Below, in pieces: positions 1 through 64,000 of a stretch of DNA of 64,000 bases. Positions within the stretch are counted from its first letter, which is position 1. Each line of letters starts with the position of its first letter. The notes under the pieces are model-generated. The model was not told the DNA's origin and ran no database searches. It worked only from the letters and a program-made list of their open reading frames with translations. The translations under genes and the position numbers were made by a program. This DNA is from Vicinamibacteria bacterium. Its GTDB lineage: Bacteria; Acidobacteriota; Vicinamibacteria; Vicinamibacterales; JAENWD01. The stretch spans positions 184,143-248,142 of the forward strand of contig CAWIMD010000002.1 in assembly GCA_963837165.1 (NCBI GenBank), in the 5' to 3' direction.

Positions 1-1858
1 TGATGACGTCCACGGACGGCCGCTGGGTCGCCAGGATCAGGTGAATGCCGACGGCGCGCGCCATCTGCGCCAGCCGGCAGATCGATTCCTCCACCTCGTT
101 GCCGGCGACCATCATGAGGTCCGCCAGCTCGTCGATGACGACAATGATGAAGGGCAGCGGTCGGGGAGGCCTCTGGCCCTCCTTGGGATCGCCGGCCGCT
201 TCCTCGATCAGGTGGCGGATGTTCCGGTTGTACTGGTCGATGTTCCGCACGCCCTCGGCGGCCAGGGTCTTGTAGCGCTCCTCCATCTCGTGCACCGCCC
301 ATTTCAGGGCGTTGGCCGCCTGCTTCGGGTCCACGACGACCGGCGTGAGCAGGTGCGGCACGTCCTCGTACATCCCGAGCTCCAGGCGCTTCGGGTCGAT
401 CATGATCAGGCGCACATCGTCTGGCGTCGCGCGGTACAGGACGCTGGTGAGCATCGCGTTCAGGCCGACCGACTTGCCCGTGCCCGTCGAGCCGGCGATG
501 AGCAGGTGCGGCATGGCCGCCAGGTCGGCCAGGAACGGCTCGCCGTGGATGGTCTTGCCCAGCGCGAGGGTGAGCTTCGAGGTCGACCGCCGGTAGGTCT
601 CCGAATCCAGCAGCTCCCGCAGCGAGATCTGCTCGCGCACCTGGTTGGGGACCTGGATGCCGACGGTGGACTTGCCGGGCAGCCGGTCGATGATGATCGA
701 CTCGGCCTGCAGGGCGAGGCACAGGTCGTCGGCGAGGCCGGTGATCTTGCTGTACTTCACGCCCGCATCGGGCTTGAACTCGAACGTCGTGACGACGGGG
801 CCGGGATGGATCTGGACGACGCTGCCCTCGACGGAGAACTCGCGGCACTTCTCCTCGAGCAGCCGCGCACCCTCCATCAGCTCGCGCTCGTCGATCTTGC
901 GTTCCGTCTTGAGGGCGTCGAGGAGCGTCAGCGGCGGCAGGCTGAAGCCGCCCAGGCGGCGCTCCGCCGGGGCGCGCGACGTGGTGTCGGGCTCGCCGAG
1001 GGGCAGCGCGGGCGTGACGACCCGGGTCCGGCCTTCACGCGCCGGTGCGATGGCCGGTCGCGCGGACTCGGCGCGGCGCAGGGGTGCCGCCGCCGCCGGC
1101 AGGTCCTCATCGCCATCGTCGGGATCCTCGCGGAGGCGCTCCCGCACCTTGCGCGCCGCCCGTCCGGCGGCGACGGCCTGGGCAGCCTCGGCGCCGGCGG
1201 CCGCGCCGTTCTTCTTCGTGTGCTTTGCGATGACCTCGCGCCGTTCGGCCTCGCGGCGGCGCTCCTCGCGCCACGACCGGTACGCGCCGGCAGTGCGCCC
1301 GCCAGCGCCGACTGCCGTCTCGAACACCGACGAGAACATCCGGCCGAACGAGAACTGCGTGGCGAGGATCACCGCCAGGGTCAGCAGCGTCAGCACGACG
1401 ATGACCGCCCCGGGCCTGTTCAGATAGGCGGTCGCGATCTCGCCAATCCACTCGCCAACGTAGCCGCCCGCCCGGACGGTGTGTCCGTTCACGTCTGCGC
1501 GACCCACGACGAGGCCGAGCAGGGCGCTCAGGCAGCCGAAGAAGAGGGCCGCGCCGACCGACTTCGTGTAGATCGAGTCCACCGGCCGGCACCAGAAGAG
1601 ATTCCAGCCCGCTACGCCAATCAACGCGGGAATGAGAAACGACGCGTAGCCGAAGATCTGCAGCGAGACCTCGGACAGGAAGGCGCCGACGAGCCCCACG
1701 AAGTTGGCGGCCTGGTGGCTGTCGCCCGCGGTGAAGAACCAGACCGGGTCGCTGGGCTCGTGGGTCACGAGCGCAATCAGCCAGATGAGCGAGACGGCGA
1801 ACAGGGCGACGCCGGCAAACTCGCTCGCCCTCCGCGACAGGATCGATGTGGTCGCCAC
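1..1858 (-). CDS. ftsK: DNA translocase FtsK/SpoIIIE (3' end runs off the window start)
   Basis: My own minus-strand translation. The ORF is not in the track because it has no stop inside the window. GTG start at 1858, N-terminal TM helices (FAGVALFAVSLIWLIALV...), then AGSTGTGKSVGLNAML (Walker A), FIIVVIDELADLMM (Walker B) and LILATQRPSVDVI. The + ORF 41..1921 is its antisense shadow. Confidence 0.9.
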   Translation of the reverse strand, partial: MATTSILSRRASEFAGVALFAVSLIWLIALVTHEPSDPVWFFTAGDSHQAANFVGLVGAFLSEVSLQIFGYASFLIPALIGVAGWNLFWCRPVDSIYTKSVGAALFFGCLSALLGLVVGRADVNGHTVRAGGYVGEWIGEIATAYLNRPGAVIVVLTLLTLAVILATQFSFGRMFSSVFETAVGAGGRTAGAYRSWREERRREAERREVIAKHTKKNGAAAGAEAAQAVAAGRAARKVRERLREDPDDGDEDLPAAAAPLRRAESARPAIAPAREGRTRVVTPALPLGEPDTTSRAPAERRLGGFSLPPLTLLDALKTERKIDERELMEGARLLEEKCREFSVEGSVVQIHPGPVVTTFEFKPDAGVKYSKITGLADDLCLALQAESIIIDRLPGKSTVGIQVPNQVREQISLRELLDSETYRRSTSKLTLALGKTIHGEPFLADLAAMPHLLIAGSTGTGKSVGLNAMLTSVLYRATPDDVRLIMIDPKRLELGMYEDVPHLLTPVVVDPKQAANALKWAVHEMEERYKTLAAEGVRNIDQYNRNIRHLIEEAAGDPKEGQRPPRPLPFIIVVIDELADLMMVAGNEVEESICRLAQMARAVGIHLILATQRPSVDVI

Positions 1859-1865
1859 GTGTGTC

Positions 1866-3536
1866 TCAGATCTCCATCACGATCGGCAGCACCAGCGGGC
1901 GCCGTCCCGACCGCTTCCTGAAGAACCGCCGCACTTCCCCCCGAATCGCTTCGCGGAGGAGCCCCGCGTCCGTCCGTTCCTCGACGCTCAGCTGGCCGAT
2001 CATCTCGGCGAGCCGTTCCGATCCCTCGGCCAGCAGGGCCTCGCTCGAGGCCTCGGTCACCACGCCGCGCGTGACGATCTCCGGCGGGCCGGCGAGCTCG
2101 CCGTTGTGCGTCCGGACGGCCACGACCGGCAGCACGATGCCGTCGGCGGCGAGGTGGCGCCGGTCGCGGATCACCTCGTCGGCGACCTCACCGACGCGCG
2201 TGTCGTCGATCAGCACCCGCCCGGTCGGGGCCTTGCCGGCAACTACCGCGTCCGCCGCGTCGAAGCGCAGCACGTCGCCGTCCTCCACGAGGAGCACGTC
2301 CATCGCACGGCCCGACCCGGCGGTCACGCGCTCGGCGACGCGGCGGTGCTCGACCAGGTGCCGGTACTCGCCGTGGATCGGGACGAAGAACCGGGGCCGT
2401 GCGAGCGAGAGCACGAGCTTGAGCTCCTCCACGCTCGCGTGCCCCGACACGTGCACGTGCCGGTGGGCCTCGGTGACGATGGCGGCGCCCCGTCGGGTCA
2501 CGTGGTTCACGATCCGGCCGATCGCCTTCTCGTTGCCCGGAATCGCGCGCGCCGAGAGCACGACGGTATCGCCGGGCGCCAGCTTCACGTGCCGGTGGTC
2601 GTCGATCGCGATCCGCGAGAGCGCCGACCGGGGCTCGCCCTGGGAGCCGGTCGTGATGCAGAGTACCTCGTGCGGCGGATAGGCCGGCACGTCGCTGTCG
2701 CGAATCTGGAGGCCCGCCGGGATCGACAGGTAGCCCAACCGGACCCCGATCTCGGAGTTCTGCACCATGCCGCGTCCCACGAACGCCACCTTGCGGTTGA
2801 AGCGCTCGGCGAGGCGCACCAGGATCTGCATCCGGTACAGGCTCGAAGAGAACGTGGCGACCACCAGCAGGCCCGCCGCCGATGTGAAGATCTCCTCGAA
2901 CGCGCCCAGGACCTCGAGCTCGGATCCGGTGACGCCCGGGCGATCGATGTTCGTGCTGTCCGCCATCAGCGCCAGCACGCCCTGCGTGCCCAGCGTGGCG
3001 AACCGGTGCAGGTCGAAGTGGCGCCCGTCGAGCGGCGTGTGGTCCACCTTGAAGTCGCCCGTGTGGACCACCGTGCCGACGGGCGTGTGGATCGCCAGCG
3101 CGACCGCGTCCGGAATGCTGTGCGTGACCTGGACGAACTCCACCTCGAACGGACCGACCGTCACGCGATCGCCCGCCGCCACCGGACGCAGCCGCCCCCC
3201 CGGGTCGATCTCGTGTTCCGCCAGCTTGGGCTCCACGAGCGCAAGCGTCAGGGGCGTGCCGTACACGGGGCCGTCCACCAGCGACCAGACGTACGGCACG
3301 CCGCCGATGTGGTCCTCGTGCCCGTGCGTCAGCACGAGCGCGGCCACCCGGCGGCCCTGCAGGTAGGCGAGATCGGGCACGACGAGATCGACGCCGGGCA
3401 GTTCCGGCCCCGGAAACATCGCGCCGGCGTCCACGACCACGGTCGTGTCGCCCCACGAGAAGGCCGTCATGTTCATGCCGAACTCGCCGAGCCCGCCGAG
3501 GGGTACGACCTCGAGCCGGCCGTCTGCGTCTGACAT
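1866..3536 (-). CDS. rnj: Ribonuclease J (metallo-beta-lactamase/beta-CASP RNase)
   Basis: Track ORF 1866..3605. Carries the motif LVLTHGHEDHIGG and has RNase J length and architecture. I moved the start to ATG 3536 (MSDADGRLEVVPLGGLGEFGMN...). Confidence 0.88.
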   Translation of the reverse strand: MSDADGRLEVVPLGGLGEFGMNMTAFSWGDTTVVVDAGAMFPGPELPGVDLVVPDLAYLQGRRVAALVLTHGHEDHIGGVPYVWSLVDGPVYGTPLTLALVEPKLAEHEIDPGGRLRPVAAGDRVTVGPFEVEFVQVTHSIPDAVALAIHTPVGTVVHTGDFKVDHTPLDGRHFDLHRFATLGTQGVLALMADSTNIDRPGVTGSELEVLGAFEEIFTSAAGLLVVATFSSSLYRMQILVRLAERFNRKVAFVGRGMVQNSEIGVRLGYLSIPAGLQIRDSDVPAYPPHEVLCITTGSQGEPRSALSRIAIDDHRHVKLAPGDTVVLSARAIPGNEKAIGRIVNHVTRRGAAIVTEAHRHVHVSGHASVEELKLVLSLARPRFFVPIHGEYRHLVEHRRVAERVTAGSGRAMDVLLVEDGDVLRFDAADAVVAGKAPTGRVLIDDTRVGEVADEVIRDRRHLAADGIVLPVVAVRTHNGELAGPPEIVTRGVVTEASSEALLAEGSERLAEMIGQLSVEERTDAGLLREAIRGEVRRFFRKRSGRRPLVLPIVMEI

Positions 3537-3755
3537 CCGGAGTCCCAGCAAGGCCGGCCGCGCCAGCCTCGGTTGACACGTCTGCCCGTCAGTCGCCGCG
3601 CGCACGCGGACCGATCAGTGACGGAGCTGCCGGCGCAGAGCGGGCGGGGCGCCCGCGAGCATCGGCGTGCAGGCCGCTGGGACAGCCTGGCGAATCTTGC
3701 GAACGGAGGGGTAGAACGCCGGAAACTATAGCACAGCCGGTAGTTGGACAGGTAC

Positions 3756-4592
3756 TCAGGAGTTTGCCGGAGGGCCCGGCGGCTGCGGCGCGGGCCGGGC
3801 GAGCTCACGGGCCAGTCCGGCCAGTTCGTCCACGCTCAGCGTGTCGGGTCGCCGCCGGGGATCCAGCCCGGCGTGTTCGAGCAGGGCTCCGGCCGGCCAG
3901 CCGGCGGCTTCGGCCACGCCCCGCACGGCGTTCCCGAGCATCTTTCGGCGCATGCCGAAGATGCCGCGCACCAGCGGCACCAGCGTCGCTGACACGTCTG
4001 CGTGCCGCGGCGGGTGCAGGAACTCGAGCCGGACGACGGCCGAGGTGACCTTCGGCGGGGGTCTGAACGCGCCCGGCGGCAACGTCAACAGGCGGGACAC
4101 CGACGCCCCCAGCGCGACAGAGACGGTGAGGGGCCCGTAGTCCTTCGATCCCGGCGACGCCGTCAGCCGGTCCACCACTTCACGCTGCAGCATCAGCGTG
4201 GCATCGCGCAGAGCTGCCGCGCCGGCAAGCGCCAGCAGCCGGAACAGGATCGGCGTCGAGATGTTGTACGGCAGGTTGCCGGCCACGCGGCTGCCCACGG
4301 GCAGTGCGAGCGCCGCCGGGTCAAGCCTCAGGAAATCGCCCTCGACGACGGTCAGGTGGGGAATGGCCTGCGCGCTCAGCGCGCGGGCAAGATCGCGGTC
4401 GACCTCGACGGCCACCACCTGCCGGGCGCGCGCGGCGAGCTGCCGCGAGATCGCGCCTCGCCCGGGACCGATCTCGAGGAAGCTGTCGTCAGGCGCCGGC
4501 GCAATCGCCTCCACCAGCCGCGCCGCCCACTGCGGCTCGAGGAAGTGCTGGCCGAAACGCTTCCGCGGCCGCGGCAGGCCTTCCGCGCTCAC
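3756..4592 (-). CDS. rsmA: 16S rRNA (adenine1518/1519-N6)-dimethyltransferase RsmA/KsgA
   Basis: C-terminal 279 codons of track ORF 3756..5180: KRFGQHFL, FLEIGPGRGAISRQL, VAGNLPYNISTPILF. GTG start at 4592 overlaps the upstream stop (GTGA). Confidence 0.88.
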   Translation of the reverse strand: MSAEGLPRPRKRFGQHFLEPQWAARLVEAIAPAPDDSFLEIGPGRGAISRQLAARARQVVAVEVDRDLARALSAQAIPHLTVVEGDFLRLDPAALALPVGSRVAGNLPYNISTPILFRLLALAGAAALRDATLMLQREVVDRLTASPGSKDYGPLTVSVALGASVSRLLTLPPGAFRPPPKVTSAVVRLEFLHPPRHADVSATLVPLVRGIFGMRRKMLGNAVRGVAEAAGWPAGALLEHAGLDPRRRPDTLSVDELAGLARELARPAPQPPGPPANS

Positions 4593-5011
4593 GTGTCCCC
4601 GTTTCCGTCGTCGGCGCCGGCCGGCTCGTCGTCGCCGTACCAGAACTCGTCCTCGACCGCCTGAATCTGCTCCTCCGACAGGCCGAAGTAGTGGCCGGCC
4701 TCGTGGATGAGCGTGAGGCCCACCTCGTCGACGAGCTGGTCCTCGTCCTCGCAGGCGGACTCGAGCGGGACCCGGAACAGCACGATGCGGTCGGGCAGCG
4801 TGTTGCCGTGCGCCCAGCCGCGCTCGGTGAGCGGCGTGCCCTGGTACAGTCCGAACAGGGTCGCGCCGTGCTCCATCCCCAGCTCCGAGAGCAGCTCCGT
4901 CGACGGCTCGTCCTCCACGAGGATCTCGACGTTTTCCAGCCGCCGGCGGAACTCCCGGGGAATCTCCCGCAGCGCCCGTCGCACGATCGACTCGAAACGG
5001 CTGCGCGTCAT
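4589..5011 (-). CDS. Small zincin-like metallopeptidase family protein (HExxH)
   Basis: Track ORF 4589..5212, start moved to ATG 5011 (MTRSRFESIV...). Motif LIHEAGHYFGLSEEQI and an acidic C-terminal tail. Confidence 0.65.
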   Translation of the reverse strand: MTRSRFESIVRRALREIPREFRRRLENVEILVEDEPSTELLSELGMEHGATLFGLYQGTPLTERGWAHGNTLPDRIVLFRVPLESACEDEDQLVDEVGLTLIHEAGHYFGLSEEQIQAVEDEFWYGDDEPAGADDGNGDT

Positions 5012-5736
5012 CGCTTGCGCGACCGGGGCGCGGTCGCCGACCGCCTGGCCTGTCCACCCGTCCTGGGCGCGCGGCGTCGGCCGGCGCGCGTGCTGCCGAG
5101 CGACCGGAAGTAGCGGCAGAGATCGGCGGCCGCGCACCGGTCGCACGCCGGCGCGGTCGGCCGGCACACGCGTCGGCCATGGAGGATGAGGACGTCCGAT
5201 GCGCGAGTCCACCGCGCGCGGGGCAGAGCCTTCATCAGCTGCCGCTCGACGACCTCGGGATCCTCCGAGGCGGCAATCCCGAGCCGGTTCGCCACGCGGA
5301 GCACGTGACGGTCCACGGGGAGGCCGGGCACGCCCAGCGCGTGGCCCAGGACGACGTTGGCCGTCTTGCGCCCGACGCCCGGAAGCTCCACGAGCGCGTC
5401 CATGTCCGCGGGGACCTCGCCGCCATGCCGCTCCACCAGGGCGCGGGCCGCGCCGACAATCGAGCGCGCTTTGCTCCGGAAGAACCCCGTGGAGACGATG
5501 AGCGGCTCGACCGCCTCGGGCTCCACCGAGGACAGCGCACGGGCGTCGGGGTACTTCCGGAACAGGGCGGGCGTGACCACGTTCACGCGGGCGTCGGTGG
5601 ATTGCGCCGAGAGGATCGTCGCGACCAGCAGCTCGAAGGGCGTGTGGTAGTCGAGCTCGGTGTCGGCGTCCGGATACTGCGCCTCGAGCCGGTCGAGAAT
5701 GGCCCGCGTCTCGCGTGCGGGCTTCGGATCCGCCAC
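5008..5736 (-). CDS. nth: Endonuclease III (DNA glycosylase/AP lyase)
   Basis: Track ORF 5008..5826. HhH-GPD motif LPGVGRKTANVVL and a C-terminal Fe-S Cys cluster (CRPTAPACDRCAAADLC). Probable GVG-region GTG start at 5736, just after the upstream gene's stop. Confidence 0.88.
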   Translation of the reverse strand: MADPKPARETRAILDRLEAQYPDADTELDYHTPFELLVATILSAQSTDARVNVVTPALFRKYPDARALSSVEPEAVEPLIVSTGFFRSKARSIVGAARALVERHGGEVPADMDALVELPGVGRKTANVVLGHALGVPGLPVDRHVLRVANRLGIAASEDPEVVERQLMKALPRARWTRASDVLILHGRRVCRPTAPACDRCAAADLCRYFRSLGSTRAGRRRAPRTGGQARRSATAPRSRKR

Positions 5737-5743
5737 GACGGCC

Positions 5744-6055
5744 TCAGTGCACCGCGCCGGGGGCGGCCGTGCCGACGTTGCGAAGCTGTTCCTGGAGCGC
5801 GGCCACCAGGTTGGGCAGCACGCCAAAGGGCACCACGAGCCGGGCGCGGACCGGCGCCTGCACGGTCATCTCGGTGCCCGGCTGCGCGTCGTTGATCGTG
5901 CGGATTTCGGCGTCCGACAGGGGCAGCACCTCGCAGAAGGTGAGCGTGCAGTCGAACGGCGTCTGCGAGATGGCGCAGAAGTTCGCGTACGTCCGCCCCG
6001 GGTTGCCGCCATCGTCGGGGACGATCGTGAAATTGACTTGCTTCAGTTCGGCCAT
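5744..6055 (-). CDS. DUF3467-like small protein
   Basis: Track ORF 5744..6100, start moved to ATG 6055 (MAELKQVNFTIVPDD...YANFCAISQTPFDCTLTFCEV). The family assignment is from memory of the motif. Confidence 0.55.
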   Translation of the reverse strand: MAELKQVNFTIVPDDGGNPGRTYANFCAISQTPFDCTLTFCEVLPLSDAEIRTINDAQPGTEMTVQAPVRARLVVPFGVLPNLVAALQEQLRNVGTAAPGAVH

Positions 6056-6067
6056 GGGACAGTGTAA

Positions 6068-6192
6068 GTCAACTCCCACGCTCCAACTCCCAACTCCCAA
6101 AGGACGAACCCGCCGACCGACTACGCTCGACGCCTGGGCGTTGCAGTTGGGCGTTGGGAATTGGGAATTGGGAGTTGGGAGTTGGGAGTTGA
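6068..6192. repeat. Inverted heptamer arrays: (AACTCCC)n at 6068-6100 versus (GGGAGTT/GGGAATT)n at 6147-6192
   Basis: Read directly: gtcaactcccacgctccaactcccaactccc ... gggaattgggaattgggagttgggagttgggagttgac. The arms are reverse complements around a loop of about 45 nt. The structure starts 10 nt after the lexA stop. Confidence 0.9.
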
Positions 6193-6201
6193 CGAACCTG
6201 C

Positions 6202-6807
6202 TCAGTACTTCCGCATCACCCCCACGACCACGCCCTGAATCTGGACCTGATCGGCGGGCACCAGGATCGGCTGCATCGAGGCGTTGGCCGGCTGCAGGCG
6301 CACCGTGTCGTGCTCGCGGTAGAACTTCTTGAGCGTGGCGTCGTGCCCGCCGAGCAGGGCAATCACCATCTCCCCGTTGTCGGCGCTCTTCCGGTCTTCG
6401 ACGATGACGAAGTCTCCGTCGCGGATCTGCTCGTCGATCATCGAGCTGCCGCGGACACGCAGGACGTAGGTGTCCTTGCGGCCGACCAGGTCTTCAGGCA
6501 CGGCGATGGTCTCGTTGGACGCGACGGCCTCGATGGGGCTGCCGGCGGCCACGAAGCCCAGCAGTGGCAGCTCGACGGCGCGCCCGCCGGCGCGCGTCGG
6601 CACCAGCTCGACCGAGCGGCTGCGATTCCACGCGCGTTTGATGAAGCCCTTTTCCTGCAGGTTGGTGAGGTGCTTGTGCACCGTCGCCAGGGATGACAGG
6701 TTGAAGCGGCGTCCGATTTCCTCCAGGCTCGGCGCGTAGCCATGTCGCTGGATGAACTCGTTGAGATAGTCGAGGATCTCGCGCTGGCGCTTGGTGAGGG
6801 GCATCAT
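6202..6807 (-). CDS. lexA: LexA repressor (SOS regulator, S24 peptidase)
   Basis: MMPLTKRQREILDYLNEFIQRHGYAPSLEEIG... winged HTH, an AAG cleavage site (FVAAGSPIEA), and the Ser/Lys motifs VRGSSM and LKKF. Confidence 0.95.
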   Translation of the reverse strand: MMPLTKRQREILDYLNEFIQRHGYAPSLEEIGRRFNLSSLATVHKHLTNLQEKGFIKRAWNRSRSVELVPTRAGGRAVELPLLGFVAAGSPIEAVASNETIAVPEDLVGRKDTYVLRVRGSSMIDEQIRDGDFVIVEDRKSADNGEMVIALLGGHDATLKKFYREHDTVRLQPANASMQPILVPADQVQIQGVVVGVMRKY

Positions 6808-6812
6808 GTCGC

Positions 6813-6845
6813 GCGTATGTTACGCAAAGGAAAGGCGAAGGTCAA
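6813..6845 (-). promoter_or_regulatory. lexA promoter (TTGACC-17-TAACAT) with an overlapping 13-bp palindrome GCGTAtgtTACGC
   Basis: On the minus strand, TTGACC lies at 6845-6840, a 17-nt spacer follows, and TAACAT lies at 6822-6817. The -10 ends 9 nt before ATG 6807, so the mRNA is leaderless or nearly so. The palindrome at 6813-6825 overlaps the -10. Confidence 0.45.
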
Positions 6846-6918
6846 CCTCTTCCACAATCTCGCGGTCGACCAGGGTTCAGCCAATCACCGAGGCGGGCCA
6901 GGAGCGCGTGTCGGCCGC

Positions 6919-7878
6919 GTGCTAGGATTTCCGGCCGTGCAGATCCCGTTCACGCTGCTTCCCGCCGGCGCCCGCGCCTTCGACGTCGTCGGTCTTGGCC
7001 AGAACAGCGTCGACCTGCTGGCGGTCGTCGGCGCATTTCCCCGCAGCAACACGAAGCACCGCATCGACCGGTTCGCGCGTCTGCCGGGCGGACAGGTGGC
7101 CTCCGCGATGGTGTGCTGCGCGCGCCTCGGGTGGCGCGCCCGCTACGTCGGGCGGTTCGGCACCGACGAGCTGGGCGCGGTCGGCCTCGGGAGCCTCACA
7201 GACGAAGGCGTCGACGTGTCGGCCGCGCAGACGGTGAACGCCCGCACGCGGTTTGCCATGGTCCTCGTGGACGGCCGGTCCGGCGATCGCACGGTGCTGT
7301 GGGACCGGGATCCCGCACTTGCCCTGCGGCCGGGCGACGTCGCGACCGACGTCTGGGCGTCGGGCCGCGCGCTGCACGTGGACTGCGAGGACATCGCGAC
7401 GGCGACCGAGGCCGCGCGCACCGCTCGCGCCGCCGGCGTGCTGACGGTCATTGACGTCGAGGCCGTGCTGCCCGGCGTTCCCGCGCTGCTGCGCCACATC
7501 GACGTCATCGTCGCGTCCGAGGGACTCCCGGAACGGCTCACGGGCCACCACGACACCGGCACGGCGCTGGCGGCGATGGCGCGCGAGTACGAGCCGGCGG
7601 TCGCGTGTGTGACGCTCGGGGCGGCGGGCAGCCTTGCCATCTGCCAGGGGCGGGAGATCCGGACGCCGGCCTTCGAGGTTCCGGTCGTGGACAGCACCGG
7701 CGCGGGCGATGCGTTCCGCGGCGGGTTCATCAGCGGCTACCTGAAGGCAGGCCCCACCGCCGACGCCGCCGACGTGCTCACGTACGCCACGGCGGTGGCC
7801 GCGCTGAAGTGCCGGTCGCTCGGCGCGCGGGACGGCCTGCCCGCCGCCGCCGCCGTCGAGCAGTTCCTGCGCCGCTGA
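6919..7878 (+). CDS. PfkB-family carbohydrate kinase (ribokinase-like)
   Basis: Track ORF 6742..7878. FDVVGLGQNSVDLL near the N-terminus and the C-terminal signature DSTGAGDAFRGGFISG. The start is uncertain (GTG 6919 or 6937). Confidence 0.8.
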   Translation: MLGFPAVQIPFTLLPAGARAFDVVGLGQNSVDLLAVVGAFPRSNTKHRIDRFARLPGGQVASAMVCCARLGWRARYVGRFGTDELGAVGLGSLTDEGVDVSAAQTVNARTRFAMVLVDGRSGDRTVLWDRDPALALRPGDVATDVWASGRALHVDCEDIATATEAARTARAAGVLTVIDVEAVLPGVPALLRHIDVIVASEGLPERLTGHHDTGTALAAMAREYEPAVACVTLGAAGSLAICQGREIRTPAFEVPVVDSTGAGDAFRGGFISGYLKAGPTADAADVLTYATAVAALKCRSLGARDGLPAAAAVEQFLRR

Positions 7879-7891
7879 GAGCACTCGAGTA

Positions 7892-7968
7892 CAGCACCTT
7901 CAGCACCTCCAGCACCGCACCTTCAGCACCTCCAGCACCCCAGCATCTTCAGCACCCCGCCTCCAGCG
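7892..7968. repeat. Tandem array, unit about CAGCACCTY (8-9 nt)
   Basis: cagcaccttcagcacctccagcaccgcaccttcagcacctccagcaccccagcatcttcagcacc. Begins 14 nt after the kinase stop. Confidence 0.8.
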
Positions 7969-8051
7969 CAAGCCACCGCCAGCCTTTGTCCGTCCGCCGG
8001 GGGCGTGGTACGATGGACGGTGCCTGCCAGCTGTTTCGGGAGGACTTCGGC

Positions 8052-8651
8052 ATGCGAATCGCCCTGATGCTGTGGATGGTGGCCGGCGCCGCGGTGGCGC
8101 TTGCGGCAGCCGACGGCGATACGGGCATCGGCTCCCGCGCCGACGCCGACGCGCTCCAGCAGAAGCTCGTACAGATCGCCACCAACGGGCTCGCCGCCAC
8201 CCCGGCCGCGAAGAAGACCGCCGTGACCGAGCGTGAGGTGAACGCGTTCCTCCGTTCGTACGCGCAGCAGGGGCTGCCGGCCGGCGTGGTCGATCCGCTC
8301 GTCACGATCCTGCCCGACGGCCGCCTCCAGGGGCGCGCGACGGTCGATCTGGATCAGGTGCGCGCGTCGAAGGATCGCGGCATGATGAGCCCGTGGACGC
8401 TGCTCCGCGGCCGGCTGCCGGTCGAGGCCGTGGGCGTGCTCCACACGGGCAAGGGCGTCGGCGCGTTCACGCTCGAGTCGGCGACCATCGGCGGCGTGCC
8501 GGTGCCCACGTCGGTGCTCCACGAGCTCGTCAGCTACTACACGCGCGGGCCGCAGCAGCCCGACGGCGTGAACTTCGAGGCGCCGTTCCGCCTGCCCGCC
8601 GGCATCCGCGAGATCCAGACGGCCCTCGGTCAGGCGACGGTCGTGCAATAG
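8052..8651 (+). CDS. Exported hypothetical protein
   Basis: Track ORF 7605..8651. Start moved to ATG 8052, preceded by GGAGGA. Signal-peptide-like N-terminus MRIALMLWMVAGAAVALAAA. Confidence 0.55.
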   Translation: MRIALMLWMVAGAAVALAAADGDTGIGSRADADALQQKLVQIATNGLAATPAAKKTAVTEREVNAFLRSYAQQGLPAGVVDPLVTILPDGRLQGRATVDLDQVRASKDRGMMSPWTLLRGRLPVEAVGVLHTGKGVGAFTLESATIGGVPVPTSVLHELVSYYTRGPQQPDGVNFEAPFRLPAGIREIQTALGQATVVQ

Positions 8652-8661
8652 GCGCGGCTCC

Positions 8662-10764
8662 GTGTCGAAGACGGCCGAGGCCGACCTGCTCCAGACGCCG
8701 CTGCAGTATCTGAAGGGCGTCGGCCCGCGCAAGGCGGCCGACTTCGCCCGCGCCGGGCTCGTCACCGTCGAAGACCTGCTCTTCCGCTTCCCGCTCCGCT
8801 ACGAAGATCGCAGCCGCCTGCAGCCGATCGCGTCGCTGCGGGAAGGGCAGACGACCTCCGTGCTCGGGCAGGTGACGACCGCCGGGCTCCGGCCGACCCG
8901 GCGGCCCGGCCTGCGCATCTTCGAGGCGCTCATCCGCGACCAGTCCGGGACGCTGCGGGTCTCGTGGTTCAACGCCGCCTACCTGAAGGATCAGATCAAG
9001 CCCGGCCTGCGGCTCGTCGTCTACGGCACGTTCGAACGGAACCCGTGGGCGGGGCTGCAGATGACCAACCCGCAGTTCGAGGCCGTCGACGGCGACGAGG
9101 CCGAGACCCTGCACACGGGGCGCATCGTGCCGGTGTACGAGCGCGTGCGGTCGATCACGCCGAAGATGGAGCGGCGGTTCGTGGGCGACGTGCTCGCGCA
9201 ACTGCCGGCGGACCTGCCCGATCCGCTCCCGGCTCCGGTGCGCGCGGCGCTGGCCGTGCCCGCGCGGCGCGACGCGCTGGCCGCAACGCACTTCCCGCCG
9301 GCGGGCGAGTCGCTCGAGGTGCTGAACGCCTTTCGCACGCACGCGCAGCGACGGCTGATTCTCGAGGAGTTCTTCCGCTTCCAGGTGGGGCTGCTGCTGC
9401 GCCGGCGCGAGGCCGACGGCGAGCGCAAGGAGTTCGTGATCCGGGTGGACGATCGGGTGCGGCAGGCGCTGCGCGACGTCCTGCCGTTCCACCTGACGCC
9501 GGGCCAGCGCCGGGCGTTGAAGGAGATCGGCGAGGACATGCAGCGCCCCCGGCCCATGAACCGGCTGCTGCAGGGCGACGTCGGGTCGGGCAAGACGATC
9601 GTGGCCGTGCTGGCCGCGGTGCTCGCCATGGAGAACGGGCGGCAGGTGGCGTTCATGGCGCCGACCGAGATCCTCGCCGAGCAGCACTACCAGACCATCC
9701 GCGCGCTGGTGGCGTCGACCCGCTTCAAGGTCGCGCTGATGACGGGCGCCGGGCCGGCGGCCACGCGCCGCGCGCTGGTGGGACAGGTCGCTGCCGGGCA
9801 CATCGATCTCGTGGTCGGGACCCACGCCATCGTGCAGGAGCAGGTCGCGTTCAAGGCGCTCGGCCTGGCGGTGGTGGACGAGCAGCACCGGTTCGGCGTG
9901 CTGCAGCGCGCGACCCTCAGGGCCAAGGGGCTGCGGCCCGACATGCTGGTGATGACCGCGACGCCGATTCCCCGGACGCTGGCGCTTACGACCTACGGCG
10001 ATCTCGACGTGTCGAGCATTCGTGAGCTGCCGCCCGGCCGCCAGCCCATTCGCACGGTCGCGCGACCCGACTCCAAGCGCGACGAGGTGTACGCGCTCGT
10101 GCGCCGGGAGCTCGACGCCGGGCGTCAGGCGTACGTGGTGTACCCGATCATCGAGGAGTCGGAGAAAGTGGATCTCCGCGCGGCCACGGAGATGGCAGAC
10201 CACCTCTCGCACGAGATCTTCCCGGCGTACCGCGTGGCGCTGCTGCACGGGCGCATGAAGGCGCCGGGCAAGGACCGGGTCATGCGTGCCTTCGCGTCGG
10301 GCGAGATCCAGATCCTCGTCGCGACGACCGTGATCGAGGTCGGCGTGGACGTGCCGAATGCGTCCGTGATGCTCGTGGAGCATGCCGAGCGGTTCGGCCT
10401 GGCGCAGCTCCACCAGCTGCGCGGCCGCATCGGCCGCGGCGCCCACCCGTCGACCGCGGTGCTCGTGTATCAGTACCCGCTCAGCGAGCAGGCCGAAGAG
10501 CGGCTGAAGGTGATGACGCAGACGACCGACGGCTTCGTGATCGCGGAAAAGGATCTCGAGCTGCGGGGCTTCGGCGATCTCTCCGGGACCCGCCAGTCGG
10601 GCGTGCCGGCGCTCCGGCTCGGCGATCTCCGCCGCGATCACGGCCTGATGGTCGAGGCGCGTGAGGCAGCCGAGCGGTGGCTGGCCACCAGCCCGCCCCC
10701 TGCCGAGCTCGAGGCGATGCGGCGCGCCTGGGGCCAGCGCTTCGGCCTCGTGGACGTGGGGTGA
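8662..10764 (+). CDS. recG: ATP-dependent DNA helicase RecG
   Basis: 700-aa ORF. Wedge-domain N-terminus (LQYLKGVGPRKA), GDVGSGKT Walker A, a DEQHRFG box and QLHQLRGRIGRG. Confidence 0.95.
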   Translation: MSKTAEADLLQTPLQYLKGVGPRKAADFARAGLVTVEDLLFRFPLRYEDRSRLQPIASLREGQTTSVLGQVTTAGLRPTRRPGLRIFEALIRDQSGTLRVSWFNAAYLKDQIKPGLRLVVYGTFERNPWAGLQMTNPQFEAVDGDEAETLHTGRIVPVYERVRSITPKMERRFVGDVLAQLPADLPDPLPAPVRAALAVPARRDALAATHFPPAGESLEVLNAFRTHAQRRLILEEFFRFQVGLLLRRREADGERKEFVIRVDDRVRQALRDVLPFHLTPGQRRALKEIGEDMQRPRPMNRLLQGDVGSGKTIVAVLAAVLAMENGRQVAFMAPTEILAEQHYQTIRALVASTRFKVALMTGAGPAATRRALVGQVAAGHIDLVVGTHAIVQEQVAFKALGLAVVDEQHRFGVLQRATLRAKGLRPDMLVMTATPIPRTLALTTYGDLDVSSIRELPPGRQPIRTVARPDSKRDEVYALVRRELDAGRQAYVVYPIIEESEKVDLRAATEMADHLSHEIFPAYRVALLHGRMKAPGKDRVMRAFASGEIQILVATTVIEVGVDVPNASVMLVEHAERFGLAQLHQLRGRIGRGAHPSTAVLVYQYPLSEQAEERLKVMTQTTDGFVIAEKDLELRGFGDLSGTRQSGVPALRLGDLRRDHGLMVEAREAAERWLATSPPPAELEAMRRAWGQRFGLVDVG

Positions 10765-11342
10765 TGGCCAGGCCGGGGCTGCGGGTGATCGCCGGGACGC
10801 TGAAGGGCCGGCGGCTGGCCACGCCCGACTGGCCGGGCCTGCGGCCGACCTCGGACCGGCTGCGCGAGACGCTCTTCAACATCCTGGCGCCCCGCATTGC
10901 CGGGGCGCGCCTGCTCGACGCGTTCGCGGGGACGGGGGCCGTGGGGATCGAGGCCATCAGCCGCGGCGCCGGCTACGTGGCGTTCGCCGAGCGCGATCGG
11001 CGCGCGATCCAGCTCCTGACCGACAACCTGGCGCACTGCGGCGTGACGGGCGGCTATGCTATCATCCGCGTAGATCTCGGCCGGCGGCCGCTGGCGCTCG
11101 ACGCGGTCTTCGACCTCATCTTCCTCGACCCTCCGTACGAGACGAACCCGACTGGCGCACTCACGATCGTCGAGCCGGCCCTGGCGCCGGGTGGCCTGAT
11201 CGTGATCGAATACGCGCGGCGCCGCGGGGGACCGGCCGACGTGGCCGGCCTCGCACGCGTGCGGGAGGTCGCCTCCGGCGAGAGCGCGCTCGGGTTCTAT
11301 GCCCGGGCGGCGGTGGCCGTGGGGGCCGATCGGGATTCCTGA
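10764..11342 (+). CDS. rsmD: 16S rRNA (guanine966-N2)-methyltransferase RsmD
   Basis: MARPGLRVIAGTLKGRRL...RPTSDRLRETLFNIL...DAFAGTGAVGIEAISRGA...FLDPPY. The ATG overlaps the recG stop (GTGATGG). Confidence 0.85.
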   Translation: MARPGLRVIAGTLKGRRLATPDWPGLRPTSDRLRETLFNILAPRIAGARLLDAFAGTGAVGIEAISRGAGYVAFAERDRRAIQLLTDNLAHCGVTGGYAIIRVDLGRRPLALDAVFDLIFLDPPYETNPTGALTIVEPALAPGGLIVIEYARRRGGPADVAGLARVREVASGESALGFYARAAVAVGADRDS

Positions 11343-11355
11343 CGGGAGGCGCGCA

Positions 11356-11871
11356 GTGGCGGACGTGCAGAGCAGCGGGTCCCGCCTGGCGGTCTGCCCC
11401 GGGTCGTTCGATCCGTTGACGCTCGGGCACGTGGATCTCGTCGGCCGGGCGGCGCGGCTGTTCGACCGGGTCGTCGTCGCGATCCTGGCCAACGCCGAGA
11501 AGACGCCACTGCTGCCGCAGGACGAGCGGGTGCGCCTGGCACGCGAGGTGTTCGCCGATCTGCCGGGCGTCGAGGTCGCGACCTTCGACGGGCTGCTGGT
11601 GGACTTCGCCGCTTCGCGCGGGGCCGCGGCGGTCGTGCGCGGCCTCAGGAGCGCGGCGGACGTGGATTTCGAGTGGCCGATGACGATGATGAACCGGCAC
11701 CTGCGGCCGTCGCTGGACACGGTGTTCCTGCCGACCGCCGCCTCGCTCGGACATCTCAGCTCGCGGCTGGTGAAGGAAGTCTGGCGCCTCGGCGGCGACG
11801 TGCACGGTCTGGTGCCGCCGCCGGTCGAGGCGCGGTTGCGCGCGCTCCGGGCGGAGGCCCGGACGCGGTAA
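11356..11871 (+). CDS. coaD: Phosphopantetheine adenylyltransferase
   Basis: AVCPGSFDPLTLGHVDLVGRAARLFD... and ISSRLVKEV-type C-terminus (LSSRLVKEVWRLGGDV). GTG start at 11356. Confidence 0.88.
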   Translation: MADVQSSGSRLAVCPGSFDPLTLGHVDLVGRAARLFDRVVVAILANAEKTPLLPQDERVRLAREVFADLPGVEVATFDGLLVDFAASRGAAAVVRGLRSAADVDFEWPMTMMNRHLRPSLDTVFLPTAASLGHLSSRLVKEVWRLGGDVHGLVPPPVEARLRALRAEARTR

Positions 11872-11882
11872 GGAGCGGAGTC

Positions 11883-13094
11883 ATGCTGGCGGAACGGATG
11901 GGTCGGGTGTCGGCGTCGCCGACGCTCAAGGTGCTGGTCGAGGCCGAGAAGCTGAAGCAGCAGGGCGTGGACGTCGTGGAGTTCGGCGCGGGAGAGCCCG
12001 ATTTCCCGACGCCGGATCACGTCAAGGCGGCGGCGCGCACCGCGATCGACCAGAACTTCACCCGCTACACGCCCGCGTCCGGCACCGGCGAGCTCAAGCA
12101 GGCGATCGCCGACCGCTATCGGTCGATGTACGGCGTGGACTACAAGCCGAACGAGGTGATCGTCACCGCCGGCGGCAAGCAGGCGCTCTACAACGCGGCG
12201 CTGGCGCTGTTCGGACCCGGCGACGAGGTCATCACCCACGCGCCGTGCTGGCCGACGCTCATCGAGCAGGTGCGCCTGTCCGACGCGACGCCGGTGCTGG
12301 TGCGCACGCACCCGGAGGACGGGTTCACGATCCACGCCGATGCGATCCTGAACGCCGTGACGCCGGCCACGCGCGGCATCATCGTCAACTCTCCCTGCAA
12401 CCCGACCGGCGCGCTGATGGACGAGGTCCAGATGGCGCAGCTGGTGGACGGGGCCACCGGCCGTGACATCTGGGTGATCGTGGACCTCTGCTACGAGCAG
12501 CTCATCTACGAGCCGGTGCCGCACAATCTGCCGCGCCTGCTCGTCGAGCGCATGCGCGACCGCACGATTCTCTGCGGCTCGGCCTCGAAGTCGTACGCGA
12601 TGACGGGCTGGCGCTGCGGCTGGACGCTCGGCCCCGCCGAGGTCGTCGCGGCCTGCAACGCCATCCAGAGCCACTCCACGTCCAACGTGGCGTCGATCTC
12701 GCAGAAGGCGGCGCTGGCGGCCATCACCGGCCCGCAGCAGTGCGTGAGCGACATGCTGGCGGAGTACTGCACGCGCCGCGACGCGATCCACGGCTGGCTC
12801 ACCGCCGATCCGCGGATCAAGTGCGTGAAGCCGGCGGGCGCCTTCTACCTCTTCGTGGACATCTCGGCGTTGCTGTCGCCGGACGGCATCCGCACGTCGG
12901 CCGAGTTCGCCGAGCGCCTGCTGCACGAAGCGCACGTCGCGCTCACCGCGGGCGAGGGCTTCGAGGCGCCGGGCTTCCTGCGGATCTCGTACGCCACCTC
13001 GATGGATCGGCTGAAGGAAGGCACGCGGCGCATCCAGGCCTTCATCCAGAAGCTCGAGCAGGAAGGCAAGGTACCGTCGGTCGCCCAGGCCTGA
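11883..13094 (+). CDS. Class I pyridoxal-phosphate aminotransferase (aspartate aminotransferase-like)
   Basis: Track ORF 11673..13094, start ATG 11883. GEPDFPTPDHVKAAA, NSPCNPTGA and SASKSYAMTGWRCGW (PLP lysine). Confidence 0.88.
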   Translation: MLAERMGRVSASPTLKVLVEAEKLKQQGVDVVEFGAGEPDFPTPDHVKAAARTAIDQNFTRYTPASGTGELKQAIADRYRSMYGVDYKPNEVIVTAGGKQALYNAALALFGPGDEVITHAPCWPTLIEQVRLSDATPVLVRTHPEDGFTIHADAILNAVTPATRGIIVNSPCNPTGALMDEVQMAQLVDGATGRDIWVIVDLCYEQLIYEPVPHNLPRLLVERMRDRTILCGSASKSYAMTGWRCGWTLGPAEVVAACNAIQSHSTSNVASISQKAALAAITGPQQCVSDMLAEYCTRRDAIHGWLTADPRIKCVKPAGAFYLFVDISALLSPDGIRTSAEFAERLLHEAHVALTAGEGFEAPGFLRISYATSMDRLKEGTRRIQAFIQKLEQEGKVPSVAQA

Positions 13095-13102
13095 CGGCCC
13101 GG

Positions 13103-14485
13103 ATGCTGGCGCCGTCGTTCGCGCAATCACTCGAATCCATTGTCGGGGCCGCGCACGTCCGGCGCGATCCCGCCGACCTGATCGCCTACGGCACGGATGC
13201 CCTCCTGCGGGGGCATCCGGCGGACCTCGTCGTCCTGCCGGGCACGACCTCGGAAATTGCCGCCGTCGTGCGGCACTGCCACGAGCAGCGCGTCCCCCTG
13301 ACCGTGCGCGGCGCCGGCACCGGCTACTCCGGCGGGGCGGTTCCCGTCAGAGGCGGCATCGTCCTGAGCACGGAGCGGCTCGACCGGATTCTCGAGATCG
13401 ACCACGAGAACCTGCTGGCCGTGGTGCAGCCGGCCGTCATCACCGGCGATCTGCAGGCGGCCGTCGAGGCGAGGGGCCTGTTCTATCCTCCCGATCCACA
13501 AAGCCTGAAGGAATGCTCCATCGGCGGCAACGTCGCGGAGTGCGCCGGCGGTCCGCGCGCGTTCAAGTACGGCGTGACGAAGCGCTACGTCCTGGCGCTC
13601 GAAGCCGTGCTGCCGACGGGCGAGATCGTCCGCACCGGCTCGCGCGCCGTGAAGAACGTCGTCGGGTACGACCTGACGCAGCTGCTCGTCGGCTCGGAGG
13701 GGACGCTGGCGGTCATCACCGAGATCACGCTGCGGCTCGTGCCGAAGCCGCAAGCGGTGGCGACGCTGCGCGCGTGCTTCCCGTCGGTCGCCGGCGCGGC
13801 GCAGGCGGTCACGCACATCGTCCAACGAGGAGTCGTTCCGTCCACGCTGGAGCTGATGGATCGGGACTCGCTCGACACGGTGGCTGCCGTCGTGGGCGAT
13901 CGGCTGGCGCCCGAGGGGACGGGCGCCCTGCTGATCCTCGAGGTGGACGGTGTGCCATCCGCCGTGGCGGAAGAGTCGAGCCTGGTGGAAGCGGCCTGCC
14001 GGGACGCGGGCGCGCTCGAGGTGCTGCGCGCCGCGGACGCCGCCGATCGTGAAGCCCTGTGGCGCGTCCGCCGCGAGACGTCGTACGCGCTCCGCACGAT
14101 CGCACCGCTGAAGCTGAACAACGATGTCGTCGTGCCGCGCGGCCGCGTCCCGGAGCTGTTCGATCTCATCGAGGGCCTCGGTCGCGAGTACCGGCTCCGC
14201 ATCCCGTCGTTCGGCCATGCCGGCGACGGCAACATCCACGTCAACATCATGGTGGATCCCGACGACGCCGACGTGATGGCCCGGGCGCACCAGGCGATCG
14301 CGGATCTGTTTCGCGGGGTCGTCGCGCTCGGCGGGTCGATCAGCGGCGAGCACGGCATCGGCTTCGCGAAGGCGCCCTACATCGGCCTGGAACTGTCGCC
14401 CGACGTCCTCGCGCTCATGCGGCGGGTGAAGCAGGCCTTCGACCCGCACGGGATTCTGAATCCGGGGAAGATCTGGCCGAACTGA
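13103..14485 (+). CDS. FAD-linked oxidase (glycolate oxidase GlcD-like)
   Basis: Track ORF 12740..14485, start ATG 13103. FAD_binding_4-type VRGAGTGYSGGAVP and C-terminal GSISGEHGIGFAK...DPHGILNPGK. Confidence 0.85.
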   Translation: MLAPSFAQSLESIVGAAHVRRDPADLIAYGTDALLRGHPADLVVLPGTTSEIAAVVRHCHEQRVPLTVRGAGTGYSGGAVPVRGGIVLSTERLDRILEIDHENLLAVVQPAVITGDLQAAVEARGLFYPPDPQSLKECSIGGNVAECAGGPRAFKYGVTKRYVLALEAVLPTGEIVRTGSRAVKNVVGYDLTQLLVGSEGTLAVITEITLRLVPKPQAVATLRACFPSVAGAAQAVTHIVQRGVVPSTLELMDRDSLDTVAAVVGDRLAPEGTGALLILEVDGVPSAVAEESSLVEAACRDAGALEVLRAADAADREALWRVRRETSYALRTIAPLKLNNDVVVPRGRVPELFDLIEGLGREYRLRIPSFGHAGDGNIHVNIMVDPDDADVMARAHQAIADLFRGVVALGGSISGEHGIGFAKAPYIGLELSPDVLALMRRVKQAFDPHGILNPGKIWPN

Positions 14486-14541
14486 CCGGCTCGTGAGCTG
14501 CCGTCGGGTGCAGCTGCCGGCCGCTCAGCACGGCACCCAAG

Positions 14542-14919
14542 TCAAGCGCCGACGCCGACTCTCTTGCAGCGCACCCTCACATAAGGGTGGTCTCGCATCG
14601 TCAAATCAGTTAACGAGTGTCCGTCTTCGGACAGCCCAAAGCGCCGAGTCGAGTGCCAAACCTGTCCTTCGCCAGATGATTCAAGGTCGACCTCTATTAC
14701 CCTTTTGCTCAATACCTTCACGGCGAGGACTCGACCACGACTCGCATAGAAGTCGACTCGATCCGCGTGTATGGCGAGGCTCGACTCAGATGGAACGCCA
14801 CATTCGGCCTGACTGGCAGCCCATTTACCACGAAATCGATCCGGGACCGTCGCCTGGCCTCGAGCAAGGACCGGTATCGCAAGCAAAGACGCGGACACTA
14901 GCGACAGGCAGCGTCGCAC
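14542..14919 (-). CDS. Exported hypothetical protein (island cargo)
   Basis: 125-aa ORF with a signal-like N-terminus MRRCLSLVSASLLAIPVLARG. Lies in a visibly lower-GC stretch. No family recognised. Confidence 0.45.
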   Translation of the reverse strand: MRRCLSLVSASLLAIPVLARGQATVPDRFRGKWAASQAECGVPSESSLAIHADRVDFYASRGRVLAVKVLSKRVIEVDLESSGEGQVWHSTRRFGLSEDGHSLTDLTMRDHPYVRVRCKRVGVGA

Positions 14920-15019
14920 GTGACGCCTCCATGAGTGCGGCTAACGGTCGCGCTTCAGCCGCAGCGGCCGATGGTCGCGCCAGCCGCTGTCGGCTGCAAG
15001 GGCTCGTTGGGCGGCGTGT

Positions 15020-15232
15020 TCACACCGCTGGCGTGTCGCCTGGGCTCGCATGCCACAGGGCCGGGACCCACTCCGACTTCCGAAGCGAACGCAAGGCATC
15101 TTCCGCCGGCACGAGGTCTCCGCGGTTGGCTTCGGCGATTGACTCGAGCAGCTCAGCCTCGGCCGTGGCATCAAGGACGAAGCTCTCGTCGCCCTCGCGA
15201 GTCAGAACGGTCAAGGCCGTGCCCTCGGTCAC
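15020..15232 (-). CDS. Possible small antitoxin-like ORF (orphan)
   Basis: 3' part of track ORF 15020..15469, with a candidate GTG start (VTEGTALTVLTREGDESFVLD...LESIAEANRGDLVPAEDALRSLRK). It resembles Phd/RelB-type antitoxin tails. There is no partner toxin. Confidence 0.3.
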   Translation of the reverse strand: MTEGTALTVLTREGDESFVLDATAEAELLESIAEANRGDLVPAEDALRSLRKSEWVPALWHASPGDTPAV

Positions 15233-15774
15233 GGATATCTCCGAGTCGACTGAGCACGCCACCGGTCGGGATCGACGCCAGCGGCCAACAGCCAGAACGT
15301 GAGCATCCCCTCGCCGACCATTCCGGGCGCCATCGCCAGCGGGCCGAGCCGTTTCGCGAGCGGCGGGTGGACATAGGTGAGCCAGCCCAGTCCCGCGACG
15401 ACCAGCAGCACGCCAATCGCCCTGGGCAGGAAGGTGGCCTTCAGCGTGAGCCAGCCCAGGCCGATGCAATACGCGCCGAACAGCACGAGCGTGTTGATGG
15501 GGAACCTCACGACACCGACATCGCTGAGCACTCCGATGGTGAGCGCGGTGACGCTGAACAGCGCAGTCCCGAGCGATCCCGTCCGGCTCACCGGCTTGTA
15601 GAGGTGGTACAGCATCACTGTCACCACGTAATAGACTGCGGCGGCGACGAGGTTGGCTGCCAAGCGCGCGTCGCCTGACGTGCTGAGGCCGGCAATCCCG
15701 AAGACGAAGACCAGCAGGTAGAAGACGCCGGCGATCCGCGCGAATCGGCGCGGGTTGGTGTGGAGTAGGCTCAT
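15229..15774 (-). CDS. DUF4386-like integral membrane protein
   Basis: 3' part of track ORF 15229..16143, starting at ATG 15774 (MSLLHTNPRRFARIAGVFYLLVFVFGIAG...). About 5 TM helices. Confidence 0.65.
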   Translation of the reverse strand: MSLLHTNPRRFARIAGVFYLLVFVFGIAGLSTSGDARLAANLVAAAVYYVVTVMLYHLYKPVSRTGSLGTALFSVTALTIGVLSDVGVVRFPINTLVLFGAYCIGLGWLTLKATFLPRAIGVLLVVAGLGWLTYVHPPLAKRLGPLAMAPGMVGEGMLTFWLLAAGVDPDRWRAQSTRRYP

Positions 15775-16143
15775 GTCCGGCCTCTGCTCATCGCGTTCGT
15801 TTCCGGAAGACGGTTGCGCGGCACGCACAACGCTCGCGGCTGACTCGAGTTGCCCTGGCTCAGGGCTGCCCGATAACCCTCGCCCAAGATCACGACGCTC
15901 AGCTTTCCGTTCGAGTACCAGACTTGAAACTGTCTGGCCGACCGATGGGCGGGATCGGACATGCGATGGAAGCCGAGATCGAGCAGGAAGACGGCATTTG
16001 AATACATCCAAGTTCGCGGCCACGATGTTCTCGTCCTCGAGACGCGCATCAGGACCGGCAGCCTGGAGCGCCGAAACGGCCAGTTGCGCCTCAACGAGCT
16101 GCGAGAACCTCCGAACCACTACACGCCCGGGCCCCTCGCTCAT
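15771..16143 (-). pseudogene. DUF2007-like (putative signal-transducing) gene, frameshifted
   Basis: Frame 1 reads RVVVRRFSQLVEAQLAVSALQAAGPDARLEDENIVAAN. The conserved continuation WMYSNA... is in the next frame, after an extra T at AAC-T-TGG near 16008. Downstream similarity is poor. Confidence 0.4.
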
Positions 16144-16258
16144 CTCGGCCTAACGACCTGCGGCTCACGTGCGGCGGCCGCACGACGATGATTCAAGCGG
16201 GAGGTTACCACCACGGCCGCCGTCACGTGCAGCCGCTTGTCAGACCGCGTGGGTTCGT

Positions 16259-16279
16259 AGTATGATGTTTTGTCATACT
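16259..16279 (+). promoter_or_regulatory. Perfect 7-bp inverted repeat AGTATGA-N7-TCATACT just upstream of mazE (candidate TA operator)
   Basis: Read directly. It ends 3 nt before the mazE ATG. Confidence 0.4.
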
Positions 16280-16282
16280 GCC

Positions 16283-16525
16283 ATGCCTAAAACCAAGGTC
16301 GCCCTCACCATTGACGCCGCCTTGCTGGAGCGCGTTGACCACCTGGTGGCACGCGCGCGTTTCCGGAACCGAAGCCAGGCGATTGAAACCGCACTCGCCG
16401 AGAAGCTGGCACGCTTGGCCCGGACGCGGCTGGCCGAAGAGTGCGCCAAGCTCGATCCGGCCGAGGAACGGCAGCTCGCGGAGGAAGGTCTCGCGGCGGC
16501 CGGCGACACATGGCCCGAATACTGA
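16283..16525 (+). CDS. mazE: Ribbon-helix-helix antitoxin (MazE/CopG-like)
   Basis: MPKTKVALTIDAALLERVDHLVARARFRNRSQAIETALAEKL. The 3' end overlaps the mazF start by 16 nt. Confidence 0.75.
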   Translation: MPKTKVALTIDAALLERVDHLVARARFRNRSQAIETALAEKLARLARTRLAEECAKLDPAEERQLAEEGLAAAGDTWPEY

Positions 16526-16845
16526 GAGGCGAGATTCGCTGGGCCGATCTCAACCCGGTGCGCGGCCACGAGCAGGCTGGGGAGCGCCCGGTGTTGGTCC
16601 TGAGCAACGACGTCTTCAACGATCGTTCGGGCACCGTGATCGCATTGGCGCTGACCAGCCAGGAGCCACGGGCCGGTTACCCTCTCACGCTCGAGCTCAC
16701 GGCCGCCCGATTGCCGAAACGATCGTGGGTGAAGGTCAGCCAGATTCGCACGCTCTCGACGGAGCGAATCGGCAAACGATTGGGCCGGGCCTCGGACGAG
16801 GAACTCGGCAAGGTGCTCGACGGACTCCTCGAAATAGTCGGGTAG
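16510..16845 (+). CDS. mazF: MazF/PemK-family endoribonuclease toxin
   Basis: MARILRGEIRWADLNPVRGHEQAGERPVLVLSNDVFN...VIALALTSQ...SWVKVSQIRTLSTERIGKRLG. Confidence 0.9.
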   Translation: MARILRGEIRWADLNPVRGHEQAGERPVLVLSNDVFNDRSGTVIALALTSQEPRAGYPLTLELTAARLPKRSWVKVSQIRTLSTERIGKRLGRASDEELGKVLDGLLEIVG

Positions 16846-16946
16846 ATTCTCGAGCAGCGGTCTGACACGCCAAATCAGCCGCGCACCGTGGTGACATGAT
16901 GGCGCGAGACGATCGGCGCGTCGGCTCCAGTTGGAGGTTGGATTAG

Positions 16947-17471
16947 TTAGGTATCTCGATTCGTACGGGTCGAACGTAAGTCCGATCGCTTCACCCCGGT
17001 TCGACGTTCGATCTGTACAACGATCCGGTCGAGCGCTGCCCTTGACATGCGCCGCAACAGAGGAACTCGTTCAACGACCCACGAAGGATACGGCGCCAAG
17101 TTGTAGTAAGACCATATGAAGAGTCGGCCTGCTGTGGACCGCCGGAGAATCTTGTCTCGAAACGCGCGTAGCAGCTGAACCTCGATTAGATCCTCGTCTC
17201 CGTAGGCTGCCGTCGCTACGAAGCACCCCTTGCGAAAGATCACTTTCTTGCAAGCCGGGCATGTCCAGCGCTCGCGACTTCCGACCGAGCAACTTCCGCC
17301 GCCTACGCTGGTTACGATCGGCGTAATCGTCTTGCCGCATTTCGGGCACTTTGTCCCCTCGGCAGTCGCCGCCAGCCGCGGCGGCGCAGCCATCGGTCGG
17401 CCACAGTGAGGACATGCTGGAGCGCGATCGCTGATCTCCTTTCCGCAATCCGGACACTGTGTCAGCGCCAT
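16947..17471 (-). CDS. Zinc-ribbon protein with a C-terminal CFVATAAYG-type domain
   Basis: Three CxxC pairs (CPDCG...CPHCG, CPKCG, CPACK), then GCFVATAAYGDEDLIEVQLLRAFRDKIL...YYNLAPYPS. Lower-GC region. Confidence 0.55.
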   Translation of the reverse strand: MALTQCPDCGKEISDRAPACPHCGRPMAAPPRLAATAEGTKCPKCGKTITPIVTSVGGGSCSVGSRERWTCPACKKVIFRKGCFVATAAYGDEDLIEVQLLRAFRDKILRRSTAGRLFIWSYYNLAPYPSWVVERVPLLRRMSRAALDRIVVQIERRTGVKRSDLRSTRTNRDT

Positions 17472-17605
17472 CGACGGTCCTTTTGGTTCCGGTATCAGAG
17501 TATGCCCAACGTCCGCGGCGCACCGCGGCGCGTCACCGGTCTCGATGCCGCGCCGTCGGCTGCAGCCGCTTGTTAGCGGCCCACGCGGTATAGGCCGGGG
17601 ACATA

Positions 17606-18836
17606 GTTAACACAAGTCCGGGCACATCGTTTACACCAGGAGGATGCCCTGGATGGAAACGCATGTGGTGAAGGAACGGCTCGCGTTCGTGCACGACCTG
17701 ACGAGTGGCCACTGGTCGATGACCGAGCTGTGCGAGCGGTACGGCGTGAGCCGTCCGACGGGGTACAAGTGGATCGCGCGCCATGCGGCCGAGGGCGGCG
17801 CGGGCCTGGACGACCGAAGTCGTGCGCCGCAACGGTGCCCGCATCGCACCAGCGAGGCGCTGGAGGCGCTGATCGTCGCGGCCCGACGCGAGTACGGCTG
17901 GGGGGCGAAGAAGCTGTTGCGCGTGCTGCGGACGCGGCACCCGCACCGCCTGTGGCCGGCGCGCAGTACCGTCAATGCGATCCTCGAGCGGCACGCGCTA
18001 CTGCACAAGAATCGGCGCCGGCAGAAGTGGGCCCATCCTGGAGCGGTCGGTCTCTCGACGCAGCGGCCGAATCAGATCTGGCCCGCGGACTTCAAGGGCC
18101 AGTTCCTCCTGGGCGACGGCCAGTACTGCTATCCGCTGACGGTGACCGATCACTTCAGCCGCCGCGTGCTGGCCTGCCACGGGCTACGCTCCGTGAAGAC
18201 CCGCGAGGCGAAGCCGGTCTTCCGCGCGCTCTTCCGCGAGGTGGGCTTGCCGGATGCCATCCGCACCGACAACGGTGTGCCGTTCGCCTCGACCGGCATT
18301 CACGGCCTCGCGGCACTGAATGTCTGGTGGATGCAACTCGGCATCGTGCACCAGCGCATCACGCCCGCGAGTCCACAAGAGAACGGCACCCATGAGCGGA
18401 TGCATCGCGAGCTCAAGCGAGAGACGGCCCGTCCGGCGGCCGGCAGTCTCCGCGCGCAGCAGCGTCGATTCGATGCCTTCTGCCAGCGCTACAACAACGA
18501 ACGGCCGCACGAGGGGATCGGCGACCGCACGCCCAGTGCCCTCTGGTCCCCCTCGCTCCGCGAGTATCCCGAGCGTCCGACGCCGCCCGACTACCCGCTG
18601 CACATGGAGGTCCGACGGGTCAGCACCGCGGGCACCTTCCGCCTCCACTCGCGTCAGCCGTTTCTCAGCCACGCGCTCGGGGGCCACGACATCGGCCTCG
18701 AAGAAGTCGGCGATGGCATTTGGAACATCGTTTATTACAGTACGTTGCTCGGCAAGATTGACGTGCGCACGGGGAGCATTACTGGGATCTAGCGCGACAT
18801 GAAAGGTGTAAAGGATGCTGCCGGACTTTCGTTAAC
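17606..18836 (+). mobile_element. IS481-family insertion sequence (about 1.23 kb)
   Basis: Imperfect 32-bp terminal inverted repeats: gttaacacaagtccgggcacatcgtttacacc (17606-17637) versus the reverse complement of ggtgtaaaggatgctgccggactttcgttaac (18805-18836). They enclose the transposase ORF. No target-site duplication found. Confidence 0.75.
17644..18792 (+). CDS. IS481-family DDE transposase (HTH + integrase core)
   Basis: 382 aa. N-terminal HTH (MTELCERYGVSRPTGYKWIARH), then WPADFKG...TVTDHFSR...IRTDNGVPF...PQENGTHERMHRELK (DDE/rve core). Confidence 0.9.
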   Translation: MPWMETHVVKERLAFVHDLTSGHWSMTELCERYGVSRPTGYKWIARHAAEGGAGLDDRSRAPQRCPHRTSEALEALIVAARREYGWGAKKLLRVLRTRHPHRLWPARSTVNAILERHALLHKNRRRQKWAHPGAVGLSTQRPNQIWPADFKGQFLLGDGQYCYPLTVTDHFSRRVLACHGLRSVKTREAKPVFRALFREVGLPDAIRTDNGVPFASTGIHGLAALNVWWMQLGIVHQRITPASPQENGTHERMHRELKRETARPAAGSLRAQQRRFDAFCQRYNNERPHEGIGDRTPSALWSPSLREYPERPTPPDYPLHMEVRRVSTAGTFRLHSRQPFLSHALGGHDIGLEEVGDGIWNIVYYSTLLGKIDVRTGSITGI

Positions 18837-18849
18837 GATCAACCCGTCC

Positions 18850-20165
18850 GTTCAGGGGCTGAGCTGAGCGAATTCGCTTGTACTCGCGTCGGGCGTTCGG
18901 TACGCTGCGGGGGTGACGACGGGGCCCGCGCGCGCGCTGCTGCGACGACTGGGCCAGTTCCTCGATCAGTTCAGTGCGTGTTTCAATCGGCAGCCGCAGC
19001 GGGACGCGGCCACCCAGTACATCGACGGGCTCTTCGGCGACAGCGAGCGGAAGTCGATGCAGGCCATGCACGGGCGCCTGGGCGACGCGCGCGACTATCA
19101 AGCCCTGCAGCACTTCATCACGCACTCGCCGTGGGACGCCGCGCGCGTCTGGGCGCAGCTGCGCGCGAGCGTGCCGATCCGGACCGGCATCCTGGCCCTC
19201 GACGACACCGGGTTCCCCAAGCAGGGCACGCAGTCGCCGGGCGTGCAGCGGCAATACTGCGGCGCGCTCGGTAAGATCGGCAACTGCCAGGTGGCGGTGA
19301 CGAGTGCGTTGATTGACCGACGGGCGCACGTGGCCGTTGGCCTTCGAGCTCTATCTCCCCACGTCGTGGACGGACGACCCGGCGCGATGCGCGGCCGCCG
19401 GCATCCCGCCGACCGTGCGGTTCCGCGAGAAATGGCGCATCGCCCTGGCGCAGATTCGGACCGTCCTGCAGGCCGGGTTCACGATCACCGGCGTCGTCGT
19501 CGATGCAGACTACGGCGCGAACGCGGCGTTCCGCGCGGGGGTGGAACGCCTCGGTCTCGCCTACGGCGTCGCGATTCGGGGCGAGGCGGTGTTCACCGTG
19601 CCGGGCGTGGCCGGGCCGCTCTCCGCGATCGCCCTCGCCGAGTCGGCCCCCGACGACGCCTGGGAGATCGTGACCTGGGGCACGGGCACCGCGGGTCCGC
19701 TTACCGCCCAGTTCTGTGCGCTGCGGGTGCGTCCCACGGAAGAACGGGGCGATCGCTGGCTGCTGTGCGAGCGCTCCGCGAGCGACGAGCGGAAGTACTA
19801 CCTCGTGCACCTCGCTGCGACGAGTCCGCTCGTCGATCTGGTCGCCCTCGCGCGCAGTCGCTGGCCGATCGAACAGCAGTATCGCGAGCTCAAGGACGAC
19901 CTCGGACTCGATCATTTCGAAGGGCGCACCTATCAGGGCTGGACGCATCACGTCGTGCTCACGGCCGTGGCGTTCGCCTTCCTGCAGATCGAACGAGCAC
20001 GCCCCGACGACGGCCCGCGACCCACGCTGCCGATCGTTCGCGGTTGGGTCCGCGAGATCATGGGCCTGCTCTACGTGCTGCACAATCGGCGACTGCTCGC
20101 CATGCTCGACAGCTTCCGCCGAAACGCACCGCTGCGAAGGTGACAATGTAGTGTTAGCCCGCCTC
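18850..20165 (+). mobile_element. IS701-like insertion sequence, ends not defined
   Basis: Contains the split transposase below. Begins within about 15-75 nt of the IS481 right end. I could not identify convincing terminal inverted repeats, so the coordinates are approximate. Confidence 0.45.
18913..20143 (+). pseudogene. IS701-family (DDE_5/IS4-like) transposase interrupted by a 1-nt frameshift near 19317
   Basis: Frame A (18913-) reads ...LDDTGFPKQGTQSPGVQRQYCGALGKIGNCQVAVTSALID. The homologous continuation (TDGRTWPLAFELYLPTSW...VVVDADYG...RWPIEQQYRELKDDLGLDHFEGR) is in track ORF 19313..20143. The junction is att gac C gac ggg. Confidence 0.7.
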
Positions 20166-20169
20166 TAGT

Positions 20170-20577
20170 CTAGTCGATGACCATGCCGTAGATGGTCGGC
20201 TTGGAGATGGTCTTGATGACGTCGCCAGGCAGGCCCTCAACTTGAACCCTCGTCTCAGTCATGCTCAGGTCACGCGCCATCGATTGCGGCGTTGGCTCGA
20301 ATTCGACGACGACGTGAAAGTAGAGACAATCCCGGTAGGCGAAGTTCCTTCCCGTCTGGAGCCCACCCTCCGGTGTGAATACCTTCAGCAGATCGGCACG
20401 CGTCATGCCGGGCTTGATGCCCTCCATCCGCTTCATGCTCTGGATCACCCAACTGACGTGGCCCCGCAACGCGGCGTCCGCAGATGGTTGCTGGCCGACC
20501 GGCACGGAGGACGACGTGGTTCCTGAGGCCATGACAGCTAATGCAGAAGCGAGCAGGAGTTGTCGCACCATCGACAC
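20170..20577 (-). CDS. Exported hypothetical protein (island edge)
   Basis: 135-aa ORF with the signal-like N-terminus MSMVRQLLLASALAVMASG. Lower GC. No family recognised. Confidence 0.45.
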   Translation of the reverse strand: MSMVRQLLLASALAVMASGTTSSSVPVGQQPSADAALRGHVSWVIQSMKRMEGIKPGMTRADLLKVFTPEGGLQTGRNFAYRDCLYFHVVVEFEPTPQSMARDLSMTETRVQVEGLPGDVIKTISKPTIYGMVID

Positions 20578-20909
20578 ACCTCTGATCTTGTCGGCCTAAC
20601 TACTGATTGGGCTGACCAGCTTTCTCCTTCGCCGCCTGCAAACTGGTCGGCATATTTCAGTCGCGGGCGGCGGGTCAGTCTGGCCATTCAGTGGGTGACC
20701 GGCTGCATCCTAGCACCCGTTGATACGCGCCACCACTGATCGGCTGCGTGCCGTGGTTACCTGACCAGGGTTCCACCGCACCGGCCAGTGCCCCCGAAGA
20801 CGCTCCCCGCCGGGGCTCGGGGCGTCCGGCGGGCGGGCGCTTCGACTCGCGCGCGTGCGGAACGTGAAGCAGGCCGTCGTCACTGCACGGCCCTCGCGGA
20901 CGCCACGCT

Positions 20910-23363
20910 TCAGCTGGTCCGAAGGGCGGTCAACGGCTCGACGGCAAGCGCACGCTGCACGGGCGCGATGCACGCGAGCACCGTGACCAGGAGCAGGGCG
21001 GCAGCCACGCCGAGGAAGGTGAGTGGGTCCATGGCTCCCACGCCGAACAGTTGGCTGGCGAGCCACCGCGTCGCCAGCAGGCTGCCGCCCCAGCCGAGAA
21101 GGATCCCGAGGGCAGCGCTGCGGGCGACCTTCCCGAGGACGAGCGCCCGGATCCTGTGTCGCGTCGCCCCGAGCGCCACCCGCAGCCCGATCTCGCGCGT
21201 GCTCTGGCTGACTGTATACGCCATCACGCCGTAGATGCCCACCGCGGCCAACAGGAGGGCCAGCAGGGCGAAGCCGCTCAGGAATCCGGTCGAGAACCTG
21301 CGGCGGGCGAGTGATTCGGACGCCCACGGCCCCAGTGCACGTGCAGCCGTGACAGGCAGGTCCTTGTCCAGGGCGAGCAGCGCTCGCCTGGCCCGATCGC
21401 CCACCGCCGCGGGGTCGCCGTCGGTTCGAACGACGAACGTCATGCCCGCCAGTTCCGTCCAGGGCGCAAACGGGAATTGCGTCACCGGGAGAAACACCTC
21501 CGGACGCGACTCGGCATCGACGCCGTTCTGTTTCATGTCGGCGACGACGCCCACGATCTCGCGGTATGGCTGCTGACCCTGCGGTCCGCCCTCTCGCACC
21601 TGTCTTCCAACGGCGCTTCCTCCCGGCCACTGCCGTGCCGCAAACGTCCGGTTGACAATGGCAACCGGCCGCGTGCGTCGAGTATCTGCGTCGGAAAAAT
21701 ACCGCCCCGCCAGCAGAGGCGTGCGCATCGCTTCCAGATACCCCGGGGCGACGATGTTGGAGGCCGCCGTCGGGATATCGACAACGGAACTGACCGCGTG
21801 ATCGGCCATGGTGAATGCCGTGTCCACGCACACGCCCGTGAGCGGGGGGCATTGCACAGCGCCGGCCGCCCCTACGCCTGGAATGGCCTTCAGGCGCTCG
21901 ACGGCCTGCGTCAGCAGCAGCACCCTGCGTTCGGGATCCACGTACTTCGTCGGCGGTATCGTCAGTTCCAGTGAGAGCAGGTTGGCGGTCTCGAATCCCG
22001 GGTTGACCTGCGTTGCGCGCGCCAGGCTTCGCACGAGCAGCCCGGCACTGGTCAACAGCACGAGCGCGATCGCGATCTCGCTCGTCAGCAATGCAGATCG
22101 CAGGGTCTGCCCGCCCCGGGTGATTCCACCGCTCCGGCCGCCCCGGTTGACCGAGGCGCTCAGATTCCCGCAGGCGAACTGGATCGCAGGAGCGCTGCCG
22201 AACAGCAGCCCGCTTGCCACCGACACTGCCAGCGCAAATCCGAGGACGGTCGCATCCACCGGGACCGCTGCGACCGGGATGAGCGGCGCAGGCGCCGCTC
22301 GCAGCAGCACGGGGAGCGCGGCCAGCGCCAGCGCCACGCCGATCGCGCCGCCCGTCACCGACAGCATCGCGCTCTCGATGATCAACTGCTGCGCCAGTCG
22401 ACGACGGCCGACGCCCAACGCGATCCGGACGGCCATTTCCTGCTCGCGCGAGACGGATCGCGACAGCAGCAGGTTGCCGACGTTCACGCAGGCGATCAGG
22501 AGCACGCACGCGACCGACGCGAGCAGGATGAGGAGCACGTCTCGCGTGCTCCCGAATTTGAATTGATAGAGCCCGGTGATCGTCGCCGTTAGCCCCGTGT
22601 TCGACTGAGGATACTCCCTCTCGAGACGCCGCATGATGACGTCCATTGCCGTGCGCGCGGCCTCGCGGGGAACACCGCGCCTCAGGCGGGCGATCACCAG
22701 CATGTCCGGATGATTGCCACGCCTCAGCCACTCCGGGTCCGCGCCGTGCAGGCCGATCGGCAGGTAGATGTCGATGCGCTTATCGAAGAAGCGGAACGTC
22801 GGTGGCAGCACCCCGACGACGGTGTAGGCAGTCCCGTTCAGGGCCAGGGATCGTCCGATCACCTCCGAGCGCCCGCCCAGTCGCGTCGTCCACAGATCGT
22901 GACTGACGACCACGGCCAGCGGACCGCCCGGACGGTCGTTCCATTCATCGAACGCACGACCGACCACCGGATCGGCGCCAAGCAGGGGGAAGAACGCCGA
23001 GGAGACCTCCGCGGCCCTGACGACGGACGCCTCGTCGTCACCGCGGAACGTGACGTCGGCCACCCGGTAGGCAGCCATCTGCTCGAACACACGATTCTGC
23101 TCGCGCCAGTCTCGATAGTCCATCCAGGACACCGTCCGGCTGCCGTGTTCGCGCCTGGACTCGTCGAGCACCACGAGCCGGTCCGGATCCGGGAAGGGGA
23201 GTGGTTTCAGGAGGACGGCATTGACGAGACTGAACGTCGCGGTGTTCGCGCCGATGCCGAGTGCCAGCGTCAGGAGCGCGACCGCCGAGAATCCAGGATC
23301 CCGGAGGAACAGCCGCACACCGTATCGCATGTCCTGACACAGCGTCTCGAGCAGGCGTGCCAT
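20910..23363 (-). CDS. ADOP-family duplicated FtsX/MacB-type ABC permease
   Basis: Track ORF 20910..23393, start ATG 23363 (MARLLETLCQDMRYGVRLFLRDPGFSAVALLTLALGIGANTATFS). Two MacB-periplasmic + FtsX modules. C-terminus ...PVQRALAVEPLTALRTS. Confidence 0.85.
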   Translation of the reverse strand: MARLLETLCQDMRYGVRLFLRDPGFSAVALLTLALGIGANTATFSLVNAVLLKPLPFPDPDRLVVLDESRREHGSRTVSWMDYRDWREQNRVFEQMAAYRVADVTFRGDDEASVVRAAEVSSAFFPLLGADPVVGRAFDEWNDRPGGPLAVVVSHDLWTTRLGGRSEVIGRSLALNGTAYTVVGVLPPTFRFFDKRIDIYLPIGLHGADPEWLRRGNHPDMLVIARLRRGVPREAARTAMDVIMRRLEREYPQSNTGLTATITGLYQFKFGSTRDVLLILLASVACVLLIACVNVGNLLLSRSVSREQEMAVRIALGVGRRRLAQQLIIESAMLSVTGGAIGVALALAALPVLLRAAPAPLIPVAAVPVDATVLGFALAVSVASGLLFGSAPAIQFACGNLSASVNRGGRSGGITRGGQTLRSALLTSEIAIALVLLTSAGLLVRSLARATQVNPGFETANLLSLELTIPPTKYVDPERRVLLLTQAVERLKAIPGVGAAGAVQCPPLTGVCVDTAFTMADHAVSSVVDIPTAASNIVAPGYLEAMRTPLLAGRYFSDADTRRTRPVAIVNRTFAARQWPGGSAVGRQVREGGPQGQQPYREIVGVVADMKQNGVDAESRPEVFLPVTQFPFAPWTELAGMTFVVRTDGDPAAVGDRARRALLALDKDLPVTAARALGPWASESLARRRFSTGFLSGFALLALLLAAVGIYGVMAYTVSQSTREIGLRVALGATRHRIRALVLGKVARSAALGILLGWGGSLLATRWLASQLFGVGAMDPLTFLGVAAALLLVTVLACIAPVQRALAVEPLTALRTS

Positions 23364-23459
23364 CGTGACGCGATCATCGCGCGGACCCGCCATTGTCGCA
23401 AGGCATCCAGTGCGTCATAATATGGCTCTTTCGCGACACGCTCGAGCCGGGACCAGAGG

Positions 23460-24260
23460 ATGGGCACGATGCGACAGGTGAGCCGCGTCAGAGACCGTGA
23501 CCGCGATCCGGGGCCCGGCATCGCGATCGCCTCCTTCGCGCGCGATTACCCGGCCGATGCCCGAGTCGACGAGCACCTTCACGAATCCCATCAGCTGATG
23601 TTCGCCACCCGCGGCGTCATGGAGGTGTCGGCAGGGCGCAGCCACTGGCTCATTCCACCGCAATTTGCGATCTGGATGCCGGCAGGGACCCTGCATCGGA
23701 TACGCATGGCCAGCGCCGTGTCGATGAGGACGCTGTATCTCCGGCGCGGCATCGCGCGAGGGCTGCCGAGTACGTGCACGGTGATCCACGTCTCTCCGCT
23801 CTTGCGCGAGTTGATCGTCGAAGCCGTGAAGGCGGAAACGATCACCATGAAGGCACCCCGTCATGTCGCGCTGCGGGTGTTGATCCTCGCGGAGCTTGGA
23901 CAGGCGCGTTCGGTCCCGACGCTGGTCAGACTGCCTCAGGATCCTCGTGCGCTGCGCGTGGCTCAGGCCTTCCTTGCCAACCCGGCCACCCGCGTGCGTG
24001 TTGCCGAGCTGTGTCGGCCGTTCGGTGCGACCGGCCGCACCATCCAGCGGCTGTTCCTGAGAGAGACCGGCATGGACTTCGAGACGTGGCGGCGTCACGT
24101 CCGCCTGATGAAGGGCATCGAACTGCTCGCCGATGGCCACTCGGTGACGGCCGTCGCGTTCGCCCTTGGGTACCAGCAGCCCAACCCCTTCATCAAGCTC
24201 TTTCGCGACACGCTGGGGACGACGCCGCGATCGTGGATGTCGGCATTGAAGGGTGGGTAG
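23460..24260 (+). CDS. AraC-family transcriptional regulator (cupin + HTH)
   Basis: N-terminal cupin-like region (HLHESHQLMFATRGVMEV) and a C-terminal AraC HTH (GRTIQRLFLRETGMDFETWRRHVRLMKGIELL...ALGYQQPNPFIKLFR). Confidence 0.85.
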   Translation: MGTMRQVSRVRDRDRDPGPGIAIASFARDYPADARVDEHLHESHQLMFATRGVMEVSAGRSHWLIPPQFAIWMPAGTLHRIRMASAVSMRTLYLRRGIARGLPSTCTVIHVSPLLRELIVEAVKAETITMKAPRHVALRVLILAELGQARSVPTLVRLPQDPRALRVAQAFLANPATRVRVAELCRPFGATGRTIQRLFLRETGMDFETWRRHVRLMKGIELLADGHSVTAVAFALGYQQPNPFIKLFRDTLGTTPRSWMSALKGG

Positions 24261-24266
24261 ACCATG

Positions 24267-26001
<1,735 letters not shown>

Positions 26002-26005
<4 letters not shown>

Positions 26006-26370
26006 GGCGTGTGGCGGTGATTGGCGCGTCGAACGACCGGCGGAAGTTCGGCAACAAGGCCGTGCGGGCGTTTCGCGCGCAGGGCTACGACGTGCTGCCG
26101 GTCAACCCGCACGAGTCCGCGGTGGAAGGCGTGCCCGCCTTCCATTCGGTGCTGGACATCCCCGGCGCGGTGGACATGGCCACGATGTACGTGCCGCCCG
26201 AGATCGGCGCGCAGGTCGTGGAGGAGCTGGCGCAGAAGCAGGTAACCGAGGTGTGGTTCAATCCCGGCAGCGAATCGCCGGCCCTCGTCGAGCGCGCCCG
26301 GACGCTCGGTCTGCAGGTCATCGAGGCCTGCAGCATCATGGGGATTGGCGACGTGCCGGGACGCTACTGA
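26002..26370 (+). CDS. CoA-binding domain protein (YccU/YneT-like)
   Basis: Track ORF 25966..26370. VAVIGASNDRRKFGNKAVRAFRAQGYDVLPVNP. GTG 26002 is preferred as the start. Confidence 0.78.
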
Positions 26371-26382
26371 CGCAGCAGCTCG

Positions 26383-26411
26383 TTGACACCAGAAATTGCG
26401 AGGCCTATACT
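26383..26411 (+). promoter_or_regulatory. rho promoter TTGACA-17-TATACT
   Basis: ttgaca at 26383-26388, an exact 17-nt spacer, tatact at 26406-26411. It is followed by a C-rich leader of about 90 nt before ATG 26509. Confidence 0.5.
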
Positions 26412-26508
26412 CCAAGGACAGACCGTTGGTCTGATCCCCGGCACGGTTCGTTCTTGTCCCTCCGTTCCTCAGCCCCAGGCGGCGAGCTTCCCGCAACCCA
26501 GTAGAACC

Positions 26509-27882
<1,374 letters not shown>

Positions 27883-27887
27883 GAATA

Positions 27888-27943
27888 GACGATTGACGAT
27901 TGACGATTGACGATTGACGATTGACGATTGACGATTGACGATT
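27888..27943. repeat. Tandem heptamer array (GACGATT) x8
   Basis: Eight perfect units. Starts 6 nt after the rho stop. The last unit overlaps the TAA (27942-27944, minus strand) of the permease remnant. Confidence 0.95.
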
Positions 27944-28836
27944 ACTCGGTTCTGAGCGCCTCGGTCGGCTCGATCGCGGCGGCTCGCCGTGACCACTCCG
28001 AACAGCGCCTGCTCGAGCGCGCGCCCGGCCAGATAGGTGAGCACCAGGCCCAGGACGATCCCTGCCATCGTCAAGCGTGCCGCGGTCGAGCCCGTCAGCC
28101 TGAACACGTCCCACGTCGTCGCGCCGAGCGCGACGCGCACCCCGATCTCCCGCGTCCGCCGCGACGTCAGGAACGACATCAGGCTGTACAGGCCGACCGA
28201 CGAGAGCAGGCACGACACGATCGCGATGACGGCAAGCGTCCTGGCCGCGAAGCGCAGCCCCGCCGTCTTGTCCTCCACCACCATCCGCAGCGTCTTCACC
28301 TGGACCACCGGCTGATCGGGATCGAGCGCCTGCACGGCCGCGCGCAGGTTCGCCGTGAGCTGGGACGGATCCGCAATCGTGCGGACGAGGAACGCGACCC
28401 CAGTCTCCGATCCAGTCCTGCTTCACGTCTCCGACCACGCCGACCACGCTGAGCAGGGATCCGTCGGGCGCCAGGCGGAAGCGCTGGCCCAGCGGCGACC
28501 GGTCCGCCCAGACCTTCCGCGCCAGCGACTGGCTGATCACGGCGACCGGCGTTGTACCGGACCGATCGGACGCGGCGAGCATCCGGCCGGCGACGAGCGG
28601 AACCCTGATGAGGGTCAGCGCCGTGGGCGCGACGCGGCGATCCACCACGTCGATCGCGTTCGACTCGAGCGGCTGCAGGTGCTCGGGCCAGAAGTGCGAG
28701 TACGAGTAGTTCCCGCTGTCGGGCACGGCGGTCGTCGCCGCCACGTCGGCCACCGAGGGCAGTGCCTGCAGCCGCGTGAGGACCGACTCGAACTGGAGCC
28801 GCCGGGTGGCGTCGCCATACTTCGCCTCGGGCAGCA
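27942..28836 (-). pseudogene. Remnant of an ADOP/FtsX permease (C-terminal half only, at least 2 frame breaks)
   Basis: Homology is spread over three minus frames. MacB-periplasmic part: KYGDATRRLQFESVLTRLQALP...VVGVVGDVKQD (track ORF 27749..29020). FtsX part: VAFLVRTIADPSQL...SRRTREIGVRVALGAT...LFGV (track ORF 26002..28335). Canonical tail: RRAAAIEPTEALRTE-stop in the third frame. The last TM helix and the whole N-terminal half are missing. Confidence 0.6.
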
Positions 28837-28837
28837 A

Positions 28838-28972
28838 GGGATCTGGGGGATCTGGGGGATCTGGGGATCTGGGGATCTGGGGATCTGGGGATCTGGGGAT
28901 CTGGGGATCTGGGGATCTGGGGATCTGGGGATCTGGGGATCTGGGGATCCGGGGGATCTGGGGATCCGGGGG
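28838..28972. repeat. Tandem octamer array (GGGGATCT), about 16 units, with a few 9-nt variants
   Basis: gggatctgggggatctgggggatctggggatctggggatct... Directly abuts the 5' truncation point of the permease remnant. Confidence 0.95.
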
Positions 28973-29027
28973 TAATTGCCCAGCAAGTCGCCAATTTTGT
29001 GCAGGGTAAAAATTTAGCATTTTATGC

Positions 29028-29063
29028 TGGACACGGTGAATTGGTGCTGCTATGTTTTTAGCA
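29028..29063 (+). promoter_or_regulatory. Promoter/operator of HEAT gene 1: TGGACA-17-TATGTT with the palindrome TGCTAtgttttTAGCA
   Basis: tggaca at 29028-33, tatgtt at 29051-56, palindrome at 29048-29063. There is also a perfect AGCAT-TTT-ATGCT palindrome at 29016-29028. The architecture is the same as at 31290-31325. Confidence 0.5.
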
Positions 29064-29123
29064 CTGTGGCGGCAAGGCTCCCACTTCGAGGGCCGGGACG
29101 CGCTTCAGTCCAGGAGGAATGCC

Positions 29124-30491
29124 GTGGTGCGACAAGCCGGTGCGTGGGCGCTGACCTTGAGCCTCGTGGCGGTCCTGCCCCTCCTGATCGAACGGCCGCC
29201 GCATGAGGCCGCGGTGGCAGCGGCTGCAGCCGTCGTCCCGGAGCAGTCGCCGGCCGCCAGCACGCCGAGCCGCCCGGTGCAGTCGCTGACCGCAGGGCTG
29301 TCCGCGACCGACGCGGCCGCCCGCGCGACCGCCGCCTGCGAGCTCGGTGAGCGCGGCGCCGATGCCATCAGCGCGGTGCCGTCGCTCGTGGCGCTGCTCG
29401 CCGACGACGCACGGGTGGACGATATCGAATGCGGCGACACCGAGGGCGGCGGAGCCCGGTGGCTCGCCGGCGGCGACCTGCGCCAGTGCGCCACGTCTCC
29501 GGCGCGTGAATCGGCTCGCGCGCTCGCGCGGATTGGCGCCGACGCCGTGAGGCCGCTCATCGCGGCGCTCTCGGACGTGCGGGCGACGATGCGCCGGTAC
29601 GCGGCGGTGGCACTGGGACTGATGCGCGATCACGCGGCCGCGCGGCCCGCCCTCGCCCGGCTCGAGTCCACGCTCGGAGACGACGACTGGCAGGTGCGGC
29701 GCAGCGTCGTGTGGGCGCTGGCCGAGGTGGGCGATCGAGGTGTCGCCTCACCGATCACCGCGCGGCTGAGGGAAGACGCGCACCCGCGCGTCCGCGAGAT
29801 GGCCGCCCACGGGCTCGCCAGCCTCGAGGACCCGCACGTGGCGCCCGCCCTCGTTGCGGCGCTGACCGACGAGGACTGGGGCGTTCGCCGCGAAGCCGTG
29901 CACGGTCTGGGCGACCTCCATGCGGCTGCCGATCTGGACGCCATCCTCGGCCGCCTGGACGACGAGCATCCCCGTGTCCGCGAGATGTCGGCGTGGGCCC
30001 TCGGCGAGATTGGCGACCACCGCGCCGCGCCCGGCCTTCGCCGCGCGCTGCGGGACCGCGAGCCCGACGTGCGCCACCAGACGGCGTGGGCGCTTGGCGA
30101 GCTGAAGGACGAAGGCAGCGCCGCCGCGCTGGCCGACACGCTCCGTCACGATGCCAGCGCGGAGGTGCGCCACATGGCCGCCTGGGCGCTGGGCGAGATC
30201 CACGCGACGGCGGCGGTCTCGGCGCTCGTGGCGGCGCTTCGAGACGACGACGGCCGCGTGCGCGACATGTCGGCCTGGGCGCTCGGCGAGATCGGCAGCA
30301 GCGACGCCATCGACGGTCTCATCGCGGCCTTGAAGGACAGCGATTGGAAAGTGCGCGCCAAGGCGGCCTGGGCCATCGGCGAGATTGCCGACCGCCGGGC
30401 CACCGAGGCGTTGACGGCCAGCCTGAAGGACGAGCACCCCGAGGTTCGCAAGATGGCCGCCTGGGCGCTTGCCGAGGTCAGCGGGCGCTGA
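29124..30491 (+). CDS. HEAT (PBS-lyase-type) repeat protein with an N-terminal signal anchor
   Basis: Track ORF 29052..30491. Start moved to GTG 29124, 6 nt after AGGAGG (29112-17), because ATG 29052 lies inside the predicted -10/operator. At least 10 repeats of the type D.D..VR..AAWALGEIGD..A...L. Confidence 0.78.
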   Translation: MVRQAGAWALTLSLVAVLPLLIERPPHEAAVAAAAAVVPEQSPAASTPSRPVQSLTAGLSATDAAARATAACELGERGADAISAVPSLVALLADDARVDDIECGDTEGGGARWLAGGDLRQCATSPARESARALARIGADAVRPLIAALSDVRATMRRYAAVALGLMRDHAAARPALARLESTLGDDDWQVRRSVVWALAEVGDRGVASPITARLREDAHPRVREMAAHGLASLEDPHVAPALVAALTDEDWGVRREAVHGLGDLHAAADLDAILGRLDDEHPRVREMSAWALGEIGDHRAAPGLRRALRDREPDVRHQTAWALGELKDEGSAAALADTLRHDASAEVRHMAAWALGEIHATAAVSALVAALRDDDGRVRDMSAWALGEIGSSDAIDGLIAALKDSDWKVRAKAAWAIGEIADRRATEALTASLKDEHPEVRKMAAWALAEVSGR

Positions 30492-30512
30492 CGCCCGCCC
30501 ATTGGAGGATTC

Positions 30513-31274
30513 GTGACCATGTCTCTGCGCTCCGCCGTGATCGTCTTCCTGACCGCTCCCCTCGTGGCTGGCGCGGCGCTCGCCGCCGGCGGCCAGAGCC
30601 CGGCACCCGCGCCGGCTCCGGCCCCCACGCCCACGCCGACCCCGGCCGTGGCGCCGCGTGCGATGTCGATGCCGATGCATCTGGCGATGCCGATGCCGAT
30701 GCCGATGCCCATGCCGACACCGACACCGACGCCGATGGTCTACGCCTTCGCGCATGGCCGCCACGAGCGCGGCTCGCTCACGCTGCCGCCCGCCACCGTC
30801 ACGGCGCTCCAGGAGGCGGTGCACGACGAGGACGCCGACGTCCGCCAGCAGGCGCTCGCGCTGCTGAGCCGTCTGCAGGCGGGCGTTCCGATCGACACGC
30901 TGCTCGGCGCCGCCAGGGATTCCGACGCCGACGTCAGGCAGATGGCACTGGGCCTGCTCGGCGAGTCCGATGACCCCCGCGCGACGCCCGCGATTCTCGC
31001 CGCCGTCGGCGACAAGGACACCGATGTCCGGCAGCAGGCGCTTGCCGCGCTCGGCGAGCGCCAGGATCCGGCGGCAGTCGACGCGCTGCGGAAGGCGCTG
31101 CACGACCAGTCCGCCGACGTCCGCGAACAGGCGGCCTATGCGCTCGGCTCGACCGGCGACCCGGCCGTCGCCGACGCTCTCACCGCCGCGCTGAAGGATC
31201 CGGTGCCCGATGTCCGCCGGGCGGCGGCCATGGGGCTGGCCGCACTGGCCGAGGGCGGGCGCCATCGGCACTGA
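30513..31274 (+). CDS. Exported HEAT-repeat protein with PAPAP/TPTP and Met-Pro low-complexity linkers
   Basis: Signal peptide MSLRSAVIVFLTAPLVAGAALAAG, then PAPAPAPAPTPTPTP, AMSMPMHLAMPMPMPMPMPTPTPTP, then about 5 HEAT repeats (DADVRQQALALL, DADVRQMALGLLG, DTDVRQQALAALG...). Confidence 0.8.
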   Translation: MTMSLRSAVIVFLTAPLVAGAALAAGGQSPAPAPAPAPTPTPTPAVAPRAMSMPMHLAMPMPMPMPMPTPTPTPMVYAFAHGRHERGSLTLPPATVTALQEAVHDEDADVRQQALALLSRLQAGVPIDTLLGAARDSDADVRQMALGLLGESDDPRATPAILAAVGDKDTDVRQQALAALGERQDPAAVDALRKALHDQSADVREQAAYALGSTGDPAVADALTAALKDPVPDVRRAAAMGLAALAEGGRHRH

Positions 31275-31289
31275 GCATGCCGTGACGCG

Positions 31290-31325
31290 TGGACAGGAAC
31301 GATCCAATCTGCTAATTTGTTAGCA
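31290..31325 (+). promoter_or_regulatory. blaI promoter/operator: TGGACA-17-TAATTT with the palindrome TGCTAatttgtTAGCA
   Basis: tggaca at 31290-95, taattt at 31313-18, palindrome at 31310-31325. The flank TAGCACTG is identical to that at site 29059-29066. Confidence 0.5.
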
Positions 31326-31366
31326 CTGGCTGCCGCCCGCGGGGGCCGGCAGGGAGCATCGCCACC

Positions 31367-31753
31367 GTGCCCAAGAGCCTTGGAAACCTGAGCCGCCGCG
31401 AGCGGCAGATCATGGACGTCCTCTTCCAGAGGAGCCGCGCCACCGCCGCCGAGGTGCAGGAGGCGCTGCCCGAGCCGCCCAGCTACTCGGCGGTCCGCGC
31501 GCTGCTGCGGATCCTGGAAGAGAAGGGACATATCCGCCACGAGGCCGACGGACCGCGCTACGTCTACCTGCCGCGACACGACCGCGACAAGGCACGCCAG
31601 TCGGCCATGCGTCACGTGGTCCAGACGTTCTTCAACGGCTCGACCGGCGACGCGATCGCGGCGCTGCTGGGGTCGGACGGTGGACGCTTGTCGGCGGAGG
31701 AGATCGACCGGCTGGCCATCATGATGGATCAGGCCCGCAAGGAGGACGCATGA
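31367..31753 (+). CDS. blaI: BlaI/MecI/CopY-family transcriptional repressor
   Basis: LSRRERQIMDVLFQRSRATAAEVQEALPEPPSYSAVRALLRILEEKGHIRHEADGPRYVYLP (winged helix of the Penicillinase_R type). GTG start. The stop overlaps the blaR1-like ATG (ATGA). Confidence 0.9.
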   Translation: MPKSLGNLSRRERQIMDVLFQRSRATAAEVQEALPEPPSYSAVRALLRILEEKGHIRHEADGPRYVYLPRHDRDKARQSAMRHVVQTFFNGSTGDAIAALLGSDGGRLSAEEIDRLAIMMDQARKEDA

Positions 31754-33936
31754 TCACCCACGATGCCGGGGCGCTCGCGGCCCTGGGCACGCTCGCCCTG
31801 CGCGCGACCGTCGTGCTGACCGCGGCCTGGCTGGCCGCGAGGCTGGCGTCCGGCCGCTCGGCCGCCGTCCGACATGCCGTCTGGGCCGCGGGCCTGGCGT
31901 CGATCCTCGCGCTGCCGGTTCTGACGGGCGCGTTGCCCACGTGGGAGCTTCGCGTGCTGCCGGCGGATTCCTCGGGCAGCCCGAGCACCGGCGTCGAGCC
32001 GGAGCGGACGATGGCGGCCGCGCCGGCCGCGCCGCGCGTGCACCACTCCGCCACGACCGCTACGCCGACGGCGGCACTGGCCGCGCCCACGCCCGTCGTG
32101 GCCGGGCCGTCCACGCCGGCGCCAAGCGCGTGGACGCCTGCCACGCTCCTGCCGTGGGCCTGGGTGGCATGGGCTGTCGTGGCCGCGGCTCTGATGCTGC
32201 GCTATCTGGCCGGCATCGCGATGGTGGCGCGGATGACGCGGCGCGGCGCGCCGGCCGCCGGGGTGCGCTGGCGCGACGAGATCGAGGTGGCCGCCGCGGC
32301 CGTGGGCCTCGCGCGCGAGCCGCGCGTCGTGCTCTCCTCCGAGGTTTCGGTACCCTTCACCTGCGGGTTCCTTCGCCCGGCGCTGGTCCTGCCGCACTCG
32401 GCGGACACCTGGACCGACGAGCGCCTCCGCATCGTCCTGCTGCACGAGCTCGCGCACGTGGCCCGGCGCGATTGCCTGGTGCAGGCGGTCTCACATGCCG
32501 CCTGCGCTCTCTACTGGTTCCACCCGCTGGCCTGGCTTGCCGCGCGGCGGCTGCGCGCGGAGCGGGAACGCGCCTGCGACGACCTGGTGCTGCAGGCAGG
32601 CACTCGCGGCGCCACCTACGCCGAGCATCTGCTGGAGATCGCCCGCGCCGCCGTCCGGCGCTCGCCGCGGCTCGCGGGTGCCGCGCTGGCGATGGCGCGG
32701 CCGTCCGAGCTCGAGGGACGCCTGCTGGCCATCCTGGACGGCCGCCGCGATCGCGGCCGGTCGCGCCGCACCGTGTCCTGGCAGCTGCTGATCCTTGGCG
32801 CAGTGGTGCTCCTGCCGAGCGCAACGGTGCGCCTCGTGGCGCGTGACGCCGCCGCGGCGGTCATGCCGGCTCCCGAGGCGGCTCCTCAATCCGCGTCCGA
32901 CGCCGCAGCTCAGGGCGCGACGGCGACCACGACGCAGACCGTGGCCGTGACGCACGAGTCACCCCACGGTCGAGGCGCCGGTGTGGGACACGGCATTGGC
33001 GACGGGGTCGCGGAGGGCGTCGCCGGCGGCGTGACCCGCGGCGTCGTCGCAGGCGTCGCCTCGGGCGTCGCCGAGGGCATCGCTGGCGGCGTGGCGGGCG
33101 GGGTTGGCCAGACGGTCGTCGCGGCGCTTGCCGGATCGGACGACGACGAGCAGAAGACACTGCCGCCGGCGGTACTGCAGGGACTGACCGAGGCGCTGAA
33201 GGACAGCGATGCCGAGGTGCGCAAGCAGGCGCTGCGCGCGCTCGCGCGCTTCCACTCGCCCGAGGCCTACGAGGCGTTCTCCACGGCGCTGAAGGACAGC
33301 GACCCGGAGATTCGGCAGCAGGCGGTCTTCGCGCTCGCCCACCTGCACGACGCGCGTGCCGTCCAGCCGCTCACCGGCATGCTTCGGGACGGCGACGCCG
33401 ACGTGCGGCAGCAGGCCGCGTTCGGGCTCGGGCAGCTTCGCGCGAAAGAGGCCGTCCAGCCGCTGATCGGGCTGCTGCACGATCCGAACGACGACGTGCG
33501 CGAGCAGACGATCTTCGCGCTGGGTCAGATTGGCGACTCGTCGGCCGCGTCCGCCATTGCCGGCGCGCTGACCGACAAGGCCGACGACGTGCGCCAGCAG
33601 GCGGCGTTTGCGCTGGGGCAGTTCGGCGATCCGGGCGGGGTGCCAGGGCTGGTGGTGGCGCTCGCGGACAAGGCGCCCGAGGTGCGGCAGCAGGCGGCGT
33701 TCGCGCTGGGACAGATTGGCGACGACCGCGCGCTCGACGCGCTGACCGCCGCGCTGAAGGATCCGAACGCCGAGGTGCGTGAGCAGGCGATCTTCGCGAT
33801 CTCGCAGATTGCCGGGGGTGGCAGACACCACCCCCGGGCCATCCAGCCGCCACCGCCTGCGGCGGCCGCGCCGGCGGTGGCACCCACTCCGAGGCCGGCC
33901 GGAACGCCGGTACCGCCGCCTCCGCAGCCGCGCTGA
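31750..33936 (+). CDS. M56-family (BlaR1-like) membrane metallopeptidase fused to a C-terminal HEAT-repeat domain
   Basis: N-terminal TM region, FLRPALVLP and LLHELAHVARRD (HExxH). A further TM helix, a G-V-x-x low-complexity linker (GVGHGIGDGVAEGVAGGVTRGVVAGVASGVAEGIAGGVAGGVGQ), about 8 HEAT repeats (DADVRQQAAFGLGQL...), and a Pro-rich tail. No penicillin-binding domain. Confidence 0.85.
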   Translation: MITHDAGALAALGTLALRATVVLTAAWLAARLASGRSAAVRHAVWAAGLASILALPVLTGALPTWELRVLPADSSGSPSTGVEPERTMAAAPAAPRVHHSATTATPTAALAAPTPVVAGPSTPAPSAWTPATLLPWAWVAWAVVAAALMLRYLAGIAMVARMTRRGAPAAGVRWRDEIEVAAAAVGLAREPRVVLSSEVSVPFTCGFLRPALVLPHSADTWTDERLRIVLLHELAHVARRDCLVQAVSHAACALYWFHPLAWLAARRLRAERERACDDLVLQAGTRGATYAEHLLEIARAAVRRSPRLAGAALAMARPSELEGRLLAILDGRRDRGRSRRTVSWQLLILGAVVLLPSATVRLVARDAAAAVMPAPEAAPQSASDAAAQGATATTTQTVAVTHESPHGRGAGVGHGIGDGVAEGVAGGVTRGVVAGVASGVAEGIAGGVAGGVGQTVVAALAGSDDDEQKTLPPAVLQGLTEALKDSDAEVRKQALRALARFHSPEAYEAFSTALKDSDPEIRQQAVFALAHLHDARAVQPLTGMLRDGDADVRQQAAFGLGQLRAKEAVQPLIGLLHDPNDDVREQTIFALGQIGDSSAASAIAGALTDKADDVRQQAAFALGQFGDPGGVPGLVVALADKAPEVRQQAAFALGQIGDDRALDALTAALKDPNAEVREQAIFAISQIAGGGRHHPRAIQPPPPAAAAPAVAPTPRPAGTPVPPPPQPR

Positions 33937-33941
33937 GAGCC

Positions 33942-35300
33942 CTACTTCGCGCTCTTCGGAACCCGCACCTCCGTGGAGGACGTCGCCACGTTGCCGGCGG
34001 CGTCCGTGCACTGGACCGTCAGCGTGTAGACGCACTCGCGGCCGCTCTTGGACTTCGACGCGCGCAGGCTGGCCGTCATCGGGCCGGTGACCAGCATGTC
34101 GGCCTGCGGAGCGTCGCCGCCCGAGATGCCCACCAGCTGGCAGGTGGGTGACTCGCCCGAGTCGTCGCTGGCGCTGACCGAGAGAGTGACCGGCACCATC
34201 TGGTTGTTCGGCGGCCAGAGCGTGTCGGGCGATGCATGCACCGATTCGATGACTGGCGCGGTCACATCCGCGTCCTCCTCGGACGTGATCGTCAGCCGGA
34301 ACGCGCGCAGGGCGCCCTCCAGGCGGCCGTCGCCGACGACCACGCCATGGTCGTTCACGGCATACGCCGTCTCCAGCACCCACCCGGATGCCGGATCGAT
34401 CAGGTCGTTGAGGTCGGTGAGCGTGCCGCCCTGCCACATGCAGGCGTGGGTCGCGCCGGCCGCCGTCCTCGACATTCCGACGATCGTCCCATTGTTGCTC
34501 ACGGCCAGCGCCTGGCTCAGCGTGCCGCCCAGCGTGCCGAGGTCCACGGCCGTCGCGTCGCTGGTCCACGCCGTCGCGTGCGCCTGGTTGCTGACGTTCA
34601 TCGAGTAGCCGACGACGAGGCCGGCATCGTTGATGCCGAAGGCGCTGCCGAAGTTGGCGCCGAGCGTCGCGAGCTGGTGCAGGGTGCCGTCGTACCGCAC
34701 GGCGAAGGTGAGGTTCGAGGCGTCGCGCGAATTGCCGACGACCACGCCCGCCGCGTTGATCGCGTTCGCCGAGCTGAGCTTGCCGCCGCCGGCCAGATCC
34801 CCCATATCTTCGGCCGGCAATCCGGGCGTCTGGCGGAAACCGTGGGTCACGCCCGACGGGTTCTGGAAGCCCGCCACGACGCCGGAGGCGTTGATCGCCT
34901 GCGCGGTCGCCTGCGTGGCGCCCGCCAGATAGGGCACGTCGGTGAACGTGTTGCTCGCCGAGTCGTAGCGGAATGCGTGCGTGAGGCCGCCGGCGTCGTA
35001 GTACCGGCCGGTGACGACACCGCCGTCGTTGACCGCCAGCCCGTCGAGGCTGCTCGCGCCGAGCGGCAGGGGCACCATGGCGGGCGTGGCCATCTGACTG
35101 AAGCCGAAGTCCACCGCGCCGTCCACGCCGAAGCCCGCGGCCAGGCCGTTGCCGTTGAGGCCACGCGCGTGCGTGGCGAATCCCGCCGGCCCGATCTCCT
35201 CGATCGTGACGGTCGGTCCGGCGGCCCTGAGGACGGGCGACGGGCTGCCGGCCGCAATGCCCAGCGCCAGGATGCCGGTGAGGGTCCAACGTGATTGCAT
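33942..35300 (-). CDS. Exported HAF-family repeat protein with a C-terminal Ig-like domain
   Basis: Signal peptide MQSRWTLTGILALGIAAG. Repeated ...A.GIN..G.VVG...HAF... units (GLTHAFRY, GVTHGFRQ, AHATAW, ATHACMW, LRAFRL). The family name is from memory of TIGR-type 'HAF' extracellular repeats. Confidence 0.7.
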   Translation of the reverse strand: MQSRWTLTGILALGIAAGSPSPVLRAAGPTVTIEEIGPAGFATHARGLNGNGLAAGFGVDGAVDFGFSQMATPAMVPLPLGASSLDGLAVNDGGVVTGRYYDAGGLTHAFRYDSASNTFTDVPYLAGATQATAQAINASGVVAGFQNPSGVTHGFRQTPGLPAEDMGDLAGGGKLSSANAINAAGVVVGNSRDASNLTFAVRYDGTLHQLATLGANFGSAFGINDAGLVVGYSMNVSNQAHATAWTSDATAVDLGTLGGTLSQALAVSNNGTIVGMSRTAAGATHACMWQGGTLTDLNDLIDPASGWVLETAYAVNDHGVVVGDGRLEGALRAFRLTITSEEDADVTAPVIESVHASPDTLWPPNNQMVPVTLSVSASDDSGESPTCQLVGISGGDAPQADMLVTGPMTASLRASKSKSGRECVYTLTVQCTDAAGNVATSSTEVRVPKSAK

Positions 35301-35420
35301 GGCAGACTCTCCGCGGCTGGGGGCGCCAGCTCAAGGGGCAAGGCCCGTGCCCGGGGGCCTCGATCCGCCTAAATACTGCCCTCTGCGGGAGGTTGCGCCG
35401 ATCCTGGCCCATCGGCACGG

Positions 35421-35642
35421 GTGGCGGCGTGTGCCAGGACGGGACACACTGCTACCAGGATTGAGATCCGTCGCCTTGCCGGGCCCTGGAACATTCGGAA
35501 TCCCGAGACCGAGCGCCTGGCGACGGAGTTGGCCCGACAGACCGGCGAAACCGAGACGGCGGGAGTGACAAAGGCGCTGCGCGATCGGCTCGCCCGGGTC
35601 CGGCGCGAGCGATCCAGTCGCCGGCCCACCGGGCCGGCTTGA
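35421..35642 (+). pseudogene. VapB-type (Rv0623/PSK-like) antitoxin remnant
   Basis: NIRNPETERLATELARQTGETETAGVTKALRDRLARVRRE matches the family core. There is no proper start codon next to the conserved N-terminus, and the C-terminal half is replaced by unrelated residues. Confidence 0.45.
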
Positions 35643-35758
35643 ACTACGTCGATTGCTTCTCGTGCGCCCTCGCGATGGCGTCCGGCGAACCGCTCCTGTT
35701 CAAGGGAGACGACTTCGGGCACACGGACATCGCGATCGTCAGTCGGCCGCCCGGCTGA
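35639..35758 (+). pseudogene. PIN-domain VapC toxin remnant (last 39 or so codons only)
   Basis: My translation of frame 35639: LNYVDCFSCALAMASGEPLLFKGDDFGHTDIAIV-stop. This is the typical C-terminal end of VapC. The N-terminal 90 or so residues are absent. Confidence 0.5.
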
Positions 35759-35770
35759 CCGCTACGCCAT

Positions 35771-37693
35771 TCACGCGTTGGCAGCGGTCCGTGGCGTCTC
35801 CGGCGTGCCTTGGCCGCCGTGTTCCTCCGGCGGCTGCCCCAGGATCTGCCGCAGCTCCTCGCCTTCCATGACCTCGCGCTCGAGGAGCCGCCGGGTGACG
35901 GTCTCGAGATGGCCGCGCTGCCCGCTGATCACCCGGCGCGCCGTGTCGTGGGCGTCGGTCATGATCTGCTTCACCTCGGCGTCGATCAGCCGTGCCGTCT
36001 CTTCCGCGTACACGCCGCGCTCGCTCGGCAGGCCCAGCTCCAGGAAGCGGCTCCGCTTCTCGCCGGCGTAGTTCACGGCGCCGAGCTTGTCGCTCATGCC
36101 CCACTCGGTGACCATCGCGCGCGCGATGTCGGAGGCGCGCTGCAGGTCGTTCTGCGCGCCGGTCGAGATCTCGCCCAGCGCGATTTCTTCGGCCGTCCGC
36201 CCGCCCAGCAGCACGGCCAGCTGGTTCTTGAGGTCCGTGCGCGTCATCAGGTACTTGTCCTCGAGCGGCAGCTGCATCGTGTAGCCGAGCGCGCCGAAGC
36301 CGCGCTGGACGATCGAGATCTTGTGCACGCGATCCAGGCCGGGGAGGGCAGAGGCGACCAGCGCGTGCCCCGACTCGTGGTACGCCACGATCTCGCGCTC
36401 CTTCGGGTTCATCACGCGCTTCTTCTCGAGCCCCGCGATCAGCCGATCGATCGCCTCGTCGAAGTCGCGCATCTCGACGGCCTTCTTGTCCTTGCGCGCC
36501 GCGAGCAGCGCCGCTTCGTTCACGAGGTTGGCCAGATCCGCGCCGGCGAAGCCGACCGTGCGGCCGGCCACGACCTTCAGATCCACCTCAGGCGCGACCT
36601 TCACCTGCCGCGTGTGGATCCGCAGCACCTGCTCGCGGCCGTTGATGTCGGGCTTGTCCACGAGCACCTGCCGATCGAACCGGCCGGGGCGGAGCAGTGC
36701 CGGATCGAGCACCTCGGGACGGTTCGTCGCGCCCATGATGATGACGGCCTTGCGCGAGTCGAAGCCGTCCATCTCGGCGAGCAGCTGGTTCAGCGTCTGC
36801 TCCCGTTCCTCGTGGCTCCCCATCGGGCTCTGCACGCGCATCTTGCCCAGCGCGTCCAGCTCGTCGATGAAGACGATGCAGGGCGCCTTCTGCTCGGCCT
36901 GCGCGAACAGATCGCGCACGCGCGCGGCGCCGACGCCGACGAACATCTCCACGAACTCCGACCCGCTCAGCGAGAAGAATGGCACCTTGGCTTCGCCGGC
37001 CACGGCGCGCGCCAGCAGCGTCTTGCCGGTTCCGGGCGGGCCGACCAGCAGCACGCCCTTCGGAATACGCCCGCCGAGGATGGTGTACTTCTTGGGGGTC
37101 TTCAGGAACTCGACGATCTCCTTGAGCTCTTCCTCGGCCTCGTCCACGCCGGCCACGTCCGAGAAGCTCACTTTCACGTCGTCTTCGGCGTAGATCTTGG
37201 CGCGGCTGCGCGCGAACGACATGACGCCGCCCTCGGCGCCGCCAATCCGGCGGAAGAAGAAGCTCCAGACGGCGATGAGCAGCACGAGCGGGATCACCCA
37301 GCCGAGCACCTCGGGCAGCCAGCGGCTGACCGTCTCGCCGGTGAACTTCACCTTGTGGGCCTCGAGATCCTCGACGAGCTTCGGGTCCTCGATGCGGGTG
37401 GTCACGAACTGGTCGGTGCGCTGGCGGCCCTCGCCCTGCGCCTCGCGCAGCTTGCCGGTAATCGTTTCGTCGCCGACCTTCACCTCGATCACCTGGTCGC
37501 TGCGCACGAGCCCCTTGAAGTCGCTGTAGGCGATCGTGCGGCCGGACGGCGTGAGGAACCAGGCCTGGGCGACCGCAAGGAGGAAGAGAGCCCCCAACAC
37601 GTACCAGATGGAGAAGGCCGGCCGCTGGGGGCCGAGCGGCCGGCGTTCGCCGGGCTTCCTGTCGCGGGGAGAGGGAGGCGCCTTGATCGCCAC
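35771..37693 (-). CDS. ftsH: ATP-dependent zinc metalloprotease FtsH
   Basis: 640 aa. Two TM helices, [25 protein letters not shown], the SRH, and HESGHALV (HExxH). Confidence 0.95.
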
Positions 37694-37705
37694 GAGACTC
37701 CTTCG

Positions 37706-40306
37706 TTACGCGGTCGCGGCGACCGCGGCCTTGCGGAACGCGATCGCCTCGCCCTCGGCATCGATGAGGACGCGATCGCCCTCGCGGAAATGGCCCTCGA
37801 GCACCTCGCGGGCCAGCGGGTCGAGCACCAGGCGCTGAATCGTCCGCTTCAGCGGCCGGGCGCCGTACGCCGGATCGTAGCCCTGGCGCACCAGCAGGTC
37901 GCGGGCGGCGTCGCTCAGCTCCACGTGGATCTTCCGATCCTCGAGCCGCTTCAGCAGGTGCGTGGCCTGGATGTCGATGATGTGCGCCATGTCGGCCCGC
38001 GTGAGCGGGTGGAACACGATGATCTCGTCCACCCGGTTCAGGAACTCGGGCCGGAAGTGCGCCCGGACGACCTCTATCACCTGGCGCCGGACGCCGTCGG
38101 TCAGCACGCCAGAGGCGGCCTCCTCGATCAGGTACTGGCTGCCCAGGTTCGACGTCATGATCACGACCGTGTTCCGGAAGTCCACCGTGCGGCCCTTTCC
38201 GTCGGTGAGCCGCCCGTCGTCGAGCAGCTGCAGCATGACGTTGAGGACCTCCGGGTGAGCCTTCTCGACCTCGTCGAACAGCACCACCGCGTATGGACGG
38301 CGCCTGATGGCCTCGGTGAGCTGCCCCGCTTCATCGTAACCCACGTAGCCGGGAGGCGCACCGATGAGGCGGGAGACCGTGTGCTTCTCCTGGTACTCGG
38401 ACATGTCGATGCGCACCAGCGCCTGCTCGTCGTCGAACAGGAACTCGGCGAGCGCGCGGGCCATCTCGGTCTTGCCGACGCCGGTCGGGCCCAGGAAGAG
38501 GAAGCTGCCCAGCGGCCGGTTCGGATCCTGCAGCCCGGCGCGCGCGCGCCGGATCGCGTTCGAGACGGCAATCACGGCCTCGTCCTGACCGACCACGCGG
38601 CCGTGCACGCGATCTTCCATCTTCAGCAGCTTCTGGACCTCGCCTTCCATCAGCTTGCTGACCGGGATGTGCGTCCAGCGGCTGACGACGTCGGCGATGT
38701 CCTCCTCGTCCACGATCTCCTTCAGCAGGGCCGTGCCGGACGCGAGCCGCGTCTCGCCCTCCTTGAGCTCGCGTTCGAGGGCGGGCAGCCGCCCGTACTG
38801 GAGCTCGGAGGCCTTCGTATAGTCGCCCGCCCGCTGCGCCCGCTCGATGTCGAGCCGCAGCGCTTCCAGCTGCTCCTTCTTCTTCTGCGTCTGCTGGATG
38901 GCCTCTTTTTCCTGCGTCCACTGCGTCTTCAGCTGCGTGCGCCGTTCCTGCAGATCGGCGAGCTCGCGTTCGAGCCGCTCGAGCCGCTCCCTGGAGGCGG
39001 CGTCCTTCTCCTTCCGCAGCGCCTCCCGCTCGATCTCCAGCTGCATCACCCGCCGCTCCACCTCGTCGAGCTCCGCCGGCATGGAGTCGATCTCCATGCG
39101 GAGCCGCGAGGCCGCCTCGTCGATGAGATCGATCGCCTTGTCCGGCAGGAAGCGATCCGTGATGTACCGGTGTGACAGCACGGCGGCGGCCACCAGGGCC
39201 GAGTCCTTGATCTTGACGCCGTGGTGGATCTCGTACCGCTCGCGCAGCCCGCGGAGGATGCTGATCGTGTCCTCGACCGTGGGCTCGCCGACCATGATCG
39301 GCTGGAACCGCCGCTCGAGCGCGGCGTCCTTCTCGATGTGCTTCCGGTACTCGTCCAGCGTCGTCGCGCCGATGGTGTGCAGCTCGCCTCGGGCGAGCAT
39401 GGGCTTCAACATGTTGGACGCGTCGAGCGAGCCTTCGGCCGCCCCGGCGCCCACGACGGTGTGCAGCTCGTCGATGAACAGGATCACCTGGCCCTGCGAG
39501 TCCAGGATCTCCTTGAGGACCGCCTTCAGCCGCTCCTCGAACTCACCGCGGTACTTGGCGCCGGCCACGAGCGCGCCCATGTCGAGGCCGATGATCTTCT
39601 TGTCCTTCAGCCCCTCGGGCACGTCGCCCCGGACGATGCGCTGCGCGAGGCCCTCGACGACGGCGGTCTTGCCGACGCCGGGCTCGCCGATGAGGACCGG
39701 GTTGTTCTTGGTCCGGCGGGAGAGCACCTGGATGACCCGCCGGATCTCGTCGTCTCTGCCGATGACGGGATCGAGCTTGCCCTTCTGGGCGAGCGCGGTC
39801 AGGTCGCGGCCGTACCGCTCGAGGGCCTGGTACTTGCCTTCGGGGTTCTGGTCGGTGACCCGCTGGCTGCCGCGCACGGCGGTGAGCGCCTCGAAGAGGC
39901 GGTCGCGGGTCAGGCCCGCCTGCTGCAGGATCCGCGCGGCGGGGGAGCGGCCGGTCTCGCCGGCAATGGCGACGAAGAGGTGCTCGGTGCTGACGTACTC
40001 GTCCTGCAGGCGGCCGGCCTCGGCCTGCGCCATGTCGAGCACGAGCTTCAGCCGCGGGGAGATCGAGGCGCTCGAGCCGCCGTGGACCTGCGACTGCGAG
40101 GCGAGCTGCTGCCGCGCCTCGCGGGCAATCCGTGCCGGGTCGATCTGCAGTTTCGAGAGCAGGGCAGGGACGACGCCGCCCTCCTGCTCCGCAAGCGTGA
40201 CCAGCAGGTGCTCCGGCTCGATCTGCGCATGGTGCTGCGCCTCGGCGAGCTGCTGCGCGCCGATGACCGCTTCCTGCGCCTTCTCGGTGAACTTGTTCAG
40301 ATTCAT
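37706..40306 (-). CDS. clpB: Chaperone disaggregase ClpB
   Basis: 866 aa. Clp_N repeats, [15 protein letters not shown], a long coiled-coil M-domain, [15 protein letters not shown]. The stop lies 12 nt before the ftsH start. Confidence 0.95.
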
Positions 40307-40349
40307 GATGACCGCTCGTTTCCCCGCGACGTTCCGTGTTCCCCGCGTC

Positions 40350-40420
40350 GGCAGGCCTGAAAGCCTGCGCTACATGTGAATCGGCGACCATCATCTGTAG
40401 CGCAGGGCTTCAGCCCTGCC
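40350..40420 (-). terminator. Pair of GC-rich stem-loops, also a 25-nt imperfect inverted repeat, between cbpA-like and clpB
   Basis: ggCAGGCctgaaaGCCTGcgctaca ... tgtagcgCAGGGCttcaGCCCTGcc. Begins 4 nt after the cbpA-like stop. No U tract. Confidence 0.35.
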
Positions 40421-40424
40421 CACG

Positions 40425-41417
40425 TCAGGCCGCCGAATGCGCCTTCGACGCCAGCTGCGCCAGCGCCTCGTAGTGCGTCCGTTCCTCCGCCGAGATCTCC
40501 CGGGGGAGCTGCACCTCGAGCGTGGCGTAGAGATCCCCGCGCTGCCCCGATTTCCCTGACAGGGCCAGGCCCTGGCCGCGCAGCCGGAAGACCTGGCTGT
40601 TCTGCGTCGTGGGCGGCACCTTGAGGCGGAGCGTCCGACCGCCGAGCGCCGGCACGCTGACCTCGCCGCCCAGCACCGCGACCGTGAGCGGCACGGTGAC
40701 CTTCGTGTACAGGTCCCGTCCCTTCCGCTCGAAGACCGGGTGGGGCAGCAGGTGCACGCGCAGGTACAGGTCGCCCGAGGTCGCGCCGCTCTCGCCCCGC
40801 TCGCCCTCGCCGCTCACGCGGACGCGGGAGCCGTCCCCGACGCCCGCCGGCACGCGCACGTCCACGGTCCGCGTGTGCCCGCCCTGCTTCATCGAGAGCC
40901 GGCGGGTGACGCCCTGGTCGGCTTCCTCCAGCGTGAGGTCAATCTCGTGTTCGAGGTCGCGGCCCTTGCGCGCGCGTCCCCGGCCGGTCTTCGCGCGGCG
41001 GGATGCGGCCTCGCCGCCCAACCCGCCGAAGAAGGTGTTGAAGAAGTCCGAGAACGGGTTGTCCGTCCCGAAGATCTCCTGCATCTCCTCCTCGGACATG
41101 GTCCGGAAGCCGCCCTGGCCGCCGCCCATGTTCACCGTCCAGGCGCCCTGCTCGAACGGGTTGGGGCCGCCGGTGCGCTGCGCCTGCTCGTAGGCCCGCC
41201 AGTTCGCGCCCAGCTCGTCGTATTTGGGCCGCTTCTCGGGGTCGCCGAGCACCTCGTAGGCCTCGTTGATCTCCTTGAAGCGCGCCTCGGCGGACTTGTC
41301 CCCCGGGTTGACGTCCGGGTGGTGCTTGCGCGCCAGCTTCCGGTACGCCTGCTTGATCTCCTTGTCCGTCGCCGTCTTGGCGACCCCGAGGGTGGCGTAG
41401 TAGTCCTTGAAGTCCAT
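40425..41417 (-). CDS. cbpA: DnaJ-class co-chaperone without a zinc finger (CbpA-like)
   Basis: J domain DYYATLGVAKTATDKEIKQAYRKLARKHHPDVNPGD, a G/F-ish linker and two C-terminal beta domains. No CxxCxGxG repeats. Confidence 0.88.
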   Translation of the reverse strand: MDFKDYYATLGVAKTATDKEIKQAYRKLARKHHPDVNPGDKSAEARFKEINEAYEVLGDPEKRPKYDELGANWRAYEQAQRTGGPNPFEQGAWTVNMGGGQGGFRTMSEEEMQEIFGTDNPFSDFFNTFFGGLGGEAASRRAKTGRGRARKGRDLEHEIDLTLEEADQGVTRRLSMKQGGHTRTVDVRVPAGVGDGSRVRVSGEGERGESGATSGDLYLRVHLLPHPVFERKGRDLYTKVTVPLTVAVLGGEVSVPALGGRTLRLKVPPTTQNSQVFRLRGQGLALSGKSGQRGDLYATLEVQLPREISAEERTHYEALAQLASKAHSAA

Positions 41418-41419
41418 GT

Positions 41420-41764
41420 CTACTGCCCCAGAATCCGGCTGAGCGCGTCCAGCTCGCGGGCGAGTTGCCGGCGCAGCTCTCCGCCGACGCCGGCGTCCTG
41501 GCCGACGAGCGGGCGGAGGCGCTCGACGACTTCGGCGATCGAGAGCAGCCGCTGTACGCCCGCGAGGTTGATGCCCGCTTCATCGACCAGGTGTTTGATC
41601 AGCCGGAGCCGCTCGAGCTCCTCCGCGCTGTACACCCGCATGCTGCCCAGCGTGCGTCCCGGCTGCACCAGGCCGAGCCGCTCGTATTTCCGGAGCGTCT
41701 GCGGGTGCATGCCCAGCAGGCGCGCCGCCACGCTGATCAGATACAAATCCTGAACCGGGGCCAT
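41420..41764 (-). CDS. hspR: MerR-family heat-shock repressor HspR-like
   Basis: Track ORF 41420..41923, start ATG 41764 (MAPVQDLYLISVAARLLGMHPQTLRKYERLGLVQPGRTLGSMRVYSAEELERLRLI). The stop lies 2 nt before the cbpA-like start. Confidence 0.82.
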   Translation of the reverse strand: MAPVQDLYLISVAARLLGMHPQTLRKYERLGLVQPGRTLGSMRVYSAEELERLRLIKHLVDEAGINLAGVQRLLSIAEVVERLRPLVGQDAGVGGELRRQLARELDALSRILGQ

Positions 41765-41785
41765 GGTCAATCTTGCGTCCCCACA

Positions 41786-41814
41786 AGTATAGGCATTGAT
41801 ACGACTCGTGTCAA
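41786..41814 (-). promoter_or_regulatory. hspR promoter TTGACA-17-TATACT overlapped by a 19-nt HAIR-like palindrome TTGACACGAGTCGTATCAA
   Basis: On the minus strand: TTGACA at 41814-41809, a 17-nt spacer, TATACT at 41791-41786. The palindrome at 41796-41814 matches its own reverse complement at 16 of 19 positions. It has the same 6-7-6 geometry as HAIR (CTTGAGT-N7-ACTCAAG). Confidence 0.5.
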
Positions 41815-41849
41815 CATGAGCCAGATCCGATGCGTCATACTCGGAGGAC

Positions 41850-42618
<769 letters not shown>

Positions 42619-42873
42619 TTACACCGCCTCAGGCGCAGCCGTCGCCGACAGCTGGCGGTCCAGCTCCGCCAGCGCCTCCTCGAGCATTCTCCGATGCGCG
42701 GGGCGGGTGGCCACCGCAAGGTCGGCCACTACGCGCGCGCGGGCCAGCAACACGTCGCGCCGGCGCGCCTCGGCTGCCAGGGCCGCGTCCGACAGCCGGC
42801 GCCCGGGATCCCCGGCCGACGCGGCGTCGGCCTGCTGCGACTCGATCGCTTTGCTCTCCCATCCTCGCGCCAT
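42619..42873 (-). CDS. Small conserved-looking hypothetical protein (84 aa, N-terminus MARGWESKAIESQQ)
   Basis: Track ORF. Helical, Arg/Ala-rich. I recall the N-terminal ARGWESK motif from hypothetical proteins, but I cannot name a family. Confidence 0.5.
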   Translation of the reverse strand: MARGWESKAIESQQADAASAGDPGRRLSDAALAAEARRRDVLLARARVVADLAVATRPAHRRMLEEALAELDRQLSATAAPEAV

Positions 42874-42877
42874 CAGT

Positions 42878-44333
<1,456 letters not shown>

Positions 44334-44370
44334 GCAGCGAGTATATCGGCTCGCCGCCGGCGTCAGCCGG

Positions 44371-45102
44371 TCAATCGGGGCTCGCGAGGAAGCGGTAGCC
44401 GACGCTGCGCACGGTGAGCAGATGACGCGGCTTGGAGGGGTCGTCCTCCAGGTATCGCCGCAGCCGCACGATGAAGTTGTCGATGGCCCGCGTGTCGGTG
44501 TCCTCCCGCACGCCCCAGACCTGCTCGAGGATCTGCTTGCGGGACACGACCTGACTCTCGTGCTGGACGAGGAACCGCAGCAGATTGGCTTCCATCAGCG
44601 TCAGCGGCAGCACGCGGTCGCCGCGACGGATCTCGAGGGCCCCGAAGTCGAGGTGTCGCCCGGCGAACGTGAACTCGTCCGGCCCGGCGGGCGGTGGTGC
44701 CGGCTCGGGCGCCCTCGGCGGGCTCGCGCCCCAGGAGTGGCGCCGCAGCAGCGCGCCAACTCGCGCGATGAGCACCGACAGCTCGAACGGTTTCGCCAGG
44801 TAGTCGTCGGCGCCCGCCTCGAATCCCCGCACCACGTCGGCGGCGTGCCCGCGGGCCGTCAGCATGAGGACGGGCAGGTACCGGCCCGTCTGGCGCAGCT
44901 GGCTGACGACGTCGAAGCCGTTGATGCCCGGCAGCATCACGTCGAGCACCACGAGATCCACTGGCTCGCCGTCGCCGAGCAGCCGGTCGAGCGCGGCCTC
45001 GCCGGTGTCGACGACCTCGGCATCGTGGCTCTCGGCCTCGAGGTTGAAGCGCAGGCCGTCCGCCAGGTGCTGTTCGTCTTCGACGACGAGAATGCGGCTC
45101 AT
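44371..45102 (-). CDS. OmpR/PhoB-family response regulator
   Basis: Track ORF 44371..45546, start ATG 45102 (MSRILVVEDEQHLADGL...VVLDVMLPGINGF...). C-terminal winged helix LTVRSVGYRF. Confidence 0.9.
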   Translation of the reverse strand: MSRILVVEDEQHLADGLRFNLEAESHDAEVVDTGEAALDRLLGDGEPVDLVVLDVMLPGINGFDVVSQLRQTGRYLPVLMLTARGHAADVVRGFEAGADDYLAKPFELSVLIARVGALLRRHSWGASPPRAPEPAPPPAGPDEFTFAGRHLDFGALEIRRGDRVLPLTLMEANLLRFLVQHESQVVSRKQILEQVWGVREDTDTRAIDNFIVRLRRYLEDDPSKPRHLLTVRSVGYRFLASPD

Positions 45103-46007
45103 GTCTGCGGCGCGCCCGGCAGCTGCAGCGTGAACGTGCTCCCGTGTCCCGGGCCGGCGCTCTCGGCGAACACGCGGCCGCCGTGCTTGCGCGCCACCGA
45201 CGAGACGATGAACAGGCCGAGGCCCGTGCCCTTGACGCGCATGGCCACGGCCTCCGGGATCCGGTAGAACCGGCGGAAGATCCGCTTGAGCTCGCGCTCC
45301 GAGATGCCGATGCCGCGGTCGCGGACGCGCACCGCCAGCCGGTGGTCGTCGAGGCCGGCCAGCTCCACCTCGACGTGCACCTCGGTGCCCGAGTACTTGA
45401 TGGCGTTGTCGAGCAGGTTCGACACGGCGGCCTTGAGCTCGTCCGGATCGCCGAGCACGGTCGCGTCGATCGGGCTCGGGACGTGATCCACGTACGCCAG
45501 CGACTCGGCGGGAAGGTGGTGCCGGACGCGCGCGACCTCCAGGCACTCTTCGACCAGCGCCCGCAGGTCCACCGGTGCGCGGTGCCGCATCTGCGTGCGC
45601 GCGCTCGTCCGCCCGGCGCGCAGCACCTGTTCGATGAGGTGCAGCAGCCGATCGCTGTCGTCGATCATCACCCGGTAGAACTCGCGGCGCTTCTCCTCGG
45701 GCAGCTCCCGCCGCTCGAGGGTTTCCAGGTACAGGCGGATCGAGGCGACCGGCGTCTTGAGCTCGTGCGTCACGGCGTTGATGAACGCGTCGTGCTGCTC
45801 GCTGCGCCGCACCTCGCGCACCAGGAAGATGGTGTTCAGGACGACGCCGGTGATGATGACCGGGAAGAAGATGATGCCGAGGGCCAGCAGGAGACCCTCG
45901 CGCCAGTTGACGACGATCCAGCTGACGTTGAGAGCCACCGCCAGGGCGACCAGCGCCGCGCCGAGGGTCGCGTAGACCGCCGACTTGCGCTTCGGGCCCG
46001 GAATCAT
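45099..46007 (-). CDS. Sensor histidine kinase with two TM helices and essentially no external loop
   Basis: TM1 AVYATLGAALVALAVALNVSWIV, loop VNWREG, TM2 LLLALGIIFFPVIITGVVLNTIFLV. H-box AVTHELKTPVASI, N/G boxes LLDNAIKYS and GTGLGLFIV. 4-nt overlap with the regulator gene. Confidence 0.9.
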   Translation of the reverse strand: MIPGPKRKSAVYATLGAALVALAVALNVSWIVVNWREGLLLALGIIFFPVIITGVVLNTIFLVREVRRSEQHDAFINAVTHELKTPVASIRLYLETLERRELPEEKRREFYRVMIDDSDRLLHLIEQVLRAGRTSARTQMRHRAPVDLRALVEECLEVARVRHHLPAESLAYVDHVPSPIDATVLGDPDELKAAVSNLLDNAIKYSGTEVHVEVELAGLDDHRLAVRVRDRGIGISERELKRIFRRFYRIPEAVAMRVKGTGLGLFIVSSVARKHGGRVFAESAGPGHGSTFTLQLPGAPQT

Positions 46008-46030
46008 GTGGCTAGGATGCCACAGAGGGT

Positions 46031-46073
46031 GGGTCTATGGGTTGATGGGTTGATGGGTTGACGGGTTCTTGGG
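46031..46073. repeat. Tandem octamer array (GGGTTGAT-like) x5
   Basis: gggtctat gggttgat gggttgat gggttgac gggttctt ggg. Lies between the desaturase stop (46078) and the kinase start (46007). Confidence 0.85.
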
Positions 46074-46077
46074 AGAG

Positions 46078-46950
46078 CTATGCGGCTTCCCGTTCCTGGC
46101 CCGGCCGCCGGCCGTCCACGTCCACCACCCGCACGCGCTCGGCGATGCCGATCCGCTGCAGCAGATTGATCTGGATCCAGGTGAGGTCGAGCTCGTACCA
46201 GGCCAGGCCGTGACGGGCCGACGTGGGGTGGGCGTGGTGGTTGTTGTGCCAGCCCTCGCCGAAGGTCAGGAGGGCGACCCACCAGCTGTTCTTCGAGTCG
46301 TCCTTCGTCTCGAACCGGCGCGAACCCCACATGTGGGTGGCCGAGTTCACGAGCCATGTGGCGTGGAGGCCGACAGTCACGCGGAAGAACACCAGCCACA
46401 AGACCATCGGCCAGCCGCCCAGGGCAAGCACGGCGAAGCCAAAGACCGTCAGGGGCACCCAGTGCCAGGTGTTGAGCCACAGGTAGAACGGGTCCGCGGC
46501 CAGGTCGGGCGCGTAGCGCGACATGAGGGCCGTGTCGTTGTGGTGCCCTTCCCCGAAGAGGATCCAGCCCATGTGCGCCCAGAAGCCGCCGTGATGCGGC
46601 GTGTGGGGATCGGAATCGGTATCTGAGTGCTGGTGGTGGAGGCGATGCGTCGCGACCCAGAAGATGGGACCGCCTTCGAGCGTGAGCGCACCACAGATGG
46701 CGAAGAAGTACTCGAGCAGCTTCGGGACCCGGTACGACCGGTGCGTGTGCAGCCGGTGATAGCCCATCCCGATGCCGAGGCCGATGCACATCCAGTAGAA
46801 GAACGCCGTCAGGGCCACGGCCGGCCAGGAGACGAAGAACAACGCCGCCACGGCTCCCACGTGGAACGCGGACATCGCGACGAAGGTAATCCAGTTGATC
46901 GTGCTGTACCGGTCTCGCCGTGCCGGATACAGGGTCGTGTCAATGCTCAC
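46078..46950 (-). CDS. Acyl-CoA/acyl-lipid delta-9-type fatty acid desaturase
   Basis: Three His boxes: HRLHTHRS, HRLHHQHSD and HNNHHAHP. Four TM helices. Confidence 0.9.
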   Translation of the reverse strand: MSIDTTLYPARRDRYSTINWITFVAMSAFHVGAVAALFFVSWPAVALTAFFYWMCIGLGIGMGYHRLHTHRSYRVPKLLEYFFAICGALTLEGGPIFWVATHRLHHQHSDTDSDPHTPHHGGFWAHMGWILFGEGHHNDTALMSRYAPDLAADPFYLWLNTWHWVPLTVFGFAVLALGGWPMVLWLVFFRVTVGLHATWLVNSATHMWGSRRFETKDDSKNSWWVALLTFGEGWHNNHHAHPTSARHGLAWYELDLTWIQINLLQRIGIAERVRVVDVDGRRPGQEREAA

Positions 46951-47022
46951 TCACGGTCTCCAGTCCCGCCTGTTCATCGGCCCACAGGCATCCCCACAGT
47001 AGCAACCGGGGCCGTCCAGGTG

Positions 47023-47081
47023 TGTAAGAGTTGTGTAACCACTCGATCGGCGGGCCCCTGGGTTTGTAAGACTTTTGTCAC
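47023..47081 (+). promoter_or_regulatory. Two PhoB-box-like sites, each a direct repeat with 11-bp phasing: TGTAAGagttgTGTAAC and TGTAAGactttTGTCAC
   Basis: Box 1 at 47023-47039 and box 2 at 47065-47081, with starts 42 bp apart. They lie 73-131 nt upstream of the desaturase ATG on the opposite strand, and 142-200 nt upstream of the PAS kinase start. Confidence 0.4.
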
Positions 47082-47222
47082 CGCGCTTCGGAGGGGACTC
47101 GCGGGCGGGCATGCAGCCCTCCTGGAGCCGTCGTCAGTTCCTGCTGGACCTGTTGCTGGACGGCGAGGAGGCTCCCGAGTACCTGCCCAAGCTCTTCCTT
47201 TGAGGTCCGTGCCGAATTCCTC

Positions 47223-49946
47223 GTGAGGCGGCGGAGGCGGCCGATCTTCGCGTATGCTGGCGCTGCTCCACCTGGCCGGCATGTCGTGACATCAGCGCTC
47301 GACCTGGCAGCCGCCCTCGATTCCCTGCCAGACGGTCTGGCCATCCTGGACCGTCAGGGCAGGTTGCGGTTTGCCAACGCGACCCTGCGACACCTGCTGA
47401 CCGATCCCGCCTCGGGACCGTTGATTGGCCGTGTGCTATGGGACGTGGCGCCCGGCACCGATCGACGGGCGCTCGACTCGGTGCTCGCCGCCGACGCCGC
47501 GTCATCCCCGCGCACGCACCAGGTCGGCCGCCTCGAGCGCCTCGGACGCCGGCTCGACATCCAGGCGACCCCTCTCGCCGACGGGGCCGTGATCACCGTG
47601 CGCGAGGACGCCGCCAGCCGTCTGCCGGACCCCACGACACCGCCGATCCTCGACCGCGTCGAGCTGGCCCTGGCCGCCAGCCTCGAGGGCCTCTGGTGGT
47701 GGGATCTGGCGAACGGGACCTTGTGGGTCTCGGCCCACTACGCGGAAATGCTGGGTGAGCGTCCCGAGGCGTATGAGGCCAGCTATCAGCGCTACGCCGA
47801 GCGCATCCATCCCGAGGACCGCCCGCGCGTGGAGGCCGTCCTGGCCGATCACGCCGCCCGCGGGCGACCATACCGCGCCGAGTACCGGATCCGCCGCTGT
47901 GACGGCGCCTGGCGCTGGCACGTGACGCGTGGCGCCTCCGTCAGGGACGCGTCGGGCGCCGTCGTGCGAATGGCCGGCACCACGAGCGACGTCACGGAGT
48001 GGCGCGAGGCCGAGGAGGCGCTGCGCGAGAGCGAGGCCCGGTTCCGCATTCTCGCGGCCAGCGCGCCGCTCGGCATCTTCCTGGCCAACGCGTCGGGACG
48101 GGTCGTGTACGCGAACCCGCGGCTGCTCGAGATGTTCACCGCCGGCTACGAGCAGATGCTCGACGGCACGTTCGTCGGCCGGATCCACCCCGAGGATCGC
48201 GCGAAGGTCGAGGCCAGCTGGGCCGAGGCCGTCCGCGCCGTCTCGGAGAGCGTCCAGCGCTACCGGCTGGTGCGCGACGATCGCCGCGTCCTCTGGGTGG
48301 AAGGCCGCACGGCGCCGATACGCAACGAGAACCGGCAGGTCATCGGGCACATCGGCCTCGTCCATGACGTCACCGAGCAGCGCGAGGCGGAGCTCGCGCT
48401 CGAGACCAGCGAGAACCGCTTCCGGACACTGGCCGAGGAGTCCCCGATCGGCATCTATCAGATCGACAATGCCGGTACGCTCCTGTACCTGAACCGGGGG
48501 GCGCAACGCATCCTGGGCATCCGGCCCGAGGACAAGCCGTCGGAGTTCTTCTCCCGCGTCCACCCCGACGATCGGTCGATCGTCCACGAGCGGCGCCGGC
48601 GCCTGCTCGATCCGGCATTGATGCGGGAGGTGGAGTTCCGCCTCACGAATCCCGACGGGAGCCTTCGCTGGATCCGGGCGAGGGCGGCGGTCATCAGCGG
48701 TCCGGACGGCCGCGCCACCGGGCGCATCGGCACGCTCGAAGACATCACCGCGTCGCGGGCCGCCGAAACGGCACGCCGCGAAATCGAGTCCCGGATCCAG
48801 CACGCGCAGAAGCTCGAGAGCCTCGGCGTGCTCGCCGGGGGCATCGCGCACGACTTCAACAACCTGCTGGTAGGCATCCTGGGCAACGCCAACCTCGCGA
48901 TGCTGGATCTGCCGGGCGACTCGCCGGCCCACGAGGCGGTCCTCCAGATCCAGGCCGCGGCGGAACGCTCCGCGGACCTGACGCGGCAGCTGCTCGCCTA
49001 CGCGGGCAAGGGCCAGTTCGAGATCCGTCGCGTGCAGGTCTCACGGCTCGTCAGCGACGTGCTGCCGCTGCTCCAGGCCGCCCTCTCCAAGCGGGTGGAG
49101 CTTCGGCACGAGTTCGCGCCCACGCTGCCCGACGTCGACGGCGATCCCGCGCAGCTCACGCAGGTGGTCATGAACCTGCTCACCAACGCGTCGGATGCCA
49201 TCGGCGACCGGACCGGCGTCGTCTCGATCCGCACCTTTGTGCGTACGCTCGCCAGGCCGGAGCTGGCGCCGATGTCCCTCGGGGCCGAGCTTCCGGCGGG
49301 CGACTACGTCGGCCTGGAGGTCGAGGACACCGGGGCGGGCATGGACCAGGCCACTCTCGATCGCATCTTCGAGCCGTTCTTCACGACGAAGTTCACCGGT
49401 CGCGGCCTCGGCCTCGCCGCCGTGCTGGGAATCGTGCGCAGCCATCGGGGGGCGCTGAGCGTGCGGTCGGCGCCGGGGGCGGGCACCACGTTCGGCATCT
49501 GGCTGCCGGTGCGGCAGGGCGTCATCGAGGCGCCCGCGCACATCGGCCGCGACATTGCCGTTCCGATCGCCACAGGGCTCGTGCTCGTCGCCGACGATGA
49601 GCCGTCCGTGCGGCAGGTCACGCGCAAGTTCCTGGAACGCTGGGGCTACGAGGTGATGGAAGCCGCCGACGGGCTCGAGGCGCTCGCCACGGTCCAACGG
49701 GAGGCCGGCCGGCTGCGCCTGGTGCTGCTCGACATCACGATGCCCAGGAAGGACGGCGTCGAGGCGTTTCGCGAGCTGCGGCAGCTGAACCGGACGCTGC
49801 CCGTCGTGCTCATGAGCGGGTTCACCGAGCAGGCGGCGGCCACCGATCTCGGGCGCTTCGACCGCGCGTACTTCATCCAGAAACCATTCAAGGGAGAGGA
49901 CCTCCGTCGGGTAGTATCAGAGGCGATTCACGGTTCGGGAGACTGA
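47223..49946 (+). CDS. Multi-PAS hybrid sensor histidine kinase with a C-terminal receiver
   Basis: 907-aa ORF. About 4 PAS/PAC units (e.g. YRAEYRIRRCDGAWRW, RYRLVRDDRRVLWVEG, EFRLTNPDGSLRWIRA). H-box GGIAHDFNNLL, G-boxes EDTGAGM and GRGLGLA, receiver LVLLDITMPRKDG. The start is uncertain. Confidence 0.85.
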   Translation: MRRRRRPIFAYAGAAPPGRHVVTSALDLAAALDSLPDGLAILDRQGRLRFANATLRHLLTDPASGPLIGRVLWDVAPGTDRRALDSVLAADAASSPRTHQVGRLERLGRRLDIQATPLADGAVITVREDAASRLPDPTTPPILDRVELALAASLEGLWWWDLANGTLWVSAHYAEMLGERPEAYEASYQRYAERIHPEDRPRVEAVLADHAARGRPYRAEYRIRRCDGAWRWHVTRGASVRDASGAVVRMAGTTSDVTEWREAEEALRESEARFRILAASAPLGIFLANASGRVVYANPRLLEMFTAGYEQMLDGTFVGRIHPEDRAKVEASWAEAVRAVSESVQRYRLVRDDRRVLWVEGRTAPIRNENRQVIGHIGLVHDVTEQREAELALETSENRFRTLAEESPIGIYQIDNAGTLLYLNRGAQRILGIRPEDKPSEFFSRVHPDDRSIVHERRRRLLDPALMREVEFRLTNPDGSLRWIRARAAVISGPDGRATGRIGTLEDITASRAAETARREIESRIQHAQKLESLGVLAGGIAHDFNNLLVGILGNANLAMLDLPGDSPAHEAVLQIQAAAERSADLTRQLLAYAGKGQFEIRRVQVSRLVSDVLPLLQAALSKRVELRHEFAPTLPDVDGDPAQLTQVVMNLLTNASDAIGDRTGVVSIRTFVRTLARPELAPMSLGAELPAGDYVGLEVEDTGAGMDQATLDRIFEPFFTTKFTGRGLGLAAVLGIVRSHRGALSVRSAPGAGTTFGIWLPVRQGVIEAPAHIGRDIAVPIATGLVLVADDEPSVRQVTRKFLERWGYEVMEAADGLEALATVQREAGRLRLVLLDITMPRKDGVEAFRELRQLNRTLPVVLMSGFTEQAAATDLGRFDRAYFIQKPFKGEDLRRVVSEAIHGSGD

Positions 49947-49974
49947 CGCGCGGTCTCCAGCAAGGAGGGCCGGC

Positions 49975-52900
49975 ATGGCGTCCGGCAGCGAACGTCCTGT
50001 GGTGGGTCTGTACGTCTCGGCCGCCGCGCACGAGCGGCTCGCGCGTGCGGACGCCTTCCTCCGCGACACCAGCCCCGCCGCGGAAGTGCTCATCGTCGGT
50101 GCGACCCGCGGGGCGGCCGACGACCTGGCCCGCCGCGCGGTGGGACCTGGCGGCGCCTCCTTCGGCTGGCACCGGTACAGCCTGATTCAGCTGGCGGCCC
50201 GTGTGGCCGTGCGCGCGCTGGCGGCCGAGCGCCGGCTGCCGGCCTCGCCCCTCGGCGCCGAAGCCGTCTCGGCTCGCGCCATCTTCCGTGTGCTCGCCGG
50301 CCGCGGCCTCCAGTACTTCGCCCCGGTTGCGCGGACACCCGGTTTCGCGCCGAGCGTTGCGCGGAGCCTCGGCGAACTGCGACTCGCCGGGGTCGGCGAC
50401 GCGCTGGCGGCACTCGGGCCACGCGGGTCGGATTTGGCGCGGCTCATGGCCCAGGTCGAGCGCGAGCTCGCCGAGGCCGGCGCGGCCGATCGGGCCGCAA
50501 TCATCGCGACCGCCCTTGCCGCGCTCGAGGCCGGGCAGGAGGAGGTCTGTGCGCAGGTGCGCGGCCGCCCGCTGCTCCTGATCGATCTGGCGGCCGGTTC
50601 CACGCTGGAGGCGCGCTTCCTTGCCCGCCTTGCCGCGCTGGCCGCCGGAACCTTGCTCACGCTGCCGCTGGGCGACGAGCGCACCCGCCGCGCGCTGGAG
50701 CCTCACGTCGCCTTCGAGACGGCGGCCGCTCCGGCCGAGACGGCCACCACCGTGGGCCGGTTGCGCAGTCGGATCTTCGTGTCGGACCTGTCCGAGGCGT
50801 CGGGCCCGTCCGACGACGTGCAGGTGTTCTCGGCGCCAGGCGAGGCGAGGGAAGCCGTCGAGATCGCGCGCCGGCTCCTGGCAGAAGCCGGCCGCGGCGT
50901 TCCCTTCGACGAGATGGCGGTGCTCGTCCGCGCGCCGCACCTGTACCTGGGCCTGCTCGAGCACGCGCTGTCGCGCGCCGGCATTCCCGCGTGGTTCGAT
51001 CGCGGGACGCGGCGGCCCGATCCGGCGGGGCGCGCGCTGCTGGCATTGCTGCTCTGCGCCGAAGAGGGCCTGTCGGCGCGGCGGTTTGCCGAGTACCTCT
51101 CGCTGGCACAGGTGCCCGATCCCGAGCGCGTCCCGGACGCCGACGTCCAGCTGCCCGCCGATGACGAAGCGCTCATGGCCGCGCTGGGCGTCGACGCGCC
51201 GCCCGAGGAGCCGCTGCCGCCGCTTCGGACCGACGCCCCGCCAGACCTGCCGGTGGTGGACGGCTCGCTCCGGGCGCCGTGGCGCTGGGAAGCGCTGCTC
51301 GTCGAATCGGCAGTGATCGGCGGACGCGAGCGCTGGGTGTCGCGTCTGGACGGGCTTGCCCAGGAGTACCGGCGCAGGCTCGCGGAGCTGGGCGCCGAGG
51401 AGCCCGAGGCCCCTCGCGCCGTGGCGCTCGCGCGCGACAGCGCGCACCTGGAGCACCTGCGGGCGTTCGCGCTGCCGATCGTCGGCGCGCTGGACGACTG
51501 GCGCGAGGCGGACTGGACCTGGGGTGAGTGGCTGAATCGCCTGGCCGCGCTCGCGCCACGCGTGCTCCGCCGTCCGGCGCGGGTCCAGCGCGTGCTCGCG
51601 GAGCTCAGGCCCATGGCCGACGTCGGCCCGGTGGGCATCGGCGAAGTGCGCAAGGTGCTGAGCGATCGCCTCCGCATGCTGGCCGTCGAGCCCCCGGCCC
51701 GCCGCTTCGGCCGCGTGTTCGTCGGATCCCCCGAACAGGCGCGGGGACGGGCATTCCGCGTCGCGTTCGTCCCCGGCCTCGCCGAGCGCGTCTTCCCGCA
51801 GAAGCTGCGCGAGGATCCGCTGCTGCTCGACGACGCGCGGCGGGCGCTCGGCAGCGGGCTGCCCGTGCGCGAGGATCGGGCGACGCACGAACGCCTGCAG
51901 CTCAGGCTGGCGATTGGCGCCGTGTCGGAACGGCTGGACCTCTCGTACCCGAGACTCGACGTCAGCGAGGCCCGGCCGCGCGTGCCCTCGTTCTATGCGC
52001 TCGACGTGCAGCGCGCGCTCACCGGGCGCATTCCGTCGCACGAGGACCTCGAGCGCGAGGCCTACCGGCGGGGAGGCGCCACCCTGGCGTGGCCGGCCCC
52101 GGCAGACCCGGCCCGCTCGGTGGACGCGCTCGAGCACGATCTCGCGGTGCTGCGCGGGCTGCTCGACGAACCCGACCCGGCGCGTGCCCGGGGCCGTGCC
52201 CGCTACCTGCTCTCGCTGAACGCCTGCCTGGGCCGATCGGTGCGGGAGCGCTGGTCGCGCCACCAGCGCCAGTGGTCCGAGGCCGACGGCCTGATGAAGG
52301 TCTCCGACCCCATCCGCGAGGCGCTGGCCGGCCAGCGGCTGGGGGCACGCCCGTATTCGTTGTCCGCGCTCCAGCACTACGCCGCCTGCCCGTACCGCTT
52401 TCTCCTGTCGGCCATCTACCGCCTGGCGCCCCGCGAGGACGCCGTAGCGCTGCAGCGCCTGGACCCGCTGACGAAGGGCAGCATCTTCCATCGCATCCAG
52501 GCGGAGTTCCTGCGCGCGCTGAAGGACGGTGGACGGGTGCCGGTGCGGCCGGCGGCGCTGCCAGAGGCGCTGGCCACGCTGTCGGCGACGGTCGCGCGCG
52601 TCGCCGCCGACGAGCGGGTGCGGCTGGCGCCCGCCATTCCGCGTGTCTGGGACGACGAAGTCGCCGCGATGGAGCGGGACCTCGCGCGCTGGGTGCACAT
52701 GCTGGCGGACGACCCCGACGGCTGGGTCCCGCAGTGGTTCGAGTTCGGGTTCGGCCTGCCGCCCGATCCGGGCCGCGATCCGGCCAGCGTGTCAGAGCCC
52801 GTGCGGGTGGACGGGCGCTTCCTGCTCCGCGGCTCGATCGATCTGGTCGAGCGGCATCCGGTGGGTGCGCTGCGCGTCACCGACCACAAGACGGGACGCG

Positions 52901-53265
52901 CGCGCTGGACCGAGCCGCTCATCGTGGGCGGCGGGGAAGTGCTGCAGCCCGTGCTCTACAGCCTCGTCCTCGAGGCCTGGACGGGGGATCTCGTGACCGA
53001 GGGCCGGCTGTCGTTCTGCACGACGGCCGGAGGGTTCACGCCCGTTCGTGTCCTGATCACGGACACGTCGCGCCGGGCGGGCATCGAGGTGCTCGAGATC
53101 GTGGACCGTGGCGTGGAGCACGCGATGCTGGCGCCGTACCCCCGGGACGGCGCCTGCCAGTGGTGCGACTTCCAGGCGGTCTGCGGGCCGGACGAGGAGC
53201 GGCGCACGCGCCGGAAGCCGCCGGCGCGGTTTGCCGATCTCGAGGCGCTGAGGGAGAAGGAATGA
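49975..53265 (+). CDS. AddB/AdnA-like helicase-nuclease subunit (PD-(D/E)XK nuclease with C-terminal Cys cluster)
   Basis: 1096 aa. C-terminal nuclease block ALQHYAACPYRF...GSIDLVERH...VTDHKTGRA...ACQWCDFQAVCG. The stop overlaps the addA-like ATG (ATGA). Confidence 0.78.
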   Translation: MASGSERPVVGLYVSAAAHERLARADAFLRDTSPAAEVLIVGATRGAADDLARRAVGPGGASFGWHRYSLIQLAARVAVRALAAERRLPASPLGAEAVSARAIFRVLAGRGLQYFAPVARTPGFAPSVARSLGELRLAGVGDALAALGPRGSDLARLMAQVERELAEAGAADRAAIIATALAALEAGQEEVCAQVRGRPLLLIDLAAGSTLEARFLARLAALAAGTLLTLPLGDERTRRALEPHVAFETAAAPAETATTVGRLRSRIFVSDLSEASGPSDDVQVFSAPGEAREAVEIARRLLAEAGRGVPFDEMAVLVRAPHLYLGLLEHALSRAGIPAWFDRGTRRPDPAGRALLALLLCAEEGLSARRFAEYLSLAQVPDPERVPDADVQLPADDEALMAALGVDAPPEEPLPPLRTDAPPDLPVVDGSLRAPWRWEALLVESAVIGGRERWVSRLDGLAQEYRRRLAELGAEEPEAPRAVALARDSAHLEHLRAFALPIVGALDDWREADWTWGEWLNRLAALAPRVLRRPARVQRVLAELRPMADVGPVGIGEVRKVLSDRLRMLAVEPPARRFGRVFVGSPEQARGRAFRVAFVPGLAERVFPQKLREDPLLLDDARRALGSGLPVREDRATHERLQLRLAIGAVSERLDLSYPRLDVSEARPRVPSFYALDVQRALTGRIPSHEDLEREAYRRGGATLAWPAPADPARSVDALEHDLAVLRGLLDEPDPARARGRARYLLSLNACLGRSVRERWSRHQRQWSEADGLMKVSDPIREALAGQRLGARPYSLSALQHYAACPYRFLLSAIYRLAPREDAVALQRLDPLTKGSIFHRIQAEFLRALKDGGRVPVRPAALPEALATLSATVARVAADERVRLAPAIPRVWDDEVAAMERDLARWVHMLADDPDGWVPQWFEFGFGLPPDPGRDPASVSEPVRVDGRFLLRGSIDLVERHPVGALRVTDHKTGRARWTEPLIVGGGEVLQPVLYSLVLEAWTGDLVTEGRLSFCTTAGGFTPVRVLITDTSRRAGIEVLEIVDRGVEHAMLAPYPRDGACQWCDFQAVCGPDEERRTRRKPPARFADLEALREKE

Positions 53266-56200
53266 CGGCCCCCCATCGCGAACCGCAGGACCAGGCCGAG
53301 CGCGACCGCATTCGCGGCGACCTCGATCATTCCTACGTGGTCGAGGCCGCTGCCGGCACCGGGAAGACGACCGAGCTCGTGGCGCGCATCGTCAACGTGC
53401 TGGCGTCGGGGCGCGCGACGGTGGAGCAGATCGTCGCGGTGACCTTCACCGAGAAGGCGGCGGGCGAGCTGAAGCTGCGCTTGCGGAAGGAGCTGGAAGA
53501 GACGCGCGCGAGCGCCGCCGGCGAAAGGCGGGCGCGGCTCGACGAGGCGTTGCGGTTTCTCGAGGAGGCCCGGGTCAGCACCATTCACGGCTTCTGCGCC
53601 GACCTGCTCCGCGAGCGTCCGGTCGAGGCCCGCGTGGACCCGCAGTTCCAGGTGCTCACCGAGGACCAGGCCGATCGCCTCTACAACCGGGCCTTCGGCG
53701 CGTGGCTCGAAGCCGAGCTGCAGGAGCCAGGCGAGGGAGTGCGCAGGTCGCTGCGCCGCGTCACCCGCCGCAGCTTCGGCACCGAGGAGGACGAGGACGG
53801 CCCGATCGAGCGGCTGCGCCGCGCCGGCAGGGCGCTGCTCGAGTGGCGCGACCACGCGGCGCGCTGGCGGCGGGAGCCCTTCGATCGAGGCGCCGAGGTG
53901 GCGCGCCTGGTGGCCGATCTGTCCGCGTTCGTCGCGATGTCCGAGTCGCCGGCCTGGAGCGGTGACCCGCTGTACAAGGACACGATCGGCGCCAGGACGC
54001 GGCACGCGGCGATCCGCGACGGGCTCGTGCCGGCCGACGATCCCGACGGCCTCGAGGCCCTGCTGGTGGACCTCCATCACGACCGCGGGTTCTCGCGGCC
54101 CCACAAGGGCAGCGGCGCGCGATACGGCGGCACCAGCACGAGGACCGCCGTCTGGGACGCGCGGCACCGGCTGTACGAGGCGCTCGGCGACTTCGAGCGG
54201 CGCGCGAACGCCGATCTCGCGGCGGCCCTCCAGGTCGATCTGGAGGCGTGCCTGGCCCGGTACGACGCGCTGAAGGCGGAAGCGGGCGCCCTCGATTTCG
54301 TGGACCTGCTGCTCGAGACCCGACGGGTCCTCCGGGACAACGCCGAGGTCAGGCGCACCTTCCGGCAGCGGCTCACACACCTGTTCGTCGACGAGTTCCA
54401 GGACACGGATCCGCTCCAGGCCGAGATCCTCGTCCTGCTCGCGGGGCATCCCGACGAAGACGCGAACGGGCCGCTCGATTGGCGGCAGGTCCGCCCGCGC
54501 CAGGGGGCGCTCTTCGTCGTCGGCGATCCGAAACAGTCGATCTACCGGTTCCGGCGGGCGGATGTCGGCGCCTACCTCGACGTGTGCCGGTGGCTCGAGG
54601 AGCGGGGCGCCAGGCACGCGACCCTCTCCACCAGCTTCCGTGCCACGCCGCCCATCCAGCACCTCGTCAACGCGGCGTTCGCGCCGCTGATGACGGAGGA
54701 CCGGCACGCGCTGCAGGCCGACTACGTCGCCCTCACGAACTGGCGCACCGCGGTGGCCGGGCGCCCGGCCGTCGTGGCGCTGCCGGTGCCCCGGCCGTAC
54801 GGCGCGCGCCACATCGCGAAGGCGTCGATCGAGGCGTCGCTCCCGGATGCGGTCGGTGGCTTTCTCGAATGGCTGTTCCGGCGCAGCGGGTGGCAGGTGA
54901 GCGAGCGCAGCCGCGCGAACGGCCAATGGCAGCTCGTCGATGTCGCCGCGCGCCACGTGTGCCTGCTCTTCAGGCGCTTCACCAGCTTCGGCCAGGACAT
55001 GACGCGCCCGTACGTGCAGGCACTCGAGGCCCGCGACATCGCGCACCTGCTCGTCGGCGGCAAGTCGTTCCACGATCGTGAGGAGGTCGAGAGTGTGCGC
55101 GCCGCGCTCACCGCGATCGAATGGCCGGACGACGAGCTGTCGGTGTTTGCGACGCTGCGTGGCGCGCTGTTCGCCATCGGCGACGAGGTGCTGCTGGAGT
55201 ACCGGCATCACTTCAGGCGCTTCCATCCCTATCAGGTCCCCGAGCACCTGACCAATCGCCTCGTGCCGGTCGGCGAGGCCCTGACGCGGCTCAGGCAGCT
55301 CCATCAGCAGCGGAACGTCCGTCCGGTCGCCGACACGATTGCCGACCTGCTGTCGGCGACGCGCGCGCACGTGGCCTTCGCGCTCCGGCCCGGCGGCGAA
55401 CAGGCGCTCGCCAACGTGCTCCACGTGGCCGACCTCGCCCGGCGGTACGAGGCGGACGGCGGCCTCTCGTTCCGCGGCTTCGTCGACGCCCTCGCCGACG
55501 CGGCCGCACGTGCCGAGGCGCCGGAGGCGCCGATTCTCGAGGAGGGCAGCGACGGCGTCCGGTTGATGACCGTCCACAAGGCCAAGGGGCTCGAGTTCCC
55601 GGTGGTGGTCCTGGTCGACATGACCTGCAAGCTGTCGCGGGATGTGGCCGACCGTCACCTGGACGCGTCGCGCGGGCTCGCCGCGATCCGTCTGGCGGGC
55701 TGGGCCCCCGCGGACCTGCTCGATCACGAGCCGCTGGAGGTGGAGCGGGACCGCCAGGAGGCCATTCGTCTCGCGTACGTCGCCGCCACGCGCGCGCGCG
55801 ACCTGCTGGTGGTGCCTGCCGTTGGCGACGAGCCGTTCGACGGCGGCTGGACGAGTCCGCTGAACGAGGCGATCTACCCGGCCGTCACGCGCCGGCGCGA
55901 GGCGCTCCCGGCGACCGGGTGCCCGCCGTTCAGGGGCGACACCGTGCTCGAGCGCCCGAACGGAGACCCGGCGCGCGCCGACACGATGCAGCCGGGCCTG
56001 CACGTGTTCGCCGAGGGCCCGTCGCCGTATGAGGTCGTGTGGTGGGATCCGCGCGCGCTGGACCTCGATCGCGAGCCGCCGGGCGGCGTGCGCCACCACG
56101 ACCTGATCGGCAAGGACGCGCCCGCCGAGGTGCTGGAGGAGACGCTGGCGGCGTTTCGGCGCTGGGAGCGCGCGCGGGCCGACGCCCTCGAGCGCGGCAG

Positions 56201-56747
56201 CCAGCCGTCGCGTGTGGTTGCCACGGCCTCGGAGTGGGCCGAGGATGCCACCCTTCCAGGCGTCCAAGGCATTCACGTGGCCGTCGAACGGGTTCCCGGC
56301 GCCGACCAGGCGCGACCGTCAGGGGCCAGATTCGGCGCGCTGGTGCACGCCATCCTGTCGGTCGTCCCGCTCGATGCGCCGGCCGATTCGATCCGGAGTA
56401 GCGCCGAGATCTCGGCCCGGCTGCTCGGCGCCCCGGCGGACGAGATCGATGCCGCGGTCGCCACCGTCCAGCGGGCACTCTCGCATCCCACGCTCGTGCG
56501 TGCGCGGAACGCAGACAGCGTTCGTCGAGAAGTGCCGGTCATGCTCGAGTTGGACGGCCGGCTCGTCGAAGGCGTGGCCGACCTCGTGTTCAGGGACGGC
56601 GGTCGCTGGACTGTCGTCGACTTCAAGACGGACGTGGAAATTGGTCGCCAGGGCCTGGATCGGTACCGCCGCCAGGTCAGCCTGTACGGCGCCGCCGTCG
56701 CGACGTCGACCGGAGAGCCGGCCGAGGGAGTGTTGCTGAGGATATGA
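53262..56747 (+). CDS. UvrD/Rep-family helicase with a C-terminal PD-(D/E)XK nuclease (AddA/RecB-like)
   Basis: True start is ATG 53262 inside track ORF 51528..56747. VVEAAAGTGKT (Walker A), FVDEFQDTDPLQ, GDPKQSIYRFRRAD, and the C-terminal nuclease GVADLVFRDGGRWTVVDFKTD. Confidence 0.85.
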   Translation: MTAPHREPQDQAERDRIRGDLDHSYVVEAAAGTGKTTELVARIVNVLASGRATVEQIVAVTFTEKAAGELKLRLRKELEETRASAAGERRARLDEALRFLEEARVSTIHGFCADLLRERPVEARVDPQFQVLTEDQADRLYNRAFGAWLEAELQEPGEGVRRSLRRVTRRSFGTEEDEDGPIERLRRAGRALLEWRDHAARWRREPFDRGAEVARLVADLSAFVAMSESPAWSGDPLYKDTIGARTRHAAIRDGLVPADDPDGLEALLVDLHHDRGFSRPHKGSGARYGGTSTRTAVWDARHRLYEALGDFERRANADLAAALQVDLEACLARYDALKAEAGALDFVDLLLETRRVLRDNAEVRRTFRQRLTHLFVDEFQDTDPLQAEILVLLAGHPDEDANGPLDWRQVRPRQGALFVVGDPKQSIYRFRRADVGAYLDVCRWLEERGARHATLSTSFRATPPIQHLVNAAFAPLMTEDRHALQADYVALTNWRTAVAGRPAVVALPVPRPYGARHIAKASIEASLPDAVGGFLEWLFRRSGWQVSERSRANGQWQLVDVAARHVCLLFRRFTSFGQDMTRPYVQALEARDIAHLLVGGKSFHDREEVESVRAALTAIEWPDDELSVFATLRGALFAIGDEVLLEYRHHFRRFHPYQVPEHLTNRLVPVGEALTRLRQLHQQRNVRPVADTIADLLSATRAHVAFALRPGGEQALANVLHVADLARRYEADGGLSFRGFVDALADAAARAEAPEAPILEEGSDGVRLMTVHKAKGLEFPVVVLVDMTCKLSRDVADRHLDASRGLAAIRLAGWAPADLLDHEPLEVERDRQEAIRLAYVAATRARDLLVVPAVGDEPFDGGWTSPLNEAIYPAVTRRREALPATGCPPFRGDTVLERPNGDPARADTMQPGLHVFAEGPSPYEVVWWDPRALDLDREPPGGVRHHDLIGKDAPAEVLEETLAAFRRWERARADALERGSQPSRVVATASEWAEDATLPGVQGIHVAVERVPGADQARPSGARFGALVHAILSVVPLDAPADSIRSSAEISARLLGAPADEIDAAVATVQRALSHPTLVRARNADSVRREVPVMLELDGRLVEGVADLVFRDGGRWTVVDFKTDVEIGRQGLDRYRRQVSLYGAAVATSTGEPAEGVLLRI

Positions 56748-56807
56748 ACCGGTTCGCTGGCTCCCGGTTCCCGGTTCGTGGGAGGATCGGAAGACAGGAG
56801 GCGTGGA

Positions 56808-57236
56808 ATGGCTCAGACCGGGCGTGCACACTGGGAAGGTGATCTGAAGTCGGGACGTGGGACGATCGCGCTGGGAAGCGGCGCGTTCGAGGGTCCGTAC
56901 TCGTTCAAGTCGCGCTTCGAGGGCGCGCCGGGGACGACGCCCGAGGAACTCCTCGGGGCGGCGCATGCCGGCTGCTTCACGATGGCGCTGTCGCTCGGCC
57001 TGACAACCGCCGGCCACCCGCCGACCAGCCTCGATACGACGGCGGCCGTCACGCTGGCGAAGGTGGGCGACGCGTTCGCGATCACCAGGATCGATCTGAA
57101 GACGCGCGGGGTCGTCCCGGGCCTGAGTGCGGCCGACTTCACGCGGCTCGCCGAGGACGCCAAGAAGAACTGCATCGTCTCGCGGGCCATCTCCAACGTG
57201 CCGATGACGCTGGAGGCGACGCTGGCCGGTGGGTGA
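56808..57236 (+). CDS. osmC: OsmC-family peroxiredoxin
   Basis: MAQTGRAHWEGDLKSGRGTI...TTPEELLGAAHAGCFTMAL...KKNCIVSRAI (two conserved Cys). Confidence 0.85.
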   Translation: MAQTGRAHWEGDLKSGRGTIALGSGAFEGPYSFKSRFEGAPGTTPEELLGAAHAGCFTMALSLGLTTAGHPPTSLDTTAAVTLAKVGDAFAITRIDLKTRGVVPGLSAADFTRLAEDAKKNCIVSRAISNVPMTLEATLAGG

Positions 57237-57238
57237 CA

Positions 57239-59023
57239 CTACGGCCCGCTGCTCCCGCTGCCGGCTGTCTGCTGCTCCCCGATCCACGCATCGACCCGCC
57301 GTTCGAGCACCTCGAGCGGGACCGCGCCGGTCGCCAGCACGGCATCGTCGAAGCGCCTGAGATCGAAGCGATCGCCCAGCGCCTGCTGCGCGCGAGCTCT
57401 GAGCTCCTGGATCTTGAGCTCGCCGATCTTGTAGGCGAGCGCCTGGCCCGGCCACGAGATGTAGCGGTCGACCTCGTTGGTGACGTCGAGCTCGGTCTTG
57501 GCCGTGTTCTCCATGAAGTACCGGATGGCCCGCTCGCGATCCCAGTGCATGGCGTGAATGCCGGTGTCGACCACCAGGCGGACCGCGCGCCACATCTGGT
57601 ACGTGAGCTGTCCGAACTTCGAGTACGGATCTCCGCGATAGAGCCCCATGTCGTCACCGAGCGATTCGGCGTAGAGCGCCCATCCCTCGACATACGCGGT
57701 GAACCCGGCGTTTCGCCGGAACTCGGGCAGGTCTTTCTGCTCCTGCGCGATCGAGCCCTGGAGGCAGTGGCCCGGCTCGGCCTCGTGCAGGGTCAGCGAC
57801 AGCATTTCCCACGTCGGCCGCGTCTCGGGCTTGTAGAGGTTCACGAAGTACGTGGCCGCGCGCGAGCCGTCCGGTGCGCCGAAATTGGCGTAGGCGGTGG
57901 TCACGTTCGGCGCCACGGCATCCGGAATCGGCTGAACGCCATACGGCAGGCGCGGCAGGGTGCCGATCACCTTCACCAGCTCGGGGTCGATCCGCTTGGC
58001 CAGGGCGCGATAGGCCTCGAGCAGCTCCGGCCCGGTGGCATGGAAGAACTTCGGGTCCGTGCGCAGGTACTGGAAGAACTCCGGCATCGTTCCGCTGAAG
58101 CCCGTGTCGGCCTTGACCCGTTCCATCTCGGCGCGAATGCGGGCGACCTCCTTCAGGCCCAGCGCGTGCACCCGGGCGGGCGTCAGGTCGGTGGTCGTGT
58201 AGAGCCGGACGAAGTAGGCGTAGCCCCGTTCGCCGCTGCTCGTCTGCCACCAGCCCGCCCGGTCGTAGCACGCCGGCAGGTACTCCCGGACGATGAAGTC
58301 ACGGAGGCGCGCGAAAGCCGGCAGCACGTCCTCGCGCACGCCGGCGAGGCCGGCGGCGGCCAGGCGTGATCGATCGGCCTCGGTGAACGTCCCGGGCAGG
58401 CGCTGGAAGGGCTTGTAGAACCCGCTCGTCTCCGGCGGCGCGGCGAGCATGCGATCGAGCTGGTCCTTCACGCGCGACACGATCGACTTCGGGAGCAGCA
58501 CGTTGCGGCGCAGCCCCTCGCGCATCAGGCCGATGTTCTGCTCGATGTAGCCCGGGAAGCCCGCGAGTCGCGCCAGCCAGTCGTCGTAGTCCCGGACGCT
58601 GGCAAACCGCAGCGTGTCGATGACCTGTTCCGTGTTCTGGACACCGCCGTAGGTATCGGTGCGGATCCACTGGTACCCGAACTGGAAGCCCTCGGTGGTC
58701 ATCCGGTACTGGTACCGGAACACGTCGAAGTTCGTCTGGTCCGCAGGGGTCAGCTCGGCGCGCGGGATCGTCTCGAGCTCCGTCAGCACCCCTTCGCGAT
58801 GCGACTGCCGCGCCTCGAGCGCGCGCACGCTCATGTCGTCCCACCGGTCGTTCCAGCGGCGGTCGCCGAGCGCGGAGGCGGTCAGCGGGCTCTGCTGCAG
58901 CTCCCACTGCCACTCGCGATCGAAGAGCGCGTGCAGGCGGGTGCCGGCGTCCGGCGCGCCGGCGGAGCGAAGGATCGCGCTGGCCGCCGCGAACAGCGTC
59001 AGGGCAAGAATGGCTCGTAGCAT
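57239..59023 (-). CDS. DUF885-family exported protein (metallopeptidase-like HExxH fold)
   Basis: 3' 594 codons of track ORF 57239..59914, start ATG 59023 (signal MLRAILALTLFAAASAIL). TLHEAEPGHCLQ, YVEGWALYAE and DRYISWPGQALAYKIG. Confidence 0.82.
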   Translation of the reverse strand: MLRAILALTLFAAASAILRSAGAPDAGTRLHALFDREWQWELQQSPLTASALGDRRWNDRWDDMSVRALEARQSHREGVLTELETIPRAELTPADQTNFDVFRYQYRMTTEGFQFGYQWIRTDTYGGVQNTEQVIDTLRFASVRDYDDWLARLAGFPGYIEQNIGLMREGLRRNVLLPKSIVSRVKDQLDRMLAAPPETSGFYKPFQRLPGTFTEADRSRLAAAGLAGVREDVLPAFARLRDFIVREYLPACYDRAGWWQTSSGERGYAYFVRLYTTTDLTPARVHALGLKEVARIRAEMERVKADTGFSGTMPEFFQYLRTDPKFFHATGPELLEAYRALAKRIDPELVKVIGTLPRLPYGVQPIPDAVAPNVTTAYANFGAPDGSRAATYFVNLYKPETRPTWEMLSLTLHEAEPGHCLQGSIAQEQKDLPEFRRNAGFTAYVEGWALYAESLGDDMGLYRGDPYSKFGQLTYQMWRAVRLVVDTGIHAMHWDRERAIRYFMENTAKTELDVTNEVDRYISWPGQALAYKIGELKIQELRARAQQALGDRFDLRRFDDAVLATGAVPLEVLERRVDAWIGEQQTAGSGSSGP

Positions 59024-59144
59024 CGCGGGAGACCGGGTTGCACCGGTCGGACCAGTTGATATCATACGCGCCGCGATGACCTCTCGCCGGCGGGGCCCCA
59101 TGGGAGACCGCCCGGGCACGGCCCGCGAATACAGGAGGCGTGCG

Positions 59145-60536
59145 ATGAAGCGTGCAGTGCAGGACCTCATGGACCGCCGCGGCTTCTTCCGGTCGATGGG
59201 CACCGCCGCCGGCGGCGCCGCGGCGCTGAGCCTGGCGGCGAGCCCCGAGGCCGAGGCGGCCGAAGCCGCCCGGCTGGTGCAGTCCAACGTGAAGCGGGCA
59301 TCGGAGCCGTCGGCGCTGAAGATCACCGACCTGCGCGTGGCGGTCGTGGTCAACGCGCCGATGACGTGCCCGATCATCCGCGTGGACACCAACCAGGGCA
59401 TCGTCGGCTGGGGCGAAGTCCGCGACGGCGCCAGCGAGACGTATGCCCTGATGCTCAAGGCCCGCCTGCTCGGCGAGAACCCCTGCAACGTGGACAGGAT
59501 CTTCCGGAAGATCAAGCAGTTCGGCGGGCCGTCGCGCCAGGCCGGCGGCGTCTGCGGCGTCGAGATGGCGATGATGGACCTGGCCGGCAAGGCCTGGGGC
59601 GTGCCCTGCTGGCAGCTGCTCGGCGGAAAGTTCCGCGACACGGTGCGCCTGTACGCCGATACCACCGAGACTCCCGATCCGAAGGAGCAGGGCCGCCGGC
59701 TCAAGGCGCGCATGGACCGCGGTCTGACGTTCCTCAAGCAGGACTTCGGCATCGATCTGCTGAAGGACGTGCCCGGGGCCCTCAGCATGCCGTCGGGCCT
59801 CACGCCCTGGGGCGGCGACCGGCTCGAGCACCCGTTCACCGCGGCACAGATCACGGACAAGGGCATCGAGTTCCTGTCGGACTGGGTCGGGCAGATCCGC
59901 GCGGTGATCGGCATGGACGTGCCGCTGGCGTCCGACCACTATGGCCACATCACCCTGACGAGCTGCATCAAGCTCGCGCGTGCGATGGAGACGTGGAACC
60001 TCGCGTGGATGGAAGACATGATGCCGTGGCAGTACGGGAACCTGCTGAAGCAGATCCACGACGCCGTGGACATCCCGATCCTGACCGGCGAGGACATGTA
60101 CCTGAAGGAGGACTTCGCGAAGCTGATCGACATGGGCGCGGTGGACATGATCCATCCGGACCTGGCGAGCTCGGGCGGCCTGATCGAGACCAAGAAGATC
60201 GGGGACTACGCCCATGAGCACGGGGTCGCCATGGCGATGCACTTCGCCGGGTCTCCCGTGTGCTTCATGGCGAACGTCCACACGGCGGCGGCCTCGGAGA
60301 ACTTCATCGCGCTCGAGCACCACTCGCTGGACGTGCCGTGGTGGGAAACGCTCGCCACGAAACCCGACGGCACGCCCTTCGTCGATCACGGCTTCGCGCA
60401 CGTACCCGACAGTCCGGGTCTCGGCGTGGAACTGAACGAAGCGGTCGTGCGCCAGCACCTGCGCCCGGGAACGGGCTATTTCGACCCGACCCCGGCGTGG
60501 GACACGGTCCGGAGCAACGATCGGCTCTGGAGTTAG
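59145..60536 (+). CDS. Enolase-superfamily (mandelate racemase/muconate lactonizing-like) enzyme with a twin-arginine signal
   Basis: Start ATG 59145, after AGGAGG (59134-39). MKRAVQDLMDRRGFFRSMGTAAGGAAALSLAASPEA (Tat-like). ITDLRVAVV...VDTNQGIVGWGE, GVCGVEMAMMDLAGKAWGVP, and metal ligands LASDHYG, AWMEDM and TGED. Confidence 0.78.
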   Translation: MKRAVQDLMDRRGFFRSMGTAAGGAAALSLAASPEAEAAEAARLVQSNVKRASEPSALKITDLRVAVVVNAPMTCPIIRVDTNQGIVGWGEVRDGASETYALMLKARLLGENPCNVDRIFRKIKQFGGPSRQAGGVCGVEMAMMDLAGKAWGVPCWQLLGGKFRDTVRLYADTTETPDPKEQGRRLKARMDRGLTFLKQDFGIDLLKDVPGALSMPSGLTPWGGDRLEHPFTAAQITDKGIEFLSDWVGQIRAVIGMDVPLASDHYGHITLTSCIKLARAMETWNLAWMEDMMPWQYGNLLKQIHDAVDIPILTGEDMYLKEDFAKLIDMGAVDMIHPDLASSGGLIETKKIGDYAHEHGVAMAMHFAGSPVCFMANVHTAAASENFIALEHHSLDVPWWETLATKPDGTPFVDHGFAHVPDSPGLGVELNEAVVRQHLRPGTGYFDPTPAWDTVRSNDRLWS

Positions 60537-60542
60537 ATTTCA

Positions 60543-60606
60543 GGATTTGATGGGAGGGATTTGATGGGAGGGATTTGATGGGAGGGATTTGATGGGAGGG
60601 ATTTCA
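60543..60606. repeat. Tandem 14-nt array (GGATTTGATGGGAG) x4.5
   Basis: Four perfect units plus a partial one. Lies between convergent stops at 60536 and 60618. Confidence 0.95.
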
Positions 60607-60617
60607 CGAGATTCTTG

Positions 60618-61316
60618 TCAACGCCTCGCGCGGACCCAGGCGGCGACGCGATCGGCGACGCCGCCGAGGACATCGGCCTCGCTCCGGCCCGAGGACTTCG
60701 GCACCGCGAAGCCGTGATCGCCGCCCTCGATGAACTCGAAGTCCACGGGCGCCTCGAGGCCGGCGAACACCGGCTCGACTTCCGCGCGCGTGCCGAACGC
60801 GTCACGCGTGCCCTGGACGAGCAGCACCGGCACGCCTAGCGCCGGCAGATGCGCGGTGCGCCGCTGTTCCGGCCTGCCCGGCGGGTGCAGCGGATAGCCC
60901 AGCAGCACGAGCCCGGCCAGTCGATCCCGCCACGGCTCATCGGCCGGCGAGGCGGCCACCTGTGAGGCGATCCGGCCGCCCATGGACTTGCCGCCAATCA
61001 CCAGGGGCCCGTCGGGCGCCAGGCGCGAGGCGACGAAGGAGGCGACCTCGCGCCAGGTCTCCTCGAGCAGGGGAGCCCGATCGGGCGTTCTGCGGCGCTG
61101 TTCCGTGTACAGGAAGTTGAACGTGACCACCGCCACGCCGCGCGCCGCCACGGAGGCGGCGACGGTCGTCATGAAGCGGTGGCGCTGGTCGGCGCCGGCA
61201 CCGTGCGCCAGGATGAGTGTCGCGCCGGCCGCGCGGCCTTCCGGCGCGTAGGCGATGGCCGTGACCGAACCCCTCGAGCCGACCGGCACGAGGTGGGAGC
61301 TCCTGGCCGTCGGCAC
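60618..61316 (-). CDS. Alpha/beta hydrolase (dienelactone hydrolase/KANL3-like)
   Basis: 232 aa. ILAHGAGA, the nucleophile elbow GGKSMGGR, and GTRD...GGDHGF. GTG start. Confidence 0.78.
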   Translation of the reverse strand: MPTARSSHLVPVGSRGSVTAIAYAPEGRAAGATLILAHGAGADQRHRFMTTVAASVAARGVAVVTFNFLYTEQRRRTPDRAPLLEETWREVASFVASRLAPDGPLVIGGKSMGGRIASQVAASPADEPWRDRLAGLVLLGYPLHPPGRPEQRRTAHLPALGVPVLLVQGTRDAFGTRAEVEPVFAGLEAPVDFEFIEGGDHGFAVPKSSGRSEADVLGGVADRVAAWVRARR

Positions 61317-61319
61317 GCG

Positions 61320-61722
61320 TCATCCCTCCTCGAGAGCGGGGTTGTTCCAGAAGAGCGCGTATTTCTCGTTGAGGCAGGGTCCGAAGTTCAGCCGTTCGAA
61401 GAACTCCCGGTTCGACGTGACCACGAGTACCCTGGGGGATGCCGCGACGCTCGGCGTCGGCGACTGCCGCGGCGGTGAGCGAGGCGCCCAGGCCGCGGCC
61501 GCGGGCATCCGCCAGCACGGCGAGGCTCCGCAGCTCGGCGATCTTCTGGCTGTAGACCTCGAGGCAGCAGCAGCCGACGACCCGGCCGTCGAGCTCGGCG
61601 ACCCAGAAACTGTCGAGCAGCGGCTCGATGTCGCCGCGCTCGCGGGCCAGGAGCCGATCGGTGTTGGCGTTGACGATGGCCAGGATGGCGTCCACGTCGA
61701 CTGCGGCGGCCCTGCGCACCAT
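61320..61722 (-). pseudogene. GNAT-family N-acetyltransferase with an apparent 1-nt frameshift in a C5 run (could be a sequencing error)
   Basis: Frame 1 from ATG 61722: MVRRAAAVDVDAILAIV...ELRSLAVLADARGRGLGASLTAAAVADAERRGIP. The continuation RVLVVTSNREFFERLNFGP...stop is in track ORF 61320..61508. The junction is ggc atc ccc C agg (plus-strand ggggg, about 61434-61438). Confidence 0.5.
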
Positions 61723-61789
61723 GGCCGCCCACGCTAGCAGACTCACCTGACGCGGGTAAAGACTGGACCTTTGGCGATAGACTTGCAGC

Positions 61790-63583
61790 ATGCGGCTCAT
61801 TTCTCTCCAGTCATCCCGCGGCGACCAGGCCGACCTCCGCCGCACCTACGACGCGGTCATCGTCGGCTCGGGCGCGGCCGGCGGCATGGCCGCCTATGTG
61901 CTGACGAAGCACGGCCTCGACGTGCTCCTGCTCGAGGCCGGCAAGAAGGTGGACACGACCACGGTGCTGAAGTCGATGGAGTGGCCGTACGACCACCCCC
62001 GGCGCGGCGACATGCCCGCGAAGTACCACGCGCTGGCGTCCAACGAGTACACCATCCGCAACCCGCCGTATGCCGCCGGGTCGCCGTACGAGAAGGTCTT
62101 CTCGTACGTCCAGGGCTGGGGCGGATCGGATTACAGCACCTCGCTCGTCGTCGACGAGAAGGACCATCCGTACACCGGCTCCAAGTACGCCTGGGTGCGC
62201 GCCCGCGTCCTCGGCGGGAAGACGAACATCTGGGGCCGCCTGGCGCTGCGGCTCTCGGACTACGACTTCAAGGGCAAGTCCCACGACGGCTACGGCGAGG
62301 ACTGGCCGATCAGCTACGCGGACATCGCGCCCTATTACGACAAGGTGGACCTGCTGCTGGGCATCTCGGGCGTGAAGGAGAACCTGCCGCAGATGCCCGA
62401 CGGCAGGTTCCAGCGGCCGTTCAAGCTGAACCCGGGCGAGGTCACGCTCCGCCACAGCCTGCAGAAGATGGGCCGCATCGCCACGCCGTACCGCGCCGGC
62501 GTGACGACCGATGGCCTCGTGCACAACAAGTACCGGAGCAAGTGCTACGGGCGCGGCGCCTGCAACCGGCGCGCAGGCGGCTGCGACATCCACGCCGCGT
62601 TCGACTCGCCGACGGGCCTGATCCTCCCCGCCAAGGACACCGGCAAGCTCACGATCCGGACCAACGCCACCGCGCACGAGGTGCAGGTGGATCCGGCGAC
62701 AGGCAAGGCGAGCGGCGTCGGCTTCGTGGACACGGTCACGGGCACGTCGTACGTCGCCAGGGCGCGTGCCGTCCTGCTGGCCGCCTCGACCCTCGAATCG
62801 ACGCGGCTGCTGCTGGTCTCCAGGTCTCTCCGGCATCCCAATGGCCTCGCCAACTCCAGCGGCGTGGTCGGGCACTACTTCTGCGAGCACCTGATGGGAC
62901 CGGGCGTCACCGGCCTGGTCAAGGATCGCGTCGGCGCGCCGAAGACACTGGACGACGGCCGGCCCGGCGGGTTCTACGTGCCGCGCTTCAGGAATCTCAC
63001 CGACCGGCGATCCGACTACGTGCGTGGCTACGGCTTCGAGGGCGGCAGCGGATCGTCGATGGGGCCGGGCGAGGCGGCCGCCGCGCCCGGCTTCGGCCAG
63101 GCGTGGAAGAAACACGTGCGCGACTACGCCGGGGCGTACATCAGCATGGGCGGCTTCGGGGAGGTGCTGCCGCGATACGAGAACAGCGTCAGCATCGATC
63201 CCGACGTGAAGGACCGCTGGGGCGTGCCGGTCCTGAGATTCGACTACCGCTTCGGCGACAACGAGAGGAAGATGGCCGCCGACATGGCCCAGACCGCCCA
63301 GGAGATGTTCGAGGAGGCCGGCTTCGAGATCGTCGGCGTCGATCGGAAGCTGCTCACGGAAGGCTGGTCGATCCACGAGCTCGGGACGTCGCGGATGGGC
63401 AGCGATCCCGGGACCTCGGCCCTGAACCAGTTCCAGCAGGCGCACGACGTGAAGAACCTGCTGGTCGTGGACGGCAGCAGCCACGTCAGCGCCTCGTGCC
63501 AGAACCCGACGTGGACGATCATGGCGCTGGCCTGGCGATCCTGCGATCACCTGGCGGAAGAGCTCAGGAAGGGGAACCTCTGA
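61790..63583 (+). CDS. GMC-family FAD oxidoreductase (gluconate 2-dehydrogenase flavoprotein-like)
   Basis: YDAVIVGSGAAGGMAAYVL (Rossmann GxGxxG), LGGKTNIWG, and C-terminal HELGTSRMG...LLVVDGS. Confidence 0.88.
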   Translation: MRLISLQSSRGDQADLRRTYDAVIVGSGAAGGMAAYVLTKHGLDVLLLEAGKKVDTTTVLKSMEWPYDHPRRGDMPAKYHALASNEYTIRNPPYAAGSPYEKVFSYVQGWGGSDYSTSLVVDEKDHPYTGSKYAWVRARVLGGKTNIWGRLALRLSDYDFKGKSHDGYGEDWPISYADIAPYYDKVDLLLGISGVKENLPQMPDGRFQRPFKLNPGEVTLRHSLQKMGRIATPYRAGVTTDGLVHNKYRSKCYGRGACNRRAGGCDIHAAFDSPTGLILPAKDTGKLTIRTNATAHEVQVDPATGKASGVGFVDTVTGTSYVARARAVLLAASTLESTRLLLVSRSLRHPNGLANSSGVVGHYFCEHLMGPGVTGLVKDRVGAPKTLDDGRPGGFYVPRFRNLTDRRSDYVRGYGFEGGSGSSMGPGEAAAAPGFGQAWKKHVRDYAGAYISMGGFGEVLPRYENSVSIDPDVKDRWGVPVLRFDYRFGDNERKMAADMAQTAQEMFEEAGFEIVGVDRKLLTEGWSIHELGTSRMGSDPGTSALNQFQQAHDVKNLLVVDGSSHVSASCQNPTWTIMALAWRSCDHLAEELRKGNL

Positions 63584-64000
63584 TGGAGTCACGTCCGACC
63601 GATCTGACCCGCCGCGAGCTGCTGAAGGCGGCCGCTGTGGCCGCGGCCGTGCCGGTGGTCGCCCGGGAGCCGTTGCTGCACGCGGCCGCCGCCGCCGCCA
63701 AGGCGCCGCGCTACTTCACGCCGGCGCAGTTCGCGCTGGTGGACGAGCTCACCGACATGCTCATCCCGGCCGACGACCATTCCGGCGGCGCACGCGCGGC
63801 CAAGGTGGCGGCCTACATCGACGGCCGGCTGGCCGAGGACTTCCTGCCGGACCGGCGCGAGCGCTGGGCAGCCGCGCTGGCGCGCGTGGACGCGCTGGCG
63901 ACCGAGTTGAAGGGCGCGCCGTTCATGCAGCTCTCGCCCGTCGATCGCGTGGCCGTGGTCGAGCGCATGGCGTCGGAGGAGGTGAAGCCGGAGACCGTCG
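63583..64000 (+). CDS. Gluconate 2-dehydrogenase subunit 3-family protein, Tat signal (3' end beyond the window)
   Basis: My translation from ATG 63583, which overlaps the upstream TGA: MESRPTDLTRRELLKAAAVAAAVP...FTPAQFALVDELTDMLIPADDHSGGARAAKVAAYID. Confidence 0.78.
   Translation, partial: MESRPTDLTRRELLKAAAVAAAVPVVAREPLLHAAAAAAKAPRYFTPAQFALVDELTDMLIPADDHSGGARAAKVAAYIDGRLAEDFLPDRRERWAAALARVDALATELKGAPFMQLSPVDRVAVVERMASEEVKPETV

Follow-up and report, generated by a model that had tools for sequence, protein, structure and literature searches.

Tandem arrays at the locus

The DNA analysed here comes from a soil acidobacterium of the order Vicinamibacterales and carries many tandem-repeat arrays of 7-9-base units directly behind the stop codons of its genes. 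In the window, by which we mean the whole 64-kb stretch, such arrays adjoin lexA, pfkB, rho and uxaC, among other genes (Table 1). Arrays were located with Tandem Repeats Finder (TRF) and by direct reading of the letters, and each of the nine arrays listed in an earlier, sequence-only reading was recovered at its coordinates. A tenth, weak array was absent from that list. The genes that had been named were confirmed by Pfam and by the gene calls of a 99.9%-identical public contig. Across 30 dinucleotide-preserving shuffles of the window, no array had at least four copies and none reached a TRF score of at least 70.

Table 1. Tandem arrays of the window, with one separate REP-like repeat, and the genes next to them
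Unit	Position (TRF position)	Period (nt)	Copies	Setting
CAACTCC-like	6068-6100 (6070-6100)	7	4.4	inverted partner of 6145-6192; 12 nt from start of 103-aa gene (5744-6055, minus strand)
GGGAGTT/GGGAATT	6145-6192 (6145-6191)	7	6.7	9 nt past lexA stop (6202-6204, minus strand)
CAGCACCTY	7880-7968 (7880-7956)	9 (or 23)	7.8	begins 1 nt past pfkB stop (7878, plus strand); next gene start ~8013
CTACTGC	24267-24326	7	8.6	AraC/PMT convergent gap; 6 nt from AraC stop (24260, plus strand); PMT/GT39 stop (24272-24274, minus strand) inside array, as TAG of a GCAGTAG unit
GACGATT	27888-27943	7	8.0, perfect	fills rho/permease-remnant gap; 5 nt from rho stop (27880-27882, plus strand); permease-remnant TAA (27942-27944, minus strand) at other edge
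GGGGATCT	28838-28972 (28838-28971)	8	16.4	not at a stop; 15 nt from truncated 5′ end of permease remnant; 80 nt upstream of HEAT-repeat gene (29052, plus strand); period-8 arrays here in relatives too
REP-like 31-mer	40350-40380			separate from the arrays; the only feature here with the palindrome of REP/BIME
GCAGTAG/GCAGCAG	42545-42618	7	11	fills convergent gap; inverted partner of 42878-42933; TerC stop TAG (42549-42551, plus strand) within first unit; 0 nt from 84-aa gene stop (42619, minus strand)
CTACTGC	42878-42933 (42878-42931)	7	7.7	fills gap between uxaC stop (42930-42932, minus strand, inside array) and 84-aa gene start (42873)
GGGTTGAT	46031-46073 (46037-46067)	8	4-5 units (TRF 3.9)	4 nt past desaturase stop (46078, minus strand); 23 nt upstream of histidine-kinase start (46007, minus strand)
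CCGGTTC	56749-56777		4	weak, TRF score 35; begins 1 nt past AddA/UvrD-like helicase stop (56747, plus strand)
GGATTTGATGGGAG	60543-60606 (60543-60604)	14	4.4, perfect	convergent gap; 6 nt past MR_MLE (enolase family) stop (60536, plus strand); 11 nt before hydrolase stop (60618, minus strand)

TRF assigned a period of 7 to 6 of 11 window arrays, and at least seven unit types, several of them without G-tracts, occur within the 64 kb. These units had been called unrelated. However, CTACTGC/GCAGTAG recurs at three sites (24267, 42545 and 42878), the 6068/6145 and 42545/42878 arrays form inverted pairs, and GGGGATCT is found again ~2.4 kb left of the window. The claim that the period is always 7, 8 or 14 and never a multiple of 3 fails at the CAGCACCTY array, which is irregular, with a period of 9 and 8- and 6-nt variants; 9-nt intergenic arrays also occur in the relatives L124 and L126. 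Periods that are not multiples of 3 are a known consequence of the exclusion of frame-breaking units from coding sequence, and genes of this window do contain arrays of period 6, 12 and 24.

The arrays differ in base composition and in predicted structure. The 6068/6145 pair folds together into a hairpin of −82 kcal/mol (z = −6.0). The plus strand of its 6145-6192 arm contains seven G3 tracts, and the lexA mRNA sees the C-rich strand; nine G3 tracts lie on the plus strand of the 60543-60606 array. On the mRNA, the 7880-7968 array is C-rich, G-poor and unstructured (fold z = +1.2). As the PMT stop is itself the TAG of an array unit, the last 15 PMT codons are array-encoded. Gene callers should be treated with caution here, since they read open frames straight through such repeats: the public annotation has a 406-aa 'protein' spanning two arrays.

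Placement at gene 3′ ends

Eight of the nine arrays lie 0-10 nt from a stop codon; the sequence-only reading had given 0-15 nt for eight. As only 7.9% of array-free non-coding window positions fall within 15 nt of a stop, this enrichment has a binomial P of ~1e-8. The exception is the 28838-28972 array, whose neighbouring genes turn their 5′ ends towards it. Four of the arrays take up convergent gaps, in agreement with the earlier statement that several do. The link to gene 3′ ends is therefore non-random in the window, and it is also seen in 120 independent loci of other genomes, for which genes were called with a home-made caller (error ~10%, estimated on the window against public gene calls). 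These loci hold 48 convergent, 121 co-directional and 11 divergent arrays, whereas 25, 120 and 35 would be expected from array-free gap length (chi-square P = 6e-9), so that convergent gaps hold more arrays than expected and divergent gaps fewer. In the co-directional gaps, the stop is the nearer end for 76 arrays and the start for 45 (P = 0.006), and only 4 of the 184 arrays with genes called on both sides lie inside genes rather than between them. Within the window, no array was found in the large non-coding gaps of 300-800 nt, which hold most of the free DNA, and convergent genes with 2-5-nt gaps (33937-33941, 57237-57238) have no element at all. Outside the short transcribed segment that follows a stop codon, arrays are rare.

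Inverted pairs and strand polarity

Across phyla, 47 of 113 (GCAGTAG)n arrays stand in inverted pairs. GCAGTAG comes first in all of these (47 to 0), variant units are mirrored between the two arms, and fold energies range from −57 to −127 kcal/mol; many arrays stand in such mirrored pairs, which are predicted to form very stable hairpins that abut the stop codon. A GC-rich hairpin is present for inverted pairs and not for single arrays. In the window, single arrays are in the majority, and several window arrays show less structure than shuffled sequence. In the 120 loci, the G-rich strand is flush with the stop in 31/46 cases and the C-rich one in 6/51 (P = 2e-8). This polarity is absent from the window, where flush stops see the C-rich strand about as often as the G-rich strand, and is weak for (GGGGATCT)n in metagenomes (8/17 versus 5/17).

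Two familiar classes were compared with the arrays. No U-tract was found behind the 3′ arm of hairpin pairs, T making up 25% of the next 10 nt versus a background of 18%, and a scan for canonical hairpins plus U-tract returned 16 sites versus 16.2 expected, all inside genes by their coordinates and none in 3′ gaps. The arrays lack the U-tract that defines an intrinsic terminator. Phase-variation (contingency) repeats have 1-5-nt units in the promoter spacer or 5′ coding region of surface genes, whereas the window units are 7-14 nt long and lie behind the stops of housekeeping genes.

Array length and content in related genomes

Comparison with a 99.9%-identical ENA assembly showed that arrays change length between near-identical genomes. 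The GGGGATCT array has 16.4 copies in the window and 10.4 in the ENA assembly (6 units apart), and the uxaC-side array at 42878-42933 is about one unit shorter there; the 24267-24326 array is of equal length in both. Such a copy-number difference between near-identical assemblies is a signature of ongoing slippage, which undermines the earlier contrast of a 3′-end element with slippage. Replication slippage is the most likely cause of the length change.

From one relative to the next, unit sequences are quickly replaced. At the rho/permease gap, where the window has (GACGATT)8 and relatives have either a GC hairpin or other arrays, three relatives carry GGCGGGGCgttaGCCCCGCC and two carry inverted octamer arrays. 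Between the PadR and HEAT-repeat genes, the array of the window has a period of 8, as has an array in each of the four relatives sharing this gap. In relatives L123 and L124, (GCGCATG)n...(CATGCNC)n hairpins of −68 and −58 kcal/mol span a convergent gap from stop to stop. No such array was found in 21 kb of a relative with a 5.17-Mb genome. Depending on the close relative, a given gap holds another array, an array-armed hairpin or a plain GC-rich hairpin.

The arrays had also been described as lineage-specific. Yet (CTACTGC)3 is found in over 120 genome stretches from many phyla, including Acidobacteriota, Planctomycetota, Bacteroidota, Alphaproteobacteria, Chloroflexia, Gemmatimonadales and cyanobacteria, and a like placement has been published for heptamer arrays of Xanthomonas and Nostoc (PMC4692102). 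In the 120 loci, 267 arrays have a period of 7, 25 of 8, eight of 10 and five of 11.

Relation to known repeat classes

The arrays are long simple-sequence repeats (LSSRs), an already known, heptamer-biased class of micro- or minisatellites that goes by the names of STRR in cyanobacteria and GGGNATC repeats in Xanthomonas. As summarised in PMC4679880 and PMC4692102, the survey of Mrazek, Guo & Shah (2007) describes LSSRs as repeats of 5-11-nt units, typical of large, high-G+C genomes of free-living bacteria, with slippage as their proposed origin. Near-perfect head-to-tail arrays with heptamers commonest are common to these summaries and to the window, as is the division between units that are multiples of 3, inside genes, and all other units, outside them, the 9-nt arrays excepted. 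Two window arrays show the unit-step length instability of the class. In contrast, stop-flush placement and inverted pairing are not described in the survey as these papers present it, nor do Acidobacteriota appear there among its highlighted genomes, and one window array has a 14-nt unit, beyond the 1-11 definition.

Similar in placement are the GGGAATC and GGGGA(C/T)T heptamers of Xanthomonas and Nostoc, which lie at most 50 bp from a stop or overlap it, are transcribed, are depleted between divergent genes and include inverted copies (Rehm et al. 2015, PMC4692102). GGGAATC and GGGGAYT units fold into quadruplexes in vitro, and no regulatory effect was found by these authors (PMC4692102). 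The window units GGGAATT/GGGAGTT are one base away from these heptamers and likewise G-rich, and arrays 6145, 28838, 46031 and 60543, unlike the other five, have at least four tracts of G3 or longer. However, the exact unit GGGNATC or GGGGA(C/T)T does not occur, the other near unit being the 8-nt GGGGATCT, and one unit family dominates each of those genomes, whereas at least seven unit types occur here. Their coding-strand rule holds in the 120 loci and not in the window.

STRR heptanucleotide repeats were described in heterocystous cyanobacteria (Mazel et al. 1990, as cited in PMC4692102), and for STRR hairpins between hupS and hupL transcript stabilisation, translation coupling or termination has been proposed (PMC2670836). 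The window arrays likewise are intergenic 7-bp tandem units able to form hairpins. They belong to another phylum, the nearest named Rho homologues being from Vicinamibacterales, and do not match the STRR1-3 unit sequences; STRR families, moreover, are few in number and spread over the whole genome. TAACTGA direct repeats are found in marine Beggiatoaceae, cyanobacteria and Bacteroidetes (MacGregor 2015, PMC4679880); as the unit has stops in all three frames of one orientation, genes can end in the array. In both cases intergenic heptamer arrays are common to distant phyla, but TAACTGA arrays mostly lie just upstream of starts and have 2-6 copies, whereas window arrays lie behind stops and have 4-16.

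REP/BIME elements are transcribed extragenic palindromes of variable copy number at 3′ ends and in convergent gaps, absent between divergent genes, and act as hairpin-only stabilisers of mRNA. Each REP unit is an imperfect palindrome of 20-40 nt that has a GTAG head and is spread by RAYT transposases. The arrays resemble them in extragenic 3′-end placement, in avoiding divergent gaps and in variable copy number, and differ in that the units are 7-14 nt long and non-palindromic and single arrays do not fold.

Discussion

On balance, we regard it as somewhat probable that the arrays, as LSSRs in a gene 3′-end slot, act as putative hairpin-only transcript-end or mRNA-protecting elements; judged from sequence, they could plausibly end or protect transcripts. 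The arrays would occupy, and probably grew out of, the structure slot at gene 3′ ends. Slippage inside hairpin stems, together with intrastrand template switching, would keep both arms symmetric, and arrays in this slot may end or protect transcripts by a hairpin only, as REP elements do. Single arrays would be half-elements after loss of one arm. Alternatively, they might act through a G-quadruplex where the sense strand is G-rich, and where it is C-rich they could provide an unstructured tract for Rho loading. A broader proposal, which we put forward tentatively and consider doubtful, is that stop-flush tandem heptamers are an overlooked cross-phylum gene-end signal that ends or protects transcripts without a U-tract. 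Its form would be a single G-rich array or an inverted pair with the G-rich arm first, acting via a long hairpin, an RNA G-quadruplex or an R-loop, and it would stand in for intrinsic terminators in bacteria lacking canonical ones; since the units are slippage-prone, signal strength would be tunable.

A serious possibility, though one we think less probable than a transcript-end slot, is that the arrays are functionless by-products, slippage repeats surviving only where they are harmless, a few bases behind stops. Their origin could be anywhere, or could favour gene ends as places where forks and RNA polymerases stall; they would be kept out of coding sequence by frame-breaking and out of promoter regions by regulation. 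Consistent with this are the fast unit turnover with presence or absence among relatives, the copy-number polymorphism, the array-free relative (21 kb compared), the 2-5-nt gaps that function without any element, the unstructured single arrays, the lack of a consistent strand rule in the window and the rarity of arrays inside genes. Tolerance alone, however, predicts neither the 47-to-0 arm order nor the preference for a flush G-rich strand. In addition, the arms of inverted pairs remain mirrored, array position is kept in orthologous gaps of relatives, and the 300-800-nt window gaps are array-free despite holding most of the free DNA.

G-rich arrays might fold into quadruplexes in mRNA or displaced DNA and so pause polymerase or block exonucleases: four window arrays and one just outside have at least four tracts of G3 or longer with 1-7-nt loops, near-identical units do fold in vitro, and across phyla the sense strand at flush stops is the G-rich one. 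We nevertheless think this unlikely, as (GACGATT)n, (CAGCACCTY)n and (CTACTGC)n have no G3 tracts, flush stops in the window see either strand about equally and Rehm et al. found no regulatory effect. Slightly less likely still is that a C-rich, G-poor, unstructured array strand gives Rho its entry site just after ribosomes leave. A rho gene is present, the 3′ gaps lack canonical terminators, and the pfkB, AraC, desaturase and hydrolase transcripts have ~43-55% C and 0-14% G there, with a fold z of at least 0 in three of the four; yet across phyla the C-rich strand is flush with the stop in just 6/51 cases, half of the window genes see the G-rich strand, and some arrays are only 43-60 nt long. 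An origin from a small transposable or REP-like element that targets gene ends, with the arrays as its termini or remnants, appears very improbable. The CTACTGC unit does occur at three sites in 64 kb and in many phyla, a true REP-like 31-mer is present, and one array lies at an island boundary and another at a deletion junction. GCAGTAG also contains GTAG, the head motif of REP elements. However, neither the loops nor the flanks are conserved, target duplications are absent, the window and its flanks contain no RAYT or IS200-type gene, units differ at orthologous sites of relatives, and the 84-aa gene between inverted arrays is an ordinary conserved gene, without arrays elsewhere. Assembly artefact can practically be dismissed: single-base indels typical of long reads occur in both assemblies, but eight arrays and the partner arm at 6068 are all present in the independent assembly (60543 is not covered), six of them and the arm at identical length, and comparable arrays are present both in relatives from different samples and in the genomes of isolates, among them Mesorhizobium.

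Heptamer-biased arrays behind stops have been seen for years in Xanthomonas, Nostoc and other bacteria. What is new here is that Vicinamibacterales, a soil acidobacterial order, joins the carriers, and that general rules can be put to the test: arrays flush with the stop codon, a sense strand that is usually the G-rich one, and inverted pairs that always have the G-rich arm first and mirrored arms. If the arrays do end or stabilise transcripts, they would help to explain how gene ends are set in high-G+C bacteria lacking classical terminators; otherwise, they would be useful as hypervariable markers.

Tandem arrays abut stop codons in the window

Tandem Repeats Finder (TRF) and direct reading confirmed all nine arrays that a sequence-only reading had placed in the window, together with the reverse-complement partner arm at 6068-6100. 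The window has a G+C content of 70%, and 30 dinucleotide-preserving shuffles of it yielded no array with ≥4 copies and none scoring ≥70. The neighbouring genes that had been named were borne out by Pfam and by the gene calls of the public contig; the AraC-like and GMC-oxidoreductase genes had no exact-protein match, probably reflecting start-codon or SNP differences. When distances were taken from a curated gene map with array-free non-coding positions as background, eight of the nine arrays lay ≤15 nt from a stop codon, compared with 7.9% of background positions (binomial P ~1e-8). The distance from array edge to stop was 0-11 nt for lexA, pfkB, AraC, rho, an 84-aa gene, the desaturase, the MR_MLE enolase-family gene and an alpha/beta hydrolase. 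PMT/GT39, TerC and uxaC each terminate inside an array, at the TAG of one of its GCAGTAG units (the reverse complement of CTACTGC). Arrays filled four convergent gaps near completely, as the sequence-only reading had described for several. The sole exception to stop placement was (GGGGATCT)16, and GGGGATCT also occurs ~2.4 kb left of the window, 14 nt past an amidase stop. A weak (CCGGTTC)4, absent from the original list, begins 1 nt past the stop of an AddA/UvrD-like helicase gene, and non-coding gaps of 300-800 nt in the window held no arrays. Stops flush with an array (at or near its edge) involved the G-rich and C-rich strands about equally often in the window.

The generalizations drawn from the units fared less well. 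Periods had been said never to be a multiple of 3, but CAGCACCTY is a 9-nt unit, in an array that is also irregular. Arrays of period 6, 12 and 24 sit within genes of the window, so the rule largely describes the units that coding sequence tolerates. Nor are the units unrelated, as CTACTGC or its complement recurs at 24267, 42545 and 42878. Every GGGGATCT unit contains GATC, and the array thus carries ~16 potential Dam-type methylation or MboI-type restriction sites at close intervals.

Coordinates of features in the window and in related sequences (L001 and L002, stretches of the near-identical ENA contig; L123, L124 and L127, rho-region loci of relatives)
Sequence	Position (strand)	Feature	Detail
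Window	3756, 8175, 10170, 38131, 39033, 47890, 51727	Single-base indels between assemblies	Examples
Window	~14486-24260	10-kb lower-G+C island	RHH/PemK toxin-antitoxin pair, IS481 transposase, DDE_5 transposase, duplicated permease, AraC regulator
Window	24261-24271, 27883-27941, 42552-42618, 60537-60617	Array-filled convergent gaps	
Window	24267-24326	(CTACTGC)n array	At right edge of island
Window	26383-26411 (plus)	Near-consensus sigma-70-type promoter match	TTGACA-17-TATACT, 11/12; upstream of rho
Window	27945-28822 (minus)	Remnant of duplicated MacB/FtsX permease	Intact in relatives
Window	28838-28972	(GGGGATCT)16 array	
Window	30661-30737	In-frame coding repeat, period 6	12.8 copies; HEAT-repeat gene
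Window	33016-33101	In-frame coding repeat, period 12	7.2 copies; BlaR1-like M56 peptidase gene
Window	40350-40380 (minus)	REP-like 31-nt element	TTCACATGTAGCGCAGGCyTTCAGGCCTGCC
Window	~40396-40421	Inverted copy of REP-like element	
Window	41814-41786 (minus)	Near-consensus sigma-70-type promoter match	TTGACA-17-TATACT, 11/12; upstream of merR-dnaJ operon
Window	42619-42873 (minus)	84-aa gene	Between two inverted heptamer arrays
L001	19181-19279	GGGGATCT array	Past amidase stop
L002	13948-14040	REP-like element	Three tandem copies
L127	11402-13003	IS110-family element	Between inverted octamer arrays, just downstream of rho
L123, L124, L127	14420-14462, 14413-14455, 16036-16077	22-nt unit ATGTCTACAATGCAGGCATTGT x2	Just upstream of PadR

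The arrays are present in an independent assembly and vary in length

The window is 99.7-99.9% identical to contig_22010 (874,655 bp) of the ENA metagenome assembly ERZ25039539, and the comparison covered the 6068 partner arm and eight listed arrays, the ninth (60543-60606) lying outside the compared stretches. All compared arrays and the arm were also present in this independent assembly, which argues against an assembly artefact, a low-ranking rival. Six arrays and the partner arm had equal lengths in both, while (GGGGATCT)n comprised 16.4 units in the window versus 10.4 in the ENA assembly and the uxaC-side array was about one unit shorter there. Against a background divergence of only ~0.1-0.3%, these differences indicate that the arrays are hypervariable, as slippage predicts; the contention that they reflect something other than random slippage is thereby undercut. 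About 20 single-base indels separate the window from the ENA stretches (L001, L002 and L129), splitting genes in one or the other, among them ClpB and an AddB-like gene in the ENA contig. As such indels are a typical long-read error, reading frames in either copy need care.

Stop placement recurs across phyla and shows polarity

A scan for (CTACTGC)3 with one genome per species matched at least 120 stretches, so the repeat cannot be called lineage-specific: the matches listed came from Pyrinomonadaceae, Blastocatellia, Vicinamibacterales, Bryobacteraceae, Planctomycetota, Bacteroidota, Mesorhizobium and other Alphaproteobacteria, Chloroflexia, Gemmatimonadales, a cyanobacterium and others. In the ~820 kb of listed stretches, TRF found 267 period-7 arrays (131 with the query unit, 136 with other units), compared with 25 of period 8, 31 of period 14, eight of period 10 and five of period 11. 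Many of the commoner non-query units are one base away from GGCAGTA.

We called genes in the 120 listed loci with our own codon-model gene caller, checked on the window, which left 184 arrays with genes on both sides. Convergent gaps held 48 arrays (24.9 expected from array-free gap length), co-directional gaps 121 (120 expected) and divergent gaps 11 (35.1 expected; chi-square over the three gap types, P=6e-9); four of the 184 lay inside genes. Within co-directional gaps, the stop was nearer for 76 arrays and the start for 45 (P=0.006). Where GCAGTAG was on the sense strand, the array started at the stop (median -2 nt; 26/31 ≤15 nt), whereas with CTACTGC on that strand the median distance was 69 nt. 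Some genes end in the array's first TAG, and others in their own TGA or TAA with the array following 0-3 nt on. This polarity was kept in unpaired arrays (flush in 15/17 versus 2/12) and extended to non-query units, of which 31/46 were flush with a G-rich sense strand versus 6/51 with a C-rich one (Fisher P=2e-8). Stops carried within units such as GCAGTAG do not account for flushness: among non-query units it tracked G-richness of the sense strand (14/21 for units without stops, 17/25 with stops) over C-richness (4/38 and 2/13) irrespective of stop content, and a gene ending in its own TGA or TAA still has the array 0-3 nt on. An open-reading-frame artefact therefore does not underlie the pattern. 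In a metagenome scan, (GGGGATCT)3 matched 40 contigs, mostly of 64-73% G+C and many of them short; across the 40 the stop preference was weakly reproduced (≤15 nt of stops in 13/34 versus starts in 5/25) and the polarity hardly so (8/17 versus 5/17).

Inverted pairs form predicted hairpins

Most arrays with CTACTGC in the sense orientation belong to an inverted pair, as its distal arm, and we rejected the idea that these arrays are a separate class far from stops. The layout is stop-(GCAGTAG)n-loop-(CTACTGC)n, often with the next gene's ribosome-binding site and start directly after. Among the listed loci, 47 of 113 (GCAGTAG)n arrays were in such pairs and the opposite arm order never occurred. 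Variant units were mirrored between arms, and the pairs had predicted folds of -57 to -127 kcal/mol. The window holds two inverted pairs, 6068/6145 (-82 kcal/mol predicted, z=-6.0) and 42545/42878. No U-tract follows the inverted pairs, and we therefore rejected them as classical terminators. A simple hairpin-plus-U-tract scan of the first 60 kb of the window found 16 sites versus 16.2 expected, all within genes when coordinates were read against the gene calls. Rfam and tRNA scans of the window gave no match.

The gene-end slot is conserved around rho

The nearest named Rho homologues (86-89% identity) belong to Vicinamibacterales, Acidobacteriota, and the duplicated MacB/FtsX permease, of acidobacterial type, is consistent with this. 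Five rho-region loci, from genomes with 88-93% Rho identity, were syntenic with the window. In the FAD-oxidase/PMT convergent gap, L123 and L124 carry (GCGCATG)n...(CATGCNC)n hairpins reaching from stop to stop (-68 and -58 kcal/mol), L126 a 9-nt array and L128 an ordinary hairpin; the gap is only 0-90 nt in relatives, and in the window it is divided by the island, with (CTACTGC)n adjoining PMT. The rho/permease gap contains a GC hairpin, GGCGGGGCgttaGCCCCGCC, in L123-L125, inverted CACAGAGG/CCTCTGTG arrays in L126 and L127, and (GACGATT)8 in the window; in L127 an IS110 element lies between the arms, and array-armed hairpins may be insertion targets. A period-8 array occupies the PadR/HEAT-gene gap in 4/4 relatives sharing it, as (GGGGATCT)16 does in the window. 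L128, from a 5.17-Mb contig, had no such arrays in 21 kb. Together, these gap contents indicate a conserved gene-end slot whose occupant turns over.

The permease remnant in the window keeps residues 557-891 only, over three reading frames. A deletion removed PadR along with permease codons 1-556 and ends 15 nt from the GGGGATCT array, and public annotation runs a 406-aa protein through both arrays. The ATGTCTACAATGCAGGCATTGT repeat, probably the PadR operator, is gone together with PadR.

Known repeat classes and rival explanations

According to the accounts in PMC4679880 and PMC4692102, Mrazek et al. 2007 described heptamers as the commonest long simple-sequence repeats, especially in large high-G+C genomes, placed units divisible by 3 inside genes and suggested that the repeats arise by polymerase slippage. 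In Xanthomonas and Nostoc, Rehm et al. 2015 reported arrays of GGGAATC and GGGGA(C/T)T that sit on the coding strand ≤50 bp from the stop and are depleted between divergent genes; these are transcribed, vary between related species, are sometimes inverted and form quadruplexes in vitro, with a role 'to be elucidated' (PMC4692102). In cyanobacteria, STRR heptamers form hairpins between hupS and hupL, with proposed functions in transcript stabilisation, translation coupling or termination (PMC2670836). The window arrays fit the long simple-sequence repeat class but differ in sequence or taxon from the named sub-families (Xanthomonas/Nostoc type, STRR), and they lack the palindrome of REP elements. 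A literature search by unit string returned primer sequences only. The arrays are a genuine and statistically strong case of a repeat class already known, here in a new order.

Mobile elements rank lower as an explanation. GTAG lies within GCAGTAG, as it heads the REP-like element, but other units lack it, and no RAYT transposase, the type that spreads REP elements, was seen in the window or its flanks. The 84-aa gene and its inverted arrays are not supported as a mobile cassette: it is an ordinary conserved gene, from a family of roughly 80-aa proteins (208 homologues, several named as Vicinamibacterales) with no Pfam domain, and in another genome it stands without flanking arrays. The REP-like element, a GTAG head plus palindrome, is found between the stop of dnaJ and the start of clpB, in one copy in the window versus three in the 99.9%-identical ENA assembly. 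Quadruplex elements, for which four window arrays offer ≥4 G3+ tracts, and Rho-entry sites, for which the C-rich strand of single arrays is suitably unstructured (z ~0 to +1.2), also rank lower; some G-rich strands of single arrays have modest predicted structure, and flushness across the listed loci goes with a G-rich sense strand. The main rival, that the arrays are tolerated junk, accords with their hypervariability and is possible though doubtful, given the polarity at stops and the conserved slot around rho. With modest confidence we favour repeats driven by slippage that take up the hairpin slot at gene 3' ends and probably arose from it, and there we infer a terminator- or stabiliser-like role for the arrays.

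Follow-up and report, generated by a model that had tools for sequence, protein, structure and literature searches.

G-rich tandem arrays in a soil acidobacterium are probably unstable intergenic microsatellites with incidental G-quadruplex potential

The window, by which we mean the whole 64,000-nt stretch of DNA that was analysed (~70% GC), comes from a Vicinamibacterales-like soil acidobacterium that carries dense tandem repeats; the rho gene product of the window is closest to those of MAGs labelled Vicinamibacterales or Acidobacteriota (83-91% amino-acid identity). The feature under study is an array of G-rich octamers that lies between a broken permease gene and a promoter-like site. The features of this neighbourhood, with gene context taken from Pfam annotation and codon-bias gene calls, are:

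27888-27943: perfect (GACGATT)8 array without G-quadruplex (G4) potential, beginning 5 nt past the rho stop codon
27949-28837, minus strand: remnant of an ADOP/MacB-type permease gene, 5'-truncated and frameshifted, with MacB_PCD and FtsX domains (Pfam)
28838-28972, plus strand: (GGGGATCT) array, ~16 units head to tail, intergenic
29028-29056, plus strand: promoter-like TGGACA-17-TATGTT, conserved in L125 (ENA ERZ25039487 contig_90458)
29124-33936, plus strand: operon comprising two HEAT-repeat genes and the two genes listed next (Pfam; gene calls on ENA ERZ25039539 contig_22010)
31367-31753, plus strand: BlaI-type repressor gene
31750-33936, plus strand: BlaR1-HEAT gene

The GACGATT array accounts for 85% of the spacer between the rho stop and the stop of the permease remnant, and the cut end of the remnant directly touches the 28838 array. 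The remnant corresponds to residues 483-785 of an 828-aa paralogue encoded at 20910-23393 and carries a frameshift and an in-frame stop (tblastn); the sole ORF that reads through the 28838 array is a frameshifted pseudogene. On its other side the array stops 56 nt short of the -35 hexamer. TAGCA/TGCTA palindromes at 29015-29029 and 29048-29063 overlap the promoter-like site and could be operators for a BlaI-type repressor.

Tandem Repeats Finder resolves 28838-28971 into 16.4 copies of a period of 8 with 95% matches, in agreement with the earlier note, which had placed about 16 units at 28838-28972. Variant units within the array are GGGGGATCT (three times) and GGGGATCC (twice). The array holds 16 GATC sites, and a regular expression for G3+N1-7 x4 matches 28829-28972 with 18 G-tracts, flanking GGGs included. 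The G4Hunter score is 2.16 (threshold for high propensity, 1.5 or above). ViennaRNA with its G4 option predicts that the G strand folds into a stack of four quadruplexes of four tetrads each (-116 kcal/mol vs. -70 kcal/mol without G4), and also that the GATC cores of the array permit slipped hairpins on either strand. CAGCAAG stands as a 7-nt direct repeat on the two sides of the array; we rejected it as a target-site duplication, the DNA to the right of the repeat being promoter DNA, not permease. An explanation of the array as a Dam/GATC cluster was dropped, as GATC is as frequent as expected in the window (582 observed vs. 566 expected).

Besides four G-rich arrays, of which the 28838 array is one, the window contains at least six further intergenic arrays that are C-rich or neutral. 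The arrays outside the neighbourhood described above, with two adjacent genes, are:

6070-6100: (CCCAACT) array, ~4 units, reverse complement of the GGGAGTT array, with 3 C-tracts and just short of the regular expression
6145-6191, plus strand: (GGGAGTT/GGGAATT) array, ~7 units, beginning 10 nt past the lexA stop codon
6202-6807, minus strand: lexA
7880-7956: C-rich array with a 9/23-nt period, beginning 1 nt past the PfkB stop codon
24267-24326: (ACTGCCT) array, 8.6 units, the unit equivalent to CTACTGC, between convergent AraC-family and PMT genes
42545-42618: (GCAGTAG/GCAGCAG) array, ~11 units, overlapping the TerC stop codon
42878-42931: (CTACTGC) array, 7.7 units, inverted relative to the 42545 array
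46027-46073, plus strand: (GGGTTGAT) array, ~5 units, between the desaturase stop (46078) and the histidine kinase start (46007)
46078-46950, minus strand: desaturase gene
56749-56777: weak (CCGGTTC) array, ~4 units, beginning 1 nt past a stop codon
60543-60606, plus strand: (GGGAGGGATTTGAT) array between the convergent MR_MLE gene (stop 60536, plus strand) and hydrolase gene (stop 60618, minus strand)

For the three other G-rich arrays, Tandem Repeats Finder reports a period of 7 with 6.7 copies at 6145-6191, where the 5' edge is a degenerate GCAGTT unit, a period of 8 with ~4 copies and degenerate flanks at 46037-46073, and a perfect period of 14 with 4.4 copies at 60543-60604. The G-tracts matched by the regular expression lie at 6149-6186, 46027-46073 and 60552-60600. 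All four arrays fit G3+N1-7 x4 (6, 18, 7 and 8 G-tracts, in order of position), as had been claimed from the sequence. G4Hunter scoring, which had been proposed as a check, singles out the 28838 array; the scores of the other three are only ~1.5 (1.52 for the 6145 and 60543 arrays and 1.48, borderline relative to 1.5, for the 46031 array), and a strong score is thus confined to one array of the four. On these predictions, quadruplex formation by the four G-rich arrays could occur on paper. In the G-rich arrays of the window itself, substitutions scored by eye fall in loops and not in G-tracts, the GCAGTT unit excepted, with counts that are small.

Every array in the window sits in an intergenic spacer by Pfam annotation and codon-bias gene calls, and array starts lie mostly 0-11 nt from stop codons. 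With the same Tandem Repeats Finder settings we find 11 tandem arrays in the window vs. 0 in 30 dinucleotide shuffles; the arrays themselves are far above chance. The density is ~1 array per 6 kb, or ~1 in 5 intergenic spacers, and at least seven unrelated units occur within the 64 kb. The 42545 and 42878 arrays flank a small ORF at 42619-42873. Arrays occupy 31-85% of each of the nine spacers that bear them, and among convergent spacers 4 of 8 bear an array, among co-directional ones 4 of 31 and among divergent ones 1 of 9, an enrichment in convergent vs. remaining spacers (Fisher p = 0.03). A search of the 64-kb window with Rfam 15 families at gathering score and for tRNA/tmRNA gave no match. 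The idea that the arrays supply stops in all frames was set aside: TGA occurs in some units (GACGATT, GGGTTGAT), but GGGGATCT and GGGAGTT are stop-free on both strands.

The number of G4 motifs in the window is not above chance for DNA of 70% GC. The regular expression finds 5 motifs on the plus strand and 0 on the minus strand, vs. 3.1 +/- 1.8 and 2.4 +/- 1.5, respectively, in dinucleotide shuffles. The sole non-repeat motif (44174-44195, plus strand, 4 tracts, inside uxaC) is consistent with chance. The longest chain of G-tracts is 18, vs. 7 in 100 dinucleotide shuffles. All four G-rich arrays have their G-tracts on the plus strand, as the earlier note had observed, with every regular-expression match on plus and none on minus. 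The meaning that had been attached to this shared strand does not survive counting: with four of four the two-sided p is 0.125, which is not significant, and when all arrays are counted, six have an excess of G over C on the plus strand and five an excess of C over G. GC skew over the 64-kb window is too flat for a replichore to be assigned. The related statement about lexA and the desaturase operon was right in part. The RNA there is C-rich; however, the G-tracts are on the template strand and not on the non-template strand, both genes being encoded on the minus strand. For the GGGTTGAT array, the desaturase and histidine kinase genes are both on the minus strand, which places its G-tracts on the template strand.

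The positions of the arrays relative to stop codons bring up the reading that the arrays act on transcript ends, as terminators, pause sites or processing sites, with transcription in one direction yielding C-rich, G-poor, unstructured RNA resembling a Rho-loading site, transcription in the other direction yielding a G4, and inverted pairs yielding hairpins. The starts 0-11 nt past stop codons and the enrichment between convergent genes fit this reading, as does the RNA following the lexA, desaturase and hydrolase genes, which is C-rich and almost G-free. Most such repeats are transcribed in Xanthomonas (PMC4692102). The lexA-DUF3467 spacer (6056-6201, 146 nt) is filled by the GGGAGTT array and its inverted CCCAACT partner, and its RNA is predicted to fold into one long hairpin at -77.1 kcal/mol (z = -8), a structure that by this prediction would compete with any G4 there. 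The 6145 array is the one G-rich array with an inverted partner; the other three have none in the window. Several points argue in the opposite direction. A U-tract was sought downstream of the lexA hairpin and none was found, so that the hairpin does not have the form of an intrinsic terminator, and the idea of an intrinsic terminator at the arrays near 28838 was rejected, no hairpin followed by a T-run being present there. Termination would do harm within an operon, and several arrays are located in probable operons (lexA-DUF3467, desaturase-kinase); neither C-richness nor G4 potential is seen in the arrays that follow TerC, UxaC and rho; the orientation of GGGGATCT arrays at 3' ends in other genomes is 6:6 (see below); and the arrays are absent from relatives. 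We regard a general role at transcript ends as unlikely.

Comparison with relatives shows that arrays turn over between species. The spacers after rho and TerC contain no arrays in L001, L004, L005 and L125. In L003 the same two genes that bound the lexA-DUF3467 spacer are only ~5 nt apart, from which it follows that the inverted pair is a lineage-specific gain. Also in L003, the DNA after the rho stop contains a degenerate 7-nt-periodic array, NNATTGA (lag-7 identity 0.55 vs. 0.26 +/- 0.05), which has the ATTGA core in common with the GACGATT array of the window, two positions varying.

The 28838 array lies in a segment, 27.9-35.8 kb, that is variable between rho and an FtsH/ClpB block (synteny with four relatives). 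Exact-match searches with three proteins of the window, namely rho, the 597-aa protein at 61790-63583 and the 579-aa protein at 1866-3605, gave no match. A homologue search with the HEAT protein returned no close orthologue; the best match is 62% identical, and of the matches only one, of 56%, led to an informative syntenic locus, L125. L125 exhibits the same arrangement, with a permease region that diverges from the HEAT operon. The permease region is ~3 kb in L125 (three called ORFs in that assembly) vs. 0.9 kb in the window, and in L125 it begins with a PadR-like reading frame, identified by eye. The greater length and the PadR-like frame in L125 indicate that the window lineage lost ~2 kb, and the lost DNA would correspond to a PadR-like gene plus the first 60% (5') of the permease gene. 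The 28838 array coincides exactly with one end of the deletion, which is consistent with breakage promoted by the array, a step that we infer. At the position of the GGGGATCT array, L125 has five copies of an unrelated 25-nt unit, ending 62 nt from the -35 hexamer.

These results bear on the possibility that the 28838 array is a functional DNA G4 element upstream of the HEAT/BlaI/BlaR1 promoter, in which folding of the G-rich sense strand, or the number of units, tunes transcription as a contingency switch. The 56-nt distance to a conserved -35/-10 pair, the strong predicted G4 potential (G4Hunter 2.16; ViennaRNA) and the difference in unit number between strains would all suit such an element, and promoter-near G4s alter expression in E. 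coli (PMC4692102). Against it, the array does not interrupt the -35/-10 spacer and precedes the likely transcription start, and core promoter geometry is therefore unaffected by changes in unit number; L125 has a non-G4 array, of 25-mers, at the same place; the array is the only one in the window beside a promoter-only spacer, and this arrangement came from a deletion; and the repeat class is under-represented between divergent genes, with no regulatory role found (Rehm et al., PMC4692102). A regulatory G4 at this promoter therefore appears improbable to us.

To assess variation between strains, we compared ~41 kb of the window with ENA ERZ25039539 contig_22010 (874 kb), which is 99.8-99.9% identical to the window. 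The two differ by ~35 substitutions in 34.7 kb (~0.1%) and by a handful of 1-nt indels with the look of long-read error. In the ENA contig the 28838 array lacks 42 + 9 = 51 nt and has ~10 instead of ~16 units, a copy-number difference between two apparently long-read assemblies that could carry some repeat assembly error, and three substitutions are present near its 3' end. The ENA contig also has one unit fewer in the 42878 array and two more copies of a 31-nt repeat at 40362. All four multi-base indels between the two sequences are in tandem repeats. Apart from the CCCAACT array, with its 1-nt indel at 6089, the remaining arrays are identical in the ENA contig, which makes the longest array the least stable. 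The suggestion in the earlier note that such sites are prone to recombination fits the 28838 array, which exhibits both length polymorphism and a deletion breakpoint.

It is exceedingly improbable that the arrays, or the differences in their length, are assembly artefacts. The window and the ENA contig are apparently both long-read assemblies, 1-nt indels split clpB in the ENA contig, and G4 vs. G5 runs in the array are possibly homopolymer errors; however, the arrays occur at the same sites in two independent assemblies, 40 contigs of other metagenome projects contain GGGGATCT arrays, and a 51-nt difference far exceeds typical consensus error.

To place the octamer in a broader context, we searched 241 million metagenome records for exact (GGGGATCT)3, requiring at least 3 units, and found it in 40 contigs, mostly of 60-70% GC. 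In all 23 contigs of >60% GC in which the array pattern was found, the array is intergenic (codon-bias gene calls). Where arrays abut gene 3' ends, the RNA would be G-rich in six and C-rich in six. The arrays have between 3.5 and 24 copies, the commonest value lying near 8, without a peak at 4. The 40 contigs also carry many other 7-8-nt arrays, and one of them contains GACGATT, the unit found after rho in the window. ADOP-type permeases lie beside the array in 2 of the 40. Blastn of the window against the 40 contigs found no flank homology, and in view of this absence of common flanks the GGGGATCT arrays do not derive from a single locus or element.

Absence of common flanks likewise argues against the reading that the arrays are small mobile elements, MITE-like or REP-like, or were delivered by such elements, the lexA inverted pair being one insertion. 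The 146-nt lexA-DUF3467 spacer does look like an insertion relative to L003, with 10-nt perfect inverted ends (GTCAACTCCC and GGGAGTTGAC), and the 7-nt CAGCAAG direct repeat flanks the 28838 array. However, the loop and flank sequences have no second copy in the window, the flanks of the 40 metagenome arrays have no homology to the window, and the changes in unit number between strains have the pattern of slippage. We give a mobile origin very little credence.

The metagenome arrays also allow an assessment of constraint on the G-tracts. Sister octamers AGATCACC, AGATCCTC and AGATCCCT keep the AGATC core and have an altered G-run, two of the three lacking a G3 tract. Among GATC-chained arrays, substitutions in G-tracts occur in 13 arrays vs. 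substitutions of the loop T in 3, and ~1/3 of the variant-carrying arrays in metagenome contigs have a broken tract. By these counts there is no sign of purifying selection on G-tracts in the metagenome arrays. The preserved core raises the possibility that the arrays are platforms for a nucleoid (DNA-binding) or RNA-binding protein that reads a periodic core such as GATCT or ATTGA every 7-8 nt. The AGATC core is kept in the metagenome sister arrays while the other three positions vary, and two positions vary around a common ATTGA core in the arrays that follow rho in the window and in L003. At least seven unrelated units in 64 kb are contrary to a single binder, the amplification of variant units can also leave a core conserved, the analysis yielded no candidate protein, and GATC is not unusual in the window, the counts given above being close to expectation. 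We consider a protein platform very unlikely.

Taken with the intergenic positions of the arrays, the results favour, as the probable explanation, that the G-rich arrays are unstable intergenic microsatellites within a dense set of 7-8-nt (and 14-nt) repeats, as judged over the 64 kb of genome that the window comparison covers. Replication slippage would cause arrays to grow, shrink and homogenise in DNA free of coding and promoter constraint; the sequence of the unit would vary by site, and where the unit happened to contain GGG or GGGG, a potential G-quadruplex would arise as a by-product. G4s, or slipped hairpins based on GATC, may add instability to the longest array. Slippage in unconstrained DNA would account for the fact that arrays stop at gene and promoter boundaries and that 7- or 8-nt units are excluded from genes. 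The G4 does not look like a selected feature and is probably incidental, in view of the non-G4 arrays at equivalent sites, the 6:6 orientation and the broken G-runs in sister arrays; a function specific to the G4 would accordingly not be expected, and folding itself is a prediction.

The window arrays belong to a known class of G-rich hepta- and octamer repeats, which they extend to uncultured soil Acidobacteriota. Rehm et al. (2015, PLoS One; PMC4692102) described GGGAATC repeats in Xanthomonas and GGGGA(C/T)T repeats in Nostoc, with 2-26 units, 68-93% intergenic, close to gene ends and about equally on both strands, with frequent convergent inverted pairs capable of forming stem-loops and with lengths that vary among close relatives. 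A regulatory function was looked for and none was found (PMC4692102). In the same work (GGGGATT)3GGGG, (GGGGACT)3GGGG and (GGGAATC)3GGG formed K+-dependent G4s by CD, with melting T1/2 above 95 C for GGGG units (PMC4692102). By analogy with these oligonucleotides, the G-rich arrays of the window might be expected to show K+-dependent folding. The resemblance is close: the window arrays are head-to-tail G3-4 tracts with short A/T-rich loops, GGGAATT and GGGAGTT fit GGGANTN, GGGGATCT contains GGGGATC, and the arrays are intergenic, near gene ends and variable in length, use both strands (6:6 at 3' ends in metagenome contigs) and include a convergent inverted pair (6070-6100 with 6145-6191). There are also differences. 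Only the 6145 array shares the heptameric unit of the Rehm repeats, the unit being 8 nt long in the 28838 and 46031 arrays and 14 nt long in the 60543 array; the sampled GGGGATCT arrays (40 contigs) show no preference for four units; the host is an acidobacteriote of ~70% GC; and G-rich arrays make up the smaller part of a mixture of many unrelated 7-8-nt units that no single family dominates.

The closest parallels beyond these differ in unit or in position. MacGregor (2015; PMC4679880) described intergenic TAACTGA direct repeats in Beggiatoaceae, cyanobacteria and Bacteroidetes. Those repeats share with the window arrays an abundance of tandem heptamers in intergenic DNA and a patchy phylogenetic distribution; they consist, however, of one unit, mostly in 2-6 copies just upstream of start codons, which suggests translational control, whereas the window units are diverse and mostly follow stop codons. 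Mazel et al. reportedly described, in 1990, STRR heptamers of heterocystous cyanobacteria, and Mrazek et al. reportedly found, in 2007, that heptamer repeats are over-represented in large, GC-rich genomes (summarised in PMC4692102); the origin proposed for such repeats is polymerase slippage favouring ~7-nt units. The window likewise carries several different heptamer units, tandem and intergenic; they differ from the STRR heptamers in sequence, and the phylum is another. Our literature search for tandem repeats in Vicinamibacterales found no paper.

Contingency repeats of host-adapted pathogens such as Haemophilus and Neisseria are located in reading frames or between the -35 and -10 elements and cause on/off switching. 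As with those repeats, unit number in the window differs between close strains (28838 and 42878 arrays), but no window array is in a reading frame or a -35/-10 spacer, and the window arrays lie beside housekeeping or metabolic genes and not surface antigens. The pilE G4 of Neisseria gonorrhoeae and other single regulatory G4s of bacteria (cited in PMC4692102) are conserved, non-repetitive motifs for which a particular strand is required and with which a small RNA is associated. The 28838 array resembles them in being G4-capable, upstream of a gene and linked to recombination or instability; in contrast to the pilE G4, the 28838 array is a repeat of variable length that is not conserved in relatives.

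The occurrence of G4-capable and G4-incapable arrays in equivalent contexts provides a natural comparison, which so far argues that the repeat structure matters and the quadruplex does not. Length variation at strain level concentrates in the arrays, and at least one deletion is linked to them; they are therefore relevant to the quality of MAG assemblies, to strain typing (VNTR markers) and to counts of 'regulatory G4s' in GC-rich genomes. In GC-rich bacterial genomes chance G4 motifs are common, and repeat-derived motifs are to be treated separately.

Two array positions persist between relatives, and both run against pure slippage: an array with an ATTGA core follows rho in the window and in L003, and a tandem array, of unrelated units, lies upstream of the HEAT/BlaI promoter in the window and in L125. 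The array, or the spacer it provides, could be selected at these positions, and the enrichment at convergent ends could reflect a role in transcript 3' ends instead of tolerance. According to one further reading, the arrays are selected, orientation-independent gene-boundary modules that lie between convergent or adjacent genes, giving C-rich, unstructured Rho-loading RNA one way and a G4 or hairpin roadblock the other way, that insulate transcription units in a genome without classical terminators, with a length tunable by slippage and with a variable insulator upstream of the HEAT/BlaI/BlaR1 promoter. Such modules would explain both the array after rho in two species and the different array at the promoter-upstream site in L125; we think it unlikely that they exist in this form. 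The observations at rho, in L125 and at convergent ends point to possible roles as spacers, as insulators or at 3' ends, none of which is specific to a G4.

Comparison of the window with related loci identifies two variable segments. The first, at 14500-20900, has a lower GC content (64-68%) and, in the synteny comparison, is not present in four syntenic relatives. It contains the following features:

16283-16845, MazEF-like toxin-antitoxin pair
17644-18792, IS481-family transposase gene
19313-20143, DDE transposase fragment

We conclude that the segment is probably a mobile island. The second, at 27900-35800, was defined by comparison with the relatives' loci L001, L003, L004, and L005, and its gene arrangement is common only to L125, a locus of a further relative (ENA ERZ25039487 contig_90458). 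It contains the following features:

27949-28837, minus strand, permease remnant
29124-33936, plus strand, HEAT operon (HEAT/HEAT/BlaI/BlaR1-HEAT)
33942-35300, 452-aa gene, with no Pfam family

In the promoter region of the HEAT operon, the predicted −35 and −10 hexamers share sequence with two palindromes, TAGCATTTTATGCTG and TGCTATGTTTTTAGCA (29015-29063), both of which are kept in L125. The BlaI-type repressor, whose gene is at 31367-31753, is a candidate to bind them as operators. At 5681-5850 in L125, five copies of a 25-nt unit precede the promoter of the HEAT operon. A PadR-like gene at the same locus has a 40-nt palindrome, ATGTCTGCAATGCAGGC...GCCTGCAATGCAGACAT, across its start, and this palindrome may serve as the gene's operator.

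An ORF at 27749-29020 (minus strand) shares the frame of the permease remnant and crosses the G-rich octamer array at 28838-28972, which reads as (PDPQIPRS)n in translation. The 51-nt length difference between the window and the near-identical ENA strain (ERZ25039539 contig_22010) preserves the frame, and the counterpart on the ENA contig is called as a gene by gene callers. We regard this ORF as a pseudogene artefact, because there is a frameshift downstream and because the N-terminal membrane segment is missing.

Two repeats within coding sequence of the HEAT operon, of period 6 and 12 nt, keep the reading frame:

30661-30737, coding for a low-complexity linker, (PM)n / (PT)n, of the second HEAT protein
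33016-33101, second coding repeat

A tract resembling the linker repeat is present in L125. These coding repeats are of another type than the 7-8-nt intergenic arrays.

Between clpB and dnaJ, the window contains a palindromic element (GGCAGGCCTGAAAGCCTGCGCTACA ... TGTAGCGCAGGGCTTCAGCCCTGCC; 40340-40415), which is another length-variable repeat, since the ENA strain has two additional copies of a 31-nt unit (62 nt) at this position. At 42545-42931, one heptamer forms two arrays in inverted orientation (GCAGTAG-like and CTACTGC), which flank an 84-aa ORF (42619-42873, minus strand) with no Pfam family; the same heptamer is the unit of the array at 24267-24326.

Immediately 3' of the rho stop codon in L003, a degenerate heptamer array, NNATTGA (11524-11595, ~9 units), shares its core and its position after rho with the window array (GACGATT)8; it was missed by TRF because its copies are less than 70% alike. 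L002, a relative's locus labelled Acidimicrobiia yet having a rho of acidobacterial type, carries (ACCTCGGA) x7 at 9513-9587, 3' of the end of a permease gene and upstream of a CoA-binding gene and rho, and a 12-nt repeat at 12169-12229, ~700 nt downstream of rho, that appears to lie within a lysine-rich reading frame.

In metagenome Ga0268299, five contigs, including L102, L120, L106, and L100, contain GGGGATCT arrays, and each is crowded with other 7-8-nt arrays; L102 (Ga0268299_1000127; listed at 2968-6916) has six such arrays in 11.7 kb. The results suggest a second organism very rich in 7-8-nt repeats.

Across the whole window, CTAG is strongly avoided (9 observed vs. ~38 expected from trinucleotides), and GATC occurs at expectation (582 observed vs. 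566 expected).

What the first reader, a model, noticed from the sequence alone, without database searches (positions are those of the whole stretch)
44371..47081. Desaturase + loop-less intramembrane histidine kinase + OmpR-type regulator, with PhoB-box-like direct repeats upstream
The delta-9-type desaturase (46950-46078), the kinase (46007-45099) and the regulator (45102-44371) are co-oriented, and the kinase and regulator genes overlap by 4 nt. The kinase has two TM helices joined by about 6 residues (VNWREG) and no extracytoplasmic or PAS/HAMP-like input that I can see, so any signal must be read within the membrane. This is conceptually like DesK, although the DesK/DesR pair is NarL-type and this regulator is OmpR-type.

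Upstream of the desaturase lie two sites, TGTAAGagttgTGTAAC (47023-47039) and TGTAAGactttTGTCAC (47065-47081). Each is a direct repeat with exact 11-bp phasing, and the two sites are 42 bp (four helical turns) apart. That is the geometry used by OmpR/PhoB winged-helix regulators.

My inference is that this is a membrane-state (fluidity or temperature) feedback circuit controlling desaturase expression.
Basis: partly seen in the sequence, partly recalled or inferred. Interest (0 to 1): 0.58.

Follow-up and report, generated by a model that had tools for sequence, protein, structure and literature searches.

The report
Acidobacterial desaturase control circuit with conserved operator
A membrane fatty-acid desaturase gene sits next to a sensor kinase that has only a membrane hairpin as input and an OmpR-type regulator. 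A strictly conserved regulator-type DNA box lies in the desaturase promoter across the soil phylum Acidobacteriota. This looks like an independently evolved counterpart of the Bacillus DesK/DesR membrane-fluidity thermostat.

Summary
The three co-oriented genes, the 4-nt kinase/regulator overlap, the two-helix kinase with no input domain, and both 11-bp-phased boxes are all where stated.

Comparative evidence makes the regulatory wiring strong.
- In 53 of 62 related acidobacterial loci the desaturase lies directly upstream of the kinase-regulator pair.
- Only these three genes are conserved across classes.
- All 53 desaturase upstream regions examined (52 related loci and the window) have a TTACA-N6-TTACA box matching at least 9 of 10 core positions (consensus mTTACAnAAsTmTTACA).
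- In 51 of 53 the box lies exactly 18 nt before an extended -10 (TGnTAnnnT), centred near -41.5 from the inferred start. That is a class-II activator position.
- The box occurs nowhere else in the window or in the 80 loci.
- In a motif-first metagenome scan it sits in front of a desaturase in 44 of 46 GC-rich contigs.
- The boxes therefore belong to the desaturase promoter, not to the PAS kinase.

The kinase's membrane hairpin and juxtamembrane linker are as conserved as its catalytic core, or more so.

Not shown: that this regulator binds the box, that it activates, or that the signal is membrane fluidity or temperature.

Verdict: a new OmpR/HisKA-type variant of the DesK/DesR logic. I found no published description of it.

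The parts
46078..46950 (-). Membrane fatty-acid desaturase, SCD/delta-9 type, 290 aa. It is the regulated target gene.
   Evidence: PF00487, 1.9e-19. Aligns to SCD1 (4ymk), 7e-32, with the His boxes HRLHTH, HRLHH and HNNHH in register. A homologue lies directly upstream of the kinase in 53 of 62 loci.
45099..46007 (-). Histidine kinase, 302 aa: a two-TM hairpin, then HisKA and HATPase_c, with no HAMP or PAS domain.
   Evidence: Pfam. All NCBIfam equivalogs score below their cut-offs. Relatives are 59-78% identical across the loci recovered from acidobacterial classes. AF2 model.
45819..45974 (-). Coding region for the TM1-NWREG-TM2 hairpin (residues 12-63). This is the putative sensor.
   Evidence: Hydropathy and conservation. 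Invariant or near-invariant residues include N27, W30, N34, W35, R36, G44, F48, G54, N58 and T59. The linker 64-72 (REIRRNEQH) is the most conserved segment of the protein (consensus fraction 0.98). The 72-residue N-terminal segment (hairpin plus linker) is found at or near the N-terminus of proteins of at most 362 aa.
44371..45102 (-). OmpR-family response regulator, 243 aa. Its start overlaps the kinase stop by 4 nt.
   Evidence: PF00072 plus PF00486. Nearest solved structures are RegX3 and MtrA. The recognition-helix region EDTDTRAIDNFIVRLR is at least 95% conserved at nearly every position across 76 orthologues.
47023..47039 (-). Proximal regulator box. On the gene strand it reads GTTACAcaactCTTACA. 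This is the universal box.
   Evidence: All 53 desaturase upstream regions examined have a box matching at least 9 of 10 core positions. There is a fixed 18-nt gap to TGnTAnnnT in 51 of 53. The box is absent elsewhere in the window and in the 80 loci.
47065..47081 (-). Distal regulator box. On the gene strand it reads GTGACAaaagtCTTACA. It lies 42 bp upstream of the proximal box.
   Evidence: A second box at 42-43 bp is found in the window and in L001-L003. At other spacings (20-39 bp) it occurs in 6 further loci, and it is absent from most.
46996..47004 (-). Predicted extended -10 of the desaturase promoter (TG-c-TACTGT). The inferred start site is near 46989.
   Evidence: Conserved TGnTAnnnT at a fixed distance from the box, while the distance to the start codon varies from 47 to 135 nt. 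No canonical -35/-10 pair was found. The start site is inferred, not mapped.
46014..46022 (-). Predicted extended -10 (TG-g-CATCCT), ending 6 nt before the kinase ATG. It suggests a separate promoter for kinase and regulator that gives a leaderless mRNA.
   Evidence: A -10-like hexamer (TACAAT, TAAAAT, TATCCT and similar) ends 6-7 nt before the ATG in most loci, by eye, including loci that lack the desaturase. Inference only.

Best explanation
This is a self-contained three-gene lipid-homeostasis module that is widespread in Acidobacteriota.

Proposed mechanism:
1. The kinase is anchored by a two-helix hairpin with essentially no outside loop. Its second helix runs straight into the phospho-acceptor helix.
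2. The kinase reads a property of the bilayer itself, such as order, thickness or fluidity, as set by temperature and acyl-chain saturation.
3. When the membrane is too ordered, the kinase phosphorylates the OmpR-type regulator.
4. A regulator dimer binds the 11-bp-phased direct repeat mTTACA-nAAsT-mTTACA, centred near -41.5 in a promoter that has an extended -10 but no -35.
5. The bound regulator recruits RNA polymerase and switches on the delta-9-type desaturase.
6. The resulting unsaturated lipids fluidise the membrane and switch the kinase back to its phosphatase state.

What is shown here:
- The gene linkage.
- The conserved operator and its fixed position relative to a conserved -10-like element.
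- The association of the operator with desaturase genes and with nothing else.
- The absence of any other input domain.
- The strong conservation of the hairpin and the linker.

What is inferred:
- That this regulator binds the box.
- That it activates transcription.
- What the signal is.
For: Linkage:
- The desaturase lies directly upstream and co-oriented in 53 of 62 loci with enough flank. A regulator homologue was found downstream of the kinase in 79 of the 80 loci; L060 ends 153 nt after the kinase.
- Only these three genes recur across classes.

Operator:
- The box is present in all 53 upstream regions examined, which are otherwise unalignable.
- TGnTAnnnT starts exactly 18 nt after the box in 51 of 53.
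- There are no other copies in the window (0.02 expected) or in about 590 kb of the 80 loci.
- In the motif-first metagenome scan, 43 of 46 GC-rich contigs have this desaturase directly downstream. One more has a different FA_desaturase. Among AT-rich contigs, which are chance hits, the figure is 1 of 60.

Site type:
- An 11-bp direct repeat of TGTAAk has the geometry of the WalR site TGTWAH-N5-TGTWAH (PMC4168254).
- The half-site is that of the RpaB site (G/T)TTACA(T/A)(T/A) (PMC6525291). Both proteins are OmpR-family regulators.
- The regulator's recognition helix is nearly invariant across 76 orthologues, matching the invariant half-site.

Sensor:
- There is no input domain.
- The consensus fraction is 0.80-0.83 for the TM hairpin and 0.98 for the linker, against 0.80 for the catalytic domain and 0.54 for the DHp-CA linker.
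- AF2 shows a continuous helix from TM2 into DHp.
- The module is always at or near the N-terminus of short kinases.

Precedent for the logic: DesK/DesR/des (PMC8534201).
Against: - There is no expression, binding or biochemical data.
- The start site is inferred from a consensus. The simple sigma-70 scan found no canonical promoter, and acidobacterial promoters are poorly characterised.
- A site spanning -49 to -34 could in principle repress.
- Many intramembrane-sensing kinases do not sense by themselves but relay a signal from a partner protein (Mascher 2014, as summarised in PMC8534201).
- Nine of 62 kinase-regulator loci lack an adjacent desaturase and carry no box within 4 kb. The pair can therefore work in trans, or might have other targets.
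- AF2 confidence is only moderate and is low in the juxtamembrane linker.
Confidence: 0.55

Rival explanations
1. The wiring is the same: the regulator controls the desaturase through the box. However, the kinase is a signal-transfer kinase that does not sense the bilayer itself. It reads a partner membrane protein, most plausibly the desaturase (its occupancy, activity or electron flux), in the way BceS reads the BceAB transporter.
For: The two-TM, short-loop architecture is that of the Bce/Lia-type intramembrane-sensing kinases, which depend on accessory proteins (PMC8534201). The only conserved membrane-protein neighbour is the desaturase. The conserved polar residues in the hairpin (N27, N34, N58, T59) could form a protein-protein interface.
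Against: Three of 18 box-bearing desaturases have no kinase nearby, and 9 of 62 kinase-regulator loci have no desaturase nearby. This loose linkage is less typical of obligate sensory complexes. There is no ABC transporter or LiaF-like gene in the loci.
Confidence: 0.17
2. The module controls the desaturase, but it responds to a cue other than membrane order. Candidates are pH or ionic conditions at the juxtamembrane linker, oxygen or redox state (the desaturase needs O2 and reductant), or general envelope stress.
For: The most conserved segment is the charged cytoplasmic linker REIRRNEQH. In DesK the corresponding linker senses pH (PMC8534201). Nothing in the sequence specifies temperature.
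Against: There is no cofactor-binding or redox domain. The output, as far as found, is desaturase genes only. That is what a lipid-order homeostat predicts and is a narrow output for a general stress system.
Confidence: 0.15
3. The box is bound by a different OmpR-family regulator encoded elsewhere, and the adjacent two-component system has another target. The adjacency would then be historical.
For: There is no direct binding evidence. The box is absent from the kinase-regulator promoter region. Some box-bearing desaturases stand alone (L085, L151, L182).
Against: The linkage is conserved across at least three classes at 54-90% desaturase identity, while all other neighbours change. 15 of 18 box-bearing desaturases found by the motif alone are followed by this kinase. 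The near-invariant recognition helix matches the invariant half-site.
Confidence: 0.08
4. The boxes belong to the promoter of the divergently transcribed PAS hybrid kinase (47223-49946, +).
For: They lie in the shared intergenic region, about 140 bp from the longest-ORF start of that gene.
Against: The PAS kinase is upstream only in the window, in L006 and in L201, the ENA contig that encodes an identical kinase. The box accompanies the desaturase in all classes, always on the desaturase coding strand and at a fixed distance from a -10-like element that faces the desaturase.
Confidence: 0.01

Closest known systems
DesK-DesR-des thermosensor circuit of Bacillus subtilis
   Same: A membrane kinase with no extracytoplasmic domain, whose last TM helix continues directly into the phospho-acceptor helix. 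It sits next to the membrane desaturase gene it is thought to control, and the gene order is the same (desaturase, kinase, regulator; gene order from my own knowledge). The predicted homeoviscous feedback logic is also the same (PMC8534201).
   Different: The kinase is of the HisKA family (PF00512), not HisKA_3, and has 2 TM helices rather than 5. The regulator is OmpR/winged-helix type, not NarL/LuxR type. The desaturase is SCD/delta-9 type, not delta-5 Des. The operator is an 11-bp direct repeat of TTACA. The phylum is Acidobacteriota, not Bacillota. The resemblance is therefore analogous and most likely convergent, not homologous.
Hik33 (NblS/DspA)-RpaB (Rre26) of cyanobacteria and the HLR1 element
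   Same: The regulator is OmpR-type and recognises a direct repeat with the same TTACA core. Upstream sites activate and sites near the start site repress (PMC6525291). Hik33 is proposed to perceive cold-induced membrane rigidification (PMC3264485).
   Different: From my own knowledge, Hik33 has a periplasmic loop plus HAMP and PAS domains. It is not linked to a desaturase gene, and RpaB is a global regulator with more than 150 target promoters. The HLR1 period is 10 bp (8-nt repeats plus 2 nt), against 11 bp here. The regulator here scores 156 bits against the RpaB model, whose cut-off is 330.
Intramembrane-sensing histidine kinases of the BceS/LiaS type (Mascher)
   Same: Two TM helices joined by a very short loop, no cytoplasmic input domain, a small protein of about 300 aa, and, for BceS, an OmpR-type partner (from my own knowledge).
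   Different: Those kinases respond to cell-envelope antibiotics through an ABC transporter or LiaF. No such genes are conserved here. The conserved neighbour is a desaturase.
WalR (and, from my own knowledge, Bacillus PhoP) binding sites
   Same: [quoted passage not shown] Family members with TGTAAT half-sites match it exactly.
   Different: The regulator is not WalR (163.6 bits against a cut-off of 340). The spacer here is itself conserved (nAAsTm). The only targets found are desaturase genes.

Membership tests
DesK/DesR two-component thermosensor | Kinase of the HisKA_3 (HPK7) type with 4-5 TM helices | tested here: not met
   Pfam finds HisKA (PF00512), not HisKA_3. Hydropathy gives two peaks, and AF2 gives two TM helices.
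DesK/DesR two-component thermosensor | Regulator of the NarL/LuxR (GerE helix-turn-helix) type | tested here: not met
   The regulator has Trans_reg_C (PF00486), that is an OmpR-type winged helix.
DesK/DesR two-component thermosensor | Kinase/phosphatase balance set by membrane thickness, order or temperature | not testable with these tools
   This needs liposome reconstitution or in vivo reporter assays.
DesK/DesR two-component thermosensor | Controls an adjacent membrane desaturase gene | tested here: inconclusive
   Adjacency is conserved (53 of 62 loci) and there is a conserved operator in the desaturase promoter. Control itself has not been demonstrated. The desaturase is SCD-like, not delta-5 Des.
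Intramembrane-sensing histidine kinase (architectural class) | Two TM helices with a very short extracytoplasmic linker and no other input domain | tested here: met
   The loop is NWREG, about 4-6 residues. Only HisKA and HATPase_c are found. AF2 gives helix 6-33, a break at residue 34, and helix 35-99.
BceS-like subgroup of intramembrane-sensing kinases | Genetic and functional association with a BceAB-type ABC transporter | tested here: not met
   No transporter family recurs among the 80 loci. Only the desaturase, the kinase and the regulator are conserved across classes.
OmpR/PhoB family response regulator | Receiver domain plus a C-terminal winged-helix Trans_reg_C domain | tested here: met
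   PF00072 (2.2e-26) and PF00486 (2.4e-23). No NCBIfam equivalog (MtrA, OmpR, PhoB, YycF, RpaB and others) reaches its cut-off.
SCD-type (delta-9) membrane fatty-acid desaturase | Three histidine boxes (HxxxxH, HxxHH, HxxHH) on the SCD scaffold | tested here: met
   Alignment to SCD1 (4ymk), E=7e-32. HRLHTH, HRLHH and HNNHH align with HRLWSH, HRAHH and HNYHH. Regiospecificity and substrate (acyl-CoA or acyl-lipid) are not testable here.
RpaB/HLR1 regulon | Two 8-nt repeats (G/T)TTACA(T/A)(T/A) separated by 2 nt (10-bp period), and a regulator that is an RpaB equivalog | tested here: not met
   The period here is 11 bp. The RpaB model scores 156 bits against a cut-off of 330.

The most novel reading that the evidence does not exclude
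Acidobacteriota have independently evolved a minimal membrane-order sensor. It consists of a two-helix hairpin fused directly to a HisKA kinase, and it works with an OmpR-type regulator and a defined operator to set desaturase expression. It would be a natural equivalent of the engineered 'minimal sensor DesK', conserved across a major soil phylum. A more unusual variant is that the kinase uses the desaturase itself as a co-sensor.
Probability: 0.5. Interest if true: 0.72.

Novelty: new variant of a known kind. Interest (0 to 1): 0.62.

Why it matters
Only one bacterial two-component system, DesK/DesR, is understood in mechanistic detail as a sensor of membrane thickness and fluidity, and it belongs to a different kinase and regulator family. 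A second, unrelated and much simpler design that reaches the same output would show which features of bilayer sensing are general. Here that design is two TM helices, no HAMP domain, and a nearly invariant polar pattern and charged linker.

It would also give a compact sensor for engineering. And it would explain how abundant but poorly studied soil Acidobacteriota adjust their membranes to temperature swings.

The conserved operator and promoter architecture make the hypothesis directly testable. They also provide a rare well-supported promoter and operator model for this phylum.

Tried and rejected
- **Canonical sigma-70 promoter and intrinsic terminator scan of 44200-47300**. It found no promoter, and the only terminator-like hits were inside coding sequence. 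The promoter model therefore rests on the conserved TGnTAnnnT element.
- **Further boxes.** I searched the window and all 80 loci, including the 9 kinase-regulator loci that lack a desaturase. None were found, so there is no evidence for autoregulation or for a wider regulon in the sequence sampled.
- **PAS-kinase promoter hypothesis.** Rejected, because that gene is not a conserved neighbour.
- **Named two-component systems.** PhoR, PnpS, WalK, SenX3, MtrAB, RpaB and others all score far below the NCBIfam cut-offs. The 'SenX3' label in JGI records is only a generic KEGG-style assignment.
- **The 8-codon uORF in the window's leader (46977-46951).** It is not conserved in relatives and is treated as chance.
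- **An alternative reading of TTGCTA as a -35 hexamer.** No conserved -10 follows it at 16-18 nt, so this was rejected in favour of the extended -10 reading.
- **Literature searches** for an acidobacterial or OmpR-type desaturase-controlling two-component system. Nothing was found in the library held; subscription papers are not covered.
- **AlphaFold2 of the kinase monomer**. Confidence is moderate only. I used it only for helix continuity, not for mechanism.
Full report
**1. Observation**

- The minus strand carries three consecutive ORFs: 46950-46078 (290 aa), 46007-45099 (302 aa) and 45102-44371 (243 aa).
- The last two overlap by 4 nt.
- Pfam assigns them FA_desaturase; HisKA plus HATPase_c with nothing else; and Response_reg plus Trans_reg_C.
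- No NCBIfam equivalog for a named kinase or regulator reaches its cut-off.
- The desaturase aligns to mammalian stearoyl-CoA desaturase SCD1 (4ymk, E=7e-32) with its three histidine boxes in register. 'Delta-9-type' is therefore a fair description of the family, although regiospecificity cannot be read from sequence.
- The boxes TGTAAGagttgTGTAAC (47023-47039) and TGTAAGactttTGTCAC (47065-47081) are exact.
- They are the only two matches in 64 kb, against 0.03 expected by chance.

**2. Source and relatives**

- An identical kinase is encoded on ENA metagenome contigs with the same neighbours.
- The kinase has very many close relatives in soil metagenomes, 75-100% identical and of the same length.
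- A scan of species-representative genomes returned 80 loci. Nearly all are labelled Acidobacteriota: Vicinamibacteria, Bryobacterales, Pyrinomonadaceae/Blastocatellia and Chloracidobacterium. Kinase identity is 59-78%.
- Two loci labelled Acidimicrobiia and Nevskia look like mis-binned contigs.
- The window itself most resembles Vicinamibacteria.

**3. Is the linkage conserved?**

Yes.
- Of 62 loci with more than 1.1 kb upstream of the kinase, 53 have a homologue of this desaturase (54-90% identity) directly upstream on the same strand.
- A regulator homologue lies downstream of the kinase in 79 of the 80 loci. The exception, L060, ends 153 nt after the kinase.
- Clustering all ORFs of the 80 loci shows that only these three genes recur across classes. 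Every other neighbour is clade-specific.
- The PAS hybrid kinase that is divergent from the desaturase in the window is present only in L006 and in the ENA contig that encodes an identical kinase.

**4. Are the boxes real?**

This is the strongest result.
- On the desaturase coding strand the boxes read (A/C)TTACA-n-AA(C/G)T-(A/C)TTACA.
- All 53 desaturase upstream regions examined (52 related loci plus the window) contain such a box with at least 9 of 10 core positions matching. These regions are otherwise unalignable.
- When the regions are anchored on the box, a second conserved element appears: TGnTAnnnT, the signature of an extended -10. It starts exactly 18 nt after the box in 51 of 53 regions.
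- By contrast, the distance from the box to the start codon ranges from 47 to 135 nt.
- The box is thus locked to a promoter element that faces the desaturase. This excludes the PAS-kinase promoter reading.
- With the -10 hexamer placed at -12 to -7, the box spans about -49 to -34, with its centre at -41.5. There is no -35 hexamer.
- That is the classical arrangement in which an activator replaces -35 recognition (class II; PhoB is the textbook OmpR-family example). This last step rests on established knowledge and inference, because no start site has been mapped. The simple sigma-70 scan finds no canonical promoter here.
- In the window the extended -10 is at 47004-46996 and the inferred start is near 46989.

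**5. Specificity of the box**

- The consensus occurs nowhere else in the window.
- It occurs nowhere else in the 80 loci, about 590 kb in total. That includes the nine kinase-regulator loci that lack an adjacent desaturase.
- As a test that does not depend on how the loci were chosen, I scanned the metagenome collection for the bare motif MTTACANAASTMTTACAA (120 loci).
- The hits fall into two groups:
  - Contigs with G+C below 0.5 look like chance matches in AT-rich genomes. One of 60 has a desaturase downstream.
  - Among contigs with G+C of at least 0.5 and at least 300 nt of room, 43 of 46 have a homologue of this desaturase directly downstream on the same strand.
- One of the three exceptions (L166) has a different type of FA_desaturase downstream.
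- L197, L160 and L154 carry the box in front of divergent desaturase paralogues.
- Of 18 box-bearing desaturases with at least 1.5 kb of downstream sequence, 15 are followed by the kinase. Three (L085, L151, L182) stand alone.
- The element therefore marks desaturase promoters. It usually, but not always, lies in cis to the two-component system.

**6. What kind of site is it?**

- It shares the TTACA core of the cyanobacterial RpaB site HLR1, (G/T)TTACA(T/A)(T/A) with 2 nt between repeats (PMC6525291). From my own knowledge it also resembles Bacillus PhoP boxes.
- It resembles these more than the E. coli PhoB box.
- All of these proteins are OmpR-family regulators. This supports the assignment to an OmpR-type protein, but the regulator here is not an equivalog of any of them.
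- Its predicted recognition helix region (EDTDTRAIDNFIVRLR) is at least 95% conserved at nearly every position in 76 orthologues, in keeping with an invariant half-site.
- The distal box, 42-43 bp upstream (four helical turns), is shared by the window and by L001-L003. L004 has a weaker copy at about the same place.
- Elsewhere a second box is absent or lies at 20-39 bp. It is therefore an accessory site.

**7. The sensor**

- The kinase N-terminus is very strongly conserved.
- It runs as follows: a basic tail; TM1 (..LG.CLVALA.ALNVGWI.L); the loop NWRE; TM2 (..LLV.GI.FF..II.G.VLNT.FL); and the linker REIRRNEQHDAF, which leads straight into the H-box (THELKTP).
- There is no room for a HAMP domain. 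The phospho-acceptor histidine is about 17 residues beyond the membrane.
- Consensus fractions by region:

| Region | Consensus fraction |
|---|---|
| TM hairpin | 0.80-0.83 |
| Linker 64-72 | 0.98 |
| DHp | 0.84 |
| DHp-CA connector | 0.54 |
| Catalytic domain | 0.80 |

- A mere membrane anchor would not be conserved like this.
- AlphaFold2 predicts helix 6-33, a single-residue break, and one continuous helix 35-99. Mean pLDDT is 69 and confidence in the linker is low, so I use the model only for topology.
- A profile-free search of 1.84 billion representative proteins with the first 72 residues finds 353 clusters. In the 150 listed, the module lies at or near the N-terminus of proteins no longer than 362 aa, about half to three quarters identical to the query over the matched stretch.
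- The module is therefore never combined with another sensor domain.

**8. Mechanism proposed**

- The shown parts are the wiring and the lack of any input other than the membrane hairpin.
- The inferred part follows the DesK paradigm (PMC8534201). An over-ordered or thick bilayer favours the kinase state. The phosphorylated regulator dimer binds at -41.5 and activates the desaturase promoter. Unsaturation then restores fluidity and resets the kinase.
- I put about 0.8 on 'this regulator controls the desaturase through the box'.
- I put about 0.55 on the full statement, which includes membrane order as the signal.

**9. Rivals**

- The kinase may be a signal-transfer kinase that reads a partner protein, most plausibly the desaturase, as in Bce-type systems (0.17).
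- The cue may be pH, redox state, O2 or envelope stress, read at the charged linker (0.15).
- Another regulator may bind the box (0.08).
- The PAS-kinase promoter reading is essentially excluded.

**10. Further architecture noticed**

- In most loci, by eye, including those without a desaturase, a -10-like hexamer ends 6-7 nt before the kinase ATG. Examples are TACAAT and TAAAAT. In Vicinamibacteria it is TG-n-CATCCT, at 46022-46014 in the window.
- This suggests that the kinase-regulator pair has its own promoter and a leaderless mRNA. It has no box, so the sensor is probably expressed independently of its output.
- The window has no terminator between the desaturase and the kinase, so read-through is also possible.

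**11. Comparison and novelty**

- Functionally this is closest to DesK/DesR/des, and even the gene order is the same.
- It fails every homology-based membership test for that family. The kinase is HisKA rather than HisKA_3, with 2 TM helices rather than 5. The regulator is OmpR-type rather than NarL-type. The desaturase is SCD-type rather than delta-5 Des.
- Architecturally the kinase belongs to the intramembrane-sensing class, but it lacks the transporter partner of Bce-type members.
- The operator shares its core with RpaB/HLR1 but differs in period, and the regulator is not RpaB.
- Three literature searches found no description of this acidobacterial system or of an OmpR-type desaturase-controlling two-component system. 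The library lacks most subscription papers.
- I rate it a new variant of a known kind. The regulatory logic is known. The components are new, apparently convergent, and conserved across several classes of the phylum, and there is an unusually clean operator and promoter model.

**12. Verdict**

- Interest is 0.62. It is not a surprise in principle, but it is a well-defined, directly testable second solution to bilayer sensing in an abundant and under-studied phylum.

Noticed in passing
window 46014-46022 (-), and the 20 nt upstream of the kinase ATG in L001-L080: A -10-like hexamer (TACAAT, TAAAAT or TAGAAT; TG-n-CATCCT or TATCCT in Vicinamibacteria) ends 6-7 nt before the kinase start codon in most loci, by eye, including those without a desaturase. 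This suggests a separate promoter and a leaderless kinase-regulator mRNA.
   Followed up: partly
window 46037-46067; desaturase-kinase spacers of L002, L003, L020, L029, L038, L062, L072 and others: The spacer between desaturase and kinase is rich in short tandem repeats. In the window the period is 8 with 3.9 copies (CAACCCAT on the gene strand). Other loci have different units, and some have long inverted repeats that could act as terminators. Spacer length ranges from 5 to 1809 nt.
   Followed up: no
window 46973-46981 (-); columns about +10 to +17 of the anchored alignment: A weakly conserved element lies in the predicted desaturase 5' leader. It reads GCCGATGAA in Vicinamibacteria and CATCnAA in Pyrinomonadaceae. 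Its function is unknown. In the window it starts an 8-codon uORF (46977-46951) that is not conserved.
   Followed up: partly
L166:1179-2345 (-); L197:11008-12132 (+); L160:321-1325 (-); L154:3-575 (-): The same box sits upstream of other fatty-acid desaturase types. These are a 388-aa desaturase not detectably similar to the window's enzyme in the tblastn screen (L166) and divergent delta-9-like paralogues at 32-34% identity. The regulon may therefore cover several desaturases in some genomes. L197 has a different OmpR-type system with a larger kinase nearby.
   Followed up: partly
L151:3406-5268: A stand-alone box-bearing desaturase is followed directly by a gene with a Pfam Acyl_transf_1 domain, which by eye looks like FabD (malonyl-CoA:ACP transacylase). 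No kinase or regulator lies within 8.7 kb.
   Followed up: no
window 47223-49946 (+); L201:1-1527: The start of the divergent PAS hybrid kinase (four PAS folds, HisKA, HATPase, receiver) is uncertain. The longest ORF starts at 47223. The ENA gene calls on the contig that encodes an identical kinase (L201) split it into a 140-aa gene and a 658-aa gene.
   Followed up: no
L017 and L077: These loci are labelled 'Acidimicrobiia' and 'Nevskia soli'. They carry the acidobacterial module at 61-65% identity, with the box, and are probably mis-binned or contaminant contigs.
   Followed up: no
window 40425-44333: The neighbouring genes are an ORF that by eye looks like DnaJ (40425-41417, -), a small ORF that by eye resembles MerR/HspR regulators directly upstream of it (41420-41923, -), a TerC-family membrane protein (41850-42551, +) and glucuronate isomerase UxaC (42930-44333, -). 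UxaC downstream of the regulator is conserved only within Vicinamibacteria. TerC and UxaC are Pfam assignments; the first two were not searched.
   Followed up: no
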